Of a stretch of 64,000 bases of DNA, positions 1 through 64,000 are shown in pieces. The notes under the pieces were generated by a model. The model made no database searches. It had not been told where the DNA came from and saw nothing but the letters and a program-made list of their open reading frames with translations. This stretch comes from Paramoeba atlantica (Eukaryota > Protista > Discosea). The stretch covers positions 36,946 through 100,945 of the forward strand of contig CDRNVI010000105.1 of assembly GCA_977017575.1 (NCBI GenBank). Reading direction: 5' to 3'. Within the stretch, counting starts at the first letter, position 1. Each line of letters begins with the position of its first letter. A program made the translations under genes and the position numbers.

Positions 1-417
1 GGAAAATAAGCGCCAACCCCGGCTACCCCTTCTGCGGGTTTTTTTCGAAAAAAAAATTTCAAAAAAAAAAATCGTGCGGTATGCCCCCCTGTGTTCCTCT
101 TTATATTTTCACTGTTTTTGTTCACTCTTTTTTCAATAATCGAGGGTAGAGTGGTAGTTATACAACCACCGCAATATAATAATTAAGATATCGCCCAAAG
201 CCCCACCATGAGCGGACAAAGAACCTGCCACTCAAATGCTTGAATTAGCGCTACCCGGCTTCACATGCGATAACTGAGTTTCGTTTTGCTCGAGAACTCA
301 CGAGATACACCTTGCCAGGGGACCCTCCAGTGTGAAGTGGGTTTCAAATCTTGAACTCATCTTTTTTGATATTTTCAAAAATATTTACTCAGTCCGCTAC
401 TTTTTTAAAATAACAAA

Positions 418-1179
418 TTGATGAATTTCGGGCTTCAAGTTTCCAGCCCTCCCTCATGCAAGGTATTTGTGGATGGGGTGCCAGATGTTGAAATCGAGGA
501 AAGCGATATTTTCAAACAGAAGTTATGCGTCACGCCAAAACATCTCCAACGATCCTCCGTAATCCTGTTTTCTTCTCTTTCTCAACCCATAGGAATTTCC
601 ACGTCGAGCGGGGACCAATTCGTGTTAGACCCGGAGGGTGGAGCCGTTAACTTTACTTGTGCGAGCATGTTGAGCATCACGTTTCACAATCTTTTAAAGA
701 AGGAAGCAGAAAGTGTATGTAGAGATGTTCTTGGTCTTTTTCAAGACAATTTTGTTAATCCTTCATCTGGGGCCCTTTCATACGACTACGTGAGGAACCA
801 GATTGATCAGAAATACCTTTTTAATGTTTTGAAGTTTCAGAGAATGGTTAAAAATGCAGGCAACCCATTTTACCAATACCTTGGGAAAGACCTTTGCAGG
901 TGGATAGTTTTGCATTCAAGTTCAAAAAAGCCCAATTTTGGATTTACACGAGGAAAAGAGTATAGTGATCTCTTAAAATTTTCTGTTAGCCAGATCATGG
1001 GGGAAGAAGTTGCGATGAGCGACCTTTATCAGCTGGTAAGGGGTGAGAAAACCTTTGATTTGCTCCTTTCTTCAAATTTTACTGTGTTGAAAAAGTTTCT
1101 TGTGAAATTTAATGCTGAGTTTCTTTGGTTTCAAGATGAGGCTTCAAAAAAGACATTAATTTCCACAAATCCCCTTTGA
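418..1179 (+). CDS. Orphan 253-aa protein, unit 1 (likely start ATG 421)
   Basis: Long ORF in AT-rich DNA with normal globular composition, preceded by an A-rich leader (aaaataacaaattgATG) and intact in all 16 copies. No domain recognised. May be spliced or extended (see findings). Confidence 0.7.
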   Translation: MMNFGLQVSSPPSCKVFVDGVPDVEIEESDIFKQKLCVTPKHLQRSSVILFSSLSQPIGISTSSGDQFVLDPEGGAVNFTCASMLSITFHNLLKKEAESVCRDVLGLFQDNFVNPSSGALSYDYVRNQIDQKYLFNVLKFQRMVKNAGNPFYQYLGKDLCRWIVLHSSSKKPNFGFTRGKEYSDLLKFSVSQIMGEEVAMSDLYQLVRGEKTFDLLLSSNFTVLKKFLVKFNAEFLWFQDEASKKTLISTNPL

Positions 1180-1416
1180 TTCTTAAAGTTTCCCTACTTT
1201 TGTAGACATTTCAAAAAGATGCGAAGGACCCTACTAGAGCACTTAATCATAAACAATTTTGTACATAACAAACCCCCAGAGCCACCATCATCAAAAATAA
1301 TTCTCAAGAATTTCTCCTCATTGATGCAAAACGTCTCTTTTAACGCCTTTTATTTTTGTTTTCGCATAGCCGCCCCCCTCTACCACCAATAAACGCATAA
1401 ACATTTATCAGCCCCA

Positions 1417-1593
1417 ATGCTACCAAGACCCTTCACAGACAGATTTGGAAGTTCCAAGGCCGACGTCCTCTACCAGTTTTCGCTTTTCCAAGGCGGCACC
1501 AACGTTATGTTACCAACACGCTGCTTCGACGACTTGTATGACAACGCGGCCCACCCAAGAGGCTTAAACCGGGTAAGGGGGCCGGCTCCCTGA
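1417..1593 (+). CDS. 58-aa ORF or exon paralogous to the 3' part of 1911..2315 (representative)
   Basis: MLPRPFTDRFGSSKADVLYQFSLFQGGTNVMLPTRCFDDLYDNAAHPRGLNRVRGPAP*. It lies in the same frame as the 253-aa ORF. A GTAAGG donor-like site lies at 1573. Confidence 0.35.
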   Translation: MLPRPFTDRFGSSKADVLYQFSLFQGGTNVMLPTRCFDDLYDNAAHPRGLNRVRGPAP

Positions 1594-1663
1594 TGGGAGG
1601 AGGGGAAGAAGAATCCAATCCAAAAAGAAGAAGAAGAGAAGAGAACCGGTTCCCTGATGGGAG
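1582..1663 (+). repeat. 18-bp direct repeat (1 mismatch) flanking a 46-bp purine-rich insert (representative)
   Basis: ccggctccctgatgggag (1582-1599) and ccggttccctgatgggag (1646-1663). The paralogous site near 2307-2320 has a single copy. Confidence 0.8.
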
Positions 1664-1680
1664 CGCCCCTGGCGGCCGTC

Positions 1681-1772
1681 AGAGTACTGGGCCTAGTCGA
1701 TTCTCAGCCCAGCCTCTTAGATCGAGGCCGCCGGGAATTATGCGATGAGCGGGTTCGAAACTTTGATCCCTG
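1681..1772 (+). ncRNA. tRNA-like (Ser-AGA-like) cloverleaf remnant, copy A (representative; in all 16 units)
   Basis: D-stem GGGC/GCCC (1689-1692/1707-1710), 5-bp stem GCCTC/GAGGC with 7-nt loop TTAGATC, 20-nt variable region, B-box GGTTCGAAAC. No convincing acceptor stem. Confidence 0.35.
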
Positions 1773-1910
1773 AAGGAAGAAGGAAGAAGGTTGCTCGACT
1801 AAATGATGCTTTCCAATGTAGGGAAGTTACTTCGACAAGTGCTTGTGTAGGCTCTAGTTGAATCTTTAGTGTCTCAACGAGGTTCTGCCAATCTTAAAGC
1901 AGAGATTTAA

Positions 1911-2315
1911 GCCGGGCCGAGGGGTCTGGCCTTTATTTGGGTAGCTTCTACAGAGGAAAGCGGTGTAATTGTAGTTGGAGACGGTGGGCCTTACAACCTG
2001 CAGGTTGGGGGTTATATCCCCGATATCGACAAAACTCGCAACCTGCCGGCCTCACTACAAAGGGATAGCGACCAGGAGTGCCTTCAAGTCCCACACCCAA
2101 CCCCAAATCAATCATTCCGGATTGCTCCGGATGGCCACTGGCAAGCCAGACCCTTCACAGAAAGATTTGGAAGTTCCGAGGCCGACGTCCTCTATCAGTT
2201 TCCGCTTTTCCAAGGCGGCACCAACGTGCTGTTACCAACACGCTGCGTCGACGAACTGTACGTCAACACGGCTTACCCAAGAGGTGTAAGCCGGGTAAGG
2301 GAGCTCGTTCCCTGA
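1911..2315 (+). CDS. Start-less 134-codon open frame (probable exon or gene fragment), missed by the ORF track; representative, same in all full units
   Basis: Translates as AGPRGLAFIWVASTEESGVIVVGDGGPYNLQVGGYIPDIDKT...RPFTERFGSSEADVLYQFPLFQGGTNVLLPTRCVDELYVNTAYPRGVSR. Paralogue and between-unit substitutions favour this frame. A GTAAGG donor-like site lies at 2295. Confidence 0.45.
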   Translation, partial: AGPRGLAFIWVASTEESGVIVVGDGGPYNLQVGGYIPDIDKTRNLPASLQRDSDQECLQVPHPTPNQSFRIAPDGHWQARPFTERFGSSEADVLYQFPLFQGGTNVLLPTRCVDELYVNTAYPRGVSRVRELVP

Positions 2316-2338
2316 GGGGAGGGTCCGGGACGGTCCTC

Positions 2339-2430
2339 CGAGTACTGGGCCTAGTCGGTTATTAGCCCAGCCTCTTAGAGGGAGGCCGCCAGGAATATTT
2401 CGATGAGCGGGTTTGAACTCGCCGTCTGAG
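2339..2430 (+). ncRNA. tRNA-like cloverleaf remnant, copy B (representative; in 15 units)
   Basis: A-box-like TGGGCCTAGTCGG, GGGC/GCCC, GCCTC-ttagagg-GAGGC, T-arm GCGGG-tttgaa-CTCGC. No convincing acceptor stem. Confidence 0.35.
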
Positions 2431-2765
2431 CACCATGTGCTTGAAACTTTGAATTCTTGCTGCTACGCCACCGCTCGGAAAAAGTCCGCTAGGAAGAAGG
2501 CCTCCCTCTGGAGGAACGACCCGGAACCGCAGAGCCGAACCAGGCTCCAGCGCAGCCGCCGAAAATTCATGCTGCTTACGCAAACGAGGCATGAGACACA
2601 GCCTACACGATGCAACGGGGTTGGACGCCCGTCCTGGTAGCTACGGTTGGGTACCCGTGCTCGGGCCGCAAGGCTTCGAGTGCCGTCTTGGAAGGGGGCA
2701 GCAAGACAATGAAGGTCGGTGGCTTGAGACTCTACCCTAACGGTGCAGAGCCCTCGGTGTCTTTT

Positions 2766-2828
2766 CTTCTTCTTCTTCTTCTTCTTCTTCTTCTTCTTCT
2801 TCTTCTTCTTCTTCTTCTTCTTCTTCTT

Positions 2829-2858
<30 letters not shown>
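2766..2858. repeat. (CTT)31 microsatellite, unit 1
   Basis: Directly visible. Confidence 0.99.
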
Positions 2859-2859
<1 letters not shown>

Positions 2860-2961
2860 TTCCCCAGAGTCCTGAAAGCTGGTTTGCAACTCTACTACCG
2901 CGTTTAACGAAAAGCCTAAATTGAAATATTATAGCCAAAAATAGCCGATTTTCGGGTAAAA

Positions 2962-3456
2962 ATGGGGTCATTTTTGTGTATTTGTTTTCATTCACGAGAT
3001 CCGATATTTGCTCGTGGGAAATCACTCGTAGGCATGAATGAAAGCCTGCCGAACGTATTGGGTAAAGAATGCGACCCCAACCCCAAGAATGGCGACCTAA
3101 TGTATGATGTGGACGCAAAGCTCAGGTTACTAAAATTCCATTCGTATAATATATATTTGTGCAAGGTAAAGGCGCACATTGGAAACAAATGGAATGAGGA
3201 GGCAGATGGTCTAGCACTTTTGGCATCACGAAAAGTGGCACGGGCTCCGACCCAAAAAAGGAGAAAAACAACTGCTAACTCGGAGGATAGTGAGAATTCA
3301 CAACCGTCATGGTCTTTGAAAGCCTTACTCAAAAGGAAGTCCCTTGGAAATAAGCAAGCACGAGACATTCCATCATCGAAGCGCGAAGCTGAGGCGGAAG
3401 GGGTATTTCGAGGGAAGGTTGCGAGAGCTGGAGGTAATAGGAAACCGTCTAAGTAG
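2962..3456 (+). pseudogene. C-terminal fragment of an RNase HI-type domain plus basic low-complexity tail, unit 1
   Basis: KNGDLM and KVKAHIGNKWNEEADGLA match the RNase HI motifs KNxDLW and WVKGHxGxxxNExADxLA. The His-to-Asp spacing of 10 matches E. coli H124/D134. In-frame stops lie just upstream and there is no DG(S/A) first catalytic motif, so the domain is N-truncated. Confidence 0.8.
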
Positions 3457-3663
3457 GGAGAGAATTGATGGAATTATTTCTTTGCCAACTTAGAATGCCT
3501 TGAGGATTATTCATAGGTTATCGGAAAAATATTGTTTGTTTGTACCGTATCAGACACATATAAACTCTGAACGTGGAAGCGATAGATGAAAGCTTTCAAG
3601 GTGTAAACATTAAGTTTTTCAACCGACTTTACGTCGGTCTTTTGGATTGGATATTGGATTGGA
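2962..3663 (+). mobile_element. Probable 3' end of a 5'-truncated RNase H-bearing non-LTR retrotransposon (representative; present in all 15 full units; 5' boundary approximate)
   Basis: RNase H fragment, stop at 3456, ~170-nt 3' UTR, hairpin ACCGAC-tttac-GTCGGT (3622-3638), then TTGGA TTGGA TA TTGGA TTGGA (3642-3663). The same end structure terminates the TSD-flanked 401-bp insert. No TSD was found for this copy. Confidence 0.6.
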
Positions 3664-3927
3664 CCCCAACCACACCATTCTTCCGACCCAAAAAGACCCC
3701 TTGAGGTCCGAAAAATACTTTTTCACCTATTTCAGTCGAAAATGGGTCATTTTGAGTGGCGCACCACGGCTCGAAGAAGAGATACCTTGAGAAACCAAAG
3801 GCCGAGAAAGCTAGTATAGGCCCCGAACTATCAAAATACAACAGGGGAAAGAATATTGAAAAAATATTTTCTTTGCCAGTTTTTTCGCCAAGTTGAATTT
3901 TTTTTCAAAAACATCCGAACTTGGCGG

Positions 3928-4017
3928 ACCCGTCCTGCGGATACGAGGGGGGGCCACCCCCGGGTAGGGGGCGGAAAATAAGCGCCAACCCCGGCTACCC
4001 ATTCTGCGGGTTTTTTT
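3928..4017 (+). other. GC-rich multi-hairpin block followed by T7 (possible structured RNA or terminator; representative)
   Basis: Stems ACCCGT/GCGGGT (3928-3933/4006-4011), G5/C5 (3947-3961), GGGTAG/CTACCC (3962-3967/3995-4000) and GGCG/CGCC, embedded between A/T tracts. Confidence 0.3.
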
Positions 4018-4389
4018 CGAAAAAAAAATTTCAAAAAAAAAAATCGTGCGGTATGCCCCCCTGTGTTCCTCTTTATATTTTCACTGTTTTTGTTCACTCT
4101 TTTTTCAATAATCGAGGGTAGAGTGGTAGTTATACAACCACCGCAATATAATAATTAAGATATCGCCCAAAGCCCCACCATGAGCGGACAAAGAACCTGC
4201 CACTCAAATGCTTGAATTAGCGCTACCCGGCTTCACATGCGATAACTGAGTTTCGTTTTGCTCGAGAACTCACGAGATACACCTTGCCAGGGGACCCTCC
4301 AGTGTGAAGTGGGTTTCAAATCTTAAACTCATCTTTTTTGATATTTTCAAAAATATTTACTCAGTCCGCTACTTTTTTAAAATAACAAA

Positions 4390-5151
4390 TTGATGAATTT
4401 CGGGCTTCAAGTTTCCAGCCCTCCCTCATGCAAGGTATTTGTGGATGGGGTGCCAGATGTTGAAATCGAGGAAAGCGATATTTTCAAAAAGAAGTTATGC
4501 GTCACGCCAAAACATCTCCAACGATCCTCCGTAATCCTGTTTTCTTCTCTTTCTCAACCCATAGGAATTTCCACGTCGAGCGGGGACCAATTCGTGTTAG
4601 ACCCGGAGGGTGGAGCCGTTAACTTTACTTGTGCGAGCATGTTGAGCATCACGTTTCACAATCTTTTAAAGAAGGAAGCAGAAAGTGTATGTAGAGATGT
4701 TCTTGGTCTTTTTCAAGACAATTTTGTTAATCCTTCATCTGGGGCCCTTTCATACGACTACGTGAGGAACCAGATTGATCAGAAATACCTTTTTAATGTT
4801 TTGAAGTTTCAGAGAATGGTTAAAAATGCAGGCAACCCATTTTACCAATACCTTGGGAAAGACCTTTGCAGGTGGATAGTTTTGCATTCAAGTTCAAAAA
4901 AGCCCAATTTTGGATTTACACGAGGAAAAGAGTATAGTGATCTCTTAAAATTTTCTGTTAGCCAGATCATGGGGGAAGAAGTTGCGATGAGCGACCTTTA
5001 TCAGCTGGTAAGGGGTGAGAAAACCTTTGATTTGCTCCTTTCTTCAAATTTTACTGTGTTGAAAAAGTTTCTTGTGAAATTTAATGCTGAGTTTCTTTGG
5101 TTTCAAGATGAGGCTTCAAAAAAGACATTAATTTCCACAAATCCCCTTTGA
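4390..5151 (+). CDS. Orphan 253-aa protein, unit 2 (Q34K)
   Basis: Copy of 418..1179. Confidence 0.7.
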   Translation: MMNFGLQVSSPPSCKVFVDGVPDVEIEESDIFKKKLCVTPKHLQRSSVILFSSLSQPIGISTSSGDQFVLDPEGGAVNFTCASMLSITFHNLLKKEAESVCRDVLGLFQDNFVNPSSGALSYDYVRNQIDQKYLFNVLKFQRMVKNAGNPFYQYLGKDLCRWIVLHSSSKKPNFGFTRGKEYSDLLKFSVSQIMGEEVAMSDLYQLVRGEKTFDLLLSSNFTVLKKFLVKFNAEFLWFQDEASKKTLISTNPL

Positions 5152-6737
5152 TTCTTAAAGTTTTCCTACTTTTGTAGACATTTCAAAAAGATGCGAAGGA
5201 CCCTACTAGAGCACTTAATCATAAACAATTTTGTACATAACAAACCCCCAGAGCCACCATCATCAAAAATAATTCTCAAGAATTTCTCCTCATTGATGCA
5301 AAACGTCTCTTTTAACGCCTTTTATTTTTGTTTTCGCATAGCCGCCCCCCTCTACCACCAATAAACGCATAAACATTTATCAGCCCCAATGCTACCAAGA
5401 CCCTTCACAGACAGATTTGGAAGTTCCAAGGCCGACGTCCTCTACCAGTTTTCGCTTTTCCAAGGCGGCACCAACGTTATGTTACCAACACGCTGCTTCG
5501 ACGACTTGTATGACAACGCGGCCCACCCAAGAGGCTTAAACCGGGTAAGGGGGCCGGCTCCCTGATGGGAGGAGGGGAAGAAGAATCCAATCCAAAAAGA
5601 AGAAGAAGAGAAGAGAACCGGTTCCCTGATGGGAGCGCCCCTGGCGGCCGTCAGAGTACTGGGCCTAGTCGATTCTCAGCCCAGCCTCTTAGATCGAGGC
5701 CGCCGGGAATTATGCGATGAGCGGGTTCGAAACTTTGATCCCTGAAGGAAGAAGGAAGAAGGTTGCTCGACTAAATGATGCTTTCCAATGTAGGGAAGTT
5801 ACTTCGACAAGTGCTTGTGTAGGCTCTAGTTGAATCTTTAGTGTCTCAACGAGGTTCTGCCAATCTTAAAGCAGAGATTTAAGCCGGGCCGAGGGGTCTG
5901 GCCTTTATTTGGGTAGCTTCTACAGAGGAAAGCGGTGTAATTGTAGTTGGAGACGGTGGGCCTTACAACCTGCAGGTTGGGGGTTATATCCCCGATATCG
6001 ACAAAACGCGCAACCTGCCGGCCTCACTACAAAGGGATAGCGACCAGGAGTGCCTTCAAGTCCCACACCCAACCCCAAATCAATCATTCCGGATTGCTCC
6101 GGATGGCCACTGGCAAGCCAGACCCTTCACAGAAAGATTTGGAAGTTCCGAGGCCGACGTCCTCTATCAGTTTCCGCTTTTCCAAGGCGGCACCAACGTG
6201 CTGTTACCAACACGCTGCGTCGACGAACTGTACGTCAACACGGCTTACCCAAGAGGTGTAAGCCGGGTAAGGGAGCTCGTTCCCTGAGGGGAGGGTCCGG
6301 GACGGTCCTCCGAGTACTGGGCCTAGTCGGTTATTAGCCCAGCCTCTTAGAGGGAGGCCGCCAGGAATATTTCGATGAGCGGGTTTGAACTCGCCGTCTG
6401 AGCACCATGTGCTTGAAACTTTGAATTCTTGCTGCTACGCAACCGCTCGGAAAAAGTCCGCTAGGAAGAAGGCCTCCCTCTGGAGGAACGACCCGGAACC
6501 GCAGAGCCGAACCAGGCTCCAGCGCAGCCGCCGAAAATTCATGCTGCTTACGCAAACGAGGCATGAGACACAGCCTACACGATGCAACGGGGTTGGACGC
6601 CCGTCCTGGTAGCTACGGTTGGGTACCCGTGCTCGGGCCGCAAGGCTTCGAGTGCCGTCTTGGAAGGGGGCAGCAAGACAATGAAGGTCGGTGGCTTGAG
6701 ACTCTACCCTAACGGTGCAGAGCCCTCGGTGTCTTTT

Positions 6738-6785
6738 CTTCTTCTTCTTCTTCTTCTTCTTCTTCTTCTTCTTCTTCTTCTTCTT

Positions 6786-6815
<30 letters not shown>
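6738..6815. repeat. (CTT)26, unit 2
   Basis: Directly visible. Confidence 0.99.
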
Positions 6816-6816
<1 letters not shown>

Positions 6817-6918
6817 TTCCCCAGAGTCCTGAAAGCTGGTTTGCAACTCTACTACCGCGTTTAACGAAAAGCCTAAATTGAAATATTATAGCCAAAAATA
6901 GCCGATTTTCGGGTAAAA

Positions 6919-7413
6919 ATGGGGTCATTTTTGTGTATTTGTTTTCATTCACGAAATCCGATATTTGCTCGTGGGAAATCACTCGTAGGCATGAATGAAA
7001 GCCTGCCGAACGTATTGGGTAAAGAATGCGACCCCAACCCCAAGAATGGCGACCTAATGTATGATGTGGACGCAAAGCTCAGGTTACTAAAATTCCATTC
7101 GTATAATATATATTTGTGCAAGGTAAAGGCGCACATTGGAAACAAATGGAATGAGGAGGCAGATGGTCTAGCACTTTTGGCATCACGAAAAGTGGCACGG
7201 GCTCCGACCCAAAAAAGGAGAAAAACAACTGCTAACTCGGAGGATAGTGAGAATTCACAACCGTCATGGTCTTTGAAAGCCTTACTCAAAAGGAAGTCCC
7301 TTGGAAATAAGCAAGCACGAGACATTCCATCATCGAAGCGCGAAGCTGAGGCGGAAGGGGTATTTCGAGGGAAGGTTGCGAGAGCTGGAGGTAATAGGAA
7401 ACCGTCTAAGTAG
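6919..7413 (+). pseudogene. RNase H C-terminal fragment, unit 2
   Basis: Copy of 2962..3456. Confidence 0.8.
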
Positions 7414-8346
7414 GGAGAGAATTGATGGAATTATTTCTTTGCCAACTTAGAATGCCTTGAGGATTATTCATAGGTTATCGGAAAAATATTGTTTGTTTGT
7501 ACCGTATCAGACACATATAAACTCTGAACGTGGAAGCGATAGATGAAAGCTTTCAAGGTGTAAACATTAAGTTTTTCAACCGACTTTACGTCGGTCTTTT
7601 GGATTGGATATTGGATTGGACCCCAACCACACCATTCTTCCGACCCAAAAAGACCCCTTGAGGTCCGAAAAATACTTTTTCACCTATTTCAGTCGAAAAT
7701 GGGTCATTTTGAGTGGCGCACCACGGCTCGAAGAAGAGATACCTTGAGAAACCAAAGGCCGAGAAAGCTAGTATAGGCCCCGAACTATCAAAATACAACA
7801 GGGGAAAGAATATTGAAAAAATATTTTCTTTGCCAGTTTTTTCGCCAAGTTGAATTTTTTTTCAAAAACATCCGAACTTGGCGGACCCTTCCTGCGGATA
7901 CGAGGGGGGGCCACCCCCGGGTAGGGGGCGGAAAATAAGCGCCAACCCCGGCTACCCATTCTGCGGGTTTTTTTCGAAAAAAAAATTTCAAAAAAAAAAA
8001 TCGTGCGGTATGCCCCCCTGTGTTCCTCTTTATATTTTCACTGTTTTTGTTCACTCTTTTTTCAATAATCGAGGGTAGAGTGGTAGTTATACAACCACCG
8101 CAATATAATAATTAAGATATCGCCCAAAGCCCCACCATGAGCGGACAAAGAACCTGCCACTCAAATGCTTGAATTAGCGCTACCCGGCTTCACATGCGAT
8201 AACTGAGTTTCGTTTTGCTCGAGAACTCACGAGATACACCTTGCCAGGGGACCCTCCAGTGTGAAGTGGGTTTCAAATCTTGAACTCATCTTTTTTGATA
8301 TTTTCAAAAATATTTACTCAGTCCGCTACTTTTTTAAAATAACAAA

Positions 8347-9108
8347 TTGATGAATTTCGGGCTTCAAGTTTCCAGCCCTCCCTCATGCAAGGTATTTGTG
8401 GATGGGGTGCCAGATGTTGAAATCGAGGAAAGCGATATTTTCAAACAGAAGTTATGCGTCACGCCAAAACATCTCCAACGATCCTCCGTAATCCTGTTTT
8501 CTTCTCTTTCTCAAACCATAGGAATTTCCACGTCGAGCGGGGACCAATTCGTGTTAGACCCGGAGGGTGGAGCCGTTAACTTTACTTGTGCGAGCATGTT
8601 GAGCATCACGTTTCACAATCTTTTAAAGAAGGAAGCAGAAAGTGTATGTAGAGATGTTCTTGGTCTTTTTCAAGACAATTTTGTTAATCCTTCATCTGGG
8701 GCCCTTTCATACGACTACGTGAGGAACCAGATTGATCAGAAATACCTTTTTAATGTTTTGAAGTTTCAGAGAATGGTTAAAAATGCAGGCAACCCATTTT
8801 ACCAATACCTTGGGAAAGACCTTTGCAGGTGGATAGTTTTGCATTCAAGTTCAAAAAAGCCCAATTTTGGATTTACACGAGGAAAAGAGTATAGTGATCT
8901 CTTAAAATTTTCTGTTAGCCAGATCATGGGGGAAGAAGTTGCGATGAGCGACCTTTATCAGCTGGTAAGGGGTGAGAAAACCTTTGATTTGCTCCTTTCT
9001 TCAAATTTTACTGTGTTGAAAAAGTTTCTTGTGAAATTTAATGCTGAGTTTCTTTGGTTTCAAGATGAGGCTTCAAAAAAGACATTAATTTCCACAAATC
9101 CCCTTTGA
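8347..9108 (+). CDS. Orphan 253-aa protein, unit 3 (P57T)
   Basis: Copy of 418..1179. Confidence 0.7.
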   Translation: MMNFGLQVSSPPSCKVFVDGVPDVEIEESDIFKQKLCVTPKHLQRSSVILFSSLSQTIGISTSSGDQFVLDPEGGAVNFTCASMLSITFHNLLKKEAESVCRDVLGLFQDNFVNPSSGALSYDYVRNQIDQKYLFNVLKFQRMVKNAGNPFYQYLGKDLCRWIVLHSSSKKPNFGFTRGKEYSDLLKFSVSQIMGEEVAMSDLYQLVRGEKTFDLLLSSNFTVLKKFLVKFNAEFLWFQDEASKKTLISTNPL

Positions 9109-10694
9109 TTCTTAAAGTTTCCCTACTTTTGTAGACATTTCAAAAAGATGCGAAGGACCCTACTAGAGCACTTAATCATAAACAATTTTGTACATAACAA
9201 ACCCCCAGAGCCACCATCATCAAAAATAATTCTCAAGAATTTCTCCTCATTGATGCAAAACGTCTCTTTTAACGCCTTTTATTTTTGTTTTCGCATAGCC
9301 GCCCCCCTCTACCACCAATAAACGCATAAACATTTATCAGCCCCAATGCTACCAAGACCCTTCACAGACAGATTTGGAAGTTCCAAGGCCGACGTCCTCT
9401 ACCAGTTTTCGCTTTTCCAAGGCGGCACCAACGTTATGTTACCAACACGCTGCTTCGACGACTTGTATGACAACGCGGCCCACCCAAGAGGCTTAAACCG
9501 GGTAAGGGGGCCGGCTCCCTGATGGGAGGAGGGGAAGAAGAATCCAATCCAAAAAGAAGAAGAAGAGAAGAGAACCGGTTCCCTGATGGGAGCGCCCCTG
9601 GCGGCCGTCAGAGTACTGGGCCTAGTCGATTCTCAGCCCAGCCTCTTAGATCGAGGCCGCCGGGAATTATGCGATGAGCGGGTTCGAAACTTTGATCCCT
9701 GAAGGAAGAAGGAAGAAGGTTGCTCGACTAAATGATGCTTTCCAATGTAGGGAAGTTACTTCGACAAGTGCTTGTGTAGGCTCTAGTTGAATCTTTAGTG
9801 TCTCAACGAGGTTCTGCCAATCTTAAAGCAGAGATTTAAGCCGGGCCGAGGGGTCTGGCCTTTATTTGGGTAGCTTCTACAGAGGAAAGCGGTGTAATTG
9901 TAGTTGGAGACGGTGGGCCTTACAACCTGCAGGTTGGGGGTTATATCCCCGATATCGACAAAACGCGCAACCTGCCGGCCTCACTACAAAGGGATAGCGA
10001 CCAGGAGTGCCTTCAAGTCCCACACCCAACCCCAAATCAATCATTCCGGATTGCTCCGGATGGCCACTGGCAAGCCAGACCCTTCACAGAAAGATTTGGA
10101 AGTTCCGAGGCCGACGTCCTCTATCAGTTTCCGCTTTTCCAAGGCGGCACCAACGTGCTGTTACCAACACGCTGCGTCGACGAACTGTACGTCAACACGG
10201 CTTACCCAAGAGGTGTAAGCCGGGTAAGGGAGCTCGTTCCCTGAGGGGAGGGTCCGGGACGGTCCTCCGAGTACTGGGCCTAGTCGGTTATTAGCCCAGC
10301 CTCTTAGAGGGAGGCCGCCAGGAATATTTCGATGAGCGGGTTTGAACTCGCCGTCTGAGCACCATGTGCTTGAAACTTTGAATTCTTGCTGCTACGCCAC
10401 CGCTCGGAAAAAGTCCGCTAGGAAGAAGGCCTCCCTCTGGAGGAACGACCCGGAACCGCAGAGCCGAACCAGGCTCCAGCGCAGCCGCCGAAAATTCATG
10501 CTGCTTACGCAAACGAGGCATGAGACACAGCCTACACGATGCAACGGGGTTGGACGCCCGTCCTGGTAGCTACGGTTGGGTACCCGTGCTCGGGCCGCAA
10601 GGCTTCGAGTGCCGTCTTGGAAGGGGGCAGCAAGACAATGAAGGTCGGTGGCTTGAGACTCTACCCTAACGGTGCAGAGCCCTCGGTGTCTTTT

Positions 10695-10730
10695 CTTCTT
10701 CTTCTTCTTCTTCTTCTTCTTCTTCTTCTT

Positions 10731-10760
<30 letters not shown>
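10695..10760. repeat. (CTT)22, unit 3
   Basis: Directly visible. Confidence 0.99.
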
Positions 10761-10761
<1 letters not shown>

Positions 10762-10863
10762 TTCCCCAGAGTCCTGAAAGCTGGTTTGCAACTCTACTAC
10801 CGCGTTTAACGAAAAGCCTAAATTGAAATATTATAGCCAAAAATAGCCGATTTTCGGGTAAAA

Positions 10864-11358
10864 ATGGGGTCATTTTTGTGTATTTGTTTTCATTCACGAA
10901 ATCCGATATTTGCTCGTGGGAAATCACTCGTAGGCATGAATGAAAGCCTGCCGAACGTATTGGGTAAAGAATGCGACCCCAACCCCAAGAATGGCGACCT
11001 AATGTATGATGTGGACGCAAAGCTCAGGTTACTAAAATTCCATTCGTATAATATATATTTGTGCAAGGTAAAGGCGCACATTGGAAACAAATGGAATGAG
11101 GAGGCAGATGGTCTAGCACTTTTGGCATCACGAAAAGTGGCACGGGCTCCGACCCAAAAAAGGAGAAAAACAACTGCTAACTCGGAGGATAGTGAGAATT
11201 CACAACCGTCATGGTCTTTGAAAGCCTTACTCAAAAGGAAGTCCCTTGGAAATAAGCAAGCACGAGACATTCCATCATCGAAGCGCGAAGCTGAGGCGGA
11301 AGGGGTATTTCGAGGGAAGGTTGCGAGAGCTGGAGGTAATAGGAAACCGTCTAAGTAG
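10864..11358 (+). pseudogene. RNase H C-terminal fragment, unit 3
   Basis: Copy of 2962..3456. Confidence 0.8.
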
Positions 11359-12291
11359 GGAGAGAATTGATGGAATTATTTCTTTGCCAACTTAGAATGC
11401 CTTGAGGATTATTCATAGGTTATCGGAAAAATATTGTTTGTTTGTACCGTATCAGACACATATAAACTCTGAACGTGGAAGCGATAGATGAAAGCTTTCA
11501 AGGTGTAAACATTAAGTTTTTCAACCGACTTTACGTCGGTCTTTTGGATTGGATATTGGATTGGACCCCAACCACACCATTCTTCCGACCCAAAAAGACC
11601 CCTTGAGGTCCGAAAAATACTTTTTCACCTATTTCAGTCGAAAATGGGTCATTTTGAGTGGCGCACCACGGCTCGAAGAAGAGATACCTTGAGAAACCAA
11701 AGGCCGAGAAAGCTAGTATAGGCCCCGAACTATCAAAATACAACAGGGGAAAGAATATTGAAAAAATATTTTCTTTGCCAGTTTTTTCGCCAAGTTGAAT
11801 TTTTTTTCAAAAACATCCGAACTTGGCGGACCCGTCCTGCGGATACGAGGGGGGGCCACCCCCGGGTAGGGGGCGGAAAATAAGCGCCAACCCCGGCTAC
11901 CCATTCTGCGGGTTTTTTTCGAAAAAAAAATTTCAAAAAAAAAAATCGTGCGGTATGCCCCCCTGTGTTCCTCTTTATATTTTCACTGTTTTTGTTCACT
12001 CTTTTTTCAATAATCGAGGGTAGAGTGGTAGTTATACAACCACCGCAATATAATAATTAAGATATCGCCCAAAGCCCCACCATGAGCGGACAAAGAACCT
12101 GCCACTCAAATGCTTGAATTAGCGCTACCCGGCTTCACATGCGATAACTGAGTTTCGTTTTGCTCGAGAACTCACGAGATACACCTTGCCAGGGGACCCT
12201 CCAGTGTGAAGTGGGTTTCAAATCTTGAACTCATCTTTTTTGATATTTTCAAAAATATTTACTCAGTCCGCTACTTTTTTAAAATAACAAA

Positions 12292-13053
12292 TTGATGAAT
12301 TTCGGGCTTCAAGTTTCCAGCCCTCCCTCATGCAAGGTATTTGTGGATGGGGTGCCAGATGTTGAAATCGAGGAAAGCGATATTTTCAAACAGAAGTTAT
12401 GCGTCACGCCAAAACATCTCCAACGATCCTCCGTAATCCTGTTTTCTTCTCTTTCTCAACCCATAGGAATTTCCACGTCGAGCGGGGACCAATTCGTGTT
12501 AGACCCGGAGGGTGGAGCCGTTAACTTTACTTGTGCGAGCATGTTGAGCATCACGTTTCACAATCTTTTAAAGAAGGAAGCAGAAAGTGTATGTAGAGAT
12601 GTTCTTGGTCTTTTTCAAGACAATTTTGTTAATCCTTCATCTGGGGCCCTTTCATACGACTACGTGAGGAACCAGATTGATCAGAAATACCTTTTTAATG
12701 TTTTGAAGTTTCAGAGAATGGTTAAAAATGCAGGCAACCCATTTTACCAATACCTTGGGAAAGACCTTTGCAGGTGGATAGTTTTGCATTCAAGTTCAAA
12801 AAAGCCCAATTTTGGATTTACACGAGGAAAAGAGTATAGTGATCTCTTAAAATTTTCTGTTAGCCAGATCATGGGGGAAGAAGTTGCGATGAGCGACCTT
12901 TATCAGCTGGTAAGGGGTGAGAAAACCTTTGATTTGCTCCTTTCTTCAAATTTTACTGTGTTGAAAAAGTTTCTTGTGAAATTTAATGCTGAGTTTCTTT
13001 GGTTTCAAGATGAGGCTTCAAAAAAGACATTAATTTCCACAAATCCCCTTTGA
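12292..13053 (+). CDS. Orphan 253-aa protein, unit 4
   Basis: Copy of 418..1179. Confidence 0.7.
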   Translation: MMNFGLQVSSPPSCKVFVDGVPDVEIEESDIFKQKLCVTPKHLQRSSVILFSSLSQPIGISTSSGDQFVLDPEGGAVNFTCASMLSITFHNLLKKEAESVCRDVLGLFQDNFVNPSSGALSYDYVRNQIDQKYLFNVLKFQRMVKNAGNPFYQYLGKDLCRWIVLHSSSKKPNFGFTRGKEYSDLLKFSVSQIMGEEVAMSDLYQLVRGEKTFDLLLSSNFTVLKKFLVKFNAEFLWFQDEASKKTLISTNPL

Positions 13054-14639
13054 TTCTTAAAGTTTCCCTACTTTTGTAGACATTTCAAAAAGATGCGAAG
13101 GACCCTACTAGAGCACTTAATCATAAACAATTTTGTACATAACAAACCCCCAGAGCCACCATCATCAAAAATAATTCTCAAGAATTTCTCCTCATTGATG
13201 CAAAACGTCTCTTTTAACGCCTTTTATTTTTGTTTTCGCATAGCCGCCCCCCTCTACCACCAATAAACGCATAAACATTTATCAGCCCCAATGCTACCAA
13301 GACCCTTCACAGACAGATTTGGAAGTTCCAAGGCCGACGTCCTCTACCAGTTTTCGCTTTTCCAAGGCGGCACCAACGTTATGTTACCAACACGCTGCTT
13401 CGACGACTTGTATGACAACGCGGCCCACCCAAGAGGCTTAAACCGGGTAAGGGGGCCGGCTCCCTGATGGGAGGAGGGGAAGAAGAATCCAATCCAAAAA
13501 GAAGAAGAAGAGAAGAGAACCGGTTCCCTGATGGGAGCGCCCCTGGCGGCCGTCAGAGTACTGGGCCTAGTCGATTCTCAGCCCAGCCTCTTAGATCGAG
13601 GCCGCCGGGAATTATGCGATGAGCGGGTTCGAAACTTTGATCCCTGAAGGAAGAAGGAAGAAGGTTGCTCGACTAAATGATGCTTTCCAATGTAGGGAAG
13701 TTACTTCGACAAGTGCTTGTGTAGGCTCTAGTTGAATCTTTAGTGTCTCAACGAGGTTCTGCCAATCTTAAAGCAGAGATTTAAGCCGGGCCGAGGGGTC
13801 TGGCCTTTATTTGGGTAGCTTCTACAGAGGAAAGCGGTGTAATTGTAGTTGGAGACGGTGGGCCTTACAACCTGCAGGTTGGGGGTTATATCCCCGATAT
13901 CGACAAAACGCGCAACCTGCCGGCCTCACTACAAAGGGATAGCGACCAGGAGTGCCTTCAAGTCCCACACCCAACCCCAAATCAATCATTCCGGATTGCT
14001 CCGGATGGCCACTGGCAAGCCAGACCCTTCACAGAAAGATTTGGAAGTTCCGAGGCCGACGTCCTCTATCAGTTTCCGCTTTTCCAAGGCGGCACCAACG
14101 TGCTGTTACCAACACGCTGCGTCGACGAACTGTACGTCAACACGGCTTACCCAAGAGGTGTAAGCCGGGTAAGGGAGCTCGTTCCCTGAGGGGAGGGTCC
14201 GGGACGGTCCTCCGAGTACTGGGCCTAGTCGGTTATTAGCCCAGCCTCTTAGAGGGAGGCCGCCAGGAATATTTCGATGAGCGGGTTTGAACTCGCCGTC
14301 TGAGCACCATGTGCTTGAAACTTTGAATTCTTGCTGCTACGCCACCGCTCGGAAAAAGTCCGCTAGGAAGAAGGCCTCCCTCTGGAGGAACGACCCGGAA
14401 CCGCAGAGCCGAACCAGGCTCCAGCGCAGCCGCCGAAAATTCATGCTGCTTACGCAAACGAGGCATGAGACACAGCCTACACGATGCAACGGGGTTGGAC
14501 GCCCGTCCTGGTAGCTACGGTTGGGTACCCGTGCTCGGGCCGCAAGGCTTCGAGTGCCGTCTTGGAAGGGGGCAGCAAGACAATGAAGGTCGGTGGCTTG
14601 AGACTCTACCCTAACGGTGCAGAGCCCTCGGTGTCTTTT

Positions 14640-14675
14640 CTTCTTCTTCTTCTTCTTCTTCTTCTTCTTCTTCTT

Positions 14676-14705
<30 letters not shown>
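14640..14705. repeat. (CTT)22, unit 4
   Basis: Directly visible. Confidence 0.99.
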
Positions 14706-14706
<1 letters not shown>

Positions 14707-14808
14707 TTCCCCAGAGTCCTGAAAGCTGGTTTGCAACTCTACTACCGCGTTTAACGAAAAGCCTAAATTGAAATATTATAGCCAAAAATAGCCGATTTTC
14801 GGGTAAAA

Positions 14809-15303
14809 ATGGGGTCATTTTTGTGTATTTGTTTTCATTCACGAAATCCGATATTTGCTCGTGGGAAATCACTCGTAGGCATGAATGAAAGCCTGCCGAA
14901 CGTATTGGGTAAAGAATGCGACCCCAACCCCAAGAATGGCGACCTAATGTATGATGTGGACGCAAAGCTCAGGTTACTAAAATTCCATTCGTATAATATA
15001 TATTTGTGCAAGGTAAAGGCGCACATTGGAAACAAATGGAATGAGGAGGCAGATGGTCTAGCACTTTTGGCATCACGAAAAGTGGCACGGGCTCCGACCC
15101 AAAAAAGGAGAAAAACAACTGCTAACTCGGAGGATAGTGAGAATTCACAACCGTCATGGTCTTTGAAAGCCTTACTCAAAAGGAAGTCCCTTGGAAATAA
15201 GCAAGCACGAGACATTCCATCATCGAAGCGCGAAGCTGAGGCGGAAGGGGTATTTCGAGGGAAGGTTGCGAGAGCTGGAGGTAATAGGAAACCGTCTAAG
15301 TAG
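14809..15303 (+). pseudogene. RNase H C-terminal fragment, unit 4
   Basis: Copy of 2962..3456. Confidence 0.8.
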
Positions 15304-16236
15304 GGAGAGAATTGATGGAATTATTTCTTTGCCAACTTAGAATGCCTTGAGGATTATTCATAGGTTATCGGAAAAATATTGTTTGTTTGTACCGTATCAG
15401 ACACATATAAACTCTGAACGTGGAAGCGATAGATGAAAGCTTTCAAGGTGTAAACATTAAGTTTTTCAACCGACTTTACGTCGGTCTTTTGGATTGGATA
15501 TTGGATTGGACCCCAACCACACCATTCTTCCGACCCAAAAAGACCCCTTGAGGTCCGAAAAATACTTTTTCACCTATTTCAGTCGAAAATGGGTCATTTT
15601 GAGTGGCGCACCACGGCTCGAAGAAGAGATACCTTGAGAAACCAAAGGCCGAGAAAGCTAGTATAGGCCCCGAACTATCAAAATACAACAGGGGAAAGAA
15701 TATTGAAAAAATATTTTCTTTGCCAGTTTTTTCGCCAAGTTGAATTTTTTTTCAAAAACATCCGAACTTGGCGGACCCGTCCTGCGGATACGAGGGGGGG
15801 CCACCCCCGGGTAGGGGGCGGAAAATAAGCGCCAACCCCGGCTACCCATTCTGCGGGTTTTTTTCGAAAAAAAAATTTCAAAAAAAAAAATCGTGCGGTA
15901 TGCCCCCCTGTGTTCCTCTTTATATTTTCACTGTTTTTGTTCACTCTTTTTTCAATAATCGAGGGTAGAGTGGTAGTTATACAACCACCGCAATATAATA
16001 ATTAAGATATCGCCCAAAGCCCCACCATGAGCGGACAAAGAACCTGCCACTCAAATGCTTGAATTAGCGCTACCCGGCTTCACATGCGATAACTGAGTTT
16101 CGTTTTGCTCGAGAACTCACGAGATACACCTTGCCAGGGGACCCTCCAGTGTGAAGTGGGTTTCAAATCTTGAACTCATCTTTTTTGATATTTTCAAAAA
16201 TATTTACTCAGTCCGCTACTTTTTTAAAATAACAAA

Positions 16237-16998
16237 TTGATGAATTTCGGGCTTCAAGTTTCCAGCCCTCCCTCATGCAAGGTATTTGTGGATGGGGTGC
16301 CAGATGTTGAAATCGAGGAAAGCGATATTTTCAAACAGAAGTTATGCGTCACGCCAAAACATCTCCAACGATCCTCCGTAATCCTGTTTTCTTCTCTTTC
16401 TCAAACCATAGGAATTTCCACGTCGAGCGGGGACCAATTCGTGTTAGACCCGGAGGGTGGAGCCGTTAACTTTACTTGTGCGAGCATGTTGAGCATCACG
16501 TTTCACAATCTTTTAAAGAAGGAAGCAGAAAGTGTATGTAGAGATGTTCTTGGTCTTTTTCAAGACAATTTTGTTAATCCTTCATCTGGGGCCCTTTCAT
16601 ACGACGACGTGAGGAACCAGATTGATCAGAAATACCTTTTTAATGTTTTGAAGTTTCAGAGAATGGTTAAAAATGCAGGCAACCCATTTTACCAATACCT
16701 TGGGAAAGACCTTTGCAGGTGGATAGTTTTGCATTCAAGTTCAAAAAAGCCCAATTTTGGATTTACACGAGGAAAAGAGTATAGTGATCTCTTAAAATTT
16801 TCTGTTAGCCAGATCATGGGGGAAGAAGTTGCGATGAGCGACCTTTATCAGCTGGTAAGGGGTGAGAAAACCTTTGATTTGCTCCTTTCTTCAAATTTTA
16901 CTGTGTTGAAAAGGTTTCTTGTGAAATTTAATGCTGAGTTTCTTTGGTTTCAAGATGAGGCTTCAAAAAAGACATTATTTTCCACAAATCCCCTTTGA
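16237..16998 (+). CDS. Orphan 253-aa protein, unit 5 (P57T, Y124D, K226R, I248F)
   Basis: Copy of 418..1179. Confidence 0.7.
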   Translation: MMNFGLQVSSPPSCKVFVDGVPDVEIEESDIFKQKLCVTPKHLQRSSVILFSSLSQTIGISTSSGDQFVLDPEGGAVNFTCASMLSITFHNLLKKEAESVCRDVLGLFQDNFVNPSSGALSYDDVRNQIDQKYLFNVLKFQRMVKNAGNPFYQYLGKDLCRWIVLHSSSKKPNFGFTRGKEYSDLLKFSVSQIMGEEVAMSDLYQLVRGEKTFDLLLSSNFTVLKRFLVKFNAEFLWFQDEASKKTLFSTNPL

Positions 16999-18584
16999 TT
17001 CTTAAAGTTTCCCTACTTTTGTAGACATTTCAAAAAGATGCGAAGGACCCTAATAGAGCACTTAATCATAAACAATTTTGTACATAACAAACCCCCAGAG
17101 CCACCATCATCAAAAATAATTCTCAAGAATTTCTCCTCATTGATGCAAAACGTCTCTTTTAACGCCTTTTATTTTTGTTTTCGCATAGCCGCCCCCCTCT
17201 ACCACCAATAAACGCATAAACATTTATCAGCCCCAATGCTACCAAGACCCTTCACAGACAGATTTGGAAGTTCCAAGGCCGACGTCCTCTACCAGTTTTC
17301 GCTTTTCCAAGGCGGCACCAACGTTATGTTACCAACACGCTGCTTCGACGACTTGTATGACAACGCGGCCCACCCAAGAGGCTTAAACCGGGTAAGGGGG
17401 CCGGCTCCCTGATGGGAGGAGGGGAAGAAGAATCCAATCCAAAAAGAAGAAGAAGAGAAGAGAACCGGTTCCCTGATGGGAGCGCCCCTGGCGGCCGTCA
17501 GAGTACTGGGCCTAGTCGATTCTCAGCCCAGCCTCTTAGATCGAGGCCGCCGGGAATTATGCGATGAGCGGGTTCGAAACTTTGATCCCTGAAGGAAGAA
17601 GGAAGAAGGTTGCTCGACTAAATGATGCTTTCCAATGTAGGGAAGTTACTTCGACAAGTGCTTGTGTAGGCTCTAGTTGAATCTTTAGTGTCTCAACGAG
17701 GTTCTGCCAATCTTAAAGCAGAGATTTAAGCCGGGCCGAGGGGTCTGGCCTTTATTTGGGTAGCTTCTACAGAGGAAAGCGGTGTAATTGTAGTTGGAGA
17801 CGGTGGGCCTTACAACCTGCAGGTTGGGGGTTATATCCCCGATATCGACAAAACGCGCAACCTGCCGGCCTCACTACAAAGGGATAGCGACCAGGAGTGC
17901 CTTCAAGTCCCACACCCAACCCCAAATCAATCATTCCGGATTGCTCCGGATGGCCACTGGCAAGCCAGACCCTTCACAGAAAGATTTGGAAGTTCCGAGG
18001 CCGACGTCCTCTATCAGTTTCCGCTTTTCCAAGGCGGCACCAACGTGCTGTTACCAACACGCTGCGTCGACGAACTGTACGTCAACACGGCTTACCCAAG
18101 AGGTGTAAGCCGGGTAAGGGAGCTCGTTCCCTGAGGGGAGGGTCCGGGACGGTCCTCCGAGTACTGGGCCTAGTCGGTTATTAGCCCAGCCTCTTAGAGG
18201 GAGGCCGCCAGGAATATTTCGATGAGCGGGTTTGAACTCGCCGTCTGAGCACCATGTGCTTGAAACTTTGAATTCTTGCTGCTACGCAACCGCTCGGAAA
18301 AAGTCCGCTAGGAAGAAGGCCTCCCTCTGGAGGAACGACCCGGAACCGCAGAGCCGAACCAGGCTCCAGCGCAGCCGCCGAAAATTCATGCTGCTTACGC
18401 AAACGAGGCATGAGACACAGCCTACACGATGCAACGGGGTTGGACGCCCGTCCTGGTAGCTACGGTTGGGTACCCGTGCTCGGGCCGCAAGGCTTCGAGT
18501 GCCGTCTTGGAAGGGGGCAGCAAGACAATGAAGGTCGGTGGCTTGAGACTCTACCCTAACGGTGCAGAGCCCTCGGTGTCTTTT

Positions 18585-18632
18585 CTTCTTCTTCTTCTTC
18601 TTCTTCTTCTTCTTCTTCTTCTTCTTCTTCTT

Positions 18633-18662
<30 letters not shown>
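18585..18662. repeat. (CTT)26, unit 5
   Basis: Directly visible. Confidence 0.99.
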
Positions 18663-18663
<1 letters not shown>

Positions 18664-18765
18664 TTCCCCAGAGTCCTGAAAGCTGGTTTGCAACTCTACT
18701 ACCGCGTTTAACGAAAAGCCTAAATTGAAATATTATAGCCAAAAATAGCCGATTTTCGGGTAAAA

Positions 18766-19260
18766 ATGGGGTCATTTTTGTGTATTTGTTTTCATTCACG
18801 AAATCCGATATTTGCTCGTGGGAAATCACTCGTAGGCATGAATGAAAGCCTGCCGAACGTATTGGGTAAAGAATGCGACCCCAACCCCAAGAATGGCGAC
18901 CTAATGTATGATGTGGACGCAAAGCTCAGGTTACTAAAATTCCATTCGTATAATATATATTTGTGCAAGGTAAAGGCGCACATTGGAAACAAATGGAATG
19001 AGGAGGCAGATGGTCTAGCACTTTTGGCATCACGAAAAGTGGCACGGGCTCCGACCCAAAAAAGGAGAAAAACAACTGCTAACTCGGAGGATAGTGAGAA
19101 TTCACAACCGTCATGGTCTTTGAAAGCCTTACTCAAAAGGAAGTCCCTTGGAAATAAGCAAGCACGAGACATTCCATCATCGAAGCGCGAAGCTGAGGCG
19201 GAAGGGGTATTTCGAGGGAAGGTTGCGAGAGCTGGAGGTAATAGGAAACCGTCTAAGTAG
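18766..19260 (+). pseudogene. RNase H C-terminal fragment, unit 5
   Basis: Copy of 2962..3456. Confidence 0.8.
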
Positions 19261-20193
19261 GGAGAGAATTGATGGAATTATTTCTTTGCCAACTTAGAAT
19301 GCCTTGAGGATTATTCATAGGTTATCGGAAAAATATTGTTTGTTTGTACCGTATCAGACACATATAAACTCTGAACGTGGAAGCGATAGATGAAAGCTTT
19401 CAAGGTGTAAACATTAAGTTTTTCAACCGACTTTACGTCGGTCTTTTGGATTGGATATTGGATTGGACCCCAACCACACCATTCTTCCGACCCAAAAAGA
19501 CCCCTTGAGGTCCGAAAAATACTTTTTCACCTATTTCAGTCGAAAATGGGTCATTTTGAGTGGCGCACCACGGCTCGAAGAAGAGATACCTTGAGAAACC
19601 AAAGGCCGAGAAAGCTAGTATAGGCCCCGAACTATCAAAATACAACAGGGGAAAGAATATTGAAAAAATATTTTCTTTGCCAGTTTTTTCGCCAAGTTGA
19701 ATTTTTTTTCAAAAACATCCGAACTTGGCGGACCCGTCCTGCGGATACGAGGGGGGGCCACCCCCGGGTAGGGGGCGGAAAATAAGCGCCAACCCCGGCT
19801 ACCCATTCTGCGGGTTTTTTTCGAAAAAAAAATTTCAAAAAAAAAAATCGTGCGGTATGCCCCCCTGTGTTCCTCTTTATATTTTCACTGTTTTTGTTCA
19901 CTCTTTTTTCAATAATCGAGGGTAGAGTGGTAGTTATACAACCACCGCAATATAATAATTAAGATATCGCCCAAAGCCCCACCATGAGCGGACAAAGAAC
20001 CTGCCACTCAAATGCTTGAATTAGCGCTACCCGGCTTCACATGCGATAACTGAGTTTCGTTTTGCTCGAGAACTCACGAGATACACCTTGCCAGGGGACC
20101 CTCCAGTGTGAAGTGGGTTTCAAATCTTGAACTCATCTTTTTTGATATTTTCAAAAATATTTACTCAGTCCGCTACTTTTTTAAAATAACAAA

Positions 20194-20955
20194 TTGATGA
20201 ATTTCGGGCTTCAAGTTTCCAGCCCTCCCTCATGCAAGGTATTTGTGGATGGGGTGCCAGATGTTGAAATCGAGGAAAGCGATATTTTCAAACAGAAGTT
20301 ATGCGTCACGCCAAAACATCTCCAACGATCCTCCGTAATCCTGTTTTCTTCTCTTTCTCAAACCATAGGAATTTCCACGTCGAGCGGGGACCAATTCGTG
20401 TTAGACCCGGAGGGTGGAGCCGTTAACTTTACTTGTGCGAGCATGTTGAGCATCACGTTTCACAATCTTTTAAAGAAGGAAGCAGAAAGTGTATGTAGAG
20501 ATGTTCTTGGTCTTTTTCAAGACAATTTTGTTAATCCTTCATCTGGGGCCCTTTCATACGACTACGTGAGGAACCAGATTGATCAGAAATACCTTTTTAA
20601 TGTTTTGAAGTTTCAGAGAATGGTTAAAAATGCAGGCAACCCATTTTACCAATACCTTGGGAAAGACCTTTGCAGGTGGATAGTTTTGCATTCAAGTTCA
20701 AAAAAGCCCAATTTTGGATTTACACGAGGAAAAGAGTATAGTGATCTCTTAAAATTTTCTGTTAGCCAGATCATGGGGGAAGAAGTTGCGATGAGCGACC
20801 TTTATCAGCTGGTAAGGGGTGAGAAAACCTTTGATTTGCTCCTTTCTTCAAATTTTACTGTGTTGAAAAAGTTTCTTGTGAAATTTAATGCTGAGTTTCT
20901 TTGGTTTCAAGATGAGGCTTCAAAAAAGACATTAATTTCCACAAATCCCCTTTGA
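20194..20955 (+). CDS. Orphan 253-aa protein, unit 6 (P57T)
   Basis: Copy of 418..1179. Confidence 0.7.
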   Translation: MMNFGLQVSSPPSCKVFVDGVPDVEIEESDIFKQKLCVTPKHLQRSSVILFSSLSQTIGISTSSGDQFVLDPEGGAVNFTCASMLSITFHNLLKKEAESVCRDVLGLFQDNFVNPSSGALSYDYVRNQIDQKYLFNVLKFQRMVKNAGNPFYQYLGKDLCRWIVLHSSSKKPNFGFTRGKEYSDLLKFSVSQIMGEEVAMSDLYQLVRGEKTFDLLLSSNFTVLKKFLVKFNAEFLWFQDEASKKTLISTNPL

Positions 20956-22541
20956 TTCTTAAAGTTTCCCTACTTTTGTAGACATTTCAAAAAGATGCGA
21001 AGGACCCTACTAGAGAACTTAATCATAAACAATTTTGTACATAACAAACCCCCAGAGCCACCATCATCAAAAATAATTCTCAAGAATTTCTCCTCATTGA
21101 TGCAAAACGTCTCTTTTAACGCCTTTTATTTTTGTTTTCGCATAGCCGCCCCCCTCTACCACCAATAAACGCATAAACATTTATCAGCCCCAATGCTACC
21201 AAGACCCTTCACAGACAGATTTGGAAGTTCCAAGGCCGACGTCCTCTACCAGTTTTCGCTTTTCCAAGGCGGCACCAACGTTATGTTACCAACACGCTGC
21301 TTCGACGACTTGTATGACAACGCGGCCCACCCAAGAGGCTTAAACCGGGTAAGGGGGCCGGCTCCCTGATGGGAGGAGGGGAAGAAGAATCCAATCCAAA
21401 AAGAAGAAGAAGAGAAGAGAACCGGTTCCCTGATGGGAGCGCCCCTGGCGGCCGTCAGAGTACTGGGCCTAGTCGATTCTCAGCCCAGCCTCTTAGATCG
21501 AGGCCGCCGGGAATTATGCGATGAGCGGGTTCGAAACTTTGATCCCTGAAGGAAGAAGGAAGAAGGTTGCTCGACTAAATGATGCTTTCCAATGTAGGGA
21601 AGTTACTTCGACAAGTGCTTGTGTAGGCTCTAGTTGAATCTTTAGTGTCTCAACGAGGTTCTGCCAATCTTAAAGCAGAGATTTAAGCCGGGCCGAGGGG
21701 TCTGGCCTTTATTTGGGTAGCTTCTACAGAGGAAAGCGGTGTAATTGTAGTTGGAGACGGTGGGCCTTACAACCTGCAGGTTGGGGGTTATATTCCCGAT
21801 ATCGACAAAACTCGCAACCTGCCGGCCTCACTACAAAGGGAAAGCGACCAGGAGTGCCTTCAAGTCCCACACCCAACCCCAAATCAATCATTCCGGATTG
21901 CTCCGGATGGCCACTGGCAAGCCAGACCCTTCACAGAAAGATTTGGAAGTTCCGAGGCCGACGTCCTCTATCAGTTTCCGCTTTTCCAAGGCGGCACCAA
22001 CGTGCTGTTACCAACACGCTGCGTCGACGAACTGTACGTCAACACGGCTTACCCAAGAGGTGTAAGCCGGGTAAGGGAGCTCGTTCCCTGAGGGGAGGGT
22101 CCGGGACGGTCCTCCGAGTACTGGGCCTAGTCGGTTATTAGCCCAGCCTCTTAGAGGGAGGCCGCCAGGAATATTTCGATGAGCGGGTTTGAACTCGCCG
22201 TCTGAGCACCATGTGCTTGAAACTTTGAATTCTTGCTGCTACGCAACCGCTCGGAAAAAGTCCGCTAGGAAGAAGGCCTCCCTCTGGAGGAACGACCCGG
22301 AACCGCAGAGCCGAACCAGGCTCCAGCGCAGCCGCCGAAAATTCATGCTGCTTACGCAAACGAGGCATGAGACACAGCCTACACGATGCAACGGGGTTGG
22401 ACGCCCGTCCTGGTAGCTACGGTTGGGTACCCGTGCTCGGGCCGCAAGGCTTCGAGTGCCGTCTTGGAAGGGGGCAGCAAGACAATGAAGGTCGGTGGCT
22501 TGAGACTCTACCCTAACGGTGCAGAGCCCTCGGTGTCTTTT

Positions 22542-22592
22542 CTTCTTCTTCTTCTTCTTCTTCTTCTTCTTCTTCTTCTTCTTCTTCTTCTT

Positions 22593-22622
<30 letters not shown>
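22542..22622. repeat. (CTT)27, unit 6
   Basis: Directly visible. Confidence 0.99.
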
Positions 22623-22623
<1 letters not shown>

Positions 22624-22725
22624 TTCCCCAGAGTCCTGAAAGCTGGTTTGCAACTCTACTACCGCGTTTAACGAAAAGCCTAAATTGAAATATTATAGCC
22701 AAAAATAGCCGATTTTCGGGTAAAA

Positions 22726-23220
22726 ATGGGGTCATTTTTGTGTATTTGTTTTCATTCACGAAATCCGATATTTGCTCGTGGGAAATCACTCGTAGGCATG
22801 AATGAAAGCCTGCCGAACGTATTGGGTAAAGAATGCGACCCCAACCCCAAGAATGGCGACCTAATGTATGATGTGGACGCAAAGCTCAGGTTACTAAAAT
22901 TCCATTCGTATAATATATATTTGTGCAAGGTAAAGGCGCACATTGGAAACAAATGGAATGAGGAGGCAGATGGTCTAGCACTTTTGGCATCACGAAAAGT
23001 GGCACGGGCTCCGACCCAAAAAAGGAGAAAAACAACTGCTAACTCGGAGGATAGTGAGAATTCACAACCGTCATGGTCTTTGAAAGCCTTACTCAAAAGG
23101 AAGTCCCTTGGAAATAAGCAAGCACGAGACATTCCATCATCGAAGCGCGAAGCTGAGGCGGAAGGGGTATTTCGAGGGAAGGTTGCGAGAGCTGGAGGTA
23201 ATAGGAAACCGTCTAAGTAG
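22726..23220 (+). pseudogene. RNase H C-terminal fragment, unit 6
   Basis: Copy of 2962..3456. Confidence 0.8.
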
Positions 23221-24153
23221 GGAGAGAATTGATGGAATTATTTCTTTGCCAACTTAGAATGCCTTGAGGATTATTCATAGGTTATCGGAAAAATATTGTT
23301 TGTTTGTACCGTATCAGACACATATAAACTCTGAACGTGGAAGCGATAGATGAAAGCTTTCAAGGTGTAAACATTAAGTTTTTCAACCGACTTTACGTCG
23401 GTCTTTTGGATTGGATATTGGATTGGACCCCAACCACACCATTCTTCCGACCCAAAAAGACCCCTTGAGGTCCGAAAAATACTTTTTCACCTATTTCAGT
23501 CGAAAATGGGTCATTTTGAGTGGCGCACCACGGCTCGAAGAAGAGATACCTTGAGAAACCAAAGGCCGAGAAAGCTAGTATAGGCCCCGAACTATCAAAA
23601 TACAACAGGGGAAAGAATATTGAAAAAATATTTTCTTTGCCAGTTTTTTCGCCAAGTTGAATTTTTTTTCAAAAACATCCGAACTTGGCGGACCCGTCCT
23701 GCGGATACGAGGGGGGGCCACCCCCGGGTAGGGGGCGGAAAATAAGCGCCAACCCCGGCTACCCATTCTGCGGGTTTTTTTCGAAAAAAAAATTTCAAAA
23801 AAAAAAATCGTGCGGTATGCCCCCCTGTGTTCCTCTTTATATTTTCACTGTTTTTGTTCACTCTTTTTTCAATAATCGAGGGTAGAGTGGTAGTTATACA
23901 ACCACCGCAATATAATAATTAAGATATCGCCCAAAGCCCCACCATGAGCGGACAAAGAACCTGCCACTCAAATGCTTGAATTAGCGCTACCCGGCTTCAC
24001 ATGCGATAACTGAGTTTCGTTTTGCTCGAGAACTCACGAGATACACCTTGCCAGGGGACCCTCCAGTGTGAAGTGGGTTTCAAATCTTGAACTCATCTTT
24101 TTTGATATTTTCAAAAATATTTACTCAGTCCGCTACTTTTTTAAAATAACAAA

Positions 24154-24915
24154 TTGATGAATTTCGGGCTTCAAGTTTCCAGCCCTCCCTCATGCAAGGT
24201 ATTTGTGGATGGGGTGCCAGATGTTGAAATCGAGGAAAGCGATATTTTCAAACAGAAGTTATGCGTCACGCCAAAACATCTCCAACGATCCTCCGTAATC
24301 CTGTTTTCTTCTCTTTCTCAAACCATAGGAATTTCCACGTCGAGCGGGGACCAATTCGTGTTAGACCCGGAGGGTGGAGCCGTTAACTTTACTTGTGCGA
24401 GCATGTTGAGCATCACGTTTCACAATCTTTTAAAGAAGGAAGCAGAAAGTGTATGTAGAGATGTTCTTGGTCTTTTTCAAGACAATTTTGTTAATCCTTC
24501 ATCTGGGGCCCTTTCATACGACTACGTGAGGAACCAGATTGATCAGAAATACCTTTTTAATGTTTTGAAGTTTCAGAGAATGGTTAAAAATGCAGGCAAC
24601 CCATTTTACCAATACCTTGGGAAAGACCTTTGCAGGTGGATAGTTTTGCATTCAAGTTCAAAAAAGCCCAATTTTGGATTTACACGAGGAAAAGAGTATA
24701 GTGATCTCTTAAAATTTTCTGTTAGCCAGATCATGGGGGAAGAAGTTGCGATGAGCGACCTTTATCAGCTGGTAAGGGGTGAGAAAACCTTTGATTTGCT
24801 CCTTTCTTCAAATTTTACTGTGTTGAAAAAGTTTCTTGTGAAATTTAATGCTGAGTTTCTTTGGTTTCAAGATGAGGCTTCAAAAAAGACATTAATTTCC
24901 ACAAATCCCCTTTGA
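24154..24915 (+). CDS. Orphan 253-aa protein, unit 7 (P57T)
   Basis: Copy of 418..1179. Confidence 0.7.
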   Translation: MMNFGLQVSSPPSCKVFVDGVPDVEIEESDIFKQKLCVTPKHLQRSSVILFSSLSQTIGISTSSGDQFVLDPEGGAVNFTCASMLSITFHNLLKKEAESVCRDVLGLFQDNFVNPSSGALSYDYVRNQIDQKYLFNVLKFQRMVKNAGNPFYQYLGKDLCRWIVLHSSSKKPNFGFTRGKEYSDLLKFSVSQIMGEEVAMSDLYQLVRGEKTFDLLLSSNFTVLKKFLVKFNAEFLWFQDEASKKTLISTNPL

Positions 24916-26501
24916 TTCTTAAAGTTTCCCTACTTTTGTAGACATTTCAAAAAGATGCGAAGGACCCTACTAGAGAACTTAATCATAAACAATTTTGTAC
25001 ATAACAAACCCCCAGAGCCACCATCATCAAAAATAATTCTCAAGAATTTCTCCTCATTGATGCAAAACGTCTCTTTTAACGCCTTTTATTTTTGTTTTCG
25101 CATAGCCGCCCCCCTCTACCACCAATAAACGCATAAACATTTATCAGCCCCAATGCTACCAAGACCCTTCACAGACAGATTTGGAAGTTCCAAGGCCGAC
25201 GTCCTCTACCAGTTTTCGCTTTTCCAAGGCGGCACCAACGTTATGTTACCAACACGCTGCTTCGACGACTTGTATGACAACGCGGCCCACCCAAGAGGCT
25301 TAAACCGGGTAAGGGGGCCGGCTCCCTGATGGGAGGAGGGGAAGAAGAATCCAATCCAAAAAGAAGAAGAAGAGAAGAGAACCGGTTCCCTGATGGGAGC
25401 GCCCCTGGCGGCCGTCAGAGTACTGGGCCTAGTCGATTCTCAGCCCAGCCTCTTAGATCGAGGCCGCCGGGAATTATGCGATGAGCGGGTTCGAAACTTT
25501 GATCCCTGAAGGAAGAAGGAAGAAGGTTGCTCGACTAAATGATGCTTTCCAATGTAGGGAAGTTACTTCGACAAGTGCTTGTGTAGGCTCTAGTTGAATC
25601 TTTAGTGTCTCAACGAGGTTCTGCCAATCTTAAAGCAGAGATTTAAGCCGGGCCGAGGGGTCTGGCCTTTATTTGGGTAGCTTCTACAGAGGAAAGCGGT
25701 GTAATTGTAGTTGGAGACGGTGGGCCTTACAACCTGCAGGTTGGGGGTTATATTCCCGATATCGACAAAACTCGCAACCTGCCGGCCTCACTACAAAGGG
25801 AAAGCGACCAGGAGTGCCTTCAAGTCCCACACCCAACCCCAAATCAATCATTCCGGATTGCTCCGGATGGCCACTGGCAAGCCAGACCCTTCACAGAAAG
25901 ATTTGGAAGTTCCGAGGCCGACGTCCTCTATCAGTTTCCGCTTTTCCAAGGCGGCACCAACGTGCTGTTACCAACACGCTGCGTCGACGAACTGTACGTC
26001 AACACGGCTTACCCAAGAGGTGTAAGCCGGGTAAGGGAGCTCGTTCCCTGAGGGGAGGGTCTGGGACGGTCCTCCGAGTACTGGGCCTAGTCGGTTATTA
26101 GCCCAGCCTCTTAGAGGGAGGCCGCCAGGAATATTTCGATGAGCGGGTTTGAACTCGCCGTCTGAGCACCACGTGCTTGAAACTTTGAATTCTTGCTGCT
26201 ACTCCACCGCTCGGAAAAAGTCCGCTAGGAAGAAGGCCTCCCTCTGGAGGAACGACCCGGAACCGCAGAGCCGAACCAGGCTCCAGCGCAGCCGCCGAAA
26301 ATTCATGCTGCTTACGCAAACGAGGCATGAGACACAGCCTACACGATGCAACGGGGTTGGGCGCCCGTCCTGGTAGCTACGGTTGGGTACCCGTGCTCGG
26401 GCCGCAAGGCTTCGAGTGCCGTCTTGGAAGGGGGCAGCAAGACAATGAAGGTCGGTGGCTTGAGACTCTACCCTAACGGTGCAGAGCCCTCGGTGTCTTT
26501 T

Positions 26502-26531
26502 CTTCTTCTTCTTCTTCTTCTTCTTCTTCTT

Positions 26532-26561
<30 letters not shown>
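26502..26561. repeat. (CTT)20, unit 7
   Basis: Directly visible. Confidence 0.99.
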
Positions 26562-26562
<1 letters not shown>

Positions 26563-26664
26563 TTCCCCAGAGTCCTGAAAGCTGGTTTGCAACTCTACTA
26601 CCGCGTTTAACGAAAAGCCTAAATTGAAATATTATAGCCAAAAATAGCCGATTTTCGGGTAAAA

Positions 26665-27159
26665 ATGGGGTCATTTTTGTGTATTTGTTTTCATTCACGA
26701 AATCCGATATTTGCTCGTGGGAAATCACTCGTAGGCATGAATGAAAGCCTGCCGAACGTATTGGGTAAAGAATGCGACCCCAACCCCAAGAATGGCGACC
26801 TAATGTATGATGTGGACGCAAAGCTCAGGTTACTAAAATTCCATTCGTATAATATATATTTGTGCAAGGTAAAGGCGCACATTGGAAACAAATGGAATGA
26901 GGAGGCAGATGGTCTAGCACTTTTGGCATCACGAAAAGTGGCACGGGCTCCGACCCAAAAAAGGAGAAAAACAACTGCTAACTCGGAGGATAGTGAGAAT
27001 TCACAACCGTCATGGTCTTTGAAAGCCTTACTCAAAAGGAAGTCCCTTGGAAATAAGCAAGCACGAGACATTCCATCATCGAAGCGCGAAGCTGAGGCGG
27101 AAGGGGTATTTCGAGGGAAGGTTGCGAGAGCTGGAGGTAATAGGAAACCGTCTAAGTAG
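26665..27159 (+). pseudogene. RNase H C-terminal fragment, unit 7
   Basis: Copy of 2962..3456. Confidence 0.8.
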
Positions 27160-27205
27160 GGAGAGAATTGATGGAATTATTTCTTTGCCAACTTAGAATG
27201 CCTTG

Positions 27206-27606
27206 GTTCTGAGCCTTGCTCAGGCTCAGAAAGGGGAGAGTGGGGGGAGGGTTAGTTCAAAAACTATTCAGACTATGAATCGTCCTCGAAAAAATTGTAG
27301 CCAAATTCCTAAGCCATTAGGTAAGAGACGAGATTACTTCAAGACTGTGGTAGGTGATCCCCTCCCCAAAAAGGGTACCTCGCCTCCTGTAGATGCCGGA
27401 ATGAATTCTACCGGGGAGAATGAATGCTTGCCTGAAGAACCTGACTCCGAAAATAAAAACTCGCAGGAAGGACGTTCCACGCCCGGTTCAAAGGCCAAGG
27501 AGCATAAAAGTGCAGGTTCACCGGATAGTAAGACGTTGAAACGCAAAAATGACAGATGTACTCTTAACCGATGAAAATCGGTATTATTGGATTGGATTGG
27601 ATTGGA
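27206..27606 (+). mobile_element. 401-bp 5'-truncated retroelement insertion with 13-bp TSD and (TTGGA)4 tail, unit 7
   Basis: The empty site ttagaatgccttg occurs once in 12 units and is duplicated here (27193-27205 and 27607-27619). The body has an open frame to TGA 27574, hairpin ACCGAT-gaaa-ATCGGT (27567-27582) and tail 27587-27606. Confidence 0.9.
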
Positions 27607-28506
27607 TTAGAATGCCTTGAGGATTATTCATAGGTTATCGGAAAAATATTGTTTGTTTGTACCGTATCAGACACATATAAACTCTGAACGTGGAAGCGAT
27701 AGATGAAAGCTTTCAAGGTGTAAACATTAAGTTTTTCAACCGACTTTACGTCGGTCTTTTGGATTGGATATTGGATTGGACCCCAACCACACCATTCTTC
27801 CGACCCAAAAAGACCCCTTGAGGTCCGAAAAATACTTTTTCACCTATTTCAGTCGAAAATGGGTCATTTTGAGTGGCGCACCACGGCTCGAAGAAGAGAT
27901 ACCTTGAGAAACCAAAGGCCGAGAAAGCTAGTATAGGCCCCGAACTATCAAAATACAACAGGGGAAAGAATATTGAAAAAATATTTTCTTTGCCAGTTTT
28001 TTCGCCAAGTTGAATTTTTTTTCAAAAGCATCCGAACTTGGCGGACCCGTCCTGCGGATACGAGGGGGGGCCACCCCCGGGTAGGGGGCGGAAAATAAGC
28101 GCCAACCCCGGCTACCCATTCTGCGGGTTTTTTTCGAAAAAAAAATTTCAAAAAAAAAAATCGTGCGGTATGCCCCCCTGTGTTCCTCTTTATATTTTCA
28201 CTGTTTTTGTTCACTCTTTTTTCAATAATCGAGGGTAGAGTGGTAGTTATACAACCACCGCAATATAATAATTAAGATATCGCCCAAAGCCCCACCATGA
28301 GCGGACAAAGAACCTGCCACTCAAATGCTTGAATTAGCGCTACCCGGCTTCACATGCGATAACTGAGTTTCGTTTTGCTCGAGAACTCACGAGATACACC
28401 TTGCCAGGGGACCCTCCAGTGTGAAGTGGGTTTCAAATCTTGAACTCATCTTTTTTGATATTTTCAAAAATATTTACTCAGTCCGCTACTTTTTTAAAAT
28501 AACAAA

Positions 28507-29268
28507 TTGATGAATTTCGGGCTTCAAGTTTCCAGCCCTCCCTCATGCAAGGTATTTGTGGATGGGGTGCCAGATGTTGAAATCGAGGAAAGCGATATTT
28601 TCAAACAGAAGTTATGCGTCACGCCAAAACATCTCCAACGATCCTCCGTAATCCTGTTTTCTTCTCTTTCTCAACCCATAGGAATTTCCACGTCGAGCGG
28701 GGACCAATTCGTGTTAGACCCGGAGGGTGGAGCCGTTAACTTTACTTGTGCGAGCATGTTGAGCATCACGTTTCACAATCTTTTAAAGAAGGAAGCAGAA
28801 AGTGTATGTAGAGATGTTCTTGGTCTTTTTCAAGACAATTTTGTTAATCCTTCATCTGGGGCCCTTTCATACGACTACGTGAGGAACCAGATTGATCAGA
28901 AATACCTTTTTAATGTTTTGAAGTTTCAGAGAATGGTTAAAAATGCAGGCAACCCATTTTACCAATACCTTGGGAAAGACCTTTGCAGGTGGATAGTTTT
29001 GCATTCAAGTTCAAAAAAGCCCAATTTTGGATTTACACGAGGAAAAGAGTATAGTGATCTCTTAAAATTTTCTGTTAGCCAGATCATGGGGGAAGAAGTT
29101 GCGATGAGCGACCTTTATCAGCTGGTAAGGGGTGAGAAAACCTTTGATTTGCTCCTTTCTTCAAATTTTACTGTGTTGAAAAGGTTTCTTGTGAAATTTA
29201 ATGCTGAGTTTCTTTGGTTTCAAGATGAGGCTTCAAAAAAGACATTATTTTCCACAAATCCCCTTTGA
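28507..29268 (+). CDS. Orphan 253-aa protein, unit 8 (K226R, I248F)
   Basis: Copy of 418..1179. Confidence 0.7.
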   Translation: MMNFGLQVSSPPSCKVFVDGVPDVEIEESDIFKQKLCVTPKHLQRSSVILFSSLSQPIGISTSSGDQFVLDPEGGAVNFTCASMLSITFHNLLKKEAESVCRDVLGLFQDNFVNPSSGALSYDYVRNQIDQKYLFNVLKFQRMVKNAGNPFYQYLGKDLCRWIVLHSSSKKPNFGFTRGKEYSDLLKFSVSQIMGEEVAMSDLYQLVRGEKTFDLLLSSNFTVLKRFLVKFNAEFLWFQDEASKKTLFSTNPL

Positions 29269-30854
29269 TTCTTAAAGTTTCCCTACTTTTGTAGACATTT
29301 CAAAAAGATGCGAAGGACCCTAATAGAGCACTTAATCATAAACAATTTTGTACATAACAAACCCCCAGAGCCACCATCATCAAAAATAATTCTCAAGAAT
29401 TTCTCCTCATTGATGCAAAACGTCTCTTTTAACGCCTTTTATTTTTGTTTTCGCATAGCCGCCCCCCTCTACCACCAATAAACGCATAAACATTTATCAG
29501 CCCCAATGCTACCAAGACCCTTCACAGACAGATTTGGAAGTTCCAAGGCCGACGTCCTCTACCAGTTTTCGCTTTTCCAAGGCGGCACCAACGTTATGTT
29601 ACCAACACGCTGCTTCGACGACTTGTATGACAACGCGGCCCACCCAAGAGGCTTAAACCGGGTAAGGGGGCCGGCTCCCTGATGGGAGGAGGGGAAGAAG
29701 AATCCAATCCAAAAAGAAGAAGAAGAGAAGAGAACCGGTTCCCTGATGGGAGCGCCCCTGGCGGCCGTCAGAGTACTGGGCCTAGTCGATTCTCAGCCCA
29801 GCCTCTTAGATCGAGGCCGCCGGGAATTATGCGATGAGCGGGTTCGAAACTTTGATCCCTGAAGGAAGAAGGAAGAAGGTTGCTCGACTAAATGATGCTT
29901 TCCAATGTAGGGAAGTTACTTCGACAAGTGCTTGTGTAGGCTCTAGTTGAATCTTTAGTGTCTCAACGAGGTTCTGCCAATCTTAAAGCAGAGATTTAAG
30001 CCGGGCCGAGGGGTCTGGCCTTTATTTGGGTAGCTTCTACAGAGGAAAGCGGTGTAATTGTAGTTGGAGACGGTGGGCCTTACAACCTGCAGGTTGGGGG
30101 TTATATTCCCGATATCGACAAAACTCGCAACCTGCCGGCCTCACTACAAAGGGAAAGCGACCAGGAGTGCCTTCAAGTCCCACACCCAACCCCAAATCAA
30201 TCATTCCGGATTGCTCCGGATGGCCACTGGCAAGCCAGACCCTTCACAGAAAGATTTGGAAGTTCCGAGGCCGACGTCCTCTATCAGTTTCCGCTTTTCC
30301 AAGGCGGCACCAACGTGCTGTTACCAACACGCTGCGTCGACGAACTGTACGTCAACACGGCTTACCCAAGAGGTGTAAGCCGGGTAAGGGAGCTCGTTCC
30401 CTGAGGGGAGGGTCCGGGACGGTCCTCCGAGTACTGGGCCTAGTCGGTTATTAGCCCAGCCTCTTAGAGGGAGGCCGCCAGGAATATTTCGATGAGCGGG
30501 TTTGAACTCGCCGTCTGAGCACCACGTGCTTGAAACTTTGAATTCTTGCTGCTACGCCACCGCTCGGAAAAAGTCCGCTAGGAAGAAGGCCTCCCTCTGG
30601 AGGAACGACCCGGAACCGCAGAGCCGAACCAGGCTCCAGCGCAGCCGCCGAAAATTCATGCTGCTTACGCAAACGAGGCATGAGACACAGCCTACACGAT
30701 GCAACGGGGTTGGACGCCCGTCCTGGTAGCTACGGTTGGGTACCCGTGCTCGGGCCGCAAGGCTTCGAGTGCCGTCTTGGAAGGGGGCAGCAAGACAATG
30801 AAGGTCGGTGGCTTGAGACTCTACCCTAACGGTGCAGAGCCCTCGGTGTCTTTT

Positions 30855-30926
30855 CTTCTTCTTCTTCTTCTTCTTCTTCTTCTTCTTCTTCTTCTTCTTC
30901 TTCTTCTTCTTCTTCTTCTTCTTCTT

Positions 30927-30956
<30 letters not shown>
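30855..30956. repeat. (CTT)34, unit 8
   Basis: Directly visible. Confidence 0.99.
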
Positions 30957-30957
<1 letters not shown>

Positions 30958-31059
30958 TTCCCCAGAGTCCTGAAAGCTGGTTTGCAACTCTACTGCCGCG
31001 TTTAACGAAAAGCCTAAATTGAAATATTATAGCCAAAAATAGCCGATTTTCGGGTAAAA

Positions 31060-31554
31060 ATGGGGTCATTTTTGTGTATTTGTTTTCATTCACGAAATCC
31101 GATATTTGCTCGTGGGAAATCACTCGTAGGCATGAATGAAAGCCTGCCGAACGTATTGGGTAAAGAATGCGACCCCAACCCCAAGAATGGCGACCTAATG
31201 TATGATGTGGACGCAAAGCTCAGGTTACTAAAATTCCATTCGTATAATATATATTTGTGCAAGGTAAAGGCGCACATTGGAAACAAATGGAATGAGGAGG
31301 CAGATGGTCTAGCACTTTTGGCATCACGAAAAGTGGCACGGGCTCCGACCCAAAAAAGGAGAAAAACAACTGCTAACTCGGAGGATAGTGAGAATTCACA
31401 ACCGTCATGGTCTTTGAAAGCCTTACTCAAAAGGAAGTCCCTTGGAAATAAGCAAGCACGAGACATTCCATCATCGAAGCGCGAAGCTGAGGCGGAAGGG
31501 GTATTTCGAGGGAAGGTTGCGAGAGCTGGAGGTAATAGGAAACCGTCTAAGTAG
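31060..31554 (+). pseudogene. RNase H C-terminal fragment, unit 8
   Basis: Copy of 2962..3456. Confidence 0.8.
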
Positions 31555-32487
31555 GGAGAGAATTGATGGAATTATTTCTTTGCCAACTTAGAATGCCTTG
31601 AGGATTATTCATAGGTTATCGGAAAAATATTGTTTGTTTGTACCGTATCAGACACATATAAACTCTGAACGTGGAAGCGATAGATGAAAGCTTTCAAGGT
31701 GTAAACATTAAGTTTTTCAACCGACTTTACGTCGGTCTTTTGGATTGGATATTGGATTGGACCCCAACCACACCATTCTTCCGACCCAAAAAGACCCCTT
31801 GAGGTCCGAAAAATACTTTTTCACCTATTTCAGTCGAAAATGGGTCATTTTGAGTGGCGCACCACGGCTCGAAGAAGAGATACCTTGAGAAACCAAAGGC
31901 CGAGAAAGCTAGTATAGGCCCCGAACTATCAAAATACAACAGGGGAAAGAATATTGAAAAAATATTTTCTTTGCCAGTTTTTTCGCCAAGTTGAATTTTT
32001 TTTCAAAAACATCCGAACTTGGCGGACCCGTCCTGCGGATACGAGGGGGGGCCACCCCCGGGTAGGGGGCGGAAAATAAGCGCCAACCCCGGCTACCCCT
32101 TCTGCGGGTTTTTTTCGAAAAAAAAATTTCAAAAAAAAAAATCGTGCGGTATGCCCCCCTGTGTTCCTCTTTATATTTTCACTGTTTTTGTTCACTCTTT
32201 TTTCAATAATCGAGGGTAGAGTGGTAGTTATACAACCACCGCAATATAATAATTAAGATATCGCCCAAAGCCCCACCATGAGCGGACAAAGAACCTGCCA
32301 CTCAAATGCTTGAATTAGCGCTACCCGGCTTCACATGCGATAACTGAGTTTCGTTTTGCTCGAGAACTCACGAGATACACCTTGCCAGGGGACCCTCCAG
32401 TGTGAAGTGGGTTTCAAATCTTGAACTCATCTTTTTTGATATTTTCAAAAATATTTACTCAGTCCGCTACTTTTTTAAAATAACAAA

Positions 32488-33249
32488 TTGATGAATTTCG
32501 GGCTTCAAGTTTCCAGCCCTCCCTCATGCAAGGTATTTGTGGATGGGGTGCCAGATGTTGAAATCGAGGAAAGCGATATTTTCAAACAGAAGTTATGCGT
32601 CACGCCAAAACATCTCCAACGATCCTCCGTAATCCTGTTTTCTTCTCTTTCTCAACCCATAGGAATTTCCACGTCGAGCGGGGACCAATTCGTGTTAGAC
32701 CCGGAGGGTGGAGCCGTTAACTTTACTTGTGCGAGCATGTTGAGCATCACGTTTCACAATCTTTTAAAGAAGGAAGCAGAAAGTGTATGTAGAGATGTTC
32801 TTGGTCTTTTTCAAGACAATTTTGTTAATCCTTCATCTGGGGCCCTTTCATACGACTACGTGAGGAACCAGATTGATCAGAAATACCTTTTTAATGTTTT
32901 GAAGTTTCAGAGAATGGTTAAAAATGCAGGCAACCCATTTTACCAATACCTTGGGAAAGACCTTTGCAGGTGGATAGTTTTGCATTCAAGTTCAAAAAAG
33001 CCCAATTTTGGATTTACACGAGGAAAAGAGTATAGTGATCTCTTAAAATTTTCTGTTAGCCAGATCATGGGGGAAGAAGTTGCGATGAGCGACCTTTATC
33101 AGCTGGTAAGGGGTGAGAAAACCTTTGATTTGCTCCTTTCTTCAAATTTTACTGTGTTGAAAAAGTTTCTTGTGAAATTTAATGCTGAGTTTCTTTGGTT
33201 TCAAGATGAGGCTTCAAAAAAGACATTAATTTCCACAAATCCCCTTTGA
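32488..33249 (+). CDS. Orphan 253-aa protein, unit 9
   Basis: Copy of 418..1179. Confidence 0.7.
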   Translation: MMNFGLQVSSPPSCKVFVDGVPDVEIEESDIFKQKLCVTPKHLQRSSVILFSSLSQPIGISTSSGDQFVLDPEGGAVNFTCASMLSITFHNLLKKEAESVCRDVLGLFQDNFVNPSSGALSYDYVRNQIDQKYLFNVLKFQRMVKNAGNPFYQYLGKDLCRWIVLHSSSKKPNFGFTRGKEYSDLLKFSVSQIMGEEVAMSDLYQLVRGEKTFDLLLSSNFTVLKKFLVKFNAEFLWFQDEASKKTLISTNPL

Positions 33250-34835
33250 TTCTTAAAGTTTCCCTACTTTTGTAGACATTTCAAAAAGATGCGAAGGACC
33301 CTACTAGAGCACTTAATCATAAACAATTTTGTACATAACAAACCCCCAGAGCCACCATCATCAAAAATAATTCTCAAGAATTTCTCCTCATTGATGCAAA
33401 ACGTCTCTTTTAACGCCTTTTATTTTTGTTTTCGCATAGCCGCCCCCCTCTACCACCAATAAACGCATAAACATTTATCAGCCCCAATGCTACCAAGACC
33501 CTTCACAGACAGATTTGGAAGTTCCAAGGCCGACGTCCTCTACCAGTTTTCGCTTTTCCAAGGCGGCACCAACGTTATGTTACCAACACGCTGCTTCGAC
33601 GACTTGTATGACAACGCGGCCCACCCAAGAGGCTTAAACCGGGTAAGGGGGCCGGCTCCCTGATGGGAGGAGGGGAAGAAGAATCCAATCCAAAAAGAAG
33701 AAGAAGAGAAGAGAACCGGTTCCCTGATGGGAGCGCCCCTGGCGGCCGTCAGAGTACTGGGCCTAGTCGATTCTCAGCCCAGCCTCTTAGATCGAGGCCG
33801 CCGGGAATTATGCGATGAGCGGGTTCGAAACTTTGATCCCTGAAGGAAGAAGGAAGAAGGTTGCTCGACTAAATGATGCTTTCCAATGTAGGGAAGTTAC
33901 TTCGACAAGTGCTTGTGTAGGCTCTAGTTGAATCTTTAGTGTCTCAACGAGGTTCTGCCAATCTTAAAGCAGAGATTTAAGCCGGGCCGAGGGGTCTGGC
34001 CTTTATTTGGGTAGCTTCTACAGAGGAAAGCGGTGTAATTGTAGTTGGAGACGGTGGGCCTTACAACCTGCAGGTTGGGGGTTATATTCCCGATATCGAC
34101 AAAACTCGCAACCTGCCGGCCTCACTACAAAGGGAAAGCGACCAGGAGTGCCTTCAAGTCCCACACCCAACCCCAAATCAATCATTCCGGATTGCTCCGG
34201 ATGGCCACTGGCAAGCCAGACCCTTCACAGAAAGATTTGGAAGTTCCGAGGCCGACGTCCTCTATCAGTTTCCGCTTTTCCAAGGCGGCACCAACGTGCT
34301 GTTACCAACACGCTGCGTCGACGAACTGTACGTCAACACGGCTTACCCAAGAGGTGTAAGCCGGGTAAGGGAGCTCGTTCCCTGAGGGGAGGGTCCGGGA
34401 CGGTCCTCCGAGTACTGGGCCTAGTCGGTTATTAGCCCAGCCTCTTAGAGGGAGGCCGCCAGGAATATTTCGATGAGCGGGTTTGAACTCGCCGTCTGAG
34501 CACCACGTGCTTGAAACTTTGAATTCTTGCTGCTACTCCACCGCTCGGAAAAAGTCCGCTAGGAAGAAGGCCTCCCTCTGGAGGAACGACCCGGAACCGC
34601 AGAGCCGAACCAGGCTCCAGCGCAGCCGCCGAAAATTCATGCTGCTTACGCAAACGAGGTATGAGACACAGCCTACACGATGCAACGGGGTTGGACGCCC
34701 GTCCTGGTAGCTACGGTTGGGTACCCGTGCTCGGGCCGCAAGGCTTCGAGTGCCGTCTTGGAAGGGGGCAGCAAGACAATGAAGGTCGGTGGCTTGAGAC
34801 TCTACCCTAACGGTGCAGAGCCCTCGGTGTCTTTT

Positions 34836-34901
34836 CTTCTTCTTCTTCTTCTTCTTCTTCTTCTTCTTCTTCTTCTTCTTCTTCTTCTTCTTCTTCTTCT
34901 T

Positions 34902-34931
<30 letters not shown>
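34836..34931. repeat. (CTT)32, unit 9
   Basis: Directly visible. Confidence 0.99.
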
Positions 34932-34932
<1 letters not shown>

Positions 34933-35034
34933 TTCCCCAGAGTCCTGAAAGCTGGTTTGCAACTCTACTACCGCGTTTAACGAAAAGCCTAAATTGAAAT
35001 ATTATAGCCAAAAATAGCCGATTTTCGGGTAAAA

Positions 35035-35529
35035 ATGGGGTCATTTTTGTGTATTTGTTTTCATTCACGAAATCCGATATTTGCTCGTGGGAAATCACTC
35101 GTAGGCATGAATGAAAGCCTGCCGAACGTATTGGGTAAAGAATGCGACCCCAACCCCAAGAATGGCGACCTAATGTATGATGTGGACGCAAAGCTCAGGT
35201 TACTAAAATTCCATTCGTATAATATATATTTGTGCAAGGTAAAGGCGCACATTGGAAACAAATGGAATGAGGAGGCAGATGGTCTAGCACTTTTGGCATC
35301 ACGAAAAGTGGCACGGGCTCCGACCCAAAAAAGGAGAAAAACAACTGCTAACTCGGAGGATAGTGAGAATTCACAACCGTCATGGTCTTTGAAAGCCTTA
35401 CTCAAAAGGAAGTCCCTTGGAAATAAGCAAGCACGAGACATTCCATCATCGAAGCGCGAAGCTGAGGCGGAAGGGGTATTTCGAGGGAAGGTTGCGAGAG
35501 CTGGAGGTAATAGGAAACCGTCTAAGTAG
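35035..35529 (+). pseudogene. RNase H C-terminal fragment, unit 9
   Basis: Copy of 2962..3456. Confidence 0.8.
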
Positions 35530-36462
35530 GGAGAGAATTGATGGAATTATTTCTTTGCCAACTTAGAATGCCTTGAGGATTATTCATAGGTTATCGGAAA
35601 AATATTGTTTGTTTGTACCGTATCAGACACATATAAACTCTGAACGTGGAAGCGATAGATGAAAGCTTTCAAGGTGTAAACATTAAGTTTTTCAACCGAC
35701 TTTACGTCGGTCTTTTGGATTGGATATTGGATTGGACCCCAACCACACCATTCTTCCGACCCAAAAAGACCCCTTGAGGTCCGAAAAATACTTTTTCACC
35801 TATTTCAGTCGAAAATGGGTCATTTTGAGTGGCGCACCACGGCTCGAAGAAGAGATACCTTGAGAAACCAAAGGCCGAGAAAGCTAGTATAGGCCCCGAA
35901 CTATCAAAATACAACAGGGGAAAGAATATTGAAAAAATATTTTCTTTGCCAGTTTTTTCGCCAAGTTGAATTTTTTTTCAAAAACATCCGAACTTGGCGG
36001 ACCCGTCCTGCGGATACGAGGGGGGGCCACCCCCGGGTAGGGGGCGGAAAATAAGCGCCAACCCCGGCTACCCATTCTGCGGGTTTTTTTCGAAAAAAAA
36101 ATTTCAAAAAAAAAAATCGTGCGGTATGCCCCCCTGTGTTCCTCTTTATATTTTCACTGTTTTTGTTCACTCTTTTTTCAATAATCGAGGGTAGAGTGGT
36201 AGTTATACAACCACCGCAATATAATAATTAAGATATCGCCCAAAGCCCCACCATGAGCGGACAAAGAACCTGCCACTCAAATGCTTGAATTAGCGCTACC
36301 CGGCTTCACATGCGATAACTGAGTTTCGTTTTGCTCGAGAACTCACGAGATACACCTTGCCAGGGGACCCTCCAGTGTGAAGTGGGTTTCAAATCTTGAA
36401 CTCATCTTTTTTGATATTTTCAAAAATATTTACTCAGTCCGCTACTTTTTTAAAATAACAAA

Positions 36463-37224
36463 TTGATGAATTTCGGGCTTCAAGTTTCCAGCCCTCCCTC
36501 ATGCAAGGTATTTGTGGATGGGGTGCCAGATGTTGAAATCGAGGAAAGCGATATTTTCAAACAGAAGTTATGCGTCACGCCAAAACATCTCCAACGATCC
36601 TCCGTAATCCTGTTTTCTTCTCTTTCTCAACCCATAGGAATTTCCACGTCGAGCGGGGACCAATTCGTGTTAGACCCGGAGGGTGGAGCCGTTAACTTTA
36701 CTTGTGCGAGCATGTTGAGCATCACGTTTCACAATCTTTTAAAGAAGGAAGCAGAAAGTGTATGTAGAGATGTTCTTGGTCTTTTTCAAGACAATTTTGT
36801 TAATCCTTCATCTGGGGCCCTTTCATACGACTACGTGAGGAACCAGATTGATCAGAAATACCTTTTTAATGTTTTGAAGTTTCAGAGAATGGTTAAAAAT
36901 GCAGGCAACCCATTTTACCAATACCTTGGGAAAGACCTTTGCAGGTGGATAGTTTTGCATTCAAGTTCAAAAAAGCCCAATTTTGGATTTACACGAGGAA
37001 AAGAGTATAGTGATCTCTTAAAATTTTCTGTTAGCCAGATCATGGGGGAAGAAGTTGCGATGAGCGACCTTTATCAGCTGGTAAGGGGTGAGAAAACCTT
37101 TGATTTGCTCCTTTCTTCAAATTTTACTGTGTTGAAAAAGTTTCTTGTGAAATTTAATGCTGAGTTTCTTTGGTTTCAAGATGAGGCTTCAAAAAAGACA
37201 TTAATTTCCACAAATCCCCTTTGA
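36463..37224 (+). CDS. Orphan 253-aa protein, unit 10
   Basis: Copy of 418..1179. Confidence 0.7.
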   Translation: MMNFGLQVSSPPSCKVFVDGVPDVEIEESDIFKQKLCVTPKHLQRSSVILFSSLSQPIGISTSSGDQFVLDPEGGAVNFTCASMLSITFHNLLKKEAESVCRDVLGLFQDNFVNPSSGALSYDYVRNQIDQKYLFNVLKFQRMVKNAGNPFYQYLGKDLCRWIVLHSSSKKPNFGFTRGKEYSDLLKFSVSQIMGEEVAMSDLYQLVRGEKTFDLLLSSNFTVLKKFLVKFNAEFLWFQDEASKKTLISTNPL

Positions 37225-38810
37225 TTCTTAAAGTTTCCCTACTTTTGTAGACATTTCAAAAAGATGCGAAGGACCCTACTAGAGCACTTAATCATAAACA
37301 ATTTTGTACATAACAAACCCCCAGAGCCACCATCATCAAAAATAATTCTCAAGAATTTCTCCTCATTGATGCAAAACGTCTCTTTTAACGCCTTTTATTT
37401 TTGTTTTCGCATAGCCGCCCCCCTCTACCACCAATAAACGCATAAACATTTATCAGCCCCAATGCTACCAAGACCCTTCACAGACAGATTTGGAAGTTCC
37501 AAGGCCGACGTCCTCTACCAGTTTTCGCTTTTCCAAGGCGGCACCAACGTTATGTTACCAACACGCTGCTTCGACGACTTGTATGACAACGCGGCCCACC
37601 CAAGAGGCTTAAACCGGGTAAGGGGGCCGGCTCCCTGATGGGAGGAGGGGAAGAAGAATCCAATCCAAAAAGAAGAAGAAGAGAAGAGAACCGGTTCCCT
37701 GATGGGAGCGCCCCTGGCGGCCGTCAGAGTACTGGGCCTAGTCGATTCTCAGCCCAGCCTCTTAGATCGAGGCCGCCGGGAATTATGCGATGAGCGGGTT
37801 CGAAACTTTGATCCCTGAAGGAAGAAGGAAGAAGGTTGCTCGACTAAATGATGCTTTCCAATGTAGGGAAGTTACTTCGACAAGTGCTTGTGTAGGCTCT
37901 AGTTGAATCTTTAGTGTCTCAACGAGGTTCTGCCAATCTTAAAGCAGAGATTTAAGCCGGGCCGAGGGGTCTGGCCTTTATTTGGGTAGCTTCTACAGAG
38001 GAAAGCGGTGTAATTGTAGTTGGAGACGGTGGGCCTTACAACCTGCAGGTTGGGGGTTATATTCCCGATATCGACAAAACTCGCAACCTGCCGGCCTCAC
38101 TACAAAGGGAAAGCGACCAGGAGTGCCTTCAAGTCCCACACCCAACCCCAAATCAATCATTCCGGATTGCTCCGGATGGCCACTGGCAAGCCAGACCCTT
38201 CACAGAAAGATTTGGAAGTTCCGAGGCCGACGTCCTCTATCAGTTTCCGCTTTTCCAAGGCGGCACCAACGTGCTGTTACCAACACGCTGCGTCGACGAA
38301 CTGTACGTCAACACGGCTTACCCAAGAGGTGTAAGCCGGGTAAGGGAGCTCGTTCCCTGAGGGGAGGGTCTGGGACGGTCCTCCGAGTACTGGGCCTAGT
38401 CGGTTATTAGCCCAGCCTCTTAGAGGGAGGCCGCCAGGAATATTTCGATGAGCGGGTTTGAACTCGCCGTCTGAGCACCACGTGCTTGAAACTTTGAATT
38501 CTTGCTGCTACTCCACCGCTCGGAAAAAGTCCGCTAGGAAGAAGGCCTCCCTCTGGAGGAACGACCCGGAACCGCAGAGCCGAACCAGGCTCCAGCGCAG
38601 CCGCCGAAAATTCATGCTGCTTACGCAAACGAGGCATGAGACACAGCCTACACGATGCAACGGGGTTGGGCGCCCGTCCTGGTAGCTACGGTTGGGTACC
38701 CGTGCTCGGGCCGCAAGGCTTCGAGTGCCGTCTTGGAAGGGGGCAGCAAGACAATGAAGGTCGGTGGCTTGAGACTCTACCCTAACGGTGCAGAGCCCTC
38801 GGTGTCTTTT

Positions 38811-38873
38811 CTTCTTCTTCTTCTTCTTCTTCTTCTTCTTCTTCTTCTTCTTCTTCTTCTTCTTCTTCTTCTT

Positions 38874-38903
<30 letters not shown>
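38811..38903. repeat. (CTT)31, unit 10
   Basis: Directly visible. Confidence 0.99.
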
Positions 38904-38904
<1 letters not shown>

Positions 38905-39006
38905 TTCCCCAGAGTCCTGAAAGCTGGTTTGCAACTCTACTACCGCGTTTAACGAAAAGCCTAAATTGAAATATTATAGCCAAAAATAGCCGATTTTCGG
39001 GTAAAA

Positions 39007-39501
39007 ATGGGGTCATTTTTGTGTATTTGTTTTCATTCACGAAATCCGATATTTGCTCGTGGGAAATCACTCGTAGGCATGAATGAAAGCCTGCCGAACG
39101 TATTGGGTAAAGAATGCGACCCCAACCCCAAGAATGGCGACCTAATGTATGATGTGGACGCAAAGCTCAGGTTACTAAAATTCCATTCGTATAATATATA
39201 TTTGTGCAAGGTAAAGGCGCACATTGGAAACAAATGGAATGAGGAGGCAGATGGTCTAGCACTTTTGGCATCACGAAAAGTGGCACGGGCTCCGACCCAA
39301 AAAAGGAGAAAAACAACTGCTAACTCGGAGGATAGTGAGAATTCACAACCGTCATGGTCTTTGAAAGCCTTACTCAAAAGGAAGTCCCTTGGAAATAAGC
39401 AAGCACGAGACATTCCATCATCGAAGCGCGAAGCTGAGGCGGAAGGGGTATTTCGAGGGAAGGTTGCGAGAGCTGGAGGTAATAGGAAACCGTCTAAGTA
39501 G
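39007..39501 (+). pseudogene. RNase H C-terminal fragment, unit 10
   Basis: Copy of 2962..3456. Confidence 0.8.
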
Positions 39502-39547
39502 GGAGAGAATTGATGGAATTATTTCTTTGCCAACTTAGAATGCCTTG

Positions 39548-39948
39548 GTTCTGAGCCTTGCTCAGGCTCAGAAAGGGGAGAGTGGGGGGAGGGTTAGTTC
39601 AAAAACTATTCAGACTATGAATCGTCCTCGAAAAAATTGTAGCCAAATTCCTAAGCCATTAGGTAAGAGACGAGATTACTTCAAGACTGTGGTAGGTGAT
39701 CCCCTCCCCAAAAAGGGTACCTCGCCTCCTGTAGATGCCGGAATGAATTCTACCGGGGAGAATGAATGCTTGCCTGAAGAACCTGACTCCGAAAATAAAA
39801 ACTCGCAGGAAGGACGTTCCACGCCCGGTTCAAAGGCCAAGGAGCATAAAAGTGCAGGTTCACCGGATAGTAAGACGTTGAAACGCAAAAATGACAGATG
39901 TACTCTTAACCGATGAAAATCGGTATTATTGGATTGGATTGGATTGGA
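39548..39948 (+). mobile_element. Same 401-bp insertion, unit 10
   Basis: TSD at 39535-39547 and 39949-39961. Appears identical to the unit 7 copy (same 123-aa ORF). Confidence 0.9.
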
Positions 39949-40834
39949 TTAGAATGCCTTGAGGATTATTCATAGGTTATCGGAAAAATATTGTTTGTTT
40001 GTACCGTATCAGACACATATAAACTCTGAACGTGGAAGCGATAGATGAAAGCTTTCAAGGTGTAAACATTAAGTTTTTCAACCGACTTTACGTCGGTCTT
40101 TTGGATTGGATATTGGATTGGACCCCAACCACACCATTCTTCCGACCCAAAAAGACCCCTTGAGGTCCGAAAAATACTTTTTCACCTATTTCAGTCGAAA
40201 ATGGGTCATTTTGAGTGGCGCACCACGGCTCGAAGAAGAGATACCTTGAGAAACCAAAGGCCGAGAAAGCTAGTATAGGCCCCGAACTATCAAAATACAA
40301 CAGGGGAAAGAATATTGAAAAAATATTTTCTTTGCCAGTTTTTTCGCCAAGTTGAATTTTTTTTCAAAAACATCCGAACTTGGCGGACCCGTCCTGCGGA
40401 TACGAGGGGGGGCCACCCCCGGGTAGGGGGCGGAAAATAAGCGCCAACCCCGGCTACCCCTTCTGCGGGTTTTTTTCGAAAAAAAAAATCGTGCGGTATG
40501 CCCCCCTGTGTTCCTCTTTATATTTTCACTGTTTTTGTTCACTCTTTTTTCAATAATCGAGGGTAGAGTGGTAGTTATACAACCACCGCAATATAATAAT
40601 TAAGATATCGCCCAAAGCCCCACCATGAGCGGACAAAGAACCTGCCACTCAAATGCTTGAATTAGCGCTACCCGGCTTCACATGCGATAACTGAGTTTCG
40701 TTTTGCTCGAGAACTCACGAGATACACCTTGCCAGGGGACCCTCCAGTGTGAAGTGGGTTTCAAATCTTGAACTCATCTTTTTTGATATTTTCAAAAATA
40801 TTTACTCAGTCCGCTACTTTTTTAAAATAACAAA

Positions 40835-41596
40835 TTGATGAATTTCGGGCTTCAAGTTTCCAGCCCTCCCTCATGCAAGGTATTTGTGGATGGGGTGCCA
40901 GATGTTGAAATCGAGGAAAGCGATATTTTCAAACAGAAGTTATGCGTCACGCCAAAACATCTCCAACGATCCTCCGTAATCCTGTTTTCTTCTCTTTCTC
41001 AACCCATAGGAATTTCCACGTCGAGCGGGGACCAATTCGTGTTAGACCCGGAGGGTGGAGCCGTTAACTTTACTTGTGCGAGCATGTTGAGCATCACGTT
41101 TCACAATCTTTTAAAGAAGGAAGCAGAAAGTGTATGTAGAGATGTTCTTGGTCTTTTTCAAGACAATTTTGTTAATCCTTCATCTGGGGCCCTTTCATAC
41201 GACTACGTGAGGAACCAGATTGATCAGAAATACCTTTTTAATGTTTTGAAGTTTCAGAGAATGGTTAAAAATGCAGGCAACCCATTTTACCAATACCTTG
41301 GGAAAGACCTTTGCAGGTGGATAGTTTTGCATTCAAGTTCAAAAAAGCCCAATTTTGGATTTACACGAGGAAAAGAGTATAGTGATCTCTTAAAATTTTC
41401 TGTTAGCCAGATCATGGGGGAAGAAGTTGCGATGAGCGACCTTTATCAGCTGGTAAGGGGTGAGAAAACCTTTGATTTGCTCCTTTCTTCAAATTTTACT
41501 GTGTTGAAAAAGTTTCTTGTGAAATTTAATGCTGAGTTTCTTTGGTTTCAAGATGAGGCTTCAAAAAAGACATTAATTTCCACAAATCCCCTTTGA
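40835..41596 (+). CDS. Orphan 253-aa protein, unit 11
   Basis: Copy of 418..1179. Confidence 0.7.
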   Translation: MMNFGLQVSSPPSCKVFVDGVPDVEIEESDIFKQKLCVTPKHLQRSSVILFSSLSQPIGISTSSGDQFVLDPEGGAVNFTCASMLSITFHNLLKKEAESVCRDVLGLFQDNFVNPSSGALSYDYVRNQIDQKYLFNVLKFQRMVKNAGNPFYQYLGKDLCRWIVLHSSSKKPNFGFTRGKEYSDLLKFSVSQIMGEEVAMSDLYQLVRGEKTFDLLLSSNFTVLKKFLVKFNAEFLWFQDEASKKTLISTNPL

Positions 41597-43182
41597 TTCT
41601 TAAAGTTTCCCTACTTTTGTAGACATTTCAAAAAGATGCGAAGGACCCTACTAGAGCACTTAATCATAAACAATTTTGTACATAACAAACCCCCAGAGCC
41701 ACCATCATCAAAAATAATTCTCAAGAATTTCTCCTCATTGATGCAAAACGTCTCTTTTAACGCCTTTTATTTTTGTTTTCGCATAGCCGCCCCCCTCTAC
41801 CACCAATAAACGCATAAACATTTATCAGCCCCAATGCTACCAAGACCCTTCACAGACAGATTTGGAAGTTCCAAGGCCGACGTCCTCTACCAGTTTTCGC
41901 TTTTCCAAGGCGGCACCAACGTTATGTTACCAACACGCTGCTTCGACGACTTGTATGACAACGCGGCCCACCCAAGAGGCTTAAACCGGGTAAGGGGGCC
42001 GGCTCCCTGATGGGAGGAGGGGAAGAAGAATCCAATCCAAAAAGAAGAAGAAGAGAAGAGAACCGGTTCCCTGATGGGAGCGCCCCTGGCGGCCGTCAGA
42101 GTACTGGGCCTAGTCGATTCTCAGCCCAGCCTCTTAGATCGAGGCCGCCGGGAATTATGCGATGAGCGGGTTCGAAACTTTGATCCCTGAAGGAAGAAGG
42201 AAGAAGGTTGCTCGACTAAATGATGCTTTCCAATGTAGGGAAGTTACTTCGACAAGTGCTTGTGTAGGCTCTAGTTGAATCTTTAGTGTCTCAACGAGGT
42301 TCTGCCAATCTTAAAGCAGAGATTTAAGCCGGGCCGAGGGGTCTGGCCTTTATTTGGGTAGCTTCTACAGAGGAAAGCGGTGTAATTGTAGTTGGAGACG
42401 GTGGGCCTTACAACCTGCAGGTTGGGGGTTATATTCCCGATATCGACAAAACTCGCAACCTGCCGGCCTCACTACAAAGGGAAAGCGACCAGGAGTGCCT
42501 TCAAGTCCCACACCCAACCCCAAATCAATCATTCCGGATTGCTCCGGATGGCCACTGGCAAGCCAGACCCTTCACAGAAAGATTTGGAAGTTCCGAGGCC
42601 GACGTCCTCTATCAGTTTCCGCTTTTCCAAGGCGGCACCAACGTGCTGTTACCAACACGCTGCGTCGACGAACTGTACGTCAACACGGCTTACCCAAGAG
42701 GTGTAAGCCGGGTAAGGGAGCTCGTTCCCTGAGGGGAGGGTCTGGGACGGTCCTCCGAGTACTGGGCCTAGTCGGTTATTAGCCCAGCCTCTTAGAGGGA
42801 GGCCGCCAGGAATATTTCGATGAGCGGGTTTGAACTCGCCGTCTGAGCACCACGTGCTTGAAACTTTGAATTCTTGCTGCTACTCCACCGCTCGGAAAAA
42901 GTCCGCTAGGAAGAAGGCCTCCCTCTGGAGGAACGACCCGGAACCGCAGAGCCGAACCAGGCTCCAGCGCAGCCGCCGAAAATTCATGCTGCTTACGCAA
43001 ACGAGGCATGAGACACAGCCTACACGATGCAACGGGGTTGGGCGCCCGTCCTGGTAGCTACGGTTGGGTACCCGTGCTCGGGCCGCAAGGCTTCGAGTGC
43101 CGTCTTGGAAGGGGGCAGCAAGACAATGAAGGTCGGTGGCTTGAGACTCTACCCTAAAGGTGCAGAGCCCTCGGTGTCTTTT

Positions 43183-43254
43183 CTTCTTCTTCTTCTTCTT
43201 CTTCTTCTTCTTCTTCTTCTTCTTCTTCTTCTTCTTCTTCTTCTTCTTCTTCTT

Positions 43255-43284
<30 letters not shown>
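43183..43284. repeat. (CTT)34, unit 11
   Basis: Directly visible. Confidence 0.99.
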
Positions 43285-43285
<1 letters not shown>

Positions 43286-43387
43286 TTCCCCAGAGTCCTG
43301 AAAGCTGGTTTGCAACTCTACTACCGCGTTTAACGAAAAGCCTAAATTGAAATATTATAGCCAAAAATAGCCGATTTTCGGGTAAAA

Positions 43388-43882
43388 ATGGGGTCATTTT
43401 TGTGTATTTGTTTTCATTCACGAAATCCGATATTTGCTCGTGGGAAATCACTCGTAGGCATGAATGAAAGCCTGCCGAACGTATTGGGTAAAGAATGCGA
43501 CCCCAACCCCAAGAATGGCGACCTAATGTATGATGTGGACGCAAAGCTCAGGTTACTAAAATTCCATTCGTATAATATATATTTGTGCAAGGTAAAGGCG
43601 CACATTGGAAACAAATGGAATGAGGAGGCAGATGGTCTAGCACTTTTGGCATCACGAAAAGTGGCACGGGCTCCGACCCAAAAAAGGAGAAAAACAACTG
43701 CTAACTCGGAGGATAGTGAGAATTCACAACCGTCATGGTCTTTGAAAGCCTTACTCAAAAGGAAGTCCCTTGGAAATAAGCAAGCACGAGACATTCCATC
43801 ATCGAAGCGCGAAGCTGAGGCGGAAGGGGTATTTCGAGGGAAGGTTGCGAGAGCTGGAGGTAATAGGAAACCGTCTAAGTAG
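43388..43882 (+). pseudogene. RNase H C-terminal fragment, unit 11
   Basis: Copy of 2962..3456. Confidence 0.8.
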
Positions 43883-43928
43883 GGAGAGAATTGATGGAAT
43901 TATTTCTTTGCCAACTTAGAATGCCTTG

Positions 43929-44329
43929 GTTCTGAGCCTTGCTCAGGCTCAGAAAGGGGAGAGTGGGGGGAGGGTTAGTTCAAAAACTATTCAGACTATG
44001 AATCGTCCTCGAAAAAATTGTAGCCAAATTCCTAAGCCATTAGGTAAGAGACGAGATTACTTCAAGACTGTGGTAGGTGATCCCCTCCCCAAAAAGGGTA
44101 CCTCGCCTCCTGTAGATGCCGGAATGAATTCTACCGGGGAGAATGAATGCTTGCCTGAAGAACCTGACTCCGAAAATAAAAACTCGCAGGAAGGACGTTC
44201 CACGCCCGGTTCAAAGGCCAAGGAGCATAAAAGTGCAGGTTCACCGGATAGTAAGACGTTGAAACGCAAAAATGACAGATGTACTCTTAACCGATGAAAA
44301 TCGGTATTATTGGATTGGATTGGATTGGA
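43929..44329 (+). mobile_element. Same 401-bp insertion, unit 11
   Basis: TSD at 43916-43928 and 44330-44342. Appears identical to the unit 7 copy. Confidence 0.9.
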
Positions 44330-45229
44330 TTAGAATGCCTTGAGGATTATTCATAGGTTATCGGAAAAATATTGTTTGTTTGTACCGTATCAGACACATA
44401 TAAACTCTGAACGTGGAAGCGATAGATGAAAGCTTTCAAGGTGTAAACATTAAGTTTTTCAACCGACTTTACGTCGGTCTTTTGGATTGGATATTGGATT
44501 GGACCCCAACCACACCATTCTTCCGACCCAAAAAGACCCCTTGAGGTCCGAAAAATACTTTTTCACCTATTTCAGTCGAAAATGGGTCATTTTGAGTGGC
44601 GCACCACGGCTCGAAGAAGAGATACCTTGAGAAACCAAAGGCCGAGAAAGCTAGTATAGGCCCCGAACTATCAAAATACAACAGGGGAAAGAATATTGAA
44701 AAAATATTTTCTTTGCCAGTTTTTTCGCCAAGTTGAATTTTTTTTCAAAAACATCCGAACTTGGCGGACCCGTCCTGCGGATACGAGGGGGGGCCACCCC
44801 CGGGTAGGGGGCGGAAAATAAGCGCCAACCCCGGCTACCCATTCTGCGGGTTTTTTTCGAAAAAAAAATTTCAAAAAAAAAAATCGTGCGGTATGCCCCC
44901 CTGTGTTCCTCTTTATATTTTCACTGTTTTTGTTCACTCTTTTTTCAATAATCGAGGGTAGAGTGGTAGTTATACAACCACCGCAATATAATAATTAAGA
45001 TATCGCCCAAAGCCCCACCATGAGCGGACAAAGAACCTGCCACTCAAATGCTTGAATTAGCGCTACCCGGCTTCACATGCGATAACTGAGTTTCGTTTTG
45101 CTCGAGAACTCACGAGATACACCTTGCCAGGGGACCCTCCAGTGTGAAGTGGGTTTCAAATCTTGAACTCATCTTTTTTGATATTTTCAAAAATATTTAC
45201 TCAGTCCGCTACTTTTTTAAAATAACAAA

Positions 45230-45991
45230 TTGATGAATTTCGGGCTTCAAGTTTCCAGCCCTCCCTCATGCAAGGTATTTGTGGATGGGGTGCCAGATGT
45301 TGAAATCGAGGAAAGCGATATTTTCAAACAGAAGTTATGCGTCACGCCAAAACATCTCCAACGATCCTCCGTAATCCTGTTTTCTTCTCTTTCTCAACCC
45401 ATAGGAATTTCCACGTCGAGCGGGGACCAATTCGTGTTAGACCCGGAGGGTGGAGCCGTTAACTTTACTTGTGCGAGCATGTTGAGCATCACGTTTCACA
45501 ATCTTTTAAAGAAGGAAGCAGAAAGTGTATGTAGAGATGTTCTTGGTCTTTTTCAAGACAATTTTGTTAATCCTTCATCTGGGGCCCTTTCATACGACTA
45601 CGTGAGGAACCAGATTGATCAGAAATACCTTTTTAATGTTTTGAAGTTTCAGAGAATGGTTAAAAATGCAGGCAACCCATTTTACCAATACCTTGGGAAA
45701 GACCTTTGCAGGTGGATAGTTTTGCATTCAAGTTCAAAAAAGCCCAATTTTGGATTTACACGAGGAAAAGAGTATAGTGATCTCTTAAAATTTTCTGTTA
45801 GCCAGATCATGGGGGAAGAAGTTGCGATGAGCGACCTTTATCAGCTGGTAAGGGGTGAGAAAACCTTTGATTTGCTCCTTTCTTCAAATTTTACTGTGTT
45901 GAAAAAGTTTCTTGTGAAATTTAATGCTGAGTTTCTTTGGTTTCAAGATGAGGCTTCAAAAAAGACATTATTTTCCACAAATCCCCTTTGA
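45230..45991 (+). CDS. Orphan 253-aa protein, unit 12 (I248F)
   Basis: Copy of 418..1179. Confidence 0.7.
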   Translation: MMNFGLQVSSPPSCKVFVDGVPDVEIEESDIFKQKLCVTPKHLQRSSVILFSSLSQPIGISTSSGDQFVLDPEGGAVNFTCASMLSITFHNLLKKEAESVCRDVLGLFQDNFVNPSSGALSYDYVRNQIDQKYLFNVLKFQRMVKNAGNPFYQYLGKDLCRWIVLHSSSKKPNFGFTRGKEYSDLLKFSVSQIMGEEVAMSDLYQLVRGEKTFDLLLSSNFTVLKKFLVKFNAEFLWFQDEASKKTLFSTNPL

Positions 45992-47577
45992 TTCTTAAAG
46001 TTTCCCTACTTTTGTAGACATTTCAAAAAGATGCGAAGGACCCTACTAGAGCACTTAATCATAAACAATTTTGTACATAACAAACCCCCAGAGCCACCAT
46101 CATCAAAAATAATTCTCAAGAATTTCTCCTCATTGATGCAAAACGTCTCTTTTAACGCCTTTTATTTTTGTTTTCGCATAGCCGCCCCCCTCTACCACCA
46201 ATAAACGCATAAACATTTATCAGCCCCAATGCTACCAAGACCCTTCACAGACAGATTTGGAAGTTCCAAGGCCGACGTCCTCTACCAGTTTTCGCTTTTC
46301 CAAGGCGGCACCAACGTTATGTTACCAACACGCTGCTTCGACGACTTGTATGACAACGCGGCCCACCCAAGAGGCTTAAACCGGGTAAGGGGGCCGGCTC
46401 CCTGATGGGAGGAGGGGAAGAAGAATCCAATCCAAAAAGAAGAAGAAGAGAAGAGAACCGGTTCCCTGATGGGAGCGCCCCTGGCGGCCGTCAGAGTACT
46501 GGGCCTAGTCGATTCTCAGCCCAGCCTCTTAGATCGAGGCCGCCGGGAATTATGCGATGAGCGGGTTCGAAACTTTGATCCCTGAAGGAAGAAGGAAGAA
46601 GGTTGCTCGACTAAATGATGCTTTCCAATGTAGGGAAGTTACTTCGACAAGTGCTTGTGTAGGCTCTAGTTGAATCTTTAGTGTCTCAACGAGGTTCTGC
46701 CAATCTTAAAGCAGAGATTTAAGCCGGGCCGAGGGGTCTGGCCTTTATTTGGGTAGCTTCTACAGAGGAAAGCGGTGTAATTGTAGTTGGAGACGGTGGG
46801 CCTTACAACCTGCAGGTTGGGGGTTATATTCCCGATATCGACAAAACTCGCAACCTGCCGGCCTCACTACAAAGGGAAAGCGACCAGGAGTGCCTTCAAG
46901 TCCCACACCCAACCCCAAATCAATCATTCCGGATTGCTCCGGATGGCCACTGGCAAGCCAGACCCTTCACAGAAAGATTTGGAAGTTCCGAGGCCGACGT
47001 CCTCTATCAGTTTCCGCTTTTCCAAGGCGGCACCAACGTGCTGTTACCAACACGCTGCGTCGACGAACTGTACGTCAACACGGCTTACCCAAGAGGTGTA
47101 AGCCGGGTAAGGGAGCTCGTTCCCTGAGGGGAGGGTCTGGGACGGTCCTCCGAGTACTGGGCCTAGTCGGTTATTAGCCCAGCCTCTTAGAGGGAGGCCG
47201 CCAGGAATATTTCGATGAGCGGGTTTGAACTCGCCGTCTGAGCACCACGTGCTTGAAACTTTGAATTCTTGCTGCTACTCCACCGCTCGGAAAAAGTCCG
47301 CTAGGAAGAAGGCCTCCCTCTGGAGGAACGACCCGGAACCGCAGAGCCGAACCAGGCTCCAGCGCAGCCGCCGAAAATTCATGCTGCTTACGCAAACGAG
47401 GCATGAGACACAGCCTACACGATGCAACGGGGTTGGACGCCCGTCCTGGTAGCTACGGTTGGGTACCCGTGCTCGGGCCGCAAGGCTTCGAGTGCCGTCT
47501 TGGAAGGGGGCAGCAAGACAATGAAGGTCGGTGGCTTGAGACTCTACCCTAACGGTGCAGAGCCCTCGGTGTCTTTT

Positions 47578-47670
47578 CTTCTTCTTCTTCTTCTTCTTCT
47601 TCTTCTTCTTCTTCTTCTTCTTCTTCTTCTTCTTCTTCTTCTTCTTCTTCTTCTTCTTCTTCTTCTTCTT

Positions 47671-47700
<30 letters not shown>
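47578..47700. repeat. (CTT)41, unit 12
   Basis: Directly visible. Confidence 0.99.
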
Positions 47701-47701
<1 letters not shown>

Positions 47702-47803
47702 TTCCCCAGAGTCCTGAAAGCTGGTTTGCAACTCTACTACCGCGTTTAACGAAAAGCCTAAATTGAAATATTATAGCCAAAAATAGCCGATTTTCGGGTA
47801 AAA

Positions 47804-48298
47804 ATGGGGTCATTTTTGTGTATTTGTTTTCATTCACGAAATCCGATATTTGCTCGTGGGAAATCACTCGTAGGCATGAATGAAAGCCTGCCGAACGTAT
47901 TGGGTAAAGAATGCGACCCCAACCCCAAGAATGGCGACCTAATGTATGATGTGGACGCAAAGCTCAGGTTACTAAAATTCCATTCGTATAATATATATTT
48001 GTGCAAGGTAAAGGCGCACATTGGAAACAAATGGAATGAGGAGGCAGATGGTCTAGCACTTTTGGCATCACGAAAAGTGGCACGGGCTCCGACCCAAAAA
48101 AGGAGAAAAACAACTGCTAACTCGGAGGATAGTGAGAATTCACAACCGTCATGGTCTTTGAAAGCCTTACTCAAAAGGAAGTCCCTTGGAAATAAGCAAG
48201 CACGAGACATTCCATCATCGAAGCGCGAAGCTGAGGCGGAAGGGGTATTTCGAGGGAAGGTTGCGAGAGCTGGAGGTAATAGGAAACCGTCTAAGTAG
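47804..48298 (+). pseudogene. RNase H C-terminal fragment, unit 12
   Basis: Copy of 2962..3456. Confidence 0.8.
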
Positions 48299-49231
48299 GG
48301 AGAGAATTGATGGAATTATTTCTTTGCCAACTTAGAATGCCTTGAGGATTATTCATAGGTTATCGGAAAAATATTGTTTGTTTGTACCGTATCAGACACA
48401 TATAAACTCTGAACGTGGAAGCGATAGATGAAAGCTTTCAAGGTGTAAACATTAAGTTTTTCAACCGACTTTACGTCGGTCTTTTGGATTGGATATTGGA
48501 TTGGACCCCAACCACACCATTCTTCCGACCCAAAAAGACCCCTTGAGGTCCGAAAAATACTTTTTCACCTATTTCAGTCGAAAATGGGTCATTTTGAGTG
48601 GCGCACCACGGCTCGAAGAAGAGATACCTTGAGAAACCAAAGGCCGAGAAAGCTAGTATAGGCCCCGAACTATCAAAATACAACAGGGGAAAGAATATTG
48701 AAAAAATATTTTCTTTGCCAGTTTTTTCGCCAAGTTGAATTTTTTTTCAAAAACATCCGAACTTGGCGGACCCGTCCTGCGGATACGAGGGGGGGCCACC
48801 CCCGGGTAGGGGGCGGAAAATAAGCGCCAACCCCGGCTACCCCTTCTGCGGGTTTTTTTCGAAAAAAAAATTTCAAAAAAAAAAATCGTGCGGTATGCCC
48901 CCCTGTGTTCCTCTTTATATTTTCACTGTTTTTGTTCACTCTTTTTTCAATAATCGAGGGTAGAGTGGTAGTTATACAACCACCGCAATATAATAATTAA
49001 GATATCGCCCAAAGCCCCACCATGAGCGGACAAAGAACCTGCCACTCAAATGCTTGAATTAGCGCTACCCGGCTTCACATGCGATAACTGAGTTTCGTTT
49101 TGCTCGAGAACTCACGAGATACACCTTGCCAGGGGACCCTCCAGTGTGAAGTGGGTTTCAAATCTTGAACTCATCTTTTTTGATATTTTCAAAAATATTT
49201 ACTCAGTCCGCTACTTTTTTAAAATAACAAA

Positions 49232-49993
49232 TTGATGAATTTCGGGCTTCAAGTTTCCAGCCCTCCCTCATGCAAGGTATTTGTGGATGGGGTGCCAGAT
49301 GTTGAAATCGAGGAAAGCGATATTTTCAAACAGAAGTTATGCGTCACGCCAAAACATCTCCAACGATCCTCCGTAATCCTGTTTTCTTCTCTTTCTCAAC
49401 CCATAGGAATTTCCACGTCGAGCGGGGACCAATTCGTGTTAGACCCGGAGGGTGGAGCCGTTAACTTTACTTGTGCGAGCATGTTGAGCATCACGTTTCA
49501 CAATCTTTTAAAGAAGGAAGCAGAAAGTGTATGTAGAGATGTTCTTGGTCTTTTTCAAGACAATTTTGTTAATCCTTCATCTGGGGCCCTTTCATACGAC
49601 TACGTGAGGAACCAGATTGATCAGAAATACCTTTTTAATGTTTTGAAGTTTCAGAGAATGGTTAAAAATGCAGGCAACCCATTTTACCAATACCTTGGGA
49701 AAGACCTTTGCAGGTGGATAGTTTTGCATTCAAGTTCAAAAAAGCCCAATTTTGGATTTACACGAGGAAAAGAGTATAGTGATCTCTTAAAATTTTCTGT
49801 TAGCCAGATCATGGGGGAAGAAGTTGCGATGAGCGACCTTTATCAGCTGGTAAGGGGTGAGAAAACCTTTGATTTGCTCCTTTCTTCAAATTTTACTGTG
49901 TTGAAAAAGTTTCTTGTGAAATTTAATGCTGAGTTTCTTTGGTTTCAAGATGAGGCTTCAAAAAAGACATTAATTTCCACAAATCCCCTTTGA
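49232..49993 (+). CDS. Orphan 253-aa protein, unit 13
   Basis: Copy of 418..1179. Confidence 0.7.
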   Translation: MMNFGLQVSSPPSCKVFVDGVPDVEIEESDIFKQKLCVTPKHLQRSSVILFSSLSQPIGISTSSGDQFVLDPEGGAVNFTCASMLSITFHNLLKKEAESVCRDVLGLFQDNFVNPSSGALSYDYVRNQIDQKYLFNVLKFQRMVKNAGNPFYQYLGKDLCRWIVLHSSSKKPNFGFTRGKEYSDLLKFSVSQIMGEEVAMSDLYQLVRGEKTFDLLLSSNFTVLKKFLVKFNAEFLWFQDEASKKTLISTNPL

Positions 49994-51579
49994 TTCTTAA
50001 AGTTTCCCTACTTTTGTAGACATTTCAAAAAGATGCGAAGGACCCTACTAGAGCACTTAATCATAAACAATTTTGTACATAACAAACCCCCAGAGCCACC
50101 ATCATCAAAAATAATTCTCAAGAATTTCTCCTCATTGATGCAAAACGTCTCTTTTAACGCCTTTTATTTTTGTTTTCGCATAGCCGCCCCCCTCTACCAC
50201 CAATAAACGCATAAACATTTATCAGCCCCAATGCTACCAAGACCCTTCACAGACAGATTTGGAAGTTCCAAGGCCGACGTCCTCTACCAGTTTTCGCTTT
50301 TCCAAGGCGGCACCAACGTTATGTTACCAACACGCTGCTTCGACGACTTGTATGACAACGCGGCCCACCCAAGAGGCTTAAACCGGGTAAGGGGGCCGGC
50401 TCCCTGATGGGAGGAGGGGAAGAAGAATCCAATCCAAAAAGAAGAAGAAGAGAAGAGAACCGGTTCCCTGATGGGAGCGCCCCTGGCGGCCGTCAGAGTA
50501 CTGGGCCTAGTCGATTCTCAGCCCAGCCTCTTAGATCGAGGCCGCCGGGAATTATGCGATGAGCGGGTTCGAAACTTTGATCCCTGAAGGAAGAAGGAAG
50601 AAGGTTGCTCGACTAAATGATGCTTTCCAATGTAGGGAAGTTACTTCGACAAGTGCTTGTGTAGGCTCTAGTTGAATCTTTAGTGTCTCAACGAGGTTCT
50701 GCCAATCTTAAAGCAGAGATTTAAGCCGGGCCGAGGGGTCTGGCCTTTATTTGGGTAGCTTCTACAGAGGAAAGCGGTGTAATTGTAGTTGGAGACGGTG
50801 GGCCTTACAACCTGCAGGTTGGGGGTTATATTCCCGATATCGACAAAACTCGCAACCTGCCGGCCTCACTACAAAGGGAAAGCGACCAGGAGTGCCTTCA
50901 AGTCCCACACCCAACCCCAAATCAATCATTCCGGATTGCTCCGGATGGCCACTGGCAAGCCAGACCCTTCACAGAAAGATTTGGAAGTTCCGAGGCCGAC
51001 GTCCTCTATCAGTTTCCGCTTTTCCAAGGCGGCACCAACGTGCTGTTACCAACACGCTGCGTCGACGAACTGTACGTCAACACGGCTTACCCAAGAGGTG
51101 TAAGCCGGGTAAGGGAGCTCGTTCCCTGAGGGGAGGGTCCGGGACGGTCCTCCGAGTACTGGGCCTAGTCGGTTATTAGCCCAGCCTCTTAGAGGGAGGC
51201 CGCCAGGAATATTTCGATGAGCGGGTTTGAACTCGCCGTCTGAGCACCACGTGCTTGAAACTTTGAATTCTTGCTGCTACGCCACCGCTCGGAAAAAGTC
51301 CGCTAGGAAGAAGGCCTCCCTCTGGAGGAACGACCCGGAACCGCAGAGCCGAACCAGGCTCCAGCGCAGCCGCCGAAAATTCATGCTTCTTACGCAAACG
51401 AGGCATGAGACACAGCCTACACGATGCAACGGGGTTGGACGCCCGTCCTGGTAGCTACGGTTGGGTACCCGTGCTCGGGCCGCAAGGCTTCGAGTGCCGT
51501 CTTGGAAGGGGGCAGCAAGACAATGAAGGTCGGTGGCTTGAGACTCTACCCTAACGGTGCAGAGCCCTAGGTGTCTTTT

Positions 51580-51648
51580 CTTCTTCTTCTTCTTCTTCTT
51601 CTTCTTCTTCTTCTTCTTCTTCTTCTGCTTCTTCTTCTTCTTCTTCTT
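51580..51648. repeat. (CTT)23 with one CTG interruption, unit 13
   Basis: Directly visible. Confidence 0.99.
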
Positions 51649-51751
51649 ATTCCCCAGAGTCCTGAAAGCTGGTTTGCAACTCTACTAACGCGTTTAACGA
51701 AAAGCCTAAATTGAAATATTATAGCCAAAAATAGCCGATTTTCGGGTAAAA

Positions 51752-52246
51752 ATGGGGTCATTTTTGTGTATTTGTTTTCATTCACGAAATCCGATATTTG
51801 CTCGTGGGAAATCACTCGTAGGCATGAATGAAAGCCTGCCGAACGTATTGGGTAAAGAATGCGACACCAACCCCAAGAATGGCGACCTAATGTATGATGT
51901 GGACGCAAAGCTCAGGTTACTAAAATTCCATTCGTATAATATATATTTGTGCAAGGTAAAGGCGCACATTGGAAACAAATGGAATGAGGAGGCAGATGGT
52001 CTAGCACTTTTGGCATCACGAAAAGTGGCACGGGCTCCGACCCAAAAAAGGAGAAAAACAACTGCTAACTCGGAGGATAGTGAGAATTCACAACCGTCAT
52101 GGTCTTTGAAAGCCTTACTCAAAAGGAAGTCCCTTGGAAATAAGCAAGCACGAGACATTCCATCATCGAAGCGCGAAGCTGAGGCGGAAGGGGTATTTCG
52201 AGGGAAGGTTGCGAGAGCTGGAGGTAATAGGAAACCGTCTAAGTAG
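51752..52246 (+). pseudogene. RNase H C-terminal fragment, unit 13
   Basis: Copy of 2962..3456 (ECDTNP variant). Confidence 0.8.
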
Positions 52247-53179
52247 GGAGAGAATTGATGGAATTATTTCTTTGCCAACTTAGAATGCCTTGAGGATTAT
52301 TCATAGGTTATCGGAAAAATATTGTTTGTTTGTACCGTATCAGACACATATAAACTCTGAACGTGGAAGCGATAGATGAAAGCTTTCAAGGTGTAAACAT
52401 TAAGTTTTTCAACCGACTTTACGTCGGTCTTTTGGATTGGATATTGGATTGGACCCCAACCACACCATTCTTCCGACCCAAAAAGACCCCTTGAGGTCCG
52501 AAAAATACTTTTTCACCTATTTCAGTCGAAAATGGGTCATTTTGAGTGGCGCACCACGGCTCGAAGAAGAGATACCTTGAGAAACCAAAGGCCGAGAAAG
52601 CTAGTATAGGCCCCGAACTATCAAAATACAACAGGGGAAAGAATATTGAAAAAATATTTTCTTTGCCAGTTTTTTCGCCAAGTTGAATTTTTTTTCAAAA
52701 ACATCCGAACTTGGCGGACCCGTCCTGCGGATACGAGGGGGGGCCACCCCCGGGTAGGGGGCGGAAAATAAGCGCCAACCCCGGCTACCCCTTCTGCGGG
52801 TTTTTTTCGAAAAAAAAATTTCAAAAAAAAAAATCGTGCGGTATGCCCCCCTGTGTTCCTCTTTATATTTTCACTGTTTTTGTTCACTCTTTTTTCAATA
52901 ATCGAGGGTAGAGTGGTAGTTATACAACCACCGCAATATAATAATTAAGATATCGCCCAAAGCCCCACCATGAGCGGACAAAGAACCTGCCACTCAAATG
53001 CTTGAATTAGCGCTACCCGGCTTCACATGCGATAACTGAGTTTCGTTTTGCTCGAGAACTCACGAGATACACCTTGCCAGGGGACCCTCCAGTGTGAAGT
53101 GGGTTTCAAATCTTGAACTCATCTTTTTTGATATTTTCAAAAATATTTACTCAGTCCGCTACTTTTTTAAAATAACAAA

Positions 53180-53941
53180 TTGATGAATTTCGGGCTTCAA
53201 GTTTCCAGCCCTCCCTCATGCAAGGTATTTGTGGATGGGGTGCCAGATGTTGAAATCGAGGAAAGCGATATTTTCAAACAGAAGTTATGCGTCACGCCAA
53301 AACATCTCCAACGATCCTCCGTAATCCTGTTTTCTTCTCTTTCTCAACCCATAGGAATTTCCACGTCGAGCGGGGACCAATTCGTGTTAGACCCGGAGGG
53401 TGGAGCCGTTAACTTTACTTGTGCGAGCATGTTGAGCATCACGTTTCACAATCTTTTAAAGAAGGAAGCAGAAAGTGTATGTAGAGATGTTCTTGGTCTT
53501 TTTCAAGACAATTTTGTTAATCCTTCATCTGGGGCCCTTTCATACGACTACGTGAGGAACCAGATTGATCAGAAATACCTTTTTAATGTTTTGAAGTTTC
53601 AGAGAATGGTTAAAAATGCAGGCAACCCATTTTACCAATACCTTGGGAAAGACCTTTGCAGGTGGATAGTTTTGCATTCAAGTTCAAAAAAGCCCAATTT
53701 TGGATTTACACGAGGAAAAGAGTATAGTGATCTCTTAAAATTTTCTGTTAGCCAGATCATGGGGGAAGAAGTTGCGATGAGCGACCTTTATCAGCTGGTA
53801 AGGGGTGAGAAAACCTTTGATTTGCTCCTTTCTTCAAATTTTACTGTGTTGAAAAAGTTTCTTGTGAAATTTAATGCTGAGTTTCTTTGGTTTCAAGATG
53901 AGGCTTCAAAAAAGACATTAATTTCCACAAATCCCCTTTGA
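53180..53941 (+). CDS. Orphan 253-aa protein, unit 14
   Basis: Copy of 418..1179. Confidence 0.7.
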   Translation: MMNFGLQVSSPPSCKVFVDGVPDVEIEESDIFKQKLCVTPKHLQRSSVILFSSLSQPIGISTSSGDQFVLDPEGGAVNFTCASMLSITFHNLLKKEAESVCRDVLGLFQDNFVNPSSGALSYDYVRNQIDQKYLFNVLKFQRMVKNAGNPFYQYLGKDLCRWIVLHSSSKKPNFGFTRGKEYSDLLKFSVSQIMGEEVAMSDLYQLVRGEKTFDLLLSSNFTVLKKFLVKFNAEFLWFQDEASKKTLISTNPL

Positions 53942-55527
53942 TTCTTAAAGTTTCCCTACTTTTGTAGACATTTCAAAAAGATGCGAAGGACCCTACTAGA
54001 GCACTTAATCATAAACAATTTTCTACATAACAAACCCCCAGAGCCACCATCATCAAAAATAATTCTCAAGAATTTCTCCTCATTGATGCAAAACGTCTCT
54101 TTTAACGCCTTTTATTTTTGTTTTCGCATAGCCGCCCCCCTCTACCACCAATAAACGCATAAACATTTATCAGCCCCAATGCTACCAAGACCCTTCACAG
54201 ACAGATTTGGAAGTTCCAAGGCCGACGTCCTCTACCAGTTTTCGCTTTTCCAAGGCGGCACCAACGTTATGTTACCAACACGCTGCTTCGACGACTTGTA
54301 TGACAACGCGGCCCACCCAAGAGGCTTAAACCGGGTAAGGGGGCCGGCTCCCTGATGGGAGGAGGGGAAGAAGAATCCAATCCAAAAAGAAGAAGAAGAG
54401 AAGAGAACCGGTTCCCTGATGGGAGCGCCCCTGGCGGCCGTCAGAGTACTGGGCCTAGTCGATTCTCAGCCCAGCCTCTTAGATCGAGGCCGCCGGGAAT
54501 TATGCGATGAGCGGGTTCGAAACTTTGATCCCTGAAGGAAGAAGGAAGAAGGTTGCTCGACTAAATGATGCTTTCCAATGTAGGGAAGTTACTTCGACAA
54601 GTGCTTGTGTAGGCTCTAGTTGAATCTTTAGTGTCTCAACGAGGTTCTGCCAATCTTAAAGCAGAGATTTAAGCCGGGCCGAGGGGTCTGGCCTTTATTT
54701 GGGTAGCTTCTACAGAGGAAAGCGGTGTAATTGTAGTTGGAGACGGTGGGCCTTACAACCTGCAGGTTGGGGGTTATATTCCCGATATCGACAAAACTCG
54801 CAACCTGCCGGCCTCACTACAAAGGGAAAGCGACCAGGAGTGCCTTCAAGTCCCACACCCAACCCCAAATCAATCATTCCGGATTGCTCCGGATGGCCAC
54901 TGGCAAGCCAGACCCTTCACAGAAAGATTTGGAAGTTCCGAGGCCGACGTCCTCTATCAGTTTCCGCTTTTCCAAGGCGGCACCAACGTGCTGTTACCAA
55001 CACGCTGCGTCGACGAACTGTACGTCAACACGGCTTACCCAAGAGGTGTAAGCCGGGTAAGGGAGCTCGTTCCCTGAGGGGAGGGTCCGGGACGGTCCTC
55101 CGAGTACTGGGCCTAGTCGGTTATTAGCCCAGCCTCTTAGAGGGAGGCCGCCAGGAATATTTCGATGAGCGGGTTTGAACTCGCCGTCTGAGCACCACGT
55201 GCTTGAAACTTTGAATTCTTGCTGCTACGCCACCGCTCGGAAAAAGTCCGCTAGGAAGAAGGCCTCCCTCTGGAGGAACGACCCGGAACCGCAGAGCCGA
55301 ACCAGGCTCCAGCGCAGCCGCCGAAAATTCATGCTTCTTACGCAAACGAGGCATGAGACACAGCCTACACGATGCAACGGGGTTGGACGCCCGTCCTGGT
55401 AGCTACGGTTGGGTACCCGTGCTCGGGCCGCAAGGCTTCGAGTGCCGTCTTGGAAGGGGGCAGCAAGACAATGAAGGTCGGTGGCTTGAGACTCTACCCT
55501 AACGGTGCAGAGCCCTAGGTGTCTTTT

Positions 55528-55614
55528 CTTCTTCTTCTTCTTCTTCTTCTTCTTCTTCTTCTTCTTCTTCTTCTTCTTCTTCTTCTTCTGCTTCTTCTTC
55601 TTCTTCTTCTTCTT
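55528..55614. repeat. (CTT)29 with one CTG interruption, unit 14
   Basis: Directly visible. Confidence 0.99.
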
Positions 55615-55717
55615 ATTCCCCAGAGTCCTGAAAGCTGGTTTGCAACTCTACTACCGCGTTTAACGAAAAGCCTAAATTGAAATATTATAGCCAAAAATAG
55701 CCGATTTTCGGGTAAAA

Positions 55718-56212
55718 ATGGGGTCATTTTTGTGTATTTGTTTTCATTCACGAAATCCGATATTTGCTCGTGGGAAATCACTCGTAGGCATGAATGAAAG
55801 CCTGCCGAACGTATTGGGTAAAGAATGCGGCACCAACCCCAAGAATGGCGACCTAATGTATGATGTGGACGCAAAGCTCAGGTTACTAAAATTCCATTCG
55901 TATAATATATATTTGTGCAAGGTAAAGGCGCACATTGGAAACAAATGGAATGAGGAGGCAGATGGTCTAGCACTTTTGGCATCACGAAAAGTGGCACGGG
56001 CTCCGACCCAAAAAAGGAGAAAAACAACTGCTAACTCGGAGGATAGTGAGAATTCACAACCGTCATGGTCTTTGAAAGCCTTACTCAAAAGGAAGTCCCT
56101 TGGAAATAAGCAAGCACGAGACATTCCATCATCGAAGCGCGAAGCTGAGGCGGAAGGGGTATTTCGAGGGAAGGTTGCGAGAGCTGGAGGTAATAGGAAA
56201 CCGTCTAAGTAG
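55718..56212 (+). pseudogene. RNase H C-terminal fragment, unit 14
   Basis: Copy of 2962..3456 (ECGTNP variant). Confidence 0.8.
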
Positions 56213-57131
56213 GGAGAGAATTGATGGAATTATTTCTTTGCCAACTTAGAATGCCTTGAGGATTATTCATAGGTTATCGGAAAAATATTGTTTGTGTTTA
56301 CCGTATCAGACACATATAAACTCTGAACGTGGAAGCGATAGATGAAAGCTTTCAAGGTGTAAACATTAAGTTTTTCAACCGACTTTACGTCGGTCTTTTG
56401 GATTGGATATTGGATTGGACCCCAACCACACCATTCTTCCGACCCAAAAAGACCCCTTGAGGTCCGAAAAATACTTTTTCACCTATTTCAGTCGAAAATG
56501 GGTCATTTTGAGTGGCGCACCACGGCTCGAAGAAGAGATACCTTGAGAAACCAAAGGCCGAGAAAGCTAGTATAGGCCCCGAACTATCAAAATACAACAG
56601 GGGAAAGAATATTGAAAAAATATTTTCTTTGCCAGTTTTTTCGCCAAGTTGAATTTTTTTTCAAAAACATCCGAACTTGGCGGACCCGTCCTGCGGATAC
56701 GAGGGGGGGCCACCCCCGGGTAGGGGGCGGAAAATAAGCGCCAACCCCGGCTACCCCTTCTGCGGGTTTTTTTCGAAAAAAAAAATCGTGCGGTATGCCC
56801 CCCTGTGTTCCTCTTTATATTTTCACTGTTTTTGTTCACTCTTTTTTCAATAATCGAGGGTAGAGTGGTAGTTATACAACCACCGCAATATAATAATTAA
56901 GATATCGCCCAAAGCCCCACCATGAGCGGACAAAGAACCTGCCACTCAAATGCTTGAATTAGCGCTACCCGGCTTCACATGCGATAACTGAGTTTCGTTT
57001 TGCTCGAGAACTCACGAGATACACCTTGCCAGGGGACCCTCCAGTGTGAAGTGGGTTTCAAATCTTGAACTCATCTTTTTTGATATTTTCAAAAATATTT
57101 ACTCAGTCCGCTACTTTTTTAAAATAACAAA

Positions 57132-57893
57132 TTGATGAATTTCGGGCTTCAAGTTTCCAGCCCTCCCTCATGCAAGGTATTTGTGGATGGGGTGCCAGAT
57201 GTTGAAATCGAGGAAAGCGATATTTTCAAACAGAAGTTATGCGTCACGCCAAAACATCTCCAACGATCCTCCGTAATCCTGTTTTCTTCTCTTTCTCAAC
57301 CCATAGGAATTTCCACGTCGAGCGGGGACCAATTCGTGTTAGACCCGGAGGGTGGAGCCGTTAACTTTACTTGTGCGAGCATGTTGAGCATCACGTTTCA
57401 CAATCTTTTAAAGAAGGAAGCAGAAAGTGTATGTAGAGATGTTCTTGGTCTTTTTCAAGACAATTTTGTTAATCCTTCATCTGGGGCCCTTTCATACGAC
57501 TACGTGAGGAACCAGATTGATCAGAAATACCTTTTTAATGTTTTGAAGTTTCAGAGAATGGTTAAAAATGCAGGCAACCCATTTTACCAATACCTTGGGA
57601 AAGACCTTTGCAGGTGGATAGTTTTGCATTCAAGTTCAAAAAAGCCCAATTTTGGATTTACACGAGGAAAAGAGTATAGTGATCTCTTAAAATTTTCTGT
57701 TAGCCAGATCATGGGGGAAGAAGTTGCGATGAGCGACCTTTATCAGCTGGTAAGGGGTGAGAAAACCTTTGATTTGCTCCTTTCTTCAAATTTTACTGTG
57801 TTGAAAAAGTTTCTTGTGAAATTTAATGCTGAGTTTCTTTGGTTTCAAGATGAGGCTTCAAAAAAGACATTAATTTCCACAAATCCCCTTTGA
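57132..57893 (+). CDS. Orphan 253-aa protein, unit 15
   Basis: Copy of 418..1179. Confidence 0.7.
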   Translation: MMNFGLQVSSPPSCKVFVDGVPDVEIEESDIFKQKLCVTPKHLQRSSVILFSSLSQPIGISTSSGDQFVLDPEGGAVNFTCASMLSITFHNLLKKEAESVCRDVLGLFQDNFVNPSSGALSYDYVRNQIDQKYLFNVLKFQRMVKNAGNPFYQYLGKDLCRWIVLHSSSKKPNFGFTRGKEYSDLLKFSVSQIMGEEVAMSDLYQLVRGEKTFDLLLSSNFTVLKKFLVKFNAEFLWFQDEASKKTLISTNPL

Positions 57894-59479
57894 TTCTTAA
57901 AGTTTCCCTACTTTTGTAGACATTTCAAAAAGATGCGAAGGACCCTACTAGAGCACTTAATCATAAACAATTTTGTACATAACAAACCCCCAGAGCCACC
58001 ATCATCAAAAATAATTCTCAAGAATTTCTCCTCATTGATGCAAAACGTCTCTTTTAACGCCTTTTATTTTTGTTTTCGCATAGCCGCCCCCCTCTACCAC
58101 CAATAAACGCATAAACATTTATCAGCCCCAATGCTACCAAGACCCTTCACAGACAGATTTGGAAGTTCCAAGGCCGACGTCCTCTACCAGTTTTCGCTTT
58201 TCCAAGGCGGCACCAACGTTATGTTACCAACACGCTGCTTCGACGACTTGTATGACAACGCGGCCCACCCAAGAGGCTTAAACCGGGTAAGGGGGCCGGC
58301 TCCCTGATGGGAGGAGGGGAAGAAGAATCCAATCCAAAAAGAAGAAGAAGAGAAGAGAACCGGTTCCCTGATGGGAGCGCCCCTGGCGGCCGTCAGAGTA
58401 CTGGGCCTAGTCGATTCTCAGCCCAGCCTCTTAGATCGAGGCCGCCGGGAATTATGCGATGAGCGGGTTCGAAACTTTGATCCCTGAAGGAAGAAGGAAG
58501 AAGGTTGCTCGACTAAATGATGCTTTCCAATGTAGGGAAGTTACTTCGACAAGTGCTTGTGTAGGCTCTAGTTGAATCTTTAGTGTCTCAACGAGGTTCT
58601 GCCAATCTTAAAGCAGAGATTTAAGCCGGGCCGAGGGGTCTGGCCTTTATTTGGGTAGCTTCTACAGAGGAAAGCGGTGTAATTGTAGTTGGAGACGGTG
58701 GGCCTTACAACCTGCAGGTTGGGGGTTATATTCCCGATATCGACAAAACTCGCAACCTGCCGGCCTCACTACAAAGGGAAAGCGACCAGGAGTGCCTTCA
58801 AGTCCCACACCCAACCCCAAATCAATCATTCCGGATTGCTCCGGATGGCCACTGGCAAGCCAGACCCTTCACAGAAAGATTTGGAAGTTCCGAGGCCGAC
58901 GTCCTCTATCAGTTTCCGCTTTTCCAAGGCGGCACCAACGTGCTGTTACCAACACGCTGCGTCGACGAACTGTACGTCAACACGGCTTACCCAAGAGGTG
59001 TAAGCCGGGTAAGGGAGCTCGTTCCCTGAGGGGAGGGTCCGGGACGGTCCTCCGAGTACTGGGCCTAGTCGGTTATTAGCCCAGCCTCTTAGAGGGAGGC
59101 CGCCAGGAATATTTCGATGAGCGGGTTTGAACTCGCCGTCTGAGCACCACGTGCTTGAAACTTTGAATTCTTGCTGCTACGCCACCGCTCGGAAAAAGTC
59201 CGCTAGGAAGAAGGCCTCCCTCTGGAGGAACGACCCGGAACCGCAGAGCCGAACCAGGCTCCAGCGCAGCCGCCGAAAATTCATGCTTCTTACGCAAACG
59301 AGGCATGAGACACAGCCTACACGATGCAACGGGGTTGGACGCCCGTCCTGGTAGCTACGGTTGGGTACCCGTGCTCGGGCCGCAAGGCTTCGAGTGCCGT
59401 CTTGGAAGGGGGCAGCAAGACAATGAAGGTCGGTAGCTTGAGACTCTACCCTAACGGTGCAGAGCCCTCGGTGTCTTTT

Positions 59480-59581
59480 CTTCTTCTTCTTCTTCTTCTT
59501 CTTCTTCTTCTTCTTCTTCTTCTTCTTCTTCTTCTTCTTCTTCTTCTTCTTCTTCTTCTTCTTCTTCTTCTTCTTCTTCTT

Positions 59582-59611
<30 letters not shown>
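59480..59611. repeat. (CTT)44, unit 15
   Basis: Directly visible. Confidence 0.99.
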
Positions 59612-59612
<1 letters not shown>

Positions 59613-59714
59613 TTCCCCAGAGTCCTGAAAGCTGGTTTGCAACTCTACTACCGCGTTTAACGAAAAGCCTAAATTGAAATATTATAGCCAAAAATAGCCG
59701 ATTTTCGGGTAAAA

Positions 59715-60209
59715 ATGGGGTCATTTTTGTGTATTTGTTTTCATTCACGAAATCCGATATTTGCTCGTGGGAAATCACTCGTAGGCATGAATGAAAGCCT
59801 GCCGAACGTATTGGGTAAAGAATGCGACCCCAACCCCAAGAATGGCGACCTAATGTATGATGTGGACGCAAAGCTCAGGTTACTAAAATTCCATTCGTAT
59901 AATATATATTTGTGCAAGGTAAAGGCGCACATTGGAAACAAATGGAATGAGGAGGCAGATGGTCTAGCACTTTTGGCATCACGAAAAGTGGCACGGGCTC
60001 CGACCCAAAAAAGGAGAAAAACAACTGCTAACTCGGAGGATAGTGAGAATTCACAACCGTCATGGTCTTTGAAAGCCTTACTCAAAAGGAAGTCCCTTGG
60101 AAATAAGCAAGCACGAGACATTCCATCATCGAAGCGCGAAGCTGAGGCGGAAGGGGTATTTCGAGGGAAGGTTGCGAGAGCTGGAGGTAATAGGAAACCG
60201 TCTAAGTAG
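59715..60209 (+). pseudogene. RNase H C-terminal fragment, unit 15
   Basis: Copy of 2962..3456. Confidence 0.8.
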
Positions 60210-61142
60210 GGAGAGAATTGATGGAATTATTTCTTTGCCAACTTAGAATGCCTTGAGGATTATTCATAGGTTATCGGAAAAATATTGTTTGTTTGTACCG
60301 TATCAGACACATATAAACTCTGAACGTGGAAGCGATAGATGAAAGCTTTCAAGGTGTAAACATTAAGTTTTTCAACCGACTTTACGTCGGTCTTTTGGAT
60401 TGGATATTGGATTGGACCCCAACCACACCATTCTTCCGACCCAAAAAGACCCCTTGAGGTCCGAAAAATACTTTTTCACCTATTTCAGTCGAAAATGGGT
60501 CATTTTGAGTGGCGCACCACGGCTCGAAGAAGAGATACCTTGAGAAACCAAAGGCCGAGAAAGCTAGTATAGGCCCCGAACTATCAAAATACAACAGGGG
60601 AAAGAATATTGAAAAAATATTTTCTTTGCCAGTTTTTTCGCCAAGTTGAATTTTTTTTCAAAAACATCCGAACTTGGCGGACCCGTCCTGCGGATACGAG
60701 GGGGGGCCACCCCCGGGTAGGGGGCGGAAAATAAGCGCCAACCCCGGCTACCCCTTCTGCGGGTTTTTTTCGAAAAAAAAATTTCAAAAAAAAAAATCGT
60801 GCGGTATGCCCCCCTGTGTTCCTCTTTATATTTTCACTGTTTTTGTTCACTCTTTTTTCAATAATCGAGGGTAGAGTGGTAGTTATACAACCACCGCAAT
60901 ATAATAATTAAGATATCGCCCAAAGCCCCACCATGAGCGGACAAAGAACCTGCCACTCAAATGCTTGAATTAGCGCTACCCGGCTTCACATGCGATAACT
61001 GAGTTTCGTTTTGCTCGAGAACTCACGAGATACACCTTGCCAGGGGACCCTCCAGTGTGAAGTGGGTTTCAAATCTTGAACTCATCTTTTTTGATATTTT
61101 CAAAAATATTTACTCAGTCCGCTACTTTTTTAAAATAACAAA

Positions 61143-61904
61143 TTGATGAATTTCGGGCTTCAAGTTTCCAGCCCTCCCTCATGCAAGGTATTTGTGGATG
61201 GGGTGCCAGATGTTGAAATCGAGGAAAGCGATATTTTCAAACAGAAGTTATGCGTCACGCCAAAACATCTCCAACGATCCTCCGTAATCCTGTTTTCTTC
61301 TCTTTCTCAACCCATAGGAATTTCCACGTCGAGCGGGGACCAATTCGTGTTAGACCCGGAGGGTGGAGCCGTTAACTTTACTTGTGCGAGCATGTTGAGC
61401 ATCACGTTTCACAATCTTTTAAAGAAGGAAGCAGAAAGTGTATGTAGAGATGTTCTTGGTCTTTTTCAAGACAATTTTGTTAATCCTTCATCTGGGGCCC
61501 TTTCATACGACTACGTGAGGAACCAGATTGATCAGAAATACCTTTTTAATGTTTTGAAGTTTCAGAGAATGGTTAAAAATGCAGGCAACCCATTTTACCA
61601 ATACCTTGGGAAAGACCTTTGCAGGTGGATAGTTTTGCATTCAAGTTCAAAAAAGCCCAATTTTGGATTTACACGAGGAAAAGAGTATAGTGATCTCTTA
61701 AAATTTTCTGTTAGCCAGATCATGGGGGAAGAAGTTGCGATGAGCGACCTTTATCAGCTGGTAAGGGGTGAGAAAACCTTTGATTTGCTCCTTTCTTCAA
61801 ATTTTACTGTGTTGAAAAAGTTTCTTGTGAAATTTAATGCTGAGTTTCTTTGGTTTCAAGATGAGGCTTCAAAAAAGACATTAATTTCCACAAATCCCCT
61901 TTGA
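61143..61904 (+). CDS. Orphan 253-aa protein, unit 16 (truncated unit, ORF intact)
   Basis: Copy of 418..1179. Confidence 0.7.
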   Translation: MMNFGLQVSSPPSCKVFVDGVPDVEIEESDIFKQKLCVTPKHLQRSSVILFSSLSQPIGISTSSGDQFVLDPEGGAVNFTCASMLSITFHNLLKKEAESVCRDVLGLFQDNFVNPSSGALSYDYVRNQIDQKYLFNVLKFQRMVKNAGNPFYQYLGKDLCRWIVLHSSSKKPNFGFTRGKEYSDLLKFSVSQIMGEEVAMSDLYQLVRGEKTFDLLLSSNFTVLKKFLVKFNAEFLWFQDEASKKTLISTNPL

Positions 61905-62843
61905 TTCTTAAAGTTTCCCTACTTTTGTAGACATTTCAAAAAGATGCGAAGGACCCTACTAGAGCACTTAATCATAAACAATTTTGTACATAACAAACCC
62001 CCAGAGCCACCATCATCAAAAATAATTCTCAAGAATTTCTCCTCATTGATGCAAAACGTCTCTTTTAACGCCTTTTATTTTTGTTTTCGCATAGCCGCCC
62101 CCCTCTACCACCAATAAACGCATAAACATTTATCAGCCCCAATGCTACCAAGACCCTTCACAGACAGATTTGGAAGTTCCAAGGCCGACGTCCTCTACCA
62201 GTTTTCGCTTTTCCAAGGCGGCACCAACGTTATGTTACCAACACGCTGCTTCGACGACTTGTATGACAACGCGGCCCACCCAAGAGGCTTAAACCGGGTA
62301 AGGGGGCCGGCTCCCTGATGGGAGGAGGGGAAGAAGAATCCAATCCAAAAAGAAGAAGAAGAGAAGAGAACCGGTTCCCTGATGGGAGCGCCCCTGGCGG
62401 CCGTCAGAGTACTGGGCCTAGTCGATTCTCAGCCCAGCCTCTTAGATCGAGGCCGCCGGGAATTATGCGATGAGCGGGTTCGAAACTTTGATCCCTGAAG
62501 GAAGAAGGAAGAAGGTTGCTCGACTAAATGATGCTTTCCAATGTAGGGAAGTTACTTCGACAAGTGCTTGTGTAGGCTCTAGTTGAATCTTTAGTGTCTC
62601 AACGAGGTTCTGCCAATCTTAAAGCAGAGATTTAAGCCGGGCCGAGGGGTCTGGCCTTTATTTGGGTAGCTTCTACAGAGGAAAGCGGTGTAATTGTAGT
62701 TGGAGACGGTGGGCCTTACAACCTGCAGGTTGGGGGTTATATCCCCGATATCGACAAAACTCGCAACCTGCCGGCCTCACTACAAAGGGATAGCGACCAG
62801 GAGTGCCTTCAAGTCCCACACCCAACCCCAAATCAATCATTAT

Positions 62844-64000
62844 AGAGGAAGAAAGAGGAAGAAAGAGGAAGAAAGAGGAAGAAAGAGGAAGAAAGATAAA
62901 GAAAGAGGAAGAAAGAGGAAGAAAGAGGAAGAAAGAGGAAGAAAGAGGAAGAAAGAGGAAGAAAGAGGAAGAAAGAGGAAGAAAGAGGAAGAAAGAGGAA
63001 GAAAGAGGAAGAAAGAGGAAGAAAGAGGAAGAAAGAGGAAGAAAGAGGAAGAAAGAGGAAGAAAGAGGAAGAAAGAGGAAGAAAGAGGAAGAAAGAGGAA
63101 GAAAGAGGAAGAAAGAGGAAGAAAGAGGAAGAAAGAGGAAGAAAGAGGAAGAAAGAGGAAGAAAGAGGAAGAAAGAGGAAGAAAGAGGAAGAAAGAGGAA
63201 GAAAGAGGAAGAAAGAGGAAGAAAGAGGAAGAAAGAGGAAGAAAGAGGAAGAAAGAGGAAGAAAGAGGAAGAAAGAGGAAGAAAGAGGAAGAAAGAGGAA
63301 GAAAGAGGAAGAAAGAGGAAGAAAGAGGAAGAAAGAGGAAGAAAGAGGAAGAAAGAGGAAGAAAGAGGAAGAAAGAGGAAGAAAGAGGAAGAAAGAGGAA
63401 GAAAGAGGAAGAAAGAGGAAGAAAGAGGAAGAAAGAGGAAGAAAGAGGAAGAAAGAGGAAGAAAGAGGAAGAAAGAGGAAGAAAGAGGAAGAAAGAGGAA
63501 GAAAGAGGAAGAAAGAGGAAGAAAGAGGAAGAAAGAGGAAGAAAGAGGAAGAAAGAGGAAGAAAGAGGAAGAAAGAGGAAGAAAGAGGAAGAAAGAGGAA
63601 GAAAGAGGAAGAAAGAGGAAGAAAGAGGAAGAAAGAGGAAGAAAGAGGAAGAAAGAGGAAGAAAGAGGAAGAAAGAGGAAGAAAGAGGAAGAAAGAGGAA
63701 GAAAGAGGAAGAAAGAGGAAGAAAGAGGAAGAAAGAGGAAGAAAGAGGAAGAAAGAGGAAGAAAGAGGAAGAAAGAGGAAGAAAGAGGAAGAAAGAGGAA
63801 GAAAGAGGAAGAAAGAGGAAGAAGAGGAAGAAAGAGGAAGAAAGAGGAAGAAAGAGGAAGAAAGAGGAAGAAAGAGGAAGAAAGAGGAAGAAAGAGGAAG
63901 AAAGAGGAAGAAAGAGGAAGAAAGAGGAAGAAAGAGGAAGAAAGAGGAAGAAAGAGGAAGAAAGAGGAAGAAAGAGGAAGAAAGAGGAAGAAAGAGGAAG
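62844..64000 (+). repeat. Purine-only 10-bp tandem repeat (AGAGGAAGAA)n, ~115 copies, open at window end; candidate telomeric repeat or satellite
   Basis: Directly visible. Only two variants: GAAAGATAAA at 62891-62900 and a 1-nt deletion near 63823. It starts abruptly inside array unit 16. The repeat is certain; the telomere role is inference. Confidence 0.97.

Follow-up and report, generated by a model that had tools for sequence, protein, structure and literature searches.

The question raised by this locus is why two retroelement insertions, which outside a short terminal segment share neither nucleotide nor protein similarity, end in the same hairpin and the same pentamer repeat. Both lie in a tandem array within the window, by which is meant the whole stretch of 64,000 nucleotides analyzed here. 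They had been described in a first-pass annotation as two unrelated-looking inserts that may be mobilized through a common cis-acting signal recognized by a reverse transcriptase (RT).

Two insertions with the same 3' end

The resident element is a 581-bp 5'-truncated LINE fragment at positions 3083–3663 (forward strand, as are all features below unless stated otherwise), and it comprises the C-terminal motif of an RNase H, the tail of the open reading frame (ORF), a 3' untranslated region (UTR), the hairpin and the repeat tail. It occurs once in each of the 15 units of a 3.95-kb array, in identical copies of which the next is found at 7040–7620. Its boundaries were set by an empty paralogous site in locus L002, and loose ends and skip joints of read contigs coincide with them. 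The left target-site duplication (TSD), CCCCAACC, is at 3075–3082 and its right copy at 3664–3671; two extra letters, GA, could be assigned either to the duplication or to the end of the tail.

The second element is a 401-bp insert (27206–27606), which splits the resident copy of unit 7 (26786–27780) into the segments 26786–27205 and 27607–27780. It is flanked by the TSD TTAGAATGCCTTG, with the left copy at 27193–27205 and the right copy at 27607–27619, and it integrated within a second conserved block of the resident 3' UTR, ATGCCTTGAGGA (3495–3506 in the first copy). Comparison of sub-lineages revealed this block in four out of five of them, mostly some 127–130 nt upstream of the hairpin. 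Identical copies of the insert are present at 39548–39948 and 43929–44329, thus in three units in total, and the target site is uninterrupted in the other 12. Since the three copies share one site and one TSD, they represent a single insertion event that was spread by duplication of the unit. Both elements are therefore true insertions, as inspection of their flanks for TSDs and the empty site confirm.

The letters of the two 3' ends agree with the earlier description of a 6-bp ACCGAY/RTCGGT hairpin, a spacer of 3–4 nt and a (TTGGA)n tail. The resident ends in ACCGAC-TTTAC-GTCGGT-CTT-(TTGGA)2TA(TTGGA)2 (3622–3663; hairpin 3622–3638, with loop TTTAC, and tail 3642–3663, the latter also read from the array copies), and the insert in ACCGAT-GAAA-ATCGGT-ATTA-(TTGGA)4 (27567–27606; hairpin 27567–27582, with loop GAAA, and tail 27587–27606). 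The top stem pair is indeed C-G in the resident and U-A in the insert, and both hairpins are present in the minimum free energy as well as the centroid folds. A single swap between two sequences is weak evidence, and it is the additional lineages described below that make the case. The pattern that had been proposed for searching gives 18 matches in the window against 0 expected, but these collapse to only two independent sequences, i.e. 15 resident copies and three insert copies. The 80-nt contexts of the two hairpins fold no better than shuffled sequences (z of −0.18 and +0.29), and many random microsatellites are also preceded by some hairpin. Thus, the signal lies in the conserved sequence and position of the stem rather than in its thermodynamics.

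Kinship of the two elements

The relation between the two elements becomes clear from an ORF in locus L003 of the same organism. Residues 35–106 of this ORF match the RNase H end of the resident (E 3e-17), and the contiguous residues 107–170, which form the ORF tail after the RNase H motif, match the reading frame of the insert (73% protein identity, E 3e-33). Judged from these alignments, the resident and the insert belong to two sub-lineages of a single LINE family with an apurinic endonuclease (APE), RT and RNase H, each being a 5'-truncated copy, and their common descent explains the shared terminal module, since the L003 ORF bridges both. The description of the inserts as unrelated thus has to be abandoned.

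The proposal that the 401-bp insert is an unrelated, non-autonomous SINE-like passenger that borrowed the 3' signal of a LINE draws on its short length, its perfect TSDs and the lack of direct similarity to the resident beyond hairpin and tail. Moreover, the alignment to L003 is loose over its first ~42 nt, and the insert might, with low probability, represent a SIDER-type family of short elements derived from a LINE. These points are outweighed by the reading frame, which opens at 27203 within the left TSD, remains open across the whole insert (27206–27574), and ends with a TGA stop codon in the hairpin loop. Homology links this frame to the part of the LINE ORF that follows RNase H, and at the DNA level the insert is about 80% identical to the ORF tails of the LINE copies in L003 and L004. 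Even its head retains AQ...RVSS as in L003, with an indel, and its relatives are parts of longer LINEs. Among the matches listed, the exact insert sequence occurs only in the array (three copies, one site) and in low-depth contigs, which is not the dispersed distribution of a SINE. The idea of a mobilized passenger is thereby largely refuted for this insert, and we consider the chance that it is correct to be very small; the insert is best described as a severely 5'-truncated LINE copy of a second sub-lineage.

Conservation of the terminal module

In a sample of 167 kb of the organism's sequence, which is a fraction of the genome, the hairpin was found on seven further independent 3' ends, bringing the total to nine. 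All pair cells of the stem (54/54) are standard pairs across these ends, and RNAalifold independently recovers the same helix, including the hairpins of the resident and the insert. One stem pair is CG in six ends and UA in three, and two other pairs show a one-sided change to a G-U wobble; the stem thus holds one compensatory pair, which may go back to a single event. Between lineages, identity is 0.86 in the arms, as compared to 0.27 in the loop and 0.33–0.37 in the upstream UTR. The stem is kept while the tail units vary by lineage (TTGGA, TAGGA, ATAAG), with copy numbers such as (TTGGA)3–4, (TAGGA)4, (ATAAG)3 and interrupted 2+2 forms, and in every lineage the hairpin is placed 3–4 nt before the terminal repeat. 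In a shuffle control, 8 of 500 shuffles reached the observed score, which related sequences can do without structure, and with only some 3–4 independent changes selection on stem sequence is here inseparable from selection on structure. A covariance model of 45 positions (R1) matched only its training sequences and their tandem copies in the 167 kb. What stands of the proposed shared cis-signal is therefore a 3' module conserved within one LINE family and carried by nine independent ends; that the two inserts are unrelated, or that the 401-bp insert is a passenger, is not supported.

A near-full-length member is present in locus L015. It carries a hairpin identical to that of the resident, followed by (TTGGA)3, and its Pfam domains are arranged in the order Exo_endo_phos, RVT_1, RNase_H, although frameshifts and a SINE-like insertion interrupt this copy. 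An 18-bp tandem repeat precedes the ATG at its 5' end. The copy in L004 is rearranged, which indicates that 3' ends of the family get shuffled.

It could be argued that the module has no function and is shared by ancestry or by exchange of 3' ends through template switching or recombination, with its conservation being incidental. All carriers belong to one family, the little variation in the stem makes the real covariation thin, and the L004 copy provides a case of such shuffling. Yet the arms stayed 86% identical while the flanking UTR and the loop fell to 27–37%, and each of the three kinds of substitution seen in the arms leaves the pairs intact. Repeated exchange of the module alone would itself imply that the module is needed. 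An incidental origin of this conservation is consequently given a small chance.

Conservation by itself is silent on which function is selected, and the hairpin might serve the LINE transcript in another way, for instance in forming its 3' end, in its stability, in terminating translation or in nuclear export. The stop codon of the insert lineage sits in the hairpin loop, and an organism with trans-splicing and polycistronic transcription would benefit from a signal that marks the 3' end. Against this, the hairpin is fixed 3–4 nt before the terminal repeat in all lineages and every truncated copy carries it. Furthermore, other LINE families have unrelated hairpins in the same place, followed by other tails, as in L014 (ACTGAAGG/CCTTCAGT with (TG)n) and L019 (GACC-GAAA-GGTT with (TTGTAA)n), an arrangement that was proven to serve RT recognition in UnaL2 and ZfL2. 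A different RNA role is accordingly considered unlikely. Targeting of microsatellites, by which the tail would be part of the target DNA, was rejected, since the 5' flanks are without TTGGA and the TSDs differ per locus.

Proposed mechanism

Taken together, this family of single-ORF LINEs ends in a conserved 3' module of hairpin plus pentamer tail, which, by analogy with stringent-type LINEs, probably serves in recognition and priming by the RT. Family membership, the TSDs and the conservation and pairing of the stem are seen in the elements themselves. Following the same analogy for protein binding and priming, the element's protein would bind its own RNA at the stem-loop and begin reverse transcription on the short tandem repeat, where slippage would alter the number of units. 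Both elements in the window are dead-on-arrival, 5'-truncated products of target-primed reverse transcription. The resident derives from the L015 lineage and integrated into one copy of a high-copy repeat ahead of the amplification of the 3.95-kb unit. The insert, from the L003/L004 lineage, entered the resident 3' UTR once and was duplicated with the unit afterwards.

A candidate passenger

Each unit of the array also contains one copy of an abundant SINE-like retroposon family of about 385 bp (6082–6444, reverse strand), which has TSDs of 10–13 bp and is represented about 14 times in the 127 kb of loci. The 3' end of the retroposon reads TCCGGA-GCAA-TCCGGA (6088–6103), followed by a TTGGA/T-rich tail that is decayed here. 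The hairpin has the same geometry as that of the LINE, with a stem sequence different from ACCGAY/RTCGGT, a difference that counts against the proposed recognition role of the LINE module. When UCCGGA-GCAA-UCCGGA-AUGA-UUUGGA... is placed in register with the LINE hairpin, a common C-C-G/C-G-G core, the 6-bp length and the tail spacing are shared; the loop is of the GNRA type, as in the insert lineage, and three pairs are changed on both sides. Searches of the element with Rfam found nothing, ARAGORN detected no tRNA head, and a SINE with a tail region identical to that of the LINE was not found in the loci sampled. This retroposon is possibly, but not probably, a true passenger of the LINE family, in which case what the RT reads would be shape and a core of 3 bp, not the stem sequence as a whole. 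If so, LINE and SINE would form a stringent-type pair within a genome of the kinetoplastid type, in contrast to the known pairs ingi/RIME and L1Tc/NARTc, which share 5' ends and poly(A).

Occurrence in databases and significance

A search of the whole window against Rfam gave nothing at gathering score. A pattern scan of JGI metagenome contigs yielded seven loci, which were all rejected as chance matches of two units in unrelated sequence; several of them contain a C·A mismatch. The three-unit pattern had 0 matches in collections of genome contigs and viral contigs, in which protists are hardly covered. With HMMER, the 125 residues of the resident retrieved only seven proteins from 1.84 billion representatives. 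The LINE family is thus nearly absent from public protein sets beyond two ENA assemblies and one JGI sample.

The 45-position covariance model provides a searchable 3' signature for one LINE family of a poorly studied protist genome. With this signature, truncated copies can be annotated even where they lack any enzyme domain, as the 401-bp insert does. The family also illustrates that an ingi-like domain order need not go with a poly(A) tail. Because the stem is kept while the tails change, and because the stem of the SINE-like element is re-paired, these elements offer natural variants with which the features read by a stringent RT could be tested. Since the design is already well known from fish LINEs and the mechanism itself is standard for LINEs, the finding is only modestly surprising in a wider context.

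Comparison with known LINEs

The host genome is of the kinetoplastid type, in view of a spliced-leader-like motif at three loci, and the family resembles ingi and L1Tc in that one long ORF encodes AP-endonuclease, RT and RNase H in this order (L015 Pfam domains) and in its TSDs of about 10–13 bp. In the ingi/L1Tc clade, RNase H is followed by a C-terminal zinc finger of the C2H2 type; by eye, no Cys/His finger was seen in the 70–120 residues following RNase H in the translated tails. Ingi and L1Tc have a poly(A) end and a 5' Pr77 signature, the latter in common with RIME, NARTc and SIDER, whereas the nine ends of the present family all finish in pentamer repeats. L1Tc-like elements have been reported in Perkinsela sp. 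(PMC5601477).

With respect to its 3' end, the family is most similar in design to the stringent-type L2-clade elements UnaL2 and ZfL2, in which a conserved 3' stem-loop is likewise followed by a short pentamer repeat of about 3–4 units. L2-type elements have APE and RT without RNase H, and membership of this clade was rejected since RNase_H is located C-terminal to RVT_1 in L015; clade and domain set thus differ. UnaL2 requires its stem-loop and a (UGUAA)n repeat, usually with n=3, with template slippage (PMC1636434), and the cognate ORF2 protein of UnaL2/ZfL2-type LINEs binds the stem-loop (PMC4176376). As compared to UnaL2, the helix of the present family is much shorter, a simple 6 bp with a variable loop and without the internal loop. 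Unlike in UnaL2 and ZfL2, the tail units differ between sub-lineages.

Microsatellite tails or recognition of the 3' UTR also occur in other LINEs, such as the I factor with its (TAA)n tail, CR1 with octamer tails, and SART1 and TRAS of Bombyx with a stem-loop in the 3' UTR. The present family is like these elements in combining a non-poly(A) tandem-repeat tail with a structured 3' UTR, which in those systems is used by the element's own RT, and differs from them in that they are animal elements with unrelated sequences.

Two independent 3' ends in a tandem array

The window is a 16-unit tandem array with a unit of about 3.95 kb, in which the pattern ACCGAY-N3-6-RTCGGT-N2-6-TTGGATTGGA gives 18 matches against none expected. 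These represent two sequences only: the 3' end of the resident element, a LINE fragment present in 15 identical copies, one per unit, and that of a 401-bp insert, found in three identical copies (starts 27206, 39548 and 43929) that share their insertion site and their 13-bp duplication; this site is uninterrupted in the other 12 units. The common site and duplication indicate a single insertion event that was duplicated along with its unit and, since all copies of each end are identical, the independent sample within the window is two. Both ends had been described in the first-pass annotation as a hairpin, a short spacer and a TTGGA tail, and the sequences agree exactly on rereading (resident end 3622-3663; insert hairpin 27567-27582, tail 27587-27606). 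The observation of hairpin and tail is real. For each end the 6-bp helix is part of the MFE fold and of the centroid fold; with z values of -0.18 and +0.29, the 80-nt contexts of the hairpins are no more stable than shuffled sequence, and a generic scan finds some 5-bp hairpin ahead of many unrelated microsatellites too. The ends stand out by a common stem sequence at a fixed position and not by folding energy.

The resident reading frame holds the C-terminal RNase H motif CKVKAHIGNKWNEEADGLAL, and the Pfam RNase_H model scores 16.3 bits on it, below the family cut-off. Its bounds (7040-7620, or 3083-3663 in unit 1; 581 bp) follow from an unoccupied site in L002, a paralogous locus of the same organism in the ENA assembly, where the flanks are continuous through ...GAATGCGACTCCAACCATACCATTCC...; the target duplication is (GA)CCCCAACC. 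One empty copy of the flanking repeat lies at L002 6030-6130. Many flank-to-flank joints in Logan contigs of four public sequencing runs skip the resident, and in word depth the flanks exceed the resident 20- to 40-fold in runs X1 and X2 and only about 2-fold in X4 (flanks 26700-26785 and 27781-27900). The skipping joints and far deeper flanks thus imply that the resident inserted into a single member of a high-copy repeat and that amplification of the unit came later. Relative to window 7340-7400, an array unit of the ENA assembly (L001 6870-6960) carries an internal duplication of 18 nt, and the ORF tail of its resident contains an insertion of the 16-nt string ATCCCCTCCCCAAAAA; this string also occurs within the 401-bp insert (27357-27373).

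A LINE family with a conserved stem

A HMMER search with the 125 residues of the resident against 1.84 billion representatives found only seven proteins, and their contigs, when fetched, gave loci from the same organism. A near-full-length element (L015 717-6558) has an 18-bp tandem repeat ahead of its ATG, the domain order Exo_endo_phos, RVT_1, RNase_H, and at its 3' end the same hairpin as the resident, with (TTGGA)3 after it. Counting the resident and L015 separately, nine independent ends were compared. These two read ACCGAC-TTTAC-GTCGGT-CTT with a TTGGA tail; L016 has ACCGAC-TTTAA-GTCGGT with TAGGA-TA-TAGGA, and L013 and L014 have ACCGAC-TTAC-GTCGGT and ACCGAC-ATAT-GTCGGT, each with (TTGGA)3. 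The two ends in L017 are GCCGAC-TTT-GTCGGT with (TTGGA)4 on the plus strand and ACTGA(T)-TT(TA)-(A)TCGGT with (ATAAG)3 on the minus strand, while the insert ends in ACCGAT-GAAA-ATCGGT with (TTGGA)4 and L004 (minus strand) in ACCGAT-GCAA-ATCGGT with (TAGGA)4. Four of the five sub-lineages also have a second UTR block, ATGCCYTGAGGA, in common.

Standard pairs occupy all 54 pair cells of the nine ends. At one stem position six ends have C-G and three have U-A; at two others a one-sided change is seen once each (from A-U to G-U, and from C-G to U-G), and none of the changes disrupts pairing. RNAalifold independently predicts the same helix (-8.25 kcal/mol). Identity between sub-lineages is 86% in the arms, as compared to 27% in the loop, 63% in the spacer, 51% in the tail and 33-37% in the upstream UTR. 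The covariation sample consists of only a handful of independent changes, with possibly no more than one compensatory event, and the observed score is attained by 8 of 500 shuffles, an outcome that, as the tool cautions, relatedness alone can produce. The case that the 17-nt element is under constraint is good, and the case that this constraint acts on pairing and not on sequence is moderate.

Origin of the 401-bp insert

Direct comparison of the resident and the insert outside hairpin and tail shows no nucleotide similarity, as noted at first, and no protein similarity. In the insert (27206-27606, plus strand) one frame stays open from base 1 until a TGA within the loop of the hairpin (27203 to 27574), and its translation has two relatives in the same ENA assembly. 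One of these, L003, is a LINE ORF end (...CYVCKVKSHNGNIYNEKADTLALAGSRK...KRRKTATSASEAQRVSSETVQTMNRPRK...) of which residues 35-106 align with the resident (BLASTP, E 3e-17) and residues 107-170 with the insert (73% identity, E 3e-33). Since adjacent stretches match first the resident and then the insert, the resident and the insert cover separate, non-overlapping regions of one kind of protein, and the earlier descriptions of the inserts as unrelated, and of the shorter one as a passenger, were wrong. The first 42 nt of the 401-bp insert still read AQ...RVSS, like L003, with an indel. Judged by sequence, the insert comes from a sub-lineage about 80% identical to L003/L004, as a LINE copy with severe 5' truncation. 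A SINE identity was rejected, because the frame is open throughout and homologous to the LINE ORF tail of L003.

The insert landed within the resident's conserved 3' UTR block ATGCCTTGAGGA (window 27193-27205 / 3490-3506). The first five target letters, TTAGA, differ by one letter from the tail unit TTGGA, which may reflect target/tail microhomology at priming. In L004, the last ~90 nt of the insert relative, with hairpin and (TAGGA)4, are inverted (4870-4960, minus strand) directly upstream of the body (4974-5227, plus strand); either a true inversion or an error of assembly may account for this.

Insert-spanning contigs have about 0.6-12% of the resident depth in three runs of organism A; contig depth is not copy number. 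The main array contig of run X4 is without the insert, and no insert sequence was seen in the read contigs of organism B, at very low depth. The insert-bearing unit thus looks like a minority form, and is possibly polymorphic.

A candidate passenger

The loci are rich in a non-coding, SINE-like retroposon of about 385 bp with 10-13 bp TSDs. In the window it lies at the same place in every unit (6082-6444 in unit 2, minus strand), with a partial second copy at about 5400-5760; other copies are at L015 5147-5527, L017 3610-3987 and 6578-6951, L018 4627-5015 and 11455-11840, and L004 8175-8527, and LINE ORFs are interrupted by it in L004, L015 and L017. There was no Rfam match and no tRNA head was found. 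The element has GGAGGTGGCGGAGTGGC repeats at its 5' end and closes with TCCGGA-GCAA-TCCGGA-ATGA-TTTGGATT(GGA)(T)n, in which the hairpin precedes a tail rich in TTGGA/T; the tail of one copy is poly(A)-like. Thus, TTGGA-type tails are not always preceded by the ACCGAY stem, but a hairpin of the same shape is there. MAFFT places this hairpin in register with that of the LINE, and in the joint alignment every one of the 78 pair cells is paired; the C-C-G/C-G-G core does not vary, and three pairs differ in both partners. Because any two 6-bp hairpins in register pair fully and the four SINE-like rows are one family, this is a lead, not proof, and the retroposon is a possible true passenger of the LINE family.

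Once per unit (5587-5596, minus strand), TTGGATTGGA occurs without a hairpin. It lies within a ~45-nt stretch with near-identical TCCCATCAGGGARCCGG copies on either side, inside a SINE-like fragment, and this stretch could represent a very small insertion or the scar of a duplication.

Host context

The motif AGTTTCTGTACCTTGTTG, present in three loci, matches the end of the spliced leader that is conserved among kinetoplastids. The sequence ATACAGTTTCTGTACCTTGTTG is found at L013 1518-1535 and 2091-2108 (minus strand), L017 7228-7245 (plus strand) and L018 5910-5927 (minus strand), directly followed by GTAC at three of these four places, and is similar to the 3' portion of a spliced-leader exon and the adjoining splice donor in kinetoplastids. 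For the Perkinsela genome, LINEs of L1Tc/ingi type are reported, as are numerous SL fragments next to retrotransposons; the parts of its text and supplements consulted make no mention of this 3' hairpin-tail module (PMC5601477). A full-text literature search for non-LTR elements with a TTGGA tail gave nothing relevant.

Comparison with other LINE 3' ends

Unrelated hairpins occupy the same place in other LINEs. Another family of the same assembly has ACTGAAGG-GTAATG-CCTTCAGT-GT-(TG)n (L014 7343-7389, plus strand, and 8255-8300, minus strand), and a distant relative on a JGI metagenome contig, with a 44% identical RT, has GACC-GAAA-GGTT-(TTGTAA)n (L019 2530-2600). A further LINE end, (AAACAT)4 at L004 9930-9953, is without a clear hairpin.

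The layout of the module is that of stringent-type LINEs, with a small stem-loop, a spacer of 3-4 nt and 3-4 pentamers at the extreme end. In eel UnaL2, the stem-loop and a (UGUAA)n repeat, usually with n=3, are both required, and reverse transcription begins on the repeat, with template slippage (PMC1636434). Tails with a variable number of units and with interruptions (TTGGA-TTGGA-TA-TTGGA-TTGGA; TAGGA-TA-TAGGA) fit slippage, and retention of the stem while the tail unit varies points to the stem as the part that is recognised. Given this layout, and the unrelated hairpins ahead of other repeats, the module would by analogy serve as the handle of the RT and as the priming site. The general idea of a shared cis-signal stands, without the unrelated inserts and the passenger that had been attached to it, as the L003 ORF links both elements. 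This kind of system is already well known, and the present case adds to it a new family member from an unusual host.

Follow-up and report, generated by a model that had tools for sequence, protein, structure and literature searches.

The 64,000-nt stretch of DNA analyzed here (the window) holds a macrosatellite followed by a tract of a purine-only 10-nt repeat. Positions 1 to 62841 form a single array of 16 head-to-tail copies that are 99.5 to 99.97% alike, and positions 62844 to 64000 are filled by (AGAGGAAGAA)n. The array carries an ORF with homologues in the endosymbiotic kinetoplastid Perkinsela and, in every full unit, the remnant of an RNase H domain. The original prediction, which had proposed the 10-mer as a candidate telomere repeat, placed the tract distal to a tandem array with a repeat that we find to be 3.95 to 4.4 kb long, and that placement was borne out.

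Structure of the tandem array

Fifteen of the copies are complete (positions 1 to 60725 on the + strand; 3945 to 4395 nt each), and the array runs off the start of the window. The last copy, at 60726 to 62841, is partial (2.1 kb). Differences from unit to unit amount to between 1 and 19 substitutions across 3911 ungapped columns. Purine-rich islands occur in every unit (e.g., 58309 to 58364 and 58487 to 58507), and each contains a diverged internal duplication of a 275- to 340-nt element (58133 to 58473 versus 58855 to 59131; 81 to 86% identity), the first copy of which bears a 64-nt purine-rich insert.

A (TCT)n microsatellite was detected by Tandem Repeats Finder in every full unit (15 sites), with 23.7 to 47.7 copies among otherwise near-identical units. 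In unit 15, it spans positions 59474 to 59615 and is pyrimidine only on the + strand, the polarity opposite to that of the tract at the end of the window. About 100 nt separate this microsatellite from the start of the RNase H-remnant ORF downstream of it; on the coding strand, this position would suit a kinetoplastid polypyrimidine tract for trans-splicing.

Canonical telomere motifs were not found even twice in tandem anywhere in the window, and this includes TTAGGG and its complement, the motif expected of a kinetoplastid. The window likewise yielded no tRNA or spliced-leader-like sequence.

Coding content and origin of the DNA

One ORF of the unit encodes 252 amino acids (61146 to 61904, + strand, in the last copy of the array) and reads toward the tract. 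A search with this protein returned four proteins, one of which, from ENA metagenome contigs, is 97% identical, while the others share 32 to 34% identity. The more distant homologues include the hypothetical protein XU18_1888 of Perkinsela sp. CCAP 1560/4 (32%) and an MMETSP transcript. One 252-aa transcript from MMETSP shares a 90% cluster with the array ORF, which suggests that the amplified array copy is expressed. The distant homologues are single copy, and their synteny is preserved in the Perkinsela reference and on two metagenome contigs (0.72 and 1.44 Mb). They adjoin ABC1-kinase and proteasome genes, in a neighborhood of proteasome, histone, and topoisomerase genes on nuclear contigs of 0.47 to 1.4 Mb, about 150 to 190 kb from the nearer contig end. 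The array ORF is accordingly a diverged and amplified paralogue of a conserved single-copy Perkinsela gene, present in at least 16 copies. The protein matched no family in Pfam or NCBIfam; its AlphaFold model is poor (pLDDT, 61.8; pTM, 0.42), and no PDB match fell below an E value of 0.01.

A second ORF, of 164 amino acids (59715 to 60209, + strand), occupies the same place in every full unit and retains just the C-terminal RNase H motif (...KVKAHIGNKWNEEADGLA...). It matches RNase H in Pfam (E = 0.011) and RNase HI in NCBIfam (E = 0.007) and is probably what remains of a retroelement of the ingi/L1Tc type that the array unit captured. The published Perkinsela genome contains ingi/L1Tc-type retroelements and SIDER-like sequences (PMC5601477 and its supplement), and elements of this type would account for the RNase H debris.

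Because the 252-aa ORF has its homologues in Perkinsela sp. CCAP 1560/4, and with the array itself present in two ENA metagenomes, we assign the window on grounds of homology to the nuclear DNA of an endosymbiotic kinetoplastid that is Perkinsela-like. Its G+C content (42 to 50%) matches that of the nuclear loci that hold the single-copy homologues (47 to 48%). Across 62 kb of core Perkinsela DNA, neither purine nor pyrimidine runs reached 20 nt.

The two metagenome assemblies, ERZ24900291 and ERZ26867466, contain the array at 95 to 99% identity. The array contigs (ctg3644c, ctg3685c, and ctg24089_1.45x_c) are 16 to 20 kb long and consist of pure tandem array without flanks. We take the suffix “c” in the contig names as the assembler's circular flag; the contigs are almost certainly collapsed repeats rather than real circles. 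ERZ24900291 carries two different variants of the array. The variant in ctg3644c has a unit of about 4.39 kb, is 95 to 98% identical, and includes in every unit an extra inverted copy of the segment corresponding to 58817 to 59186 (e.g., at 3087 to 3461), which is missing from the variant in ctg3685c. The two variants represent either two loci or two strains.

The 10-mer tract

Tandem Repeats Finder described positions 62844 to 64000 (+ strand) as an array with a period of 10, 115.8 copies, 99% matches, and 0% indels, in agreement with the raw sequence. The length of 1157 nt is a minimum, since the distal side is cut by the end of the window and position 64000 is still part of the repeat. The raw sequence deviates from AGAGGAAGAA at just two places in the whole tract. 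One is the only substituted unit, AGATAAAGAA (62894 to 62903), which is the sixth from the junction with the array. The other is the loss of one A from an AAA run (about 63822 to 63824, within 63814 to 63832), which shifts the register by 1 base from position 63823 onward. The + strand of the tract contains no C and a single T, that of AGATAAAGAA, and the repeat unit itself is purine only; the complementary strand reads (TTCTTCCTCT)n. The original prediction had described at least 1.15 kb of a nearly invariant 10-mer lacking T and C, with the G-containing strand pointing to the end of the window, and it had judged the repeat a poor former of G-quadruplexes. The first two statements agree with the counts given above, and the third is a fair one: the longest G run in the tract is GG.

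A two-unit probe allowed up to 2 mismatches had 113 matches in the window, all of them within the tract, against an expectation of 0.00 from 100 dinucleotide-preserving shuffles. The array gave no match to this probe, either between or inside units. The minimum free energy of the tract is 0 for either strand, so no Watson-Crick structure is predicted. No reading frame contains a stop codon; the repeat peptide is RGRKRKKEEE in all three forward frames and FFLFLPLSSS in reverse.

The passage from array to tract is abrupt. Homology of the last, partial copy to the internal units ends right after ...AAATCAATCATT, an AT dinucleotide follows (62842 to 62843), and the 10-mer then begins without degenerate transition repeats. 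At the corresponding point, internal units proceed with CCGGATTGC... (e.g., at 58830/58831). The junction thus coincides with the boundary between successive internal units, where ...ATCATT is followed by CCGGATTGC....

As a short-unit array with complete purine/pyrimidine strand asymmetry, the tract has the makings of a micro- or minisatellite. It also resembles a telomere in being a long head-to-tail array in which the only substituted unit is proximal (the sixth) and a 1-nt deletion is distal, a pattern that young satellites display likewise. The G-bearing strand runs 5' to 3' toward the end of the window, as it does in telomeres, an agreement that counts only if this end is a true terminus.

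Occurrence of the 10-mer in public sequence data

An exact 40-mer of the repeat had 9 hits in JGI metagenome contigs, 2 in GTDB genomes, and none in IMG/VR. The eleven tracts are 45 to 123 nt long; they are either internal to their contigs or at the edges of 5- to 8.5-kb contigs. BLAST found no similarity between these contigs and the window; they carry unrelated microsatellites. A search of 1.84 billion cluster representatives with the forward repeat peptide at any length returned one genuine match, a 205-nt interstitial tract between genes on an alga-like contig, and the other hits were Lys-, Glu-, and Arg-rich proteins. A local control established that phmmer does detect repeat peptides of this kind. 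In unrelated contigs, both eukaryotic and metagenomic, the identical 10-mer occurs as an interstitial microsatellite of 45 to 205 nt that is bounded on either side by unique DNA, whereas the tract described here is at least 1157 nt long and has one boundary within the window.

Peptides of the ORFs that span the junction on both strands had no match among public gene calls of about 240 to 770 aa. In gene calls that comprise about 15 billion public proteins, including those of the two assemblies that contain this organism's array, there was no second long tract. This absence is weak evidence, given that the array is covered at about 1.45x in one of the metagenomes and that GA-rich DNA is undersequenced; the two metagenomes, in which the related contigs consist of array only, may omit the chromosome ends of this organism.

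None of the papers found in a literature search gives the 10-mer as a telomere repeat or deals with the telomeres of the Perkinsela nucleus. Telomeres, TTAGGG, and TERT go unmentioned in the paper on the Perkinsela genome and in its 15 supplementary files (PMC5601477).

A GA-rich satellite or a telomere

We prefer, with evenly balanced confidence, the reading in which the tract is a nontelomeric GA-rich satellite, including the case in which the assembly merely stops there. A polypurine/polypyrimidine simple satellite with a 10-bp unit would flank a recently homogenized 4-kb macrosatellite, in a repeat-rich nuclear region, subtelomeric or otherwise heterochromatic, of a Perkinsela-like kinetoplastid. 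The tract would most likely have grown and become uniform by replication slippage, unequal exchange, or gene conversion between repeats, and the same processes would keep the array uniform and vary the length of (TCT)n. The end of the tract in the window would then not be a chromosome terminus but a place where the window, and possibly a long-read assembly, happens to stop.

Several observations argue for a satellite. The locus evidently makes and homogenizes repeats anyway, because its 4-kb units have reached 99.5 to 99.97% identity without templated synthesis and its (TCT)n tracts vary from 23.7 to 47.7 copies. This bears on a further point of the original prediction, that the homogeneity of the tract fits templated synthesis: the fit stands, but it does not discriminate, as the adjoining units are equally uniform without such a process. 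The array units contain purine islands of their own, the 10-mer is common elsewhere, and no second tract was found. Since the junction falls at a natural unit boundary, there is no need to invoke chromosome healing, and the site looks as the outer margin of a tandem duplication would.

Not all purine-only satellites belong to telomeres: AGAGGG arrays, for example, are found at the centromeres of barley (PMC9241371). GA-rich tracts are also known to cause coverage dropout in HiFi data and broken assemblies (PMC9186530, PMC9241371). Because such tracts break assemblies, the fact that a contig stops in one cannot be taken as a sign that the chromosome ends there. Among nontelomeric examples, the AAGAG-type satellites of Drosophila are also purine only. 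The tract shares with the barley and Drosophila satellites a short purine-only unit, a long pure array, repeat-rich chromatin, and retroelement debris, and those satellites, too, are underrepresented in HiFi assemblies or break them. They differ from it in having units of 5 to 7 nt and in occupying centromeres or heterochromatin of large genomes over hundreds of kilobases to megabases; here, the unit is 10 nt, the genome is roughly 10 Mb, and at least 1157 nt of the tract is seen.

Other observations count against a satellite. A perfect tract of more than 1.1 kb would be exceptional in so compact a genome, in which the core Perkinsela loci lack even 20-nt runs, and the commonest long short-unit arrays in such a genome would be telomeres. 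The polarity is telomeric, an orientation that would otherwise have a 50% chance of occurring. The abrupt start of the tract and the position of the only substituted unit near its proximal end form a pattern seen in telomeres as well.

The chief alternative, which we regard as tenable though not favored, is that the tract is a true telomere in which a purine-only 10-mer has replaced TTAGGG, through either a changed telomerase template or recombination, and that the 4-kb array is the subtelomere. Much of what is seen at the locus would follow. The purine strand, which bears the G residues, runs 5' to 3' toward the end of the window; at least 115 copies are 99% identical, with the one substituted unit sixth from an abrupt junction; a homogenized array with retroelement debris adjoins the tract; and the genes of the array are oriented toward it. 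The window lacks a canonical telomere motif, and long purine runs are otherwise missing from core Perkinsela loci. The two array variants in one metagenome look as if several chromosome ends carried the array, although a mixture of strains would look alike.

There is also precedent for purine-only end repeats in reduced endosymbiont nuclei. As the original prediction stated, and as the literature confirms, such repeats are terminal in cryptophyte nucleomorphs: GA9 in Cryptomonas paramecium, GA13 in Chroomonas mesostigmatica, GA17 in Hemiselmis andersenii, and [AG]7AAG6A in Guillardia theta, where they adjoin long homogenized subtelomeric repeats (PMC3017389, PMC3514955). The tract resembles these telomeres in its purine-only unit, in its setting in the reduced nucleus of a eukaryotic endosymbiont, and in the homogenized repeats next to it, and GA9, like the unit described here, is 10 nt long. 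However, the nucleomorph repeats are proven to be terminal by telomere-to-telomere chromosomes and telomere clones, whereas the window stops inside the tract. The unit found here has four G residues per 10 nt compared with one in GA9, and the nucleus is that of a kinetoplastid rather than a red-algal remnant. Chromosome ends of Dictyostelium carry purine-only A(G)1-8 repeats next to a tandem array. The tract is likewise purine only and lies beside such an array, but the Dictyostelium repeats are irregular in length, in contrast to the strict 10-mer seen here, which is terminal only as a candidate.

Comparison with kinetoplastids weakens the case for a telomere. To our knowledge, all known kinetoplastid telomeres are TTAGGG, and the kinetoplastids studied so far have kept this motif together with the proteins that bind it. 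The host lineage would be the same as for (TTAGGG)n, and the G-bearing strand would again run to the end, but the motif is wholly different. A second end with the repeat was not found among public gene calls, telomere-like islands are absent between and within the array units, and each of the positive features is also common to young satellites. Orientation, purity, the abrupt junction, and the array setting fit a telomere and a young GA-rich satellite equally well.

In its most specific form, the proposal that the tract is a telomere would have a Perkinsela-like kinetoplastid, a permanent endosymbiont of an amoeba, abandon TTAGGG for (AGAGGAAGAA)n, an end repeat unable to form G-quadruplexes that converged on the GA-type telomeres of cryptophyte nucleomorphs, which are the other well-studied case of reduced nuclei in eukaryotic endosymbionts, with the array as subtelomere; we put this forward a shade more tentatively than the telomere assignment as such. 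The template of the telomerase RNA would then be roughly UUCUUCCUCUUUCUU. This would be the first non-TTAGGG telomere in Kinetoplastea and the second, independent case of an endosymbiont nucleus that adopted purine-only end repeats. It would raise the questions of what took over from the TTAGGG/TRF system, both as telomerase RNA template and as proteins that bind the ends, and whether endosymbiotic reduction favors purine-only repeats. Should the tract be no more than a GA-rich satellite, it would be routine for a repeat-rich locus, and its practical lesson would be that assemblies of this genome may break at this point. For now, the tract is best described as a polypurine simple satellite beside a macrosatellite, with a substantial chance of being the first non-TTAGGG telomere of a kinetoplastid.

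Unlikely explanations: artifact, kinetoplast DNA, and retroposon tail

We consider it improbable that the tract is an artifact of sequencing or assembly, in which a GA-rich tract that was in truth shorter or more variable became inflated, was reduced to a single uniform consensus, or was misjoined to the array. Accurate long reads are weak in GA-rich tracts (PMC9186530, PMC9241371), the lone missing A in an AAA run resembles a consensus error, and the array itself is misassembled in the public metagenomes into the 16- to 20-kb contigs with the presumed circular flag. However, the 62 kb that flank the tract show unit-specific variants and plausible length variation, which point to good read support. 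The junction is clean, and a 10-nt unit that is so well defined and includes a specific variant is rarely artifactual.

[quoted passage not shown] We think this highly unlikely: the content of the array is not mitochondrial, in that its ORF is intact, unedited, and a paralogue of a syntenic nuclear gene; the unit holds RNase H debris of a nuclear retroelement; and the G+C content agrees with that of the nuclear loci.

The ingi/L1Tc elements end in poly(A), and this is one of several reasons to give the lowest probability to the tract being the 3' simple-repeat tail of a non-long-terminal-repeat (non-LTR) retroposon with the 3' end ...AAATCAATCATT; Perkinsela does have ingi/L1Tc-type elements and SIDER-like sequences, and the unit has both an RNase H remnant and the duplicated 275- to 340-nt element, but no reverse transcriptase, endonuclease ORF, or intact element lies upstream, the RNase H remnant is about 2.6 kb upstream in unit coordinates, the duplicated element stops about 350 nt short of the junction, none of the 15 internal copies of the same point bears such a tail, and 1.1 kb is well above known tail lengths.

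Minor features of the array unit

The duplicated element contains a GC-rich hairpin (58381 to 58450) and a GGTTCGAA box. In stability, this hairpin does not stand out from its shuffles (z = -1.5); it has one covarying pair and no match in Rfam. We had considered an HDV-like or Pr77-like element in the unit and dropped it, as the Pr77 sequence of L1Tc (PMC1874656) shares the heptamer CCCTGGC alone. No Rfam family reached its gathering score in the window, where the search gave only chance-level snoRNA matches (E of about 0.2).

A 414-nt segment is present in 3 of the 15 full units, namely, units 7, 10, and 11 (27193 to 27606, 39535 to 39948, and 43916 to 44329), and is bounded by the 13-nt direct repeat TTAGAATGCCTTG. 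Either most units lost it through microhomology-mediated deletion, or it was inserted with duplication of its target. The same segment occurs with 100% identity in the ENA contig ctg24089_1.45x_c (6838 to 7251).
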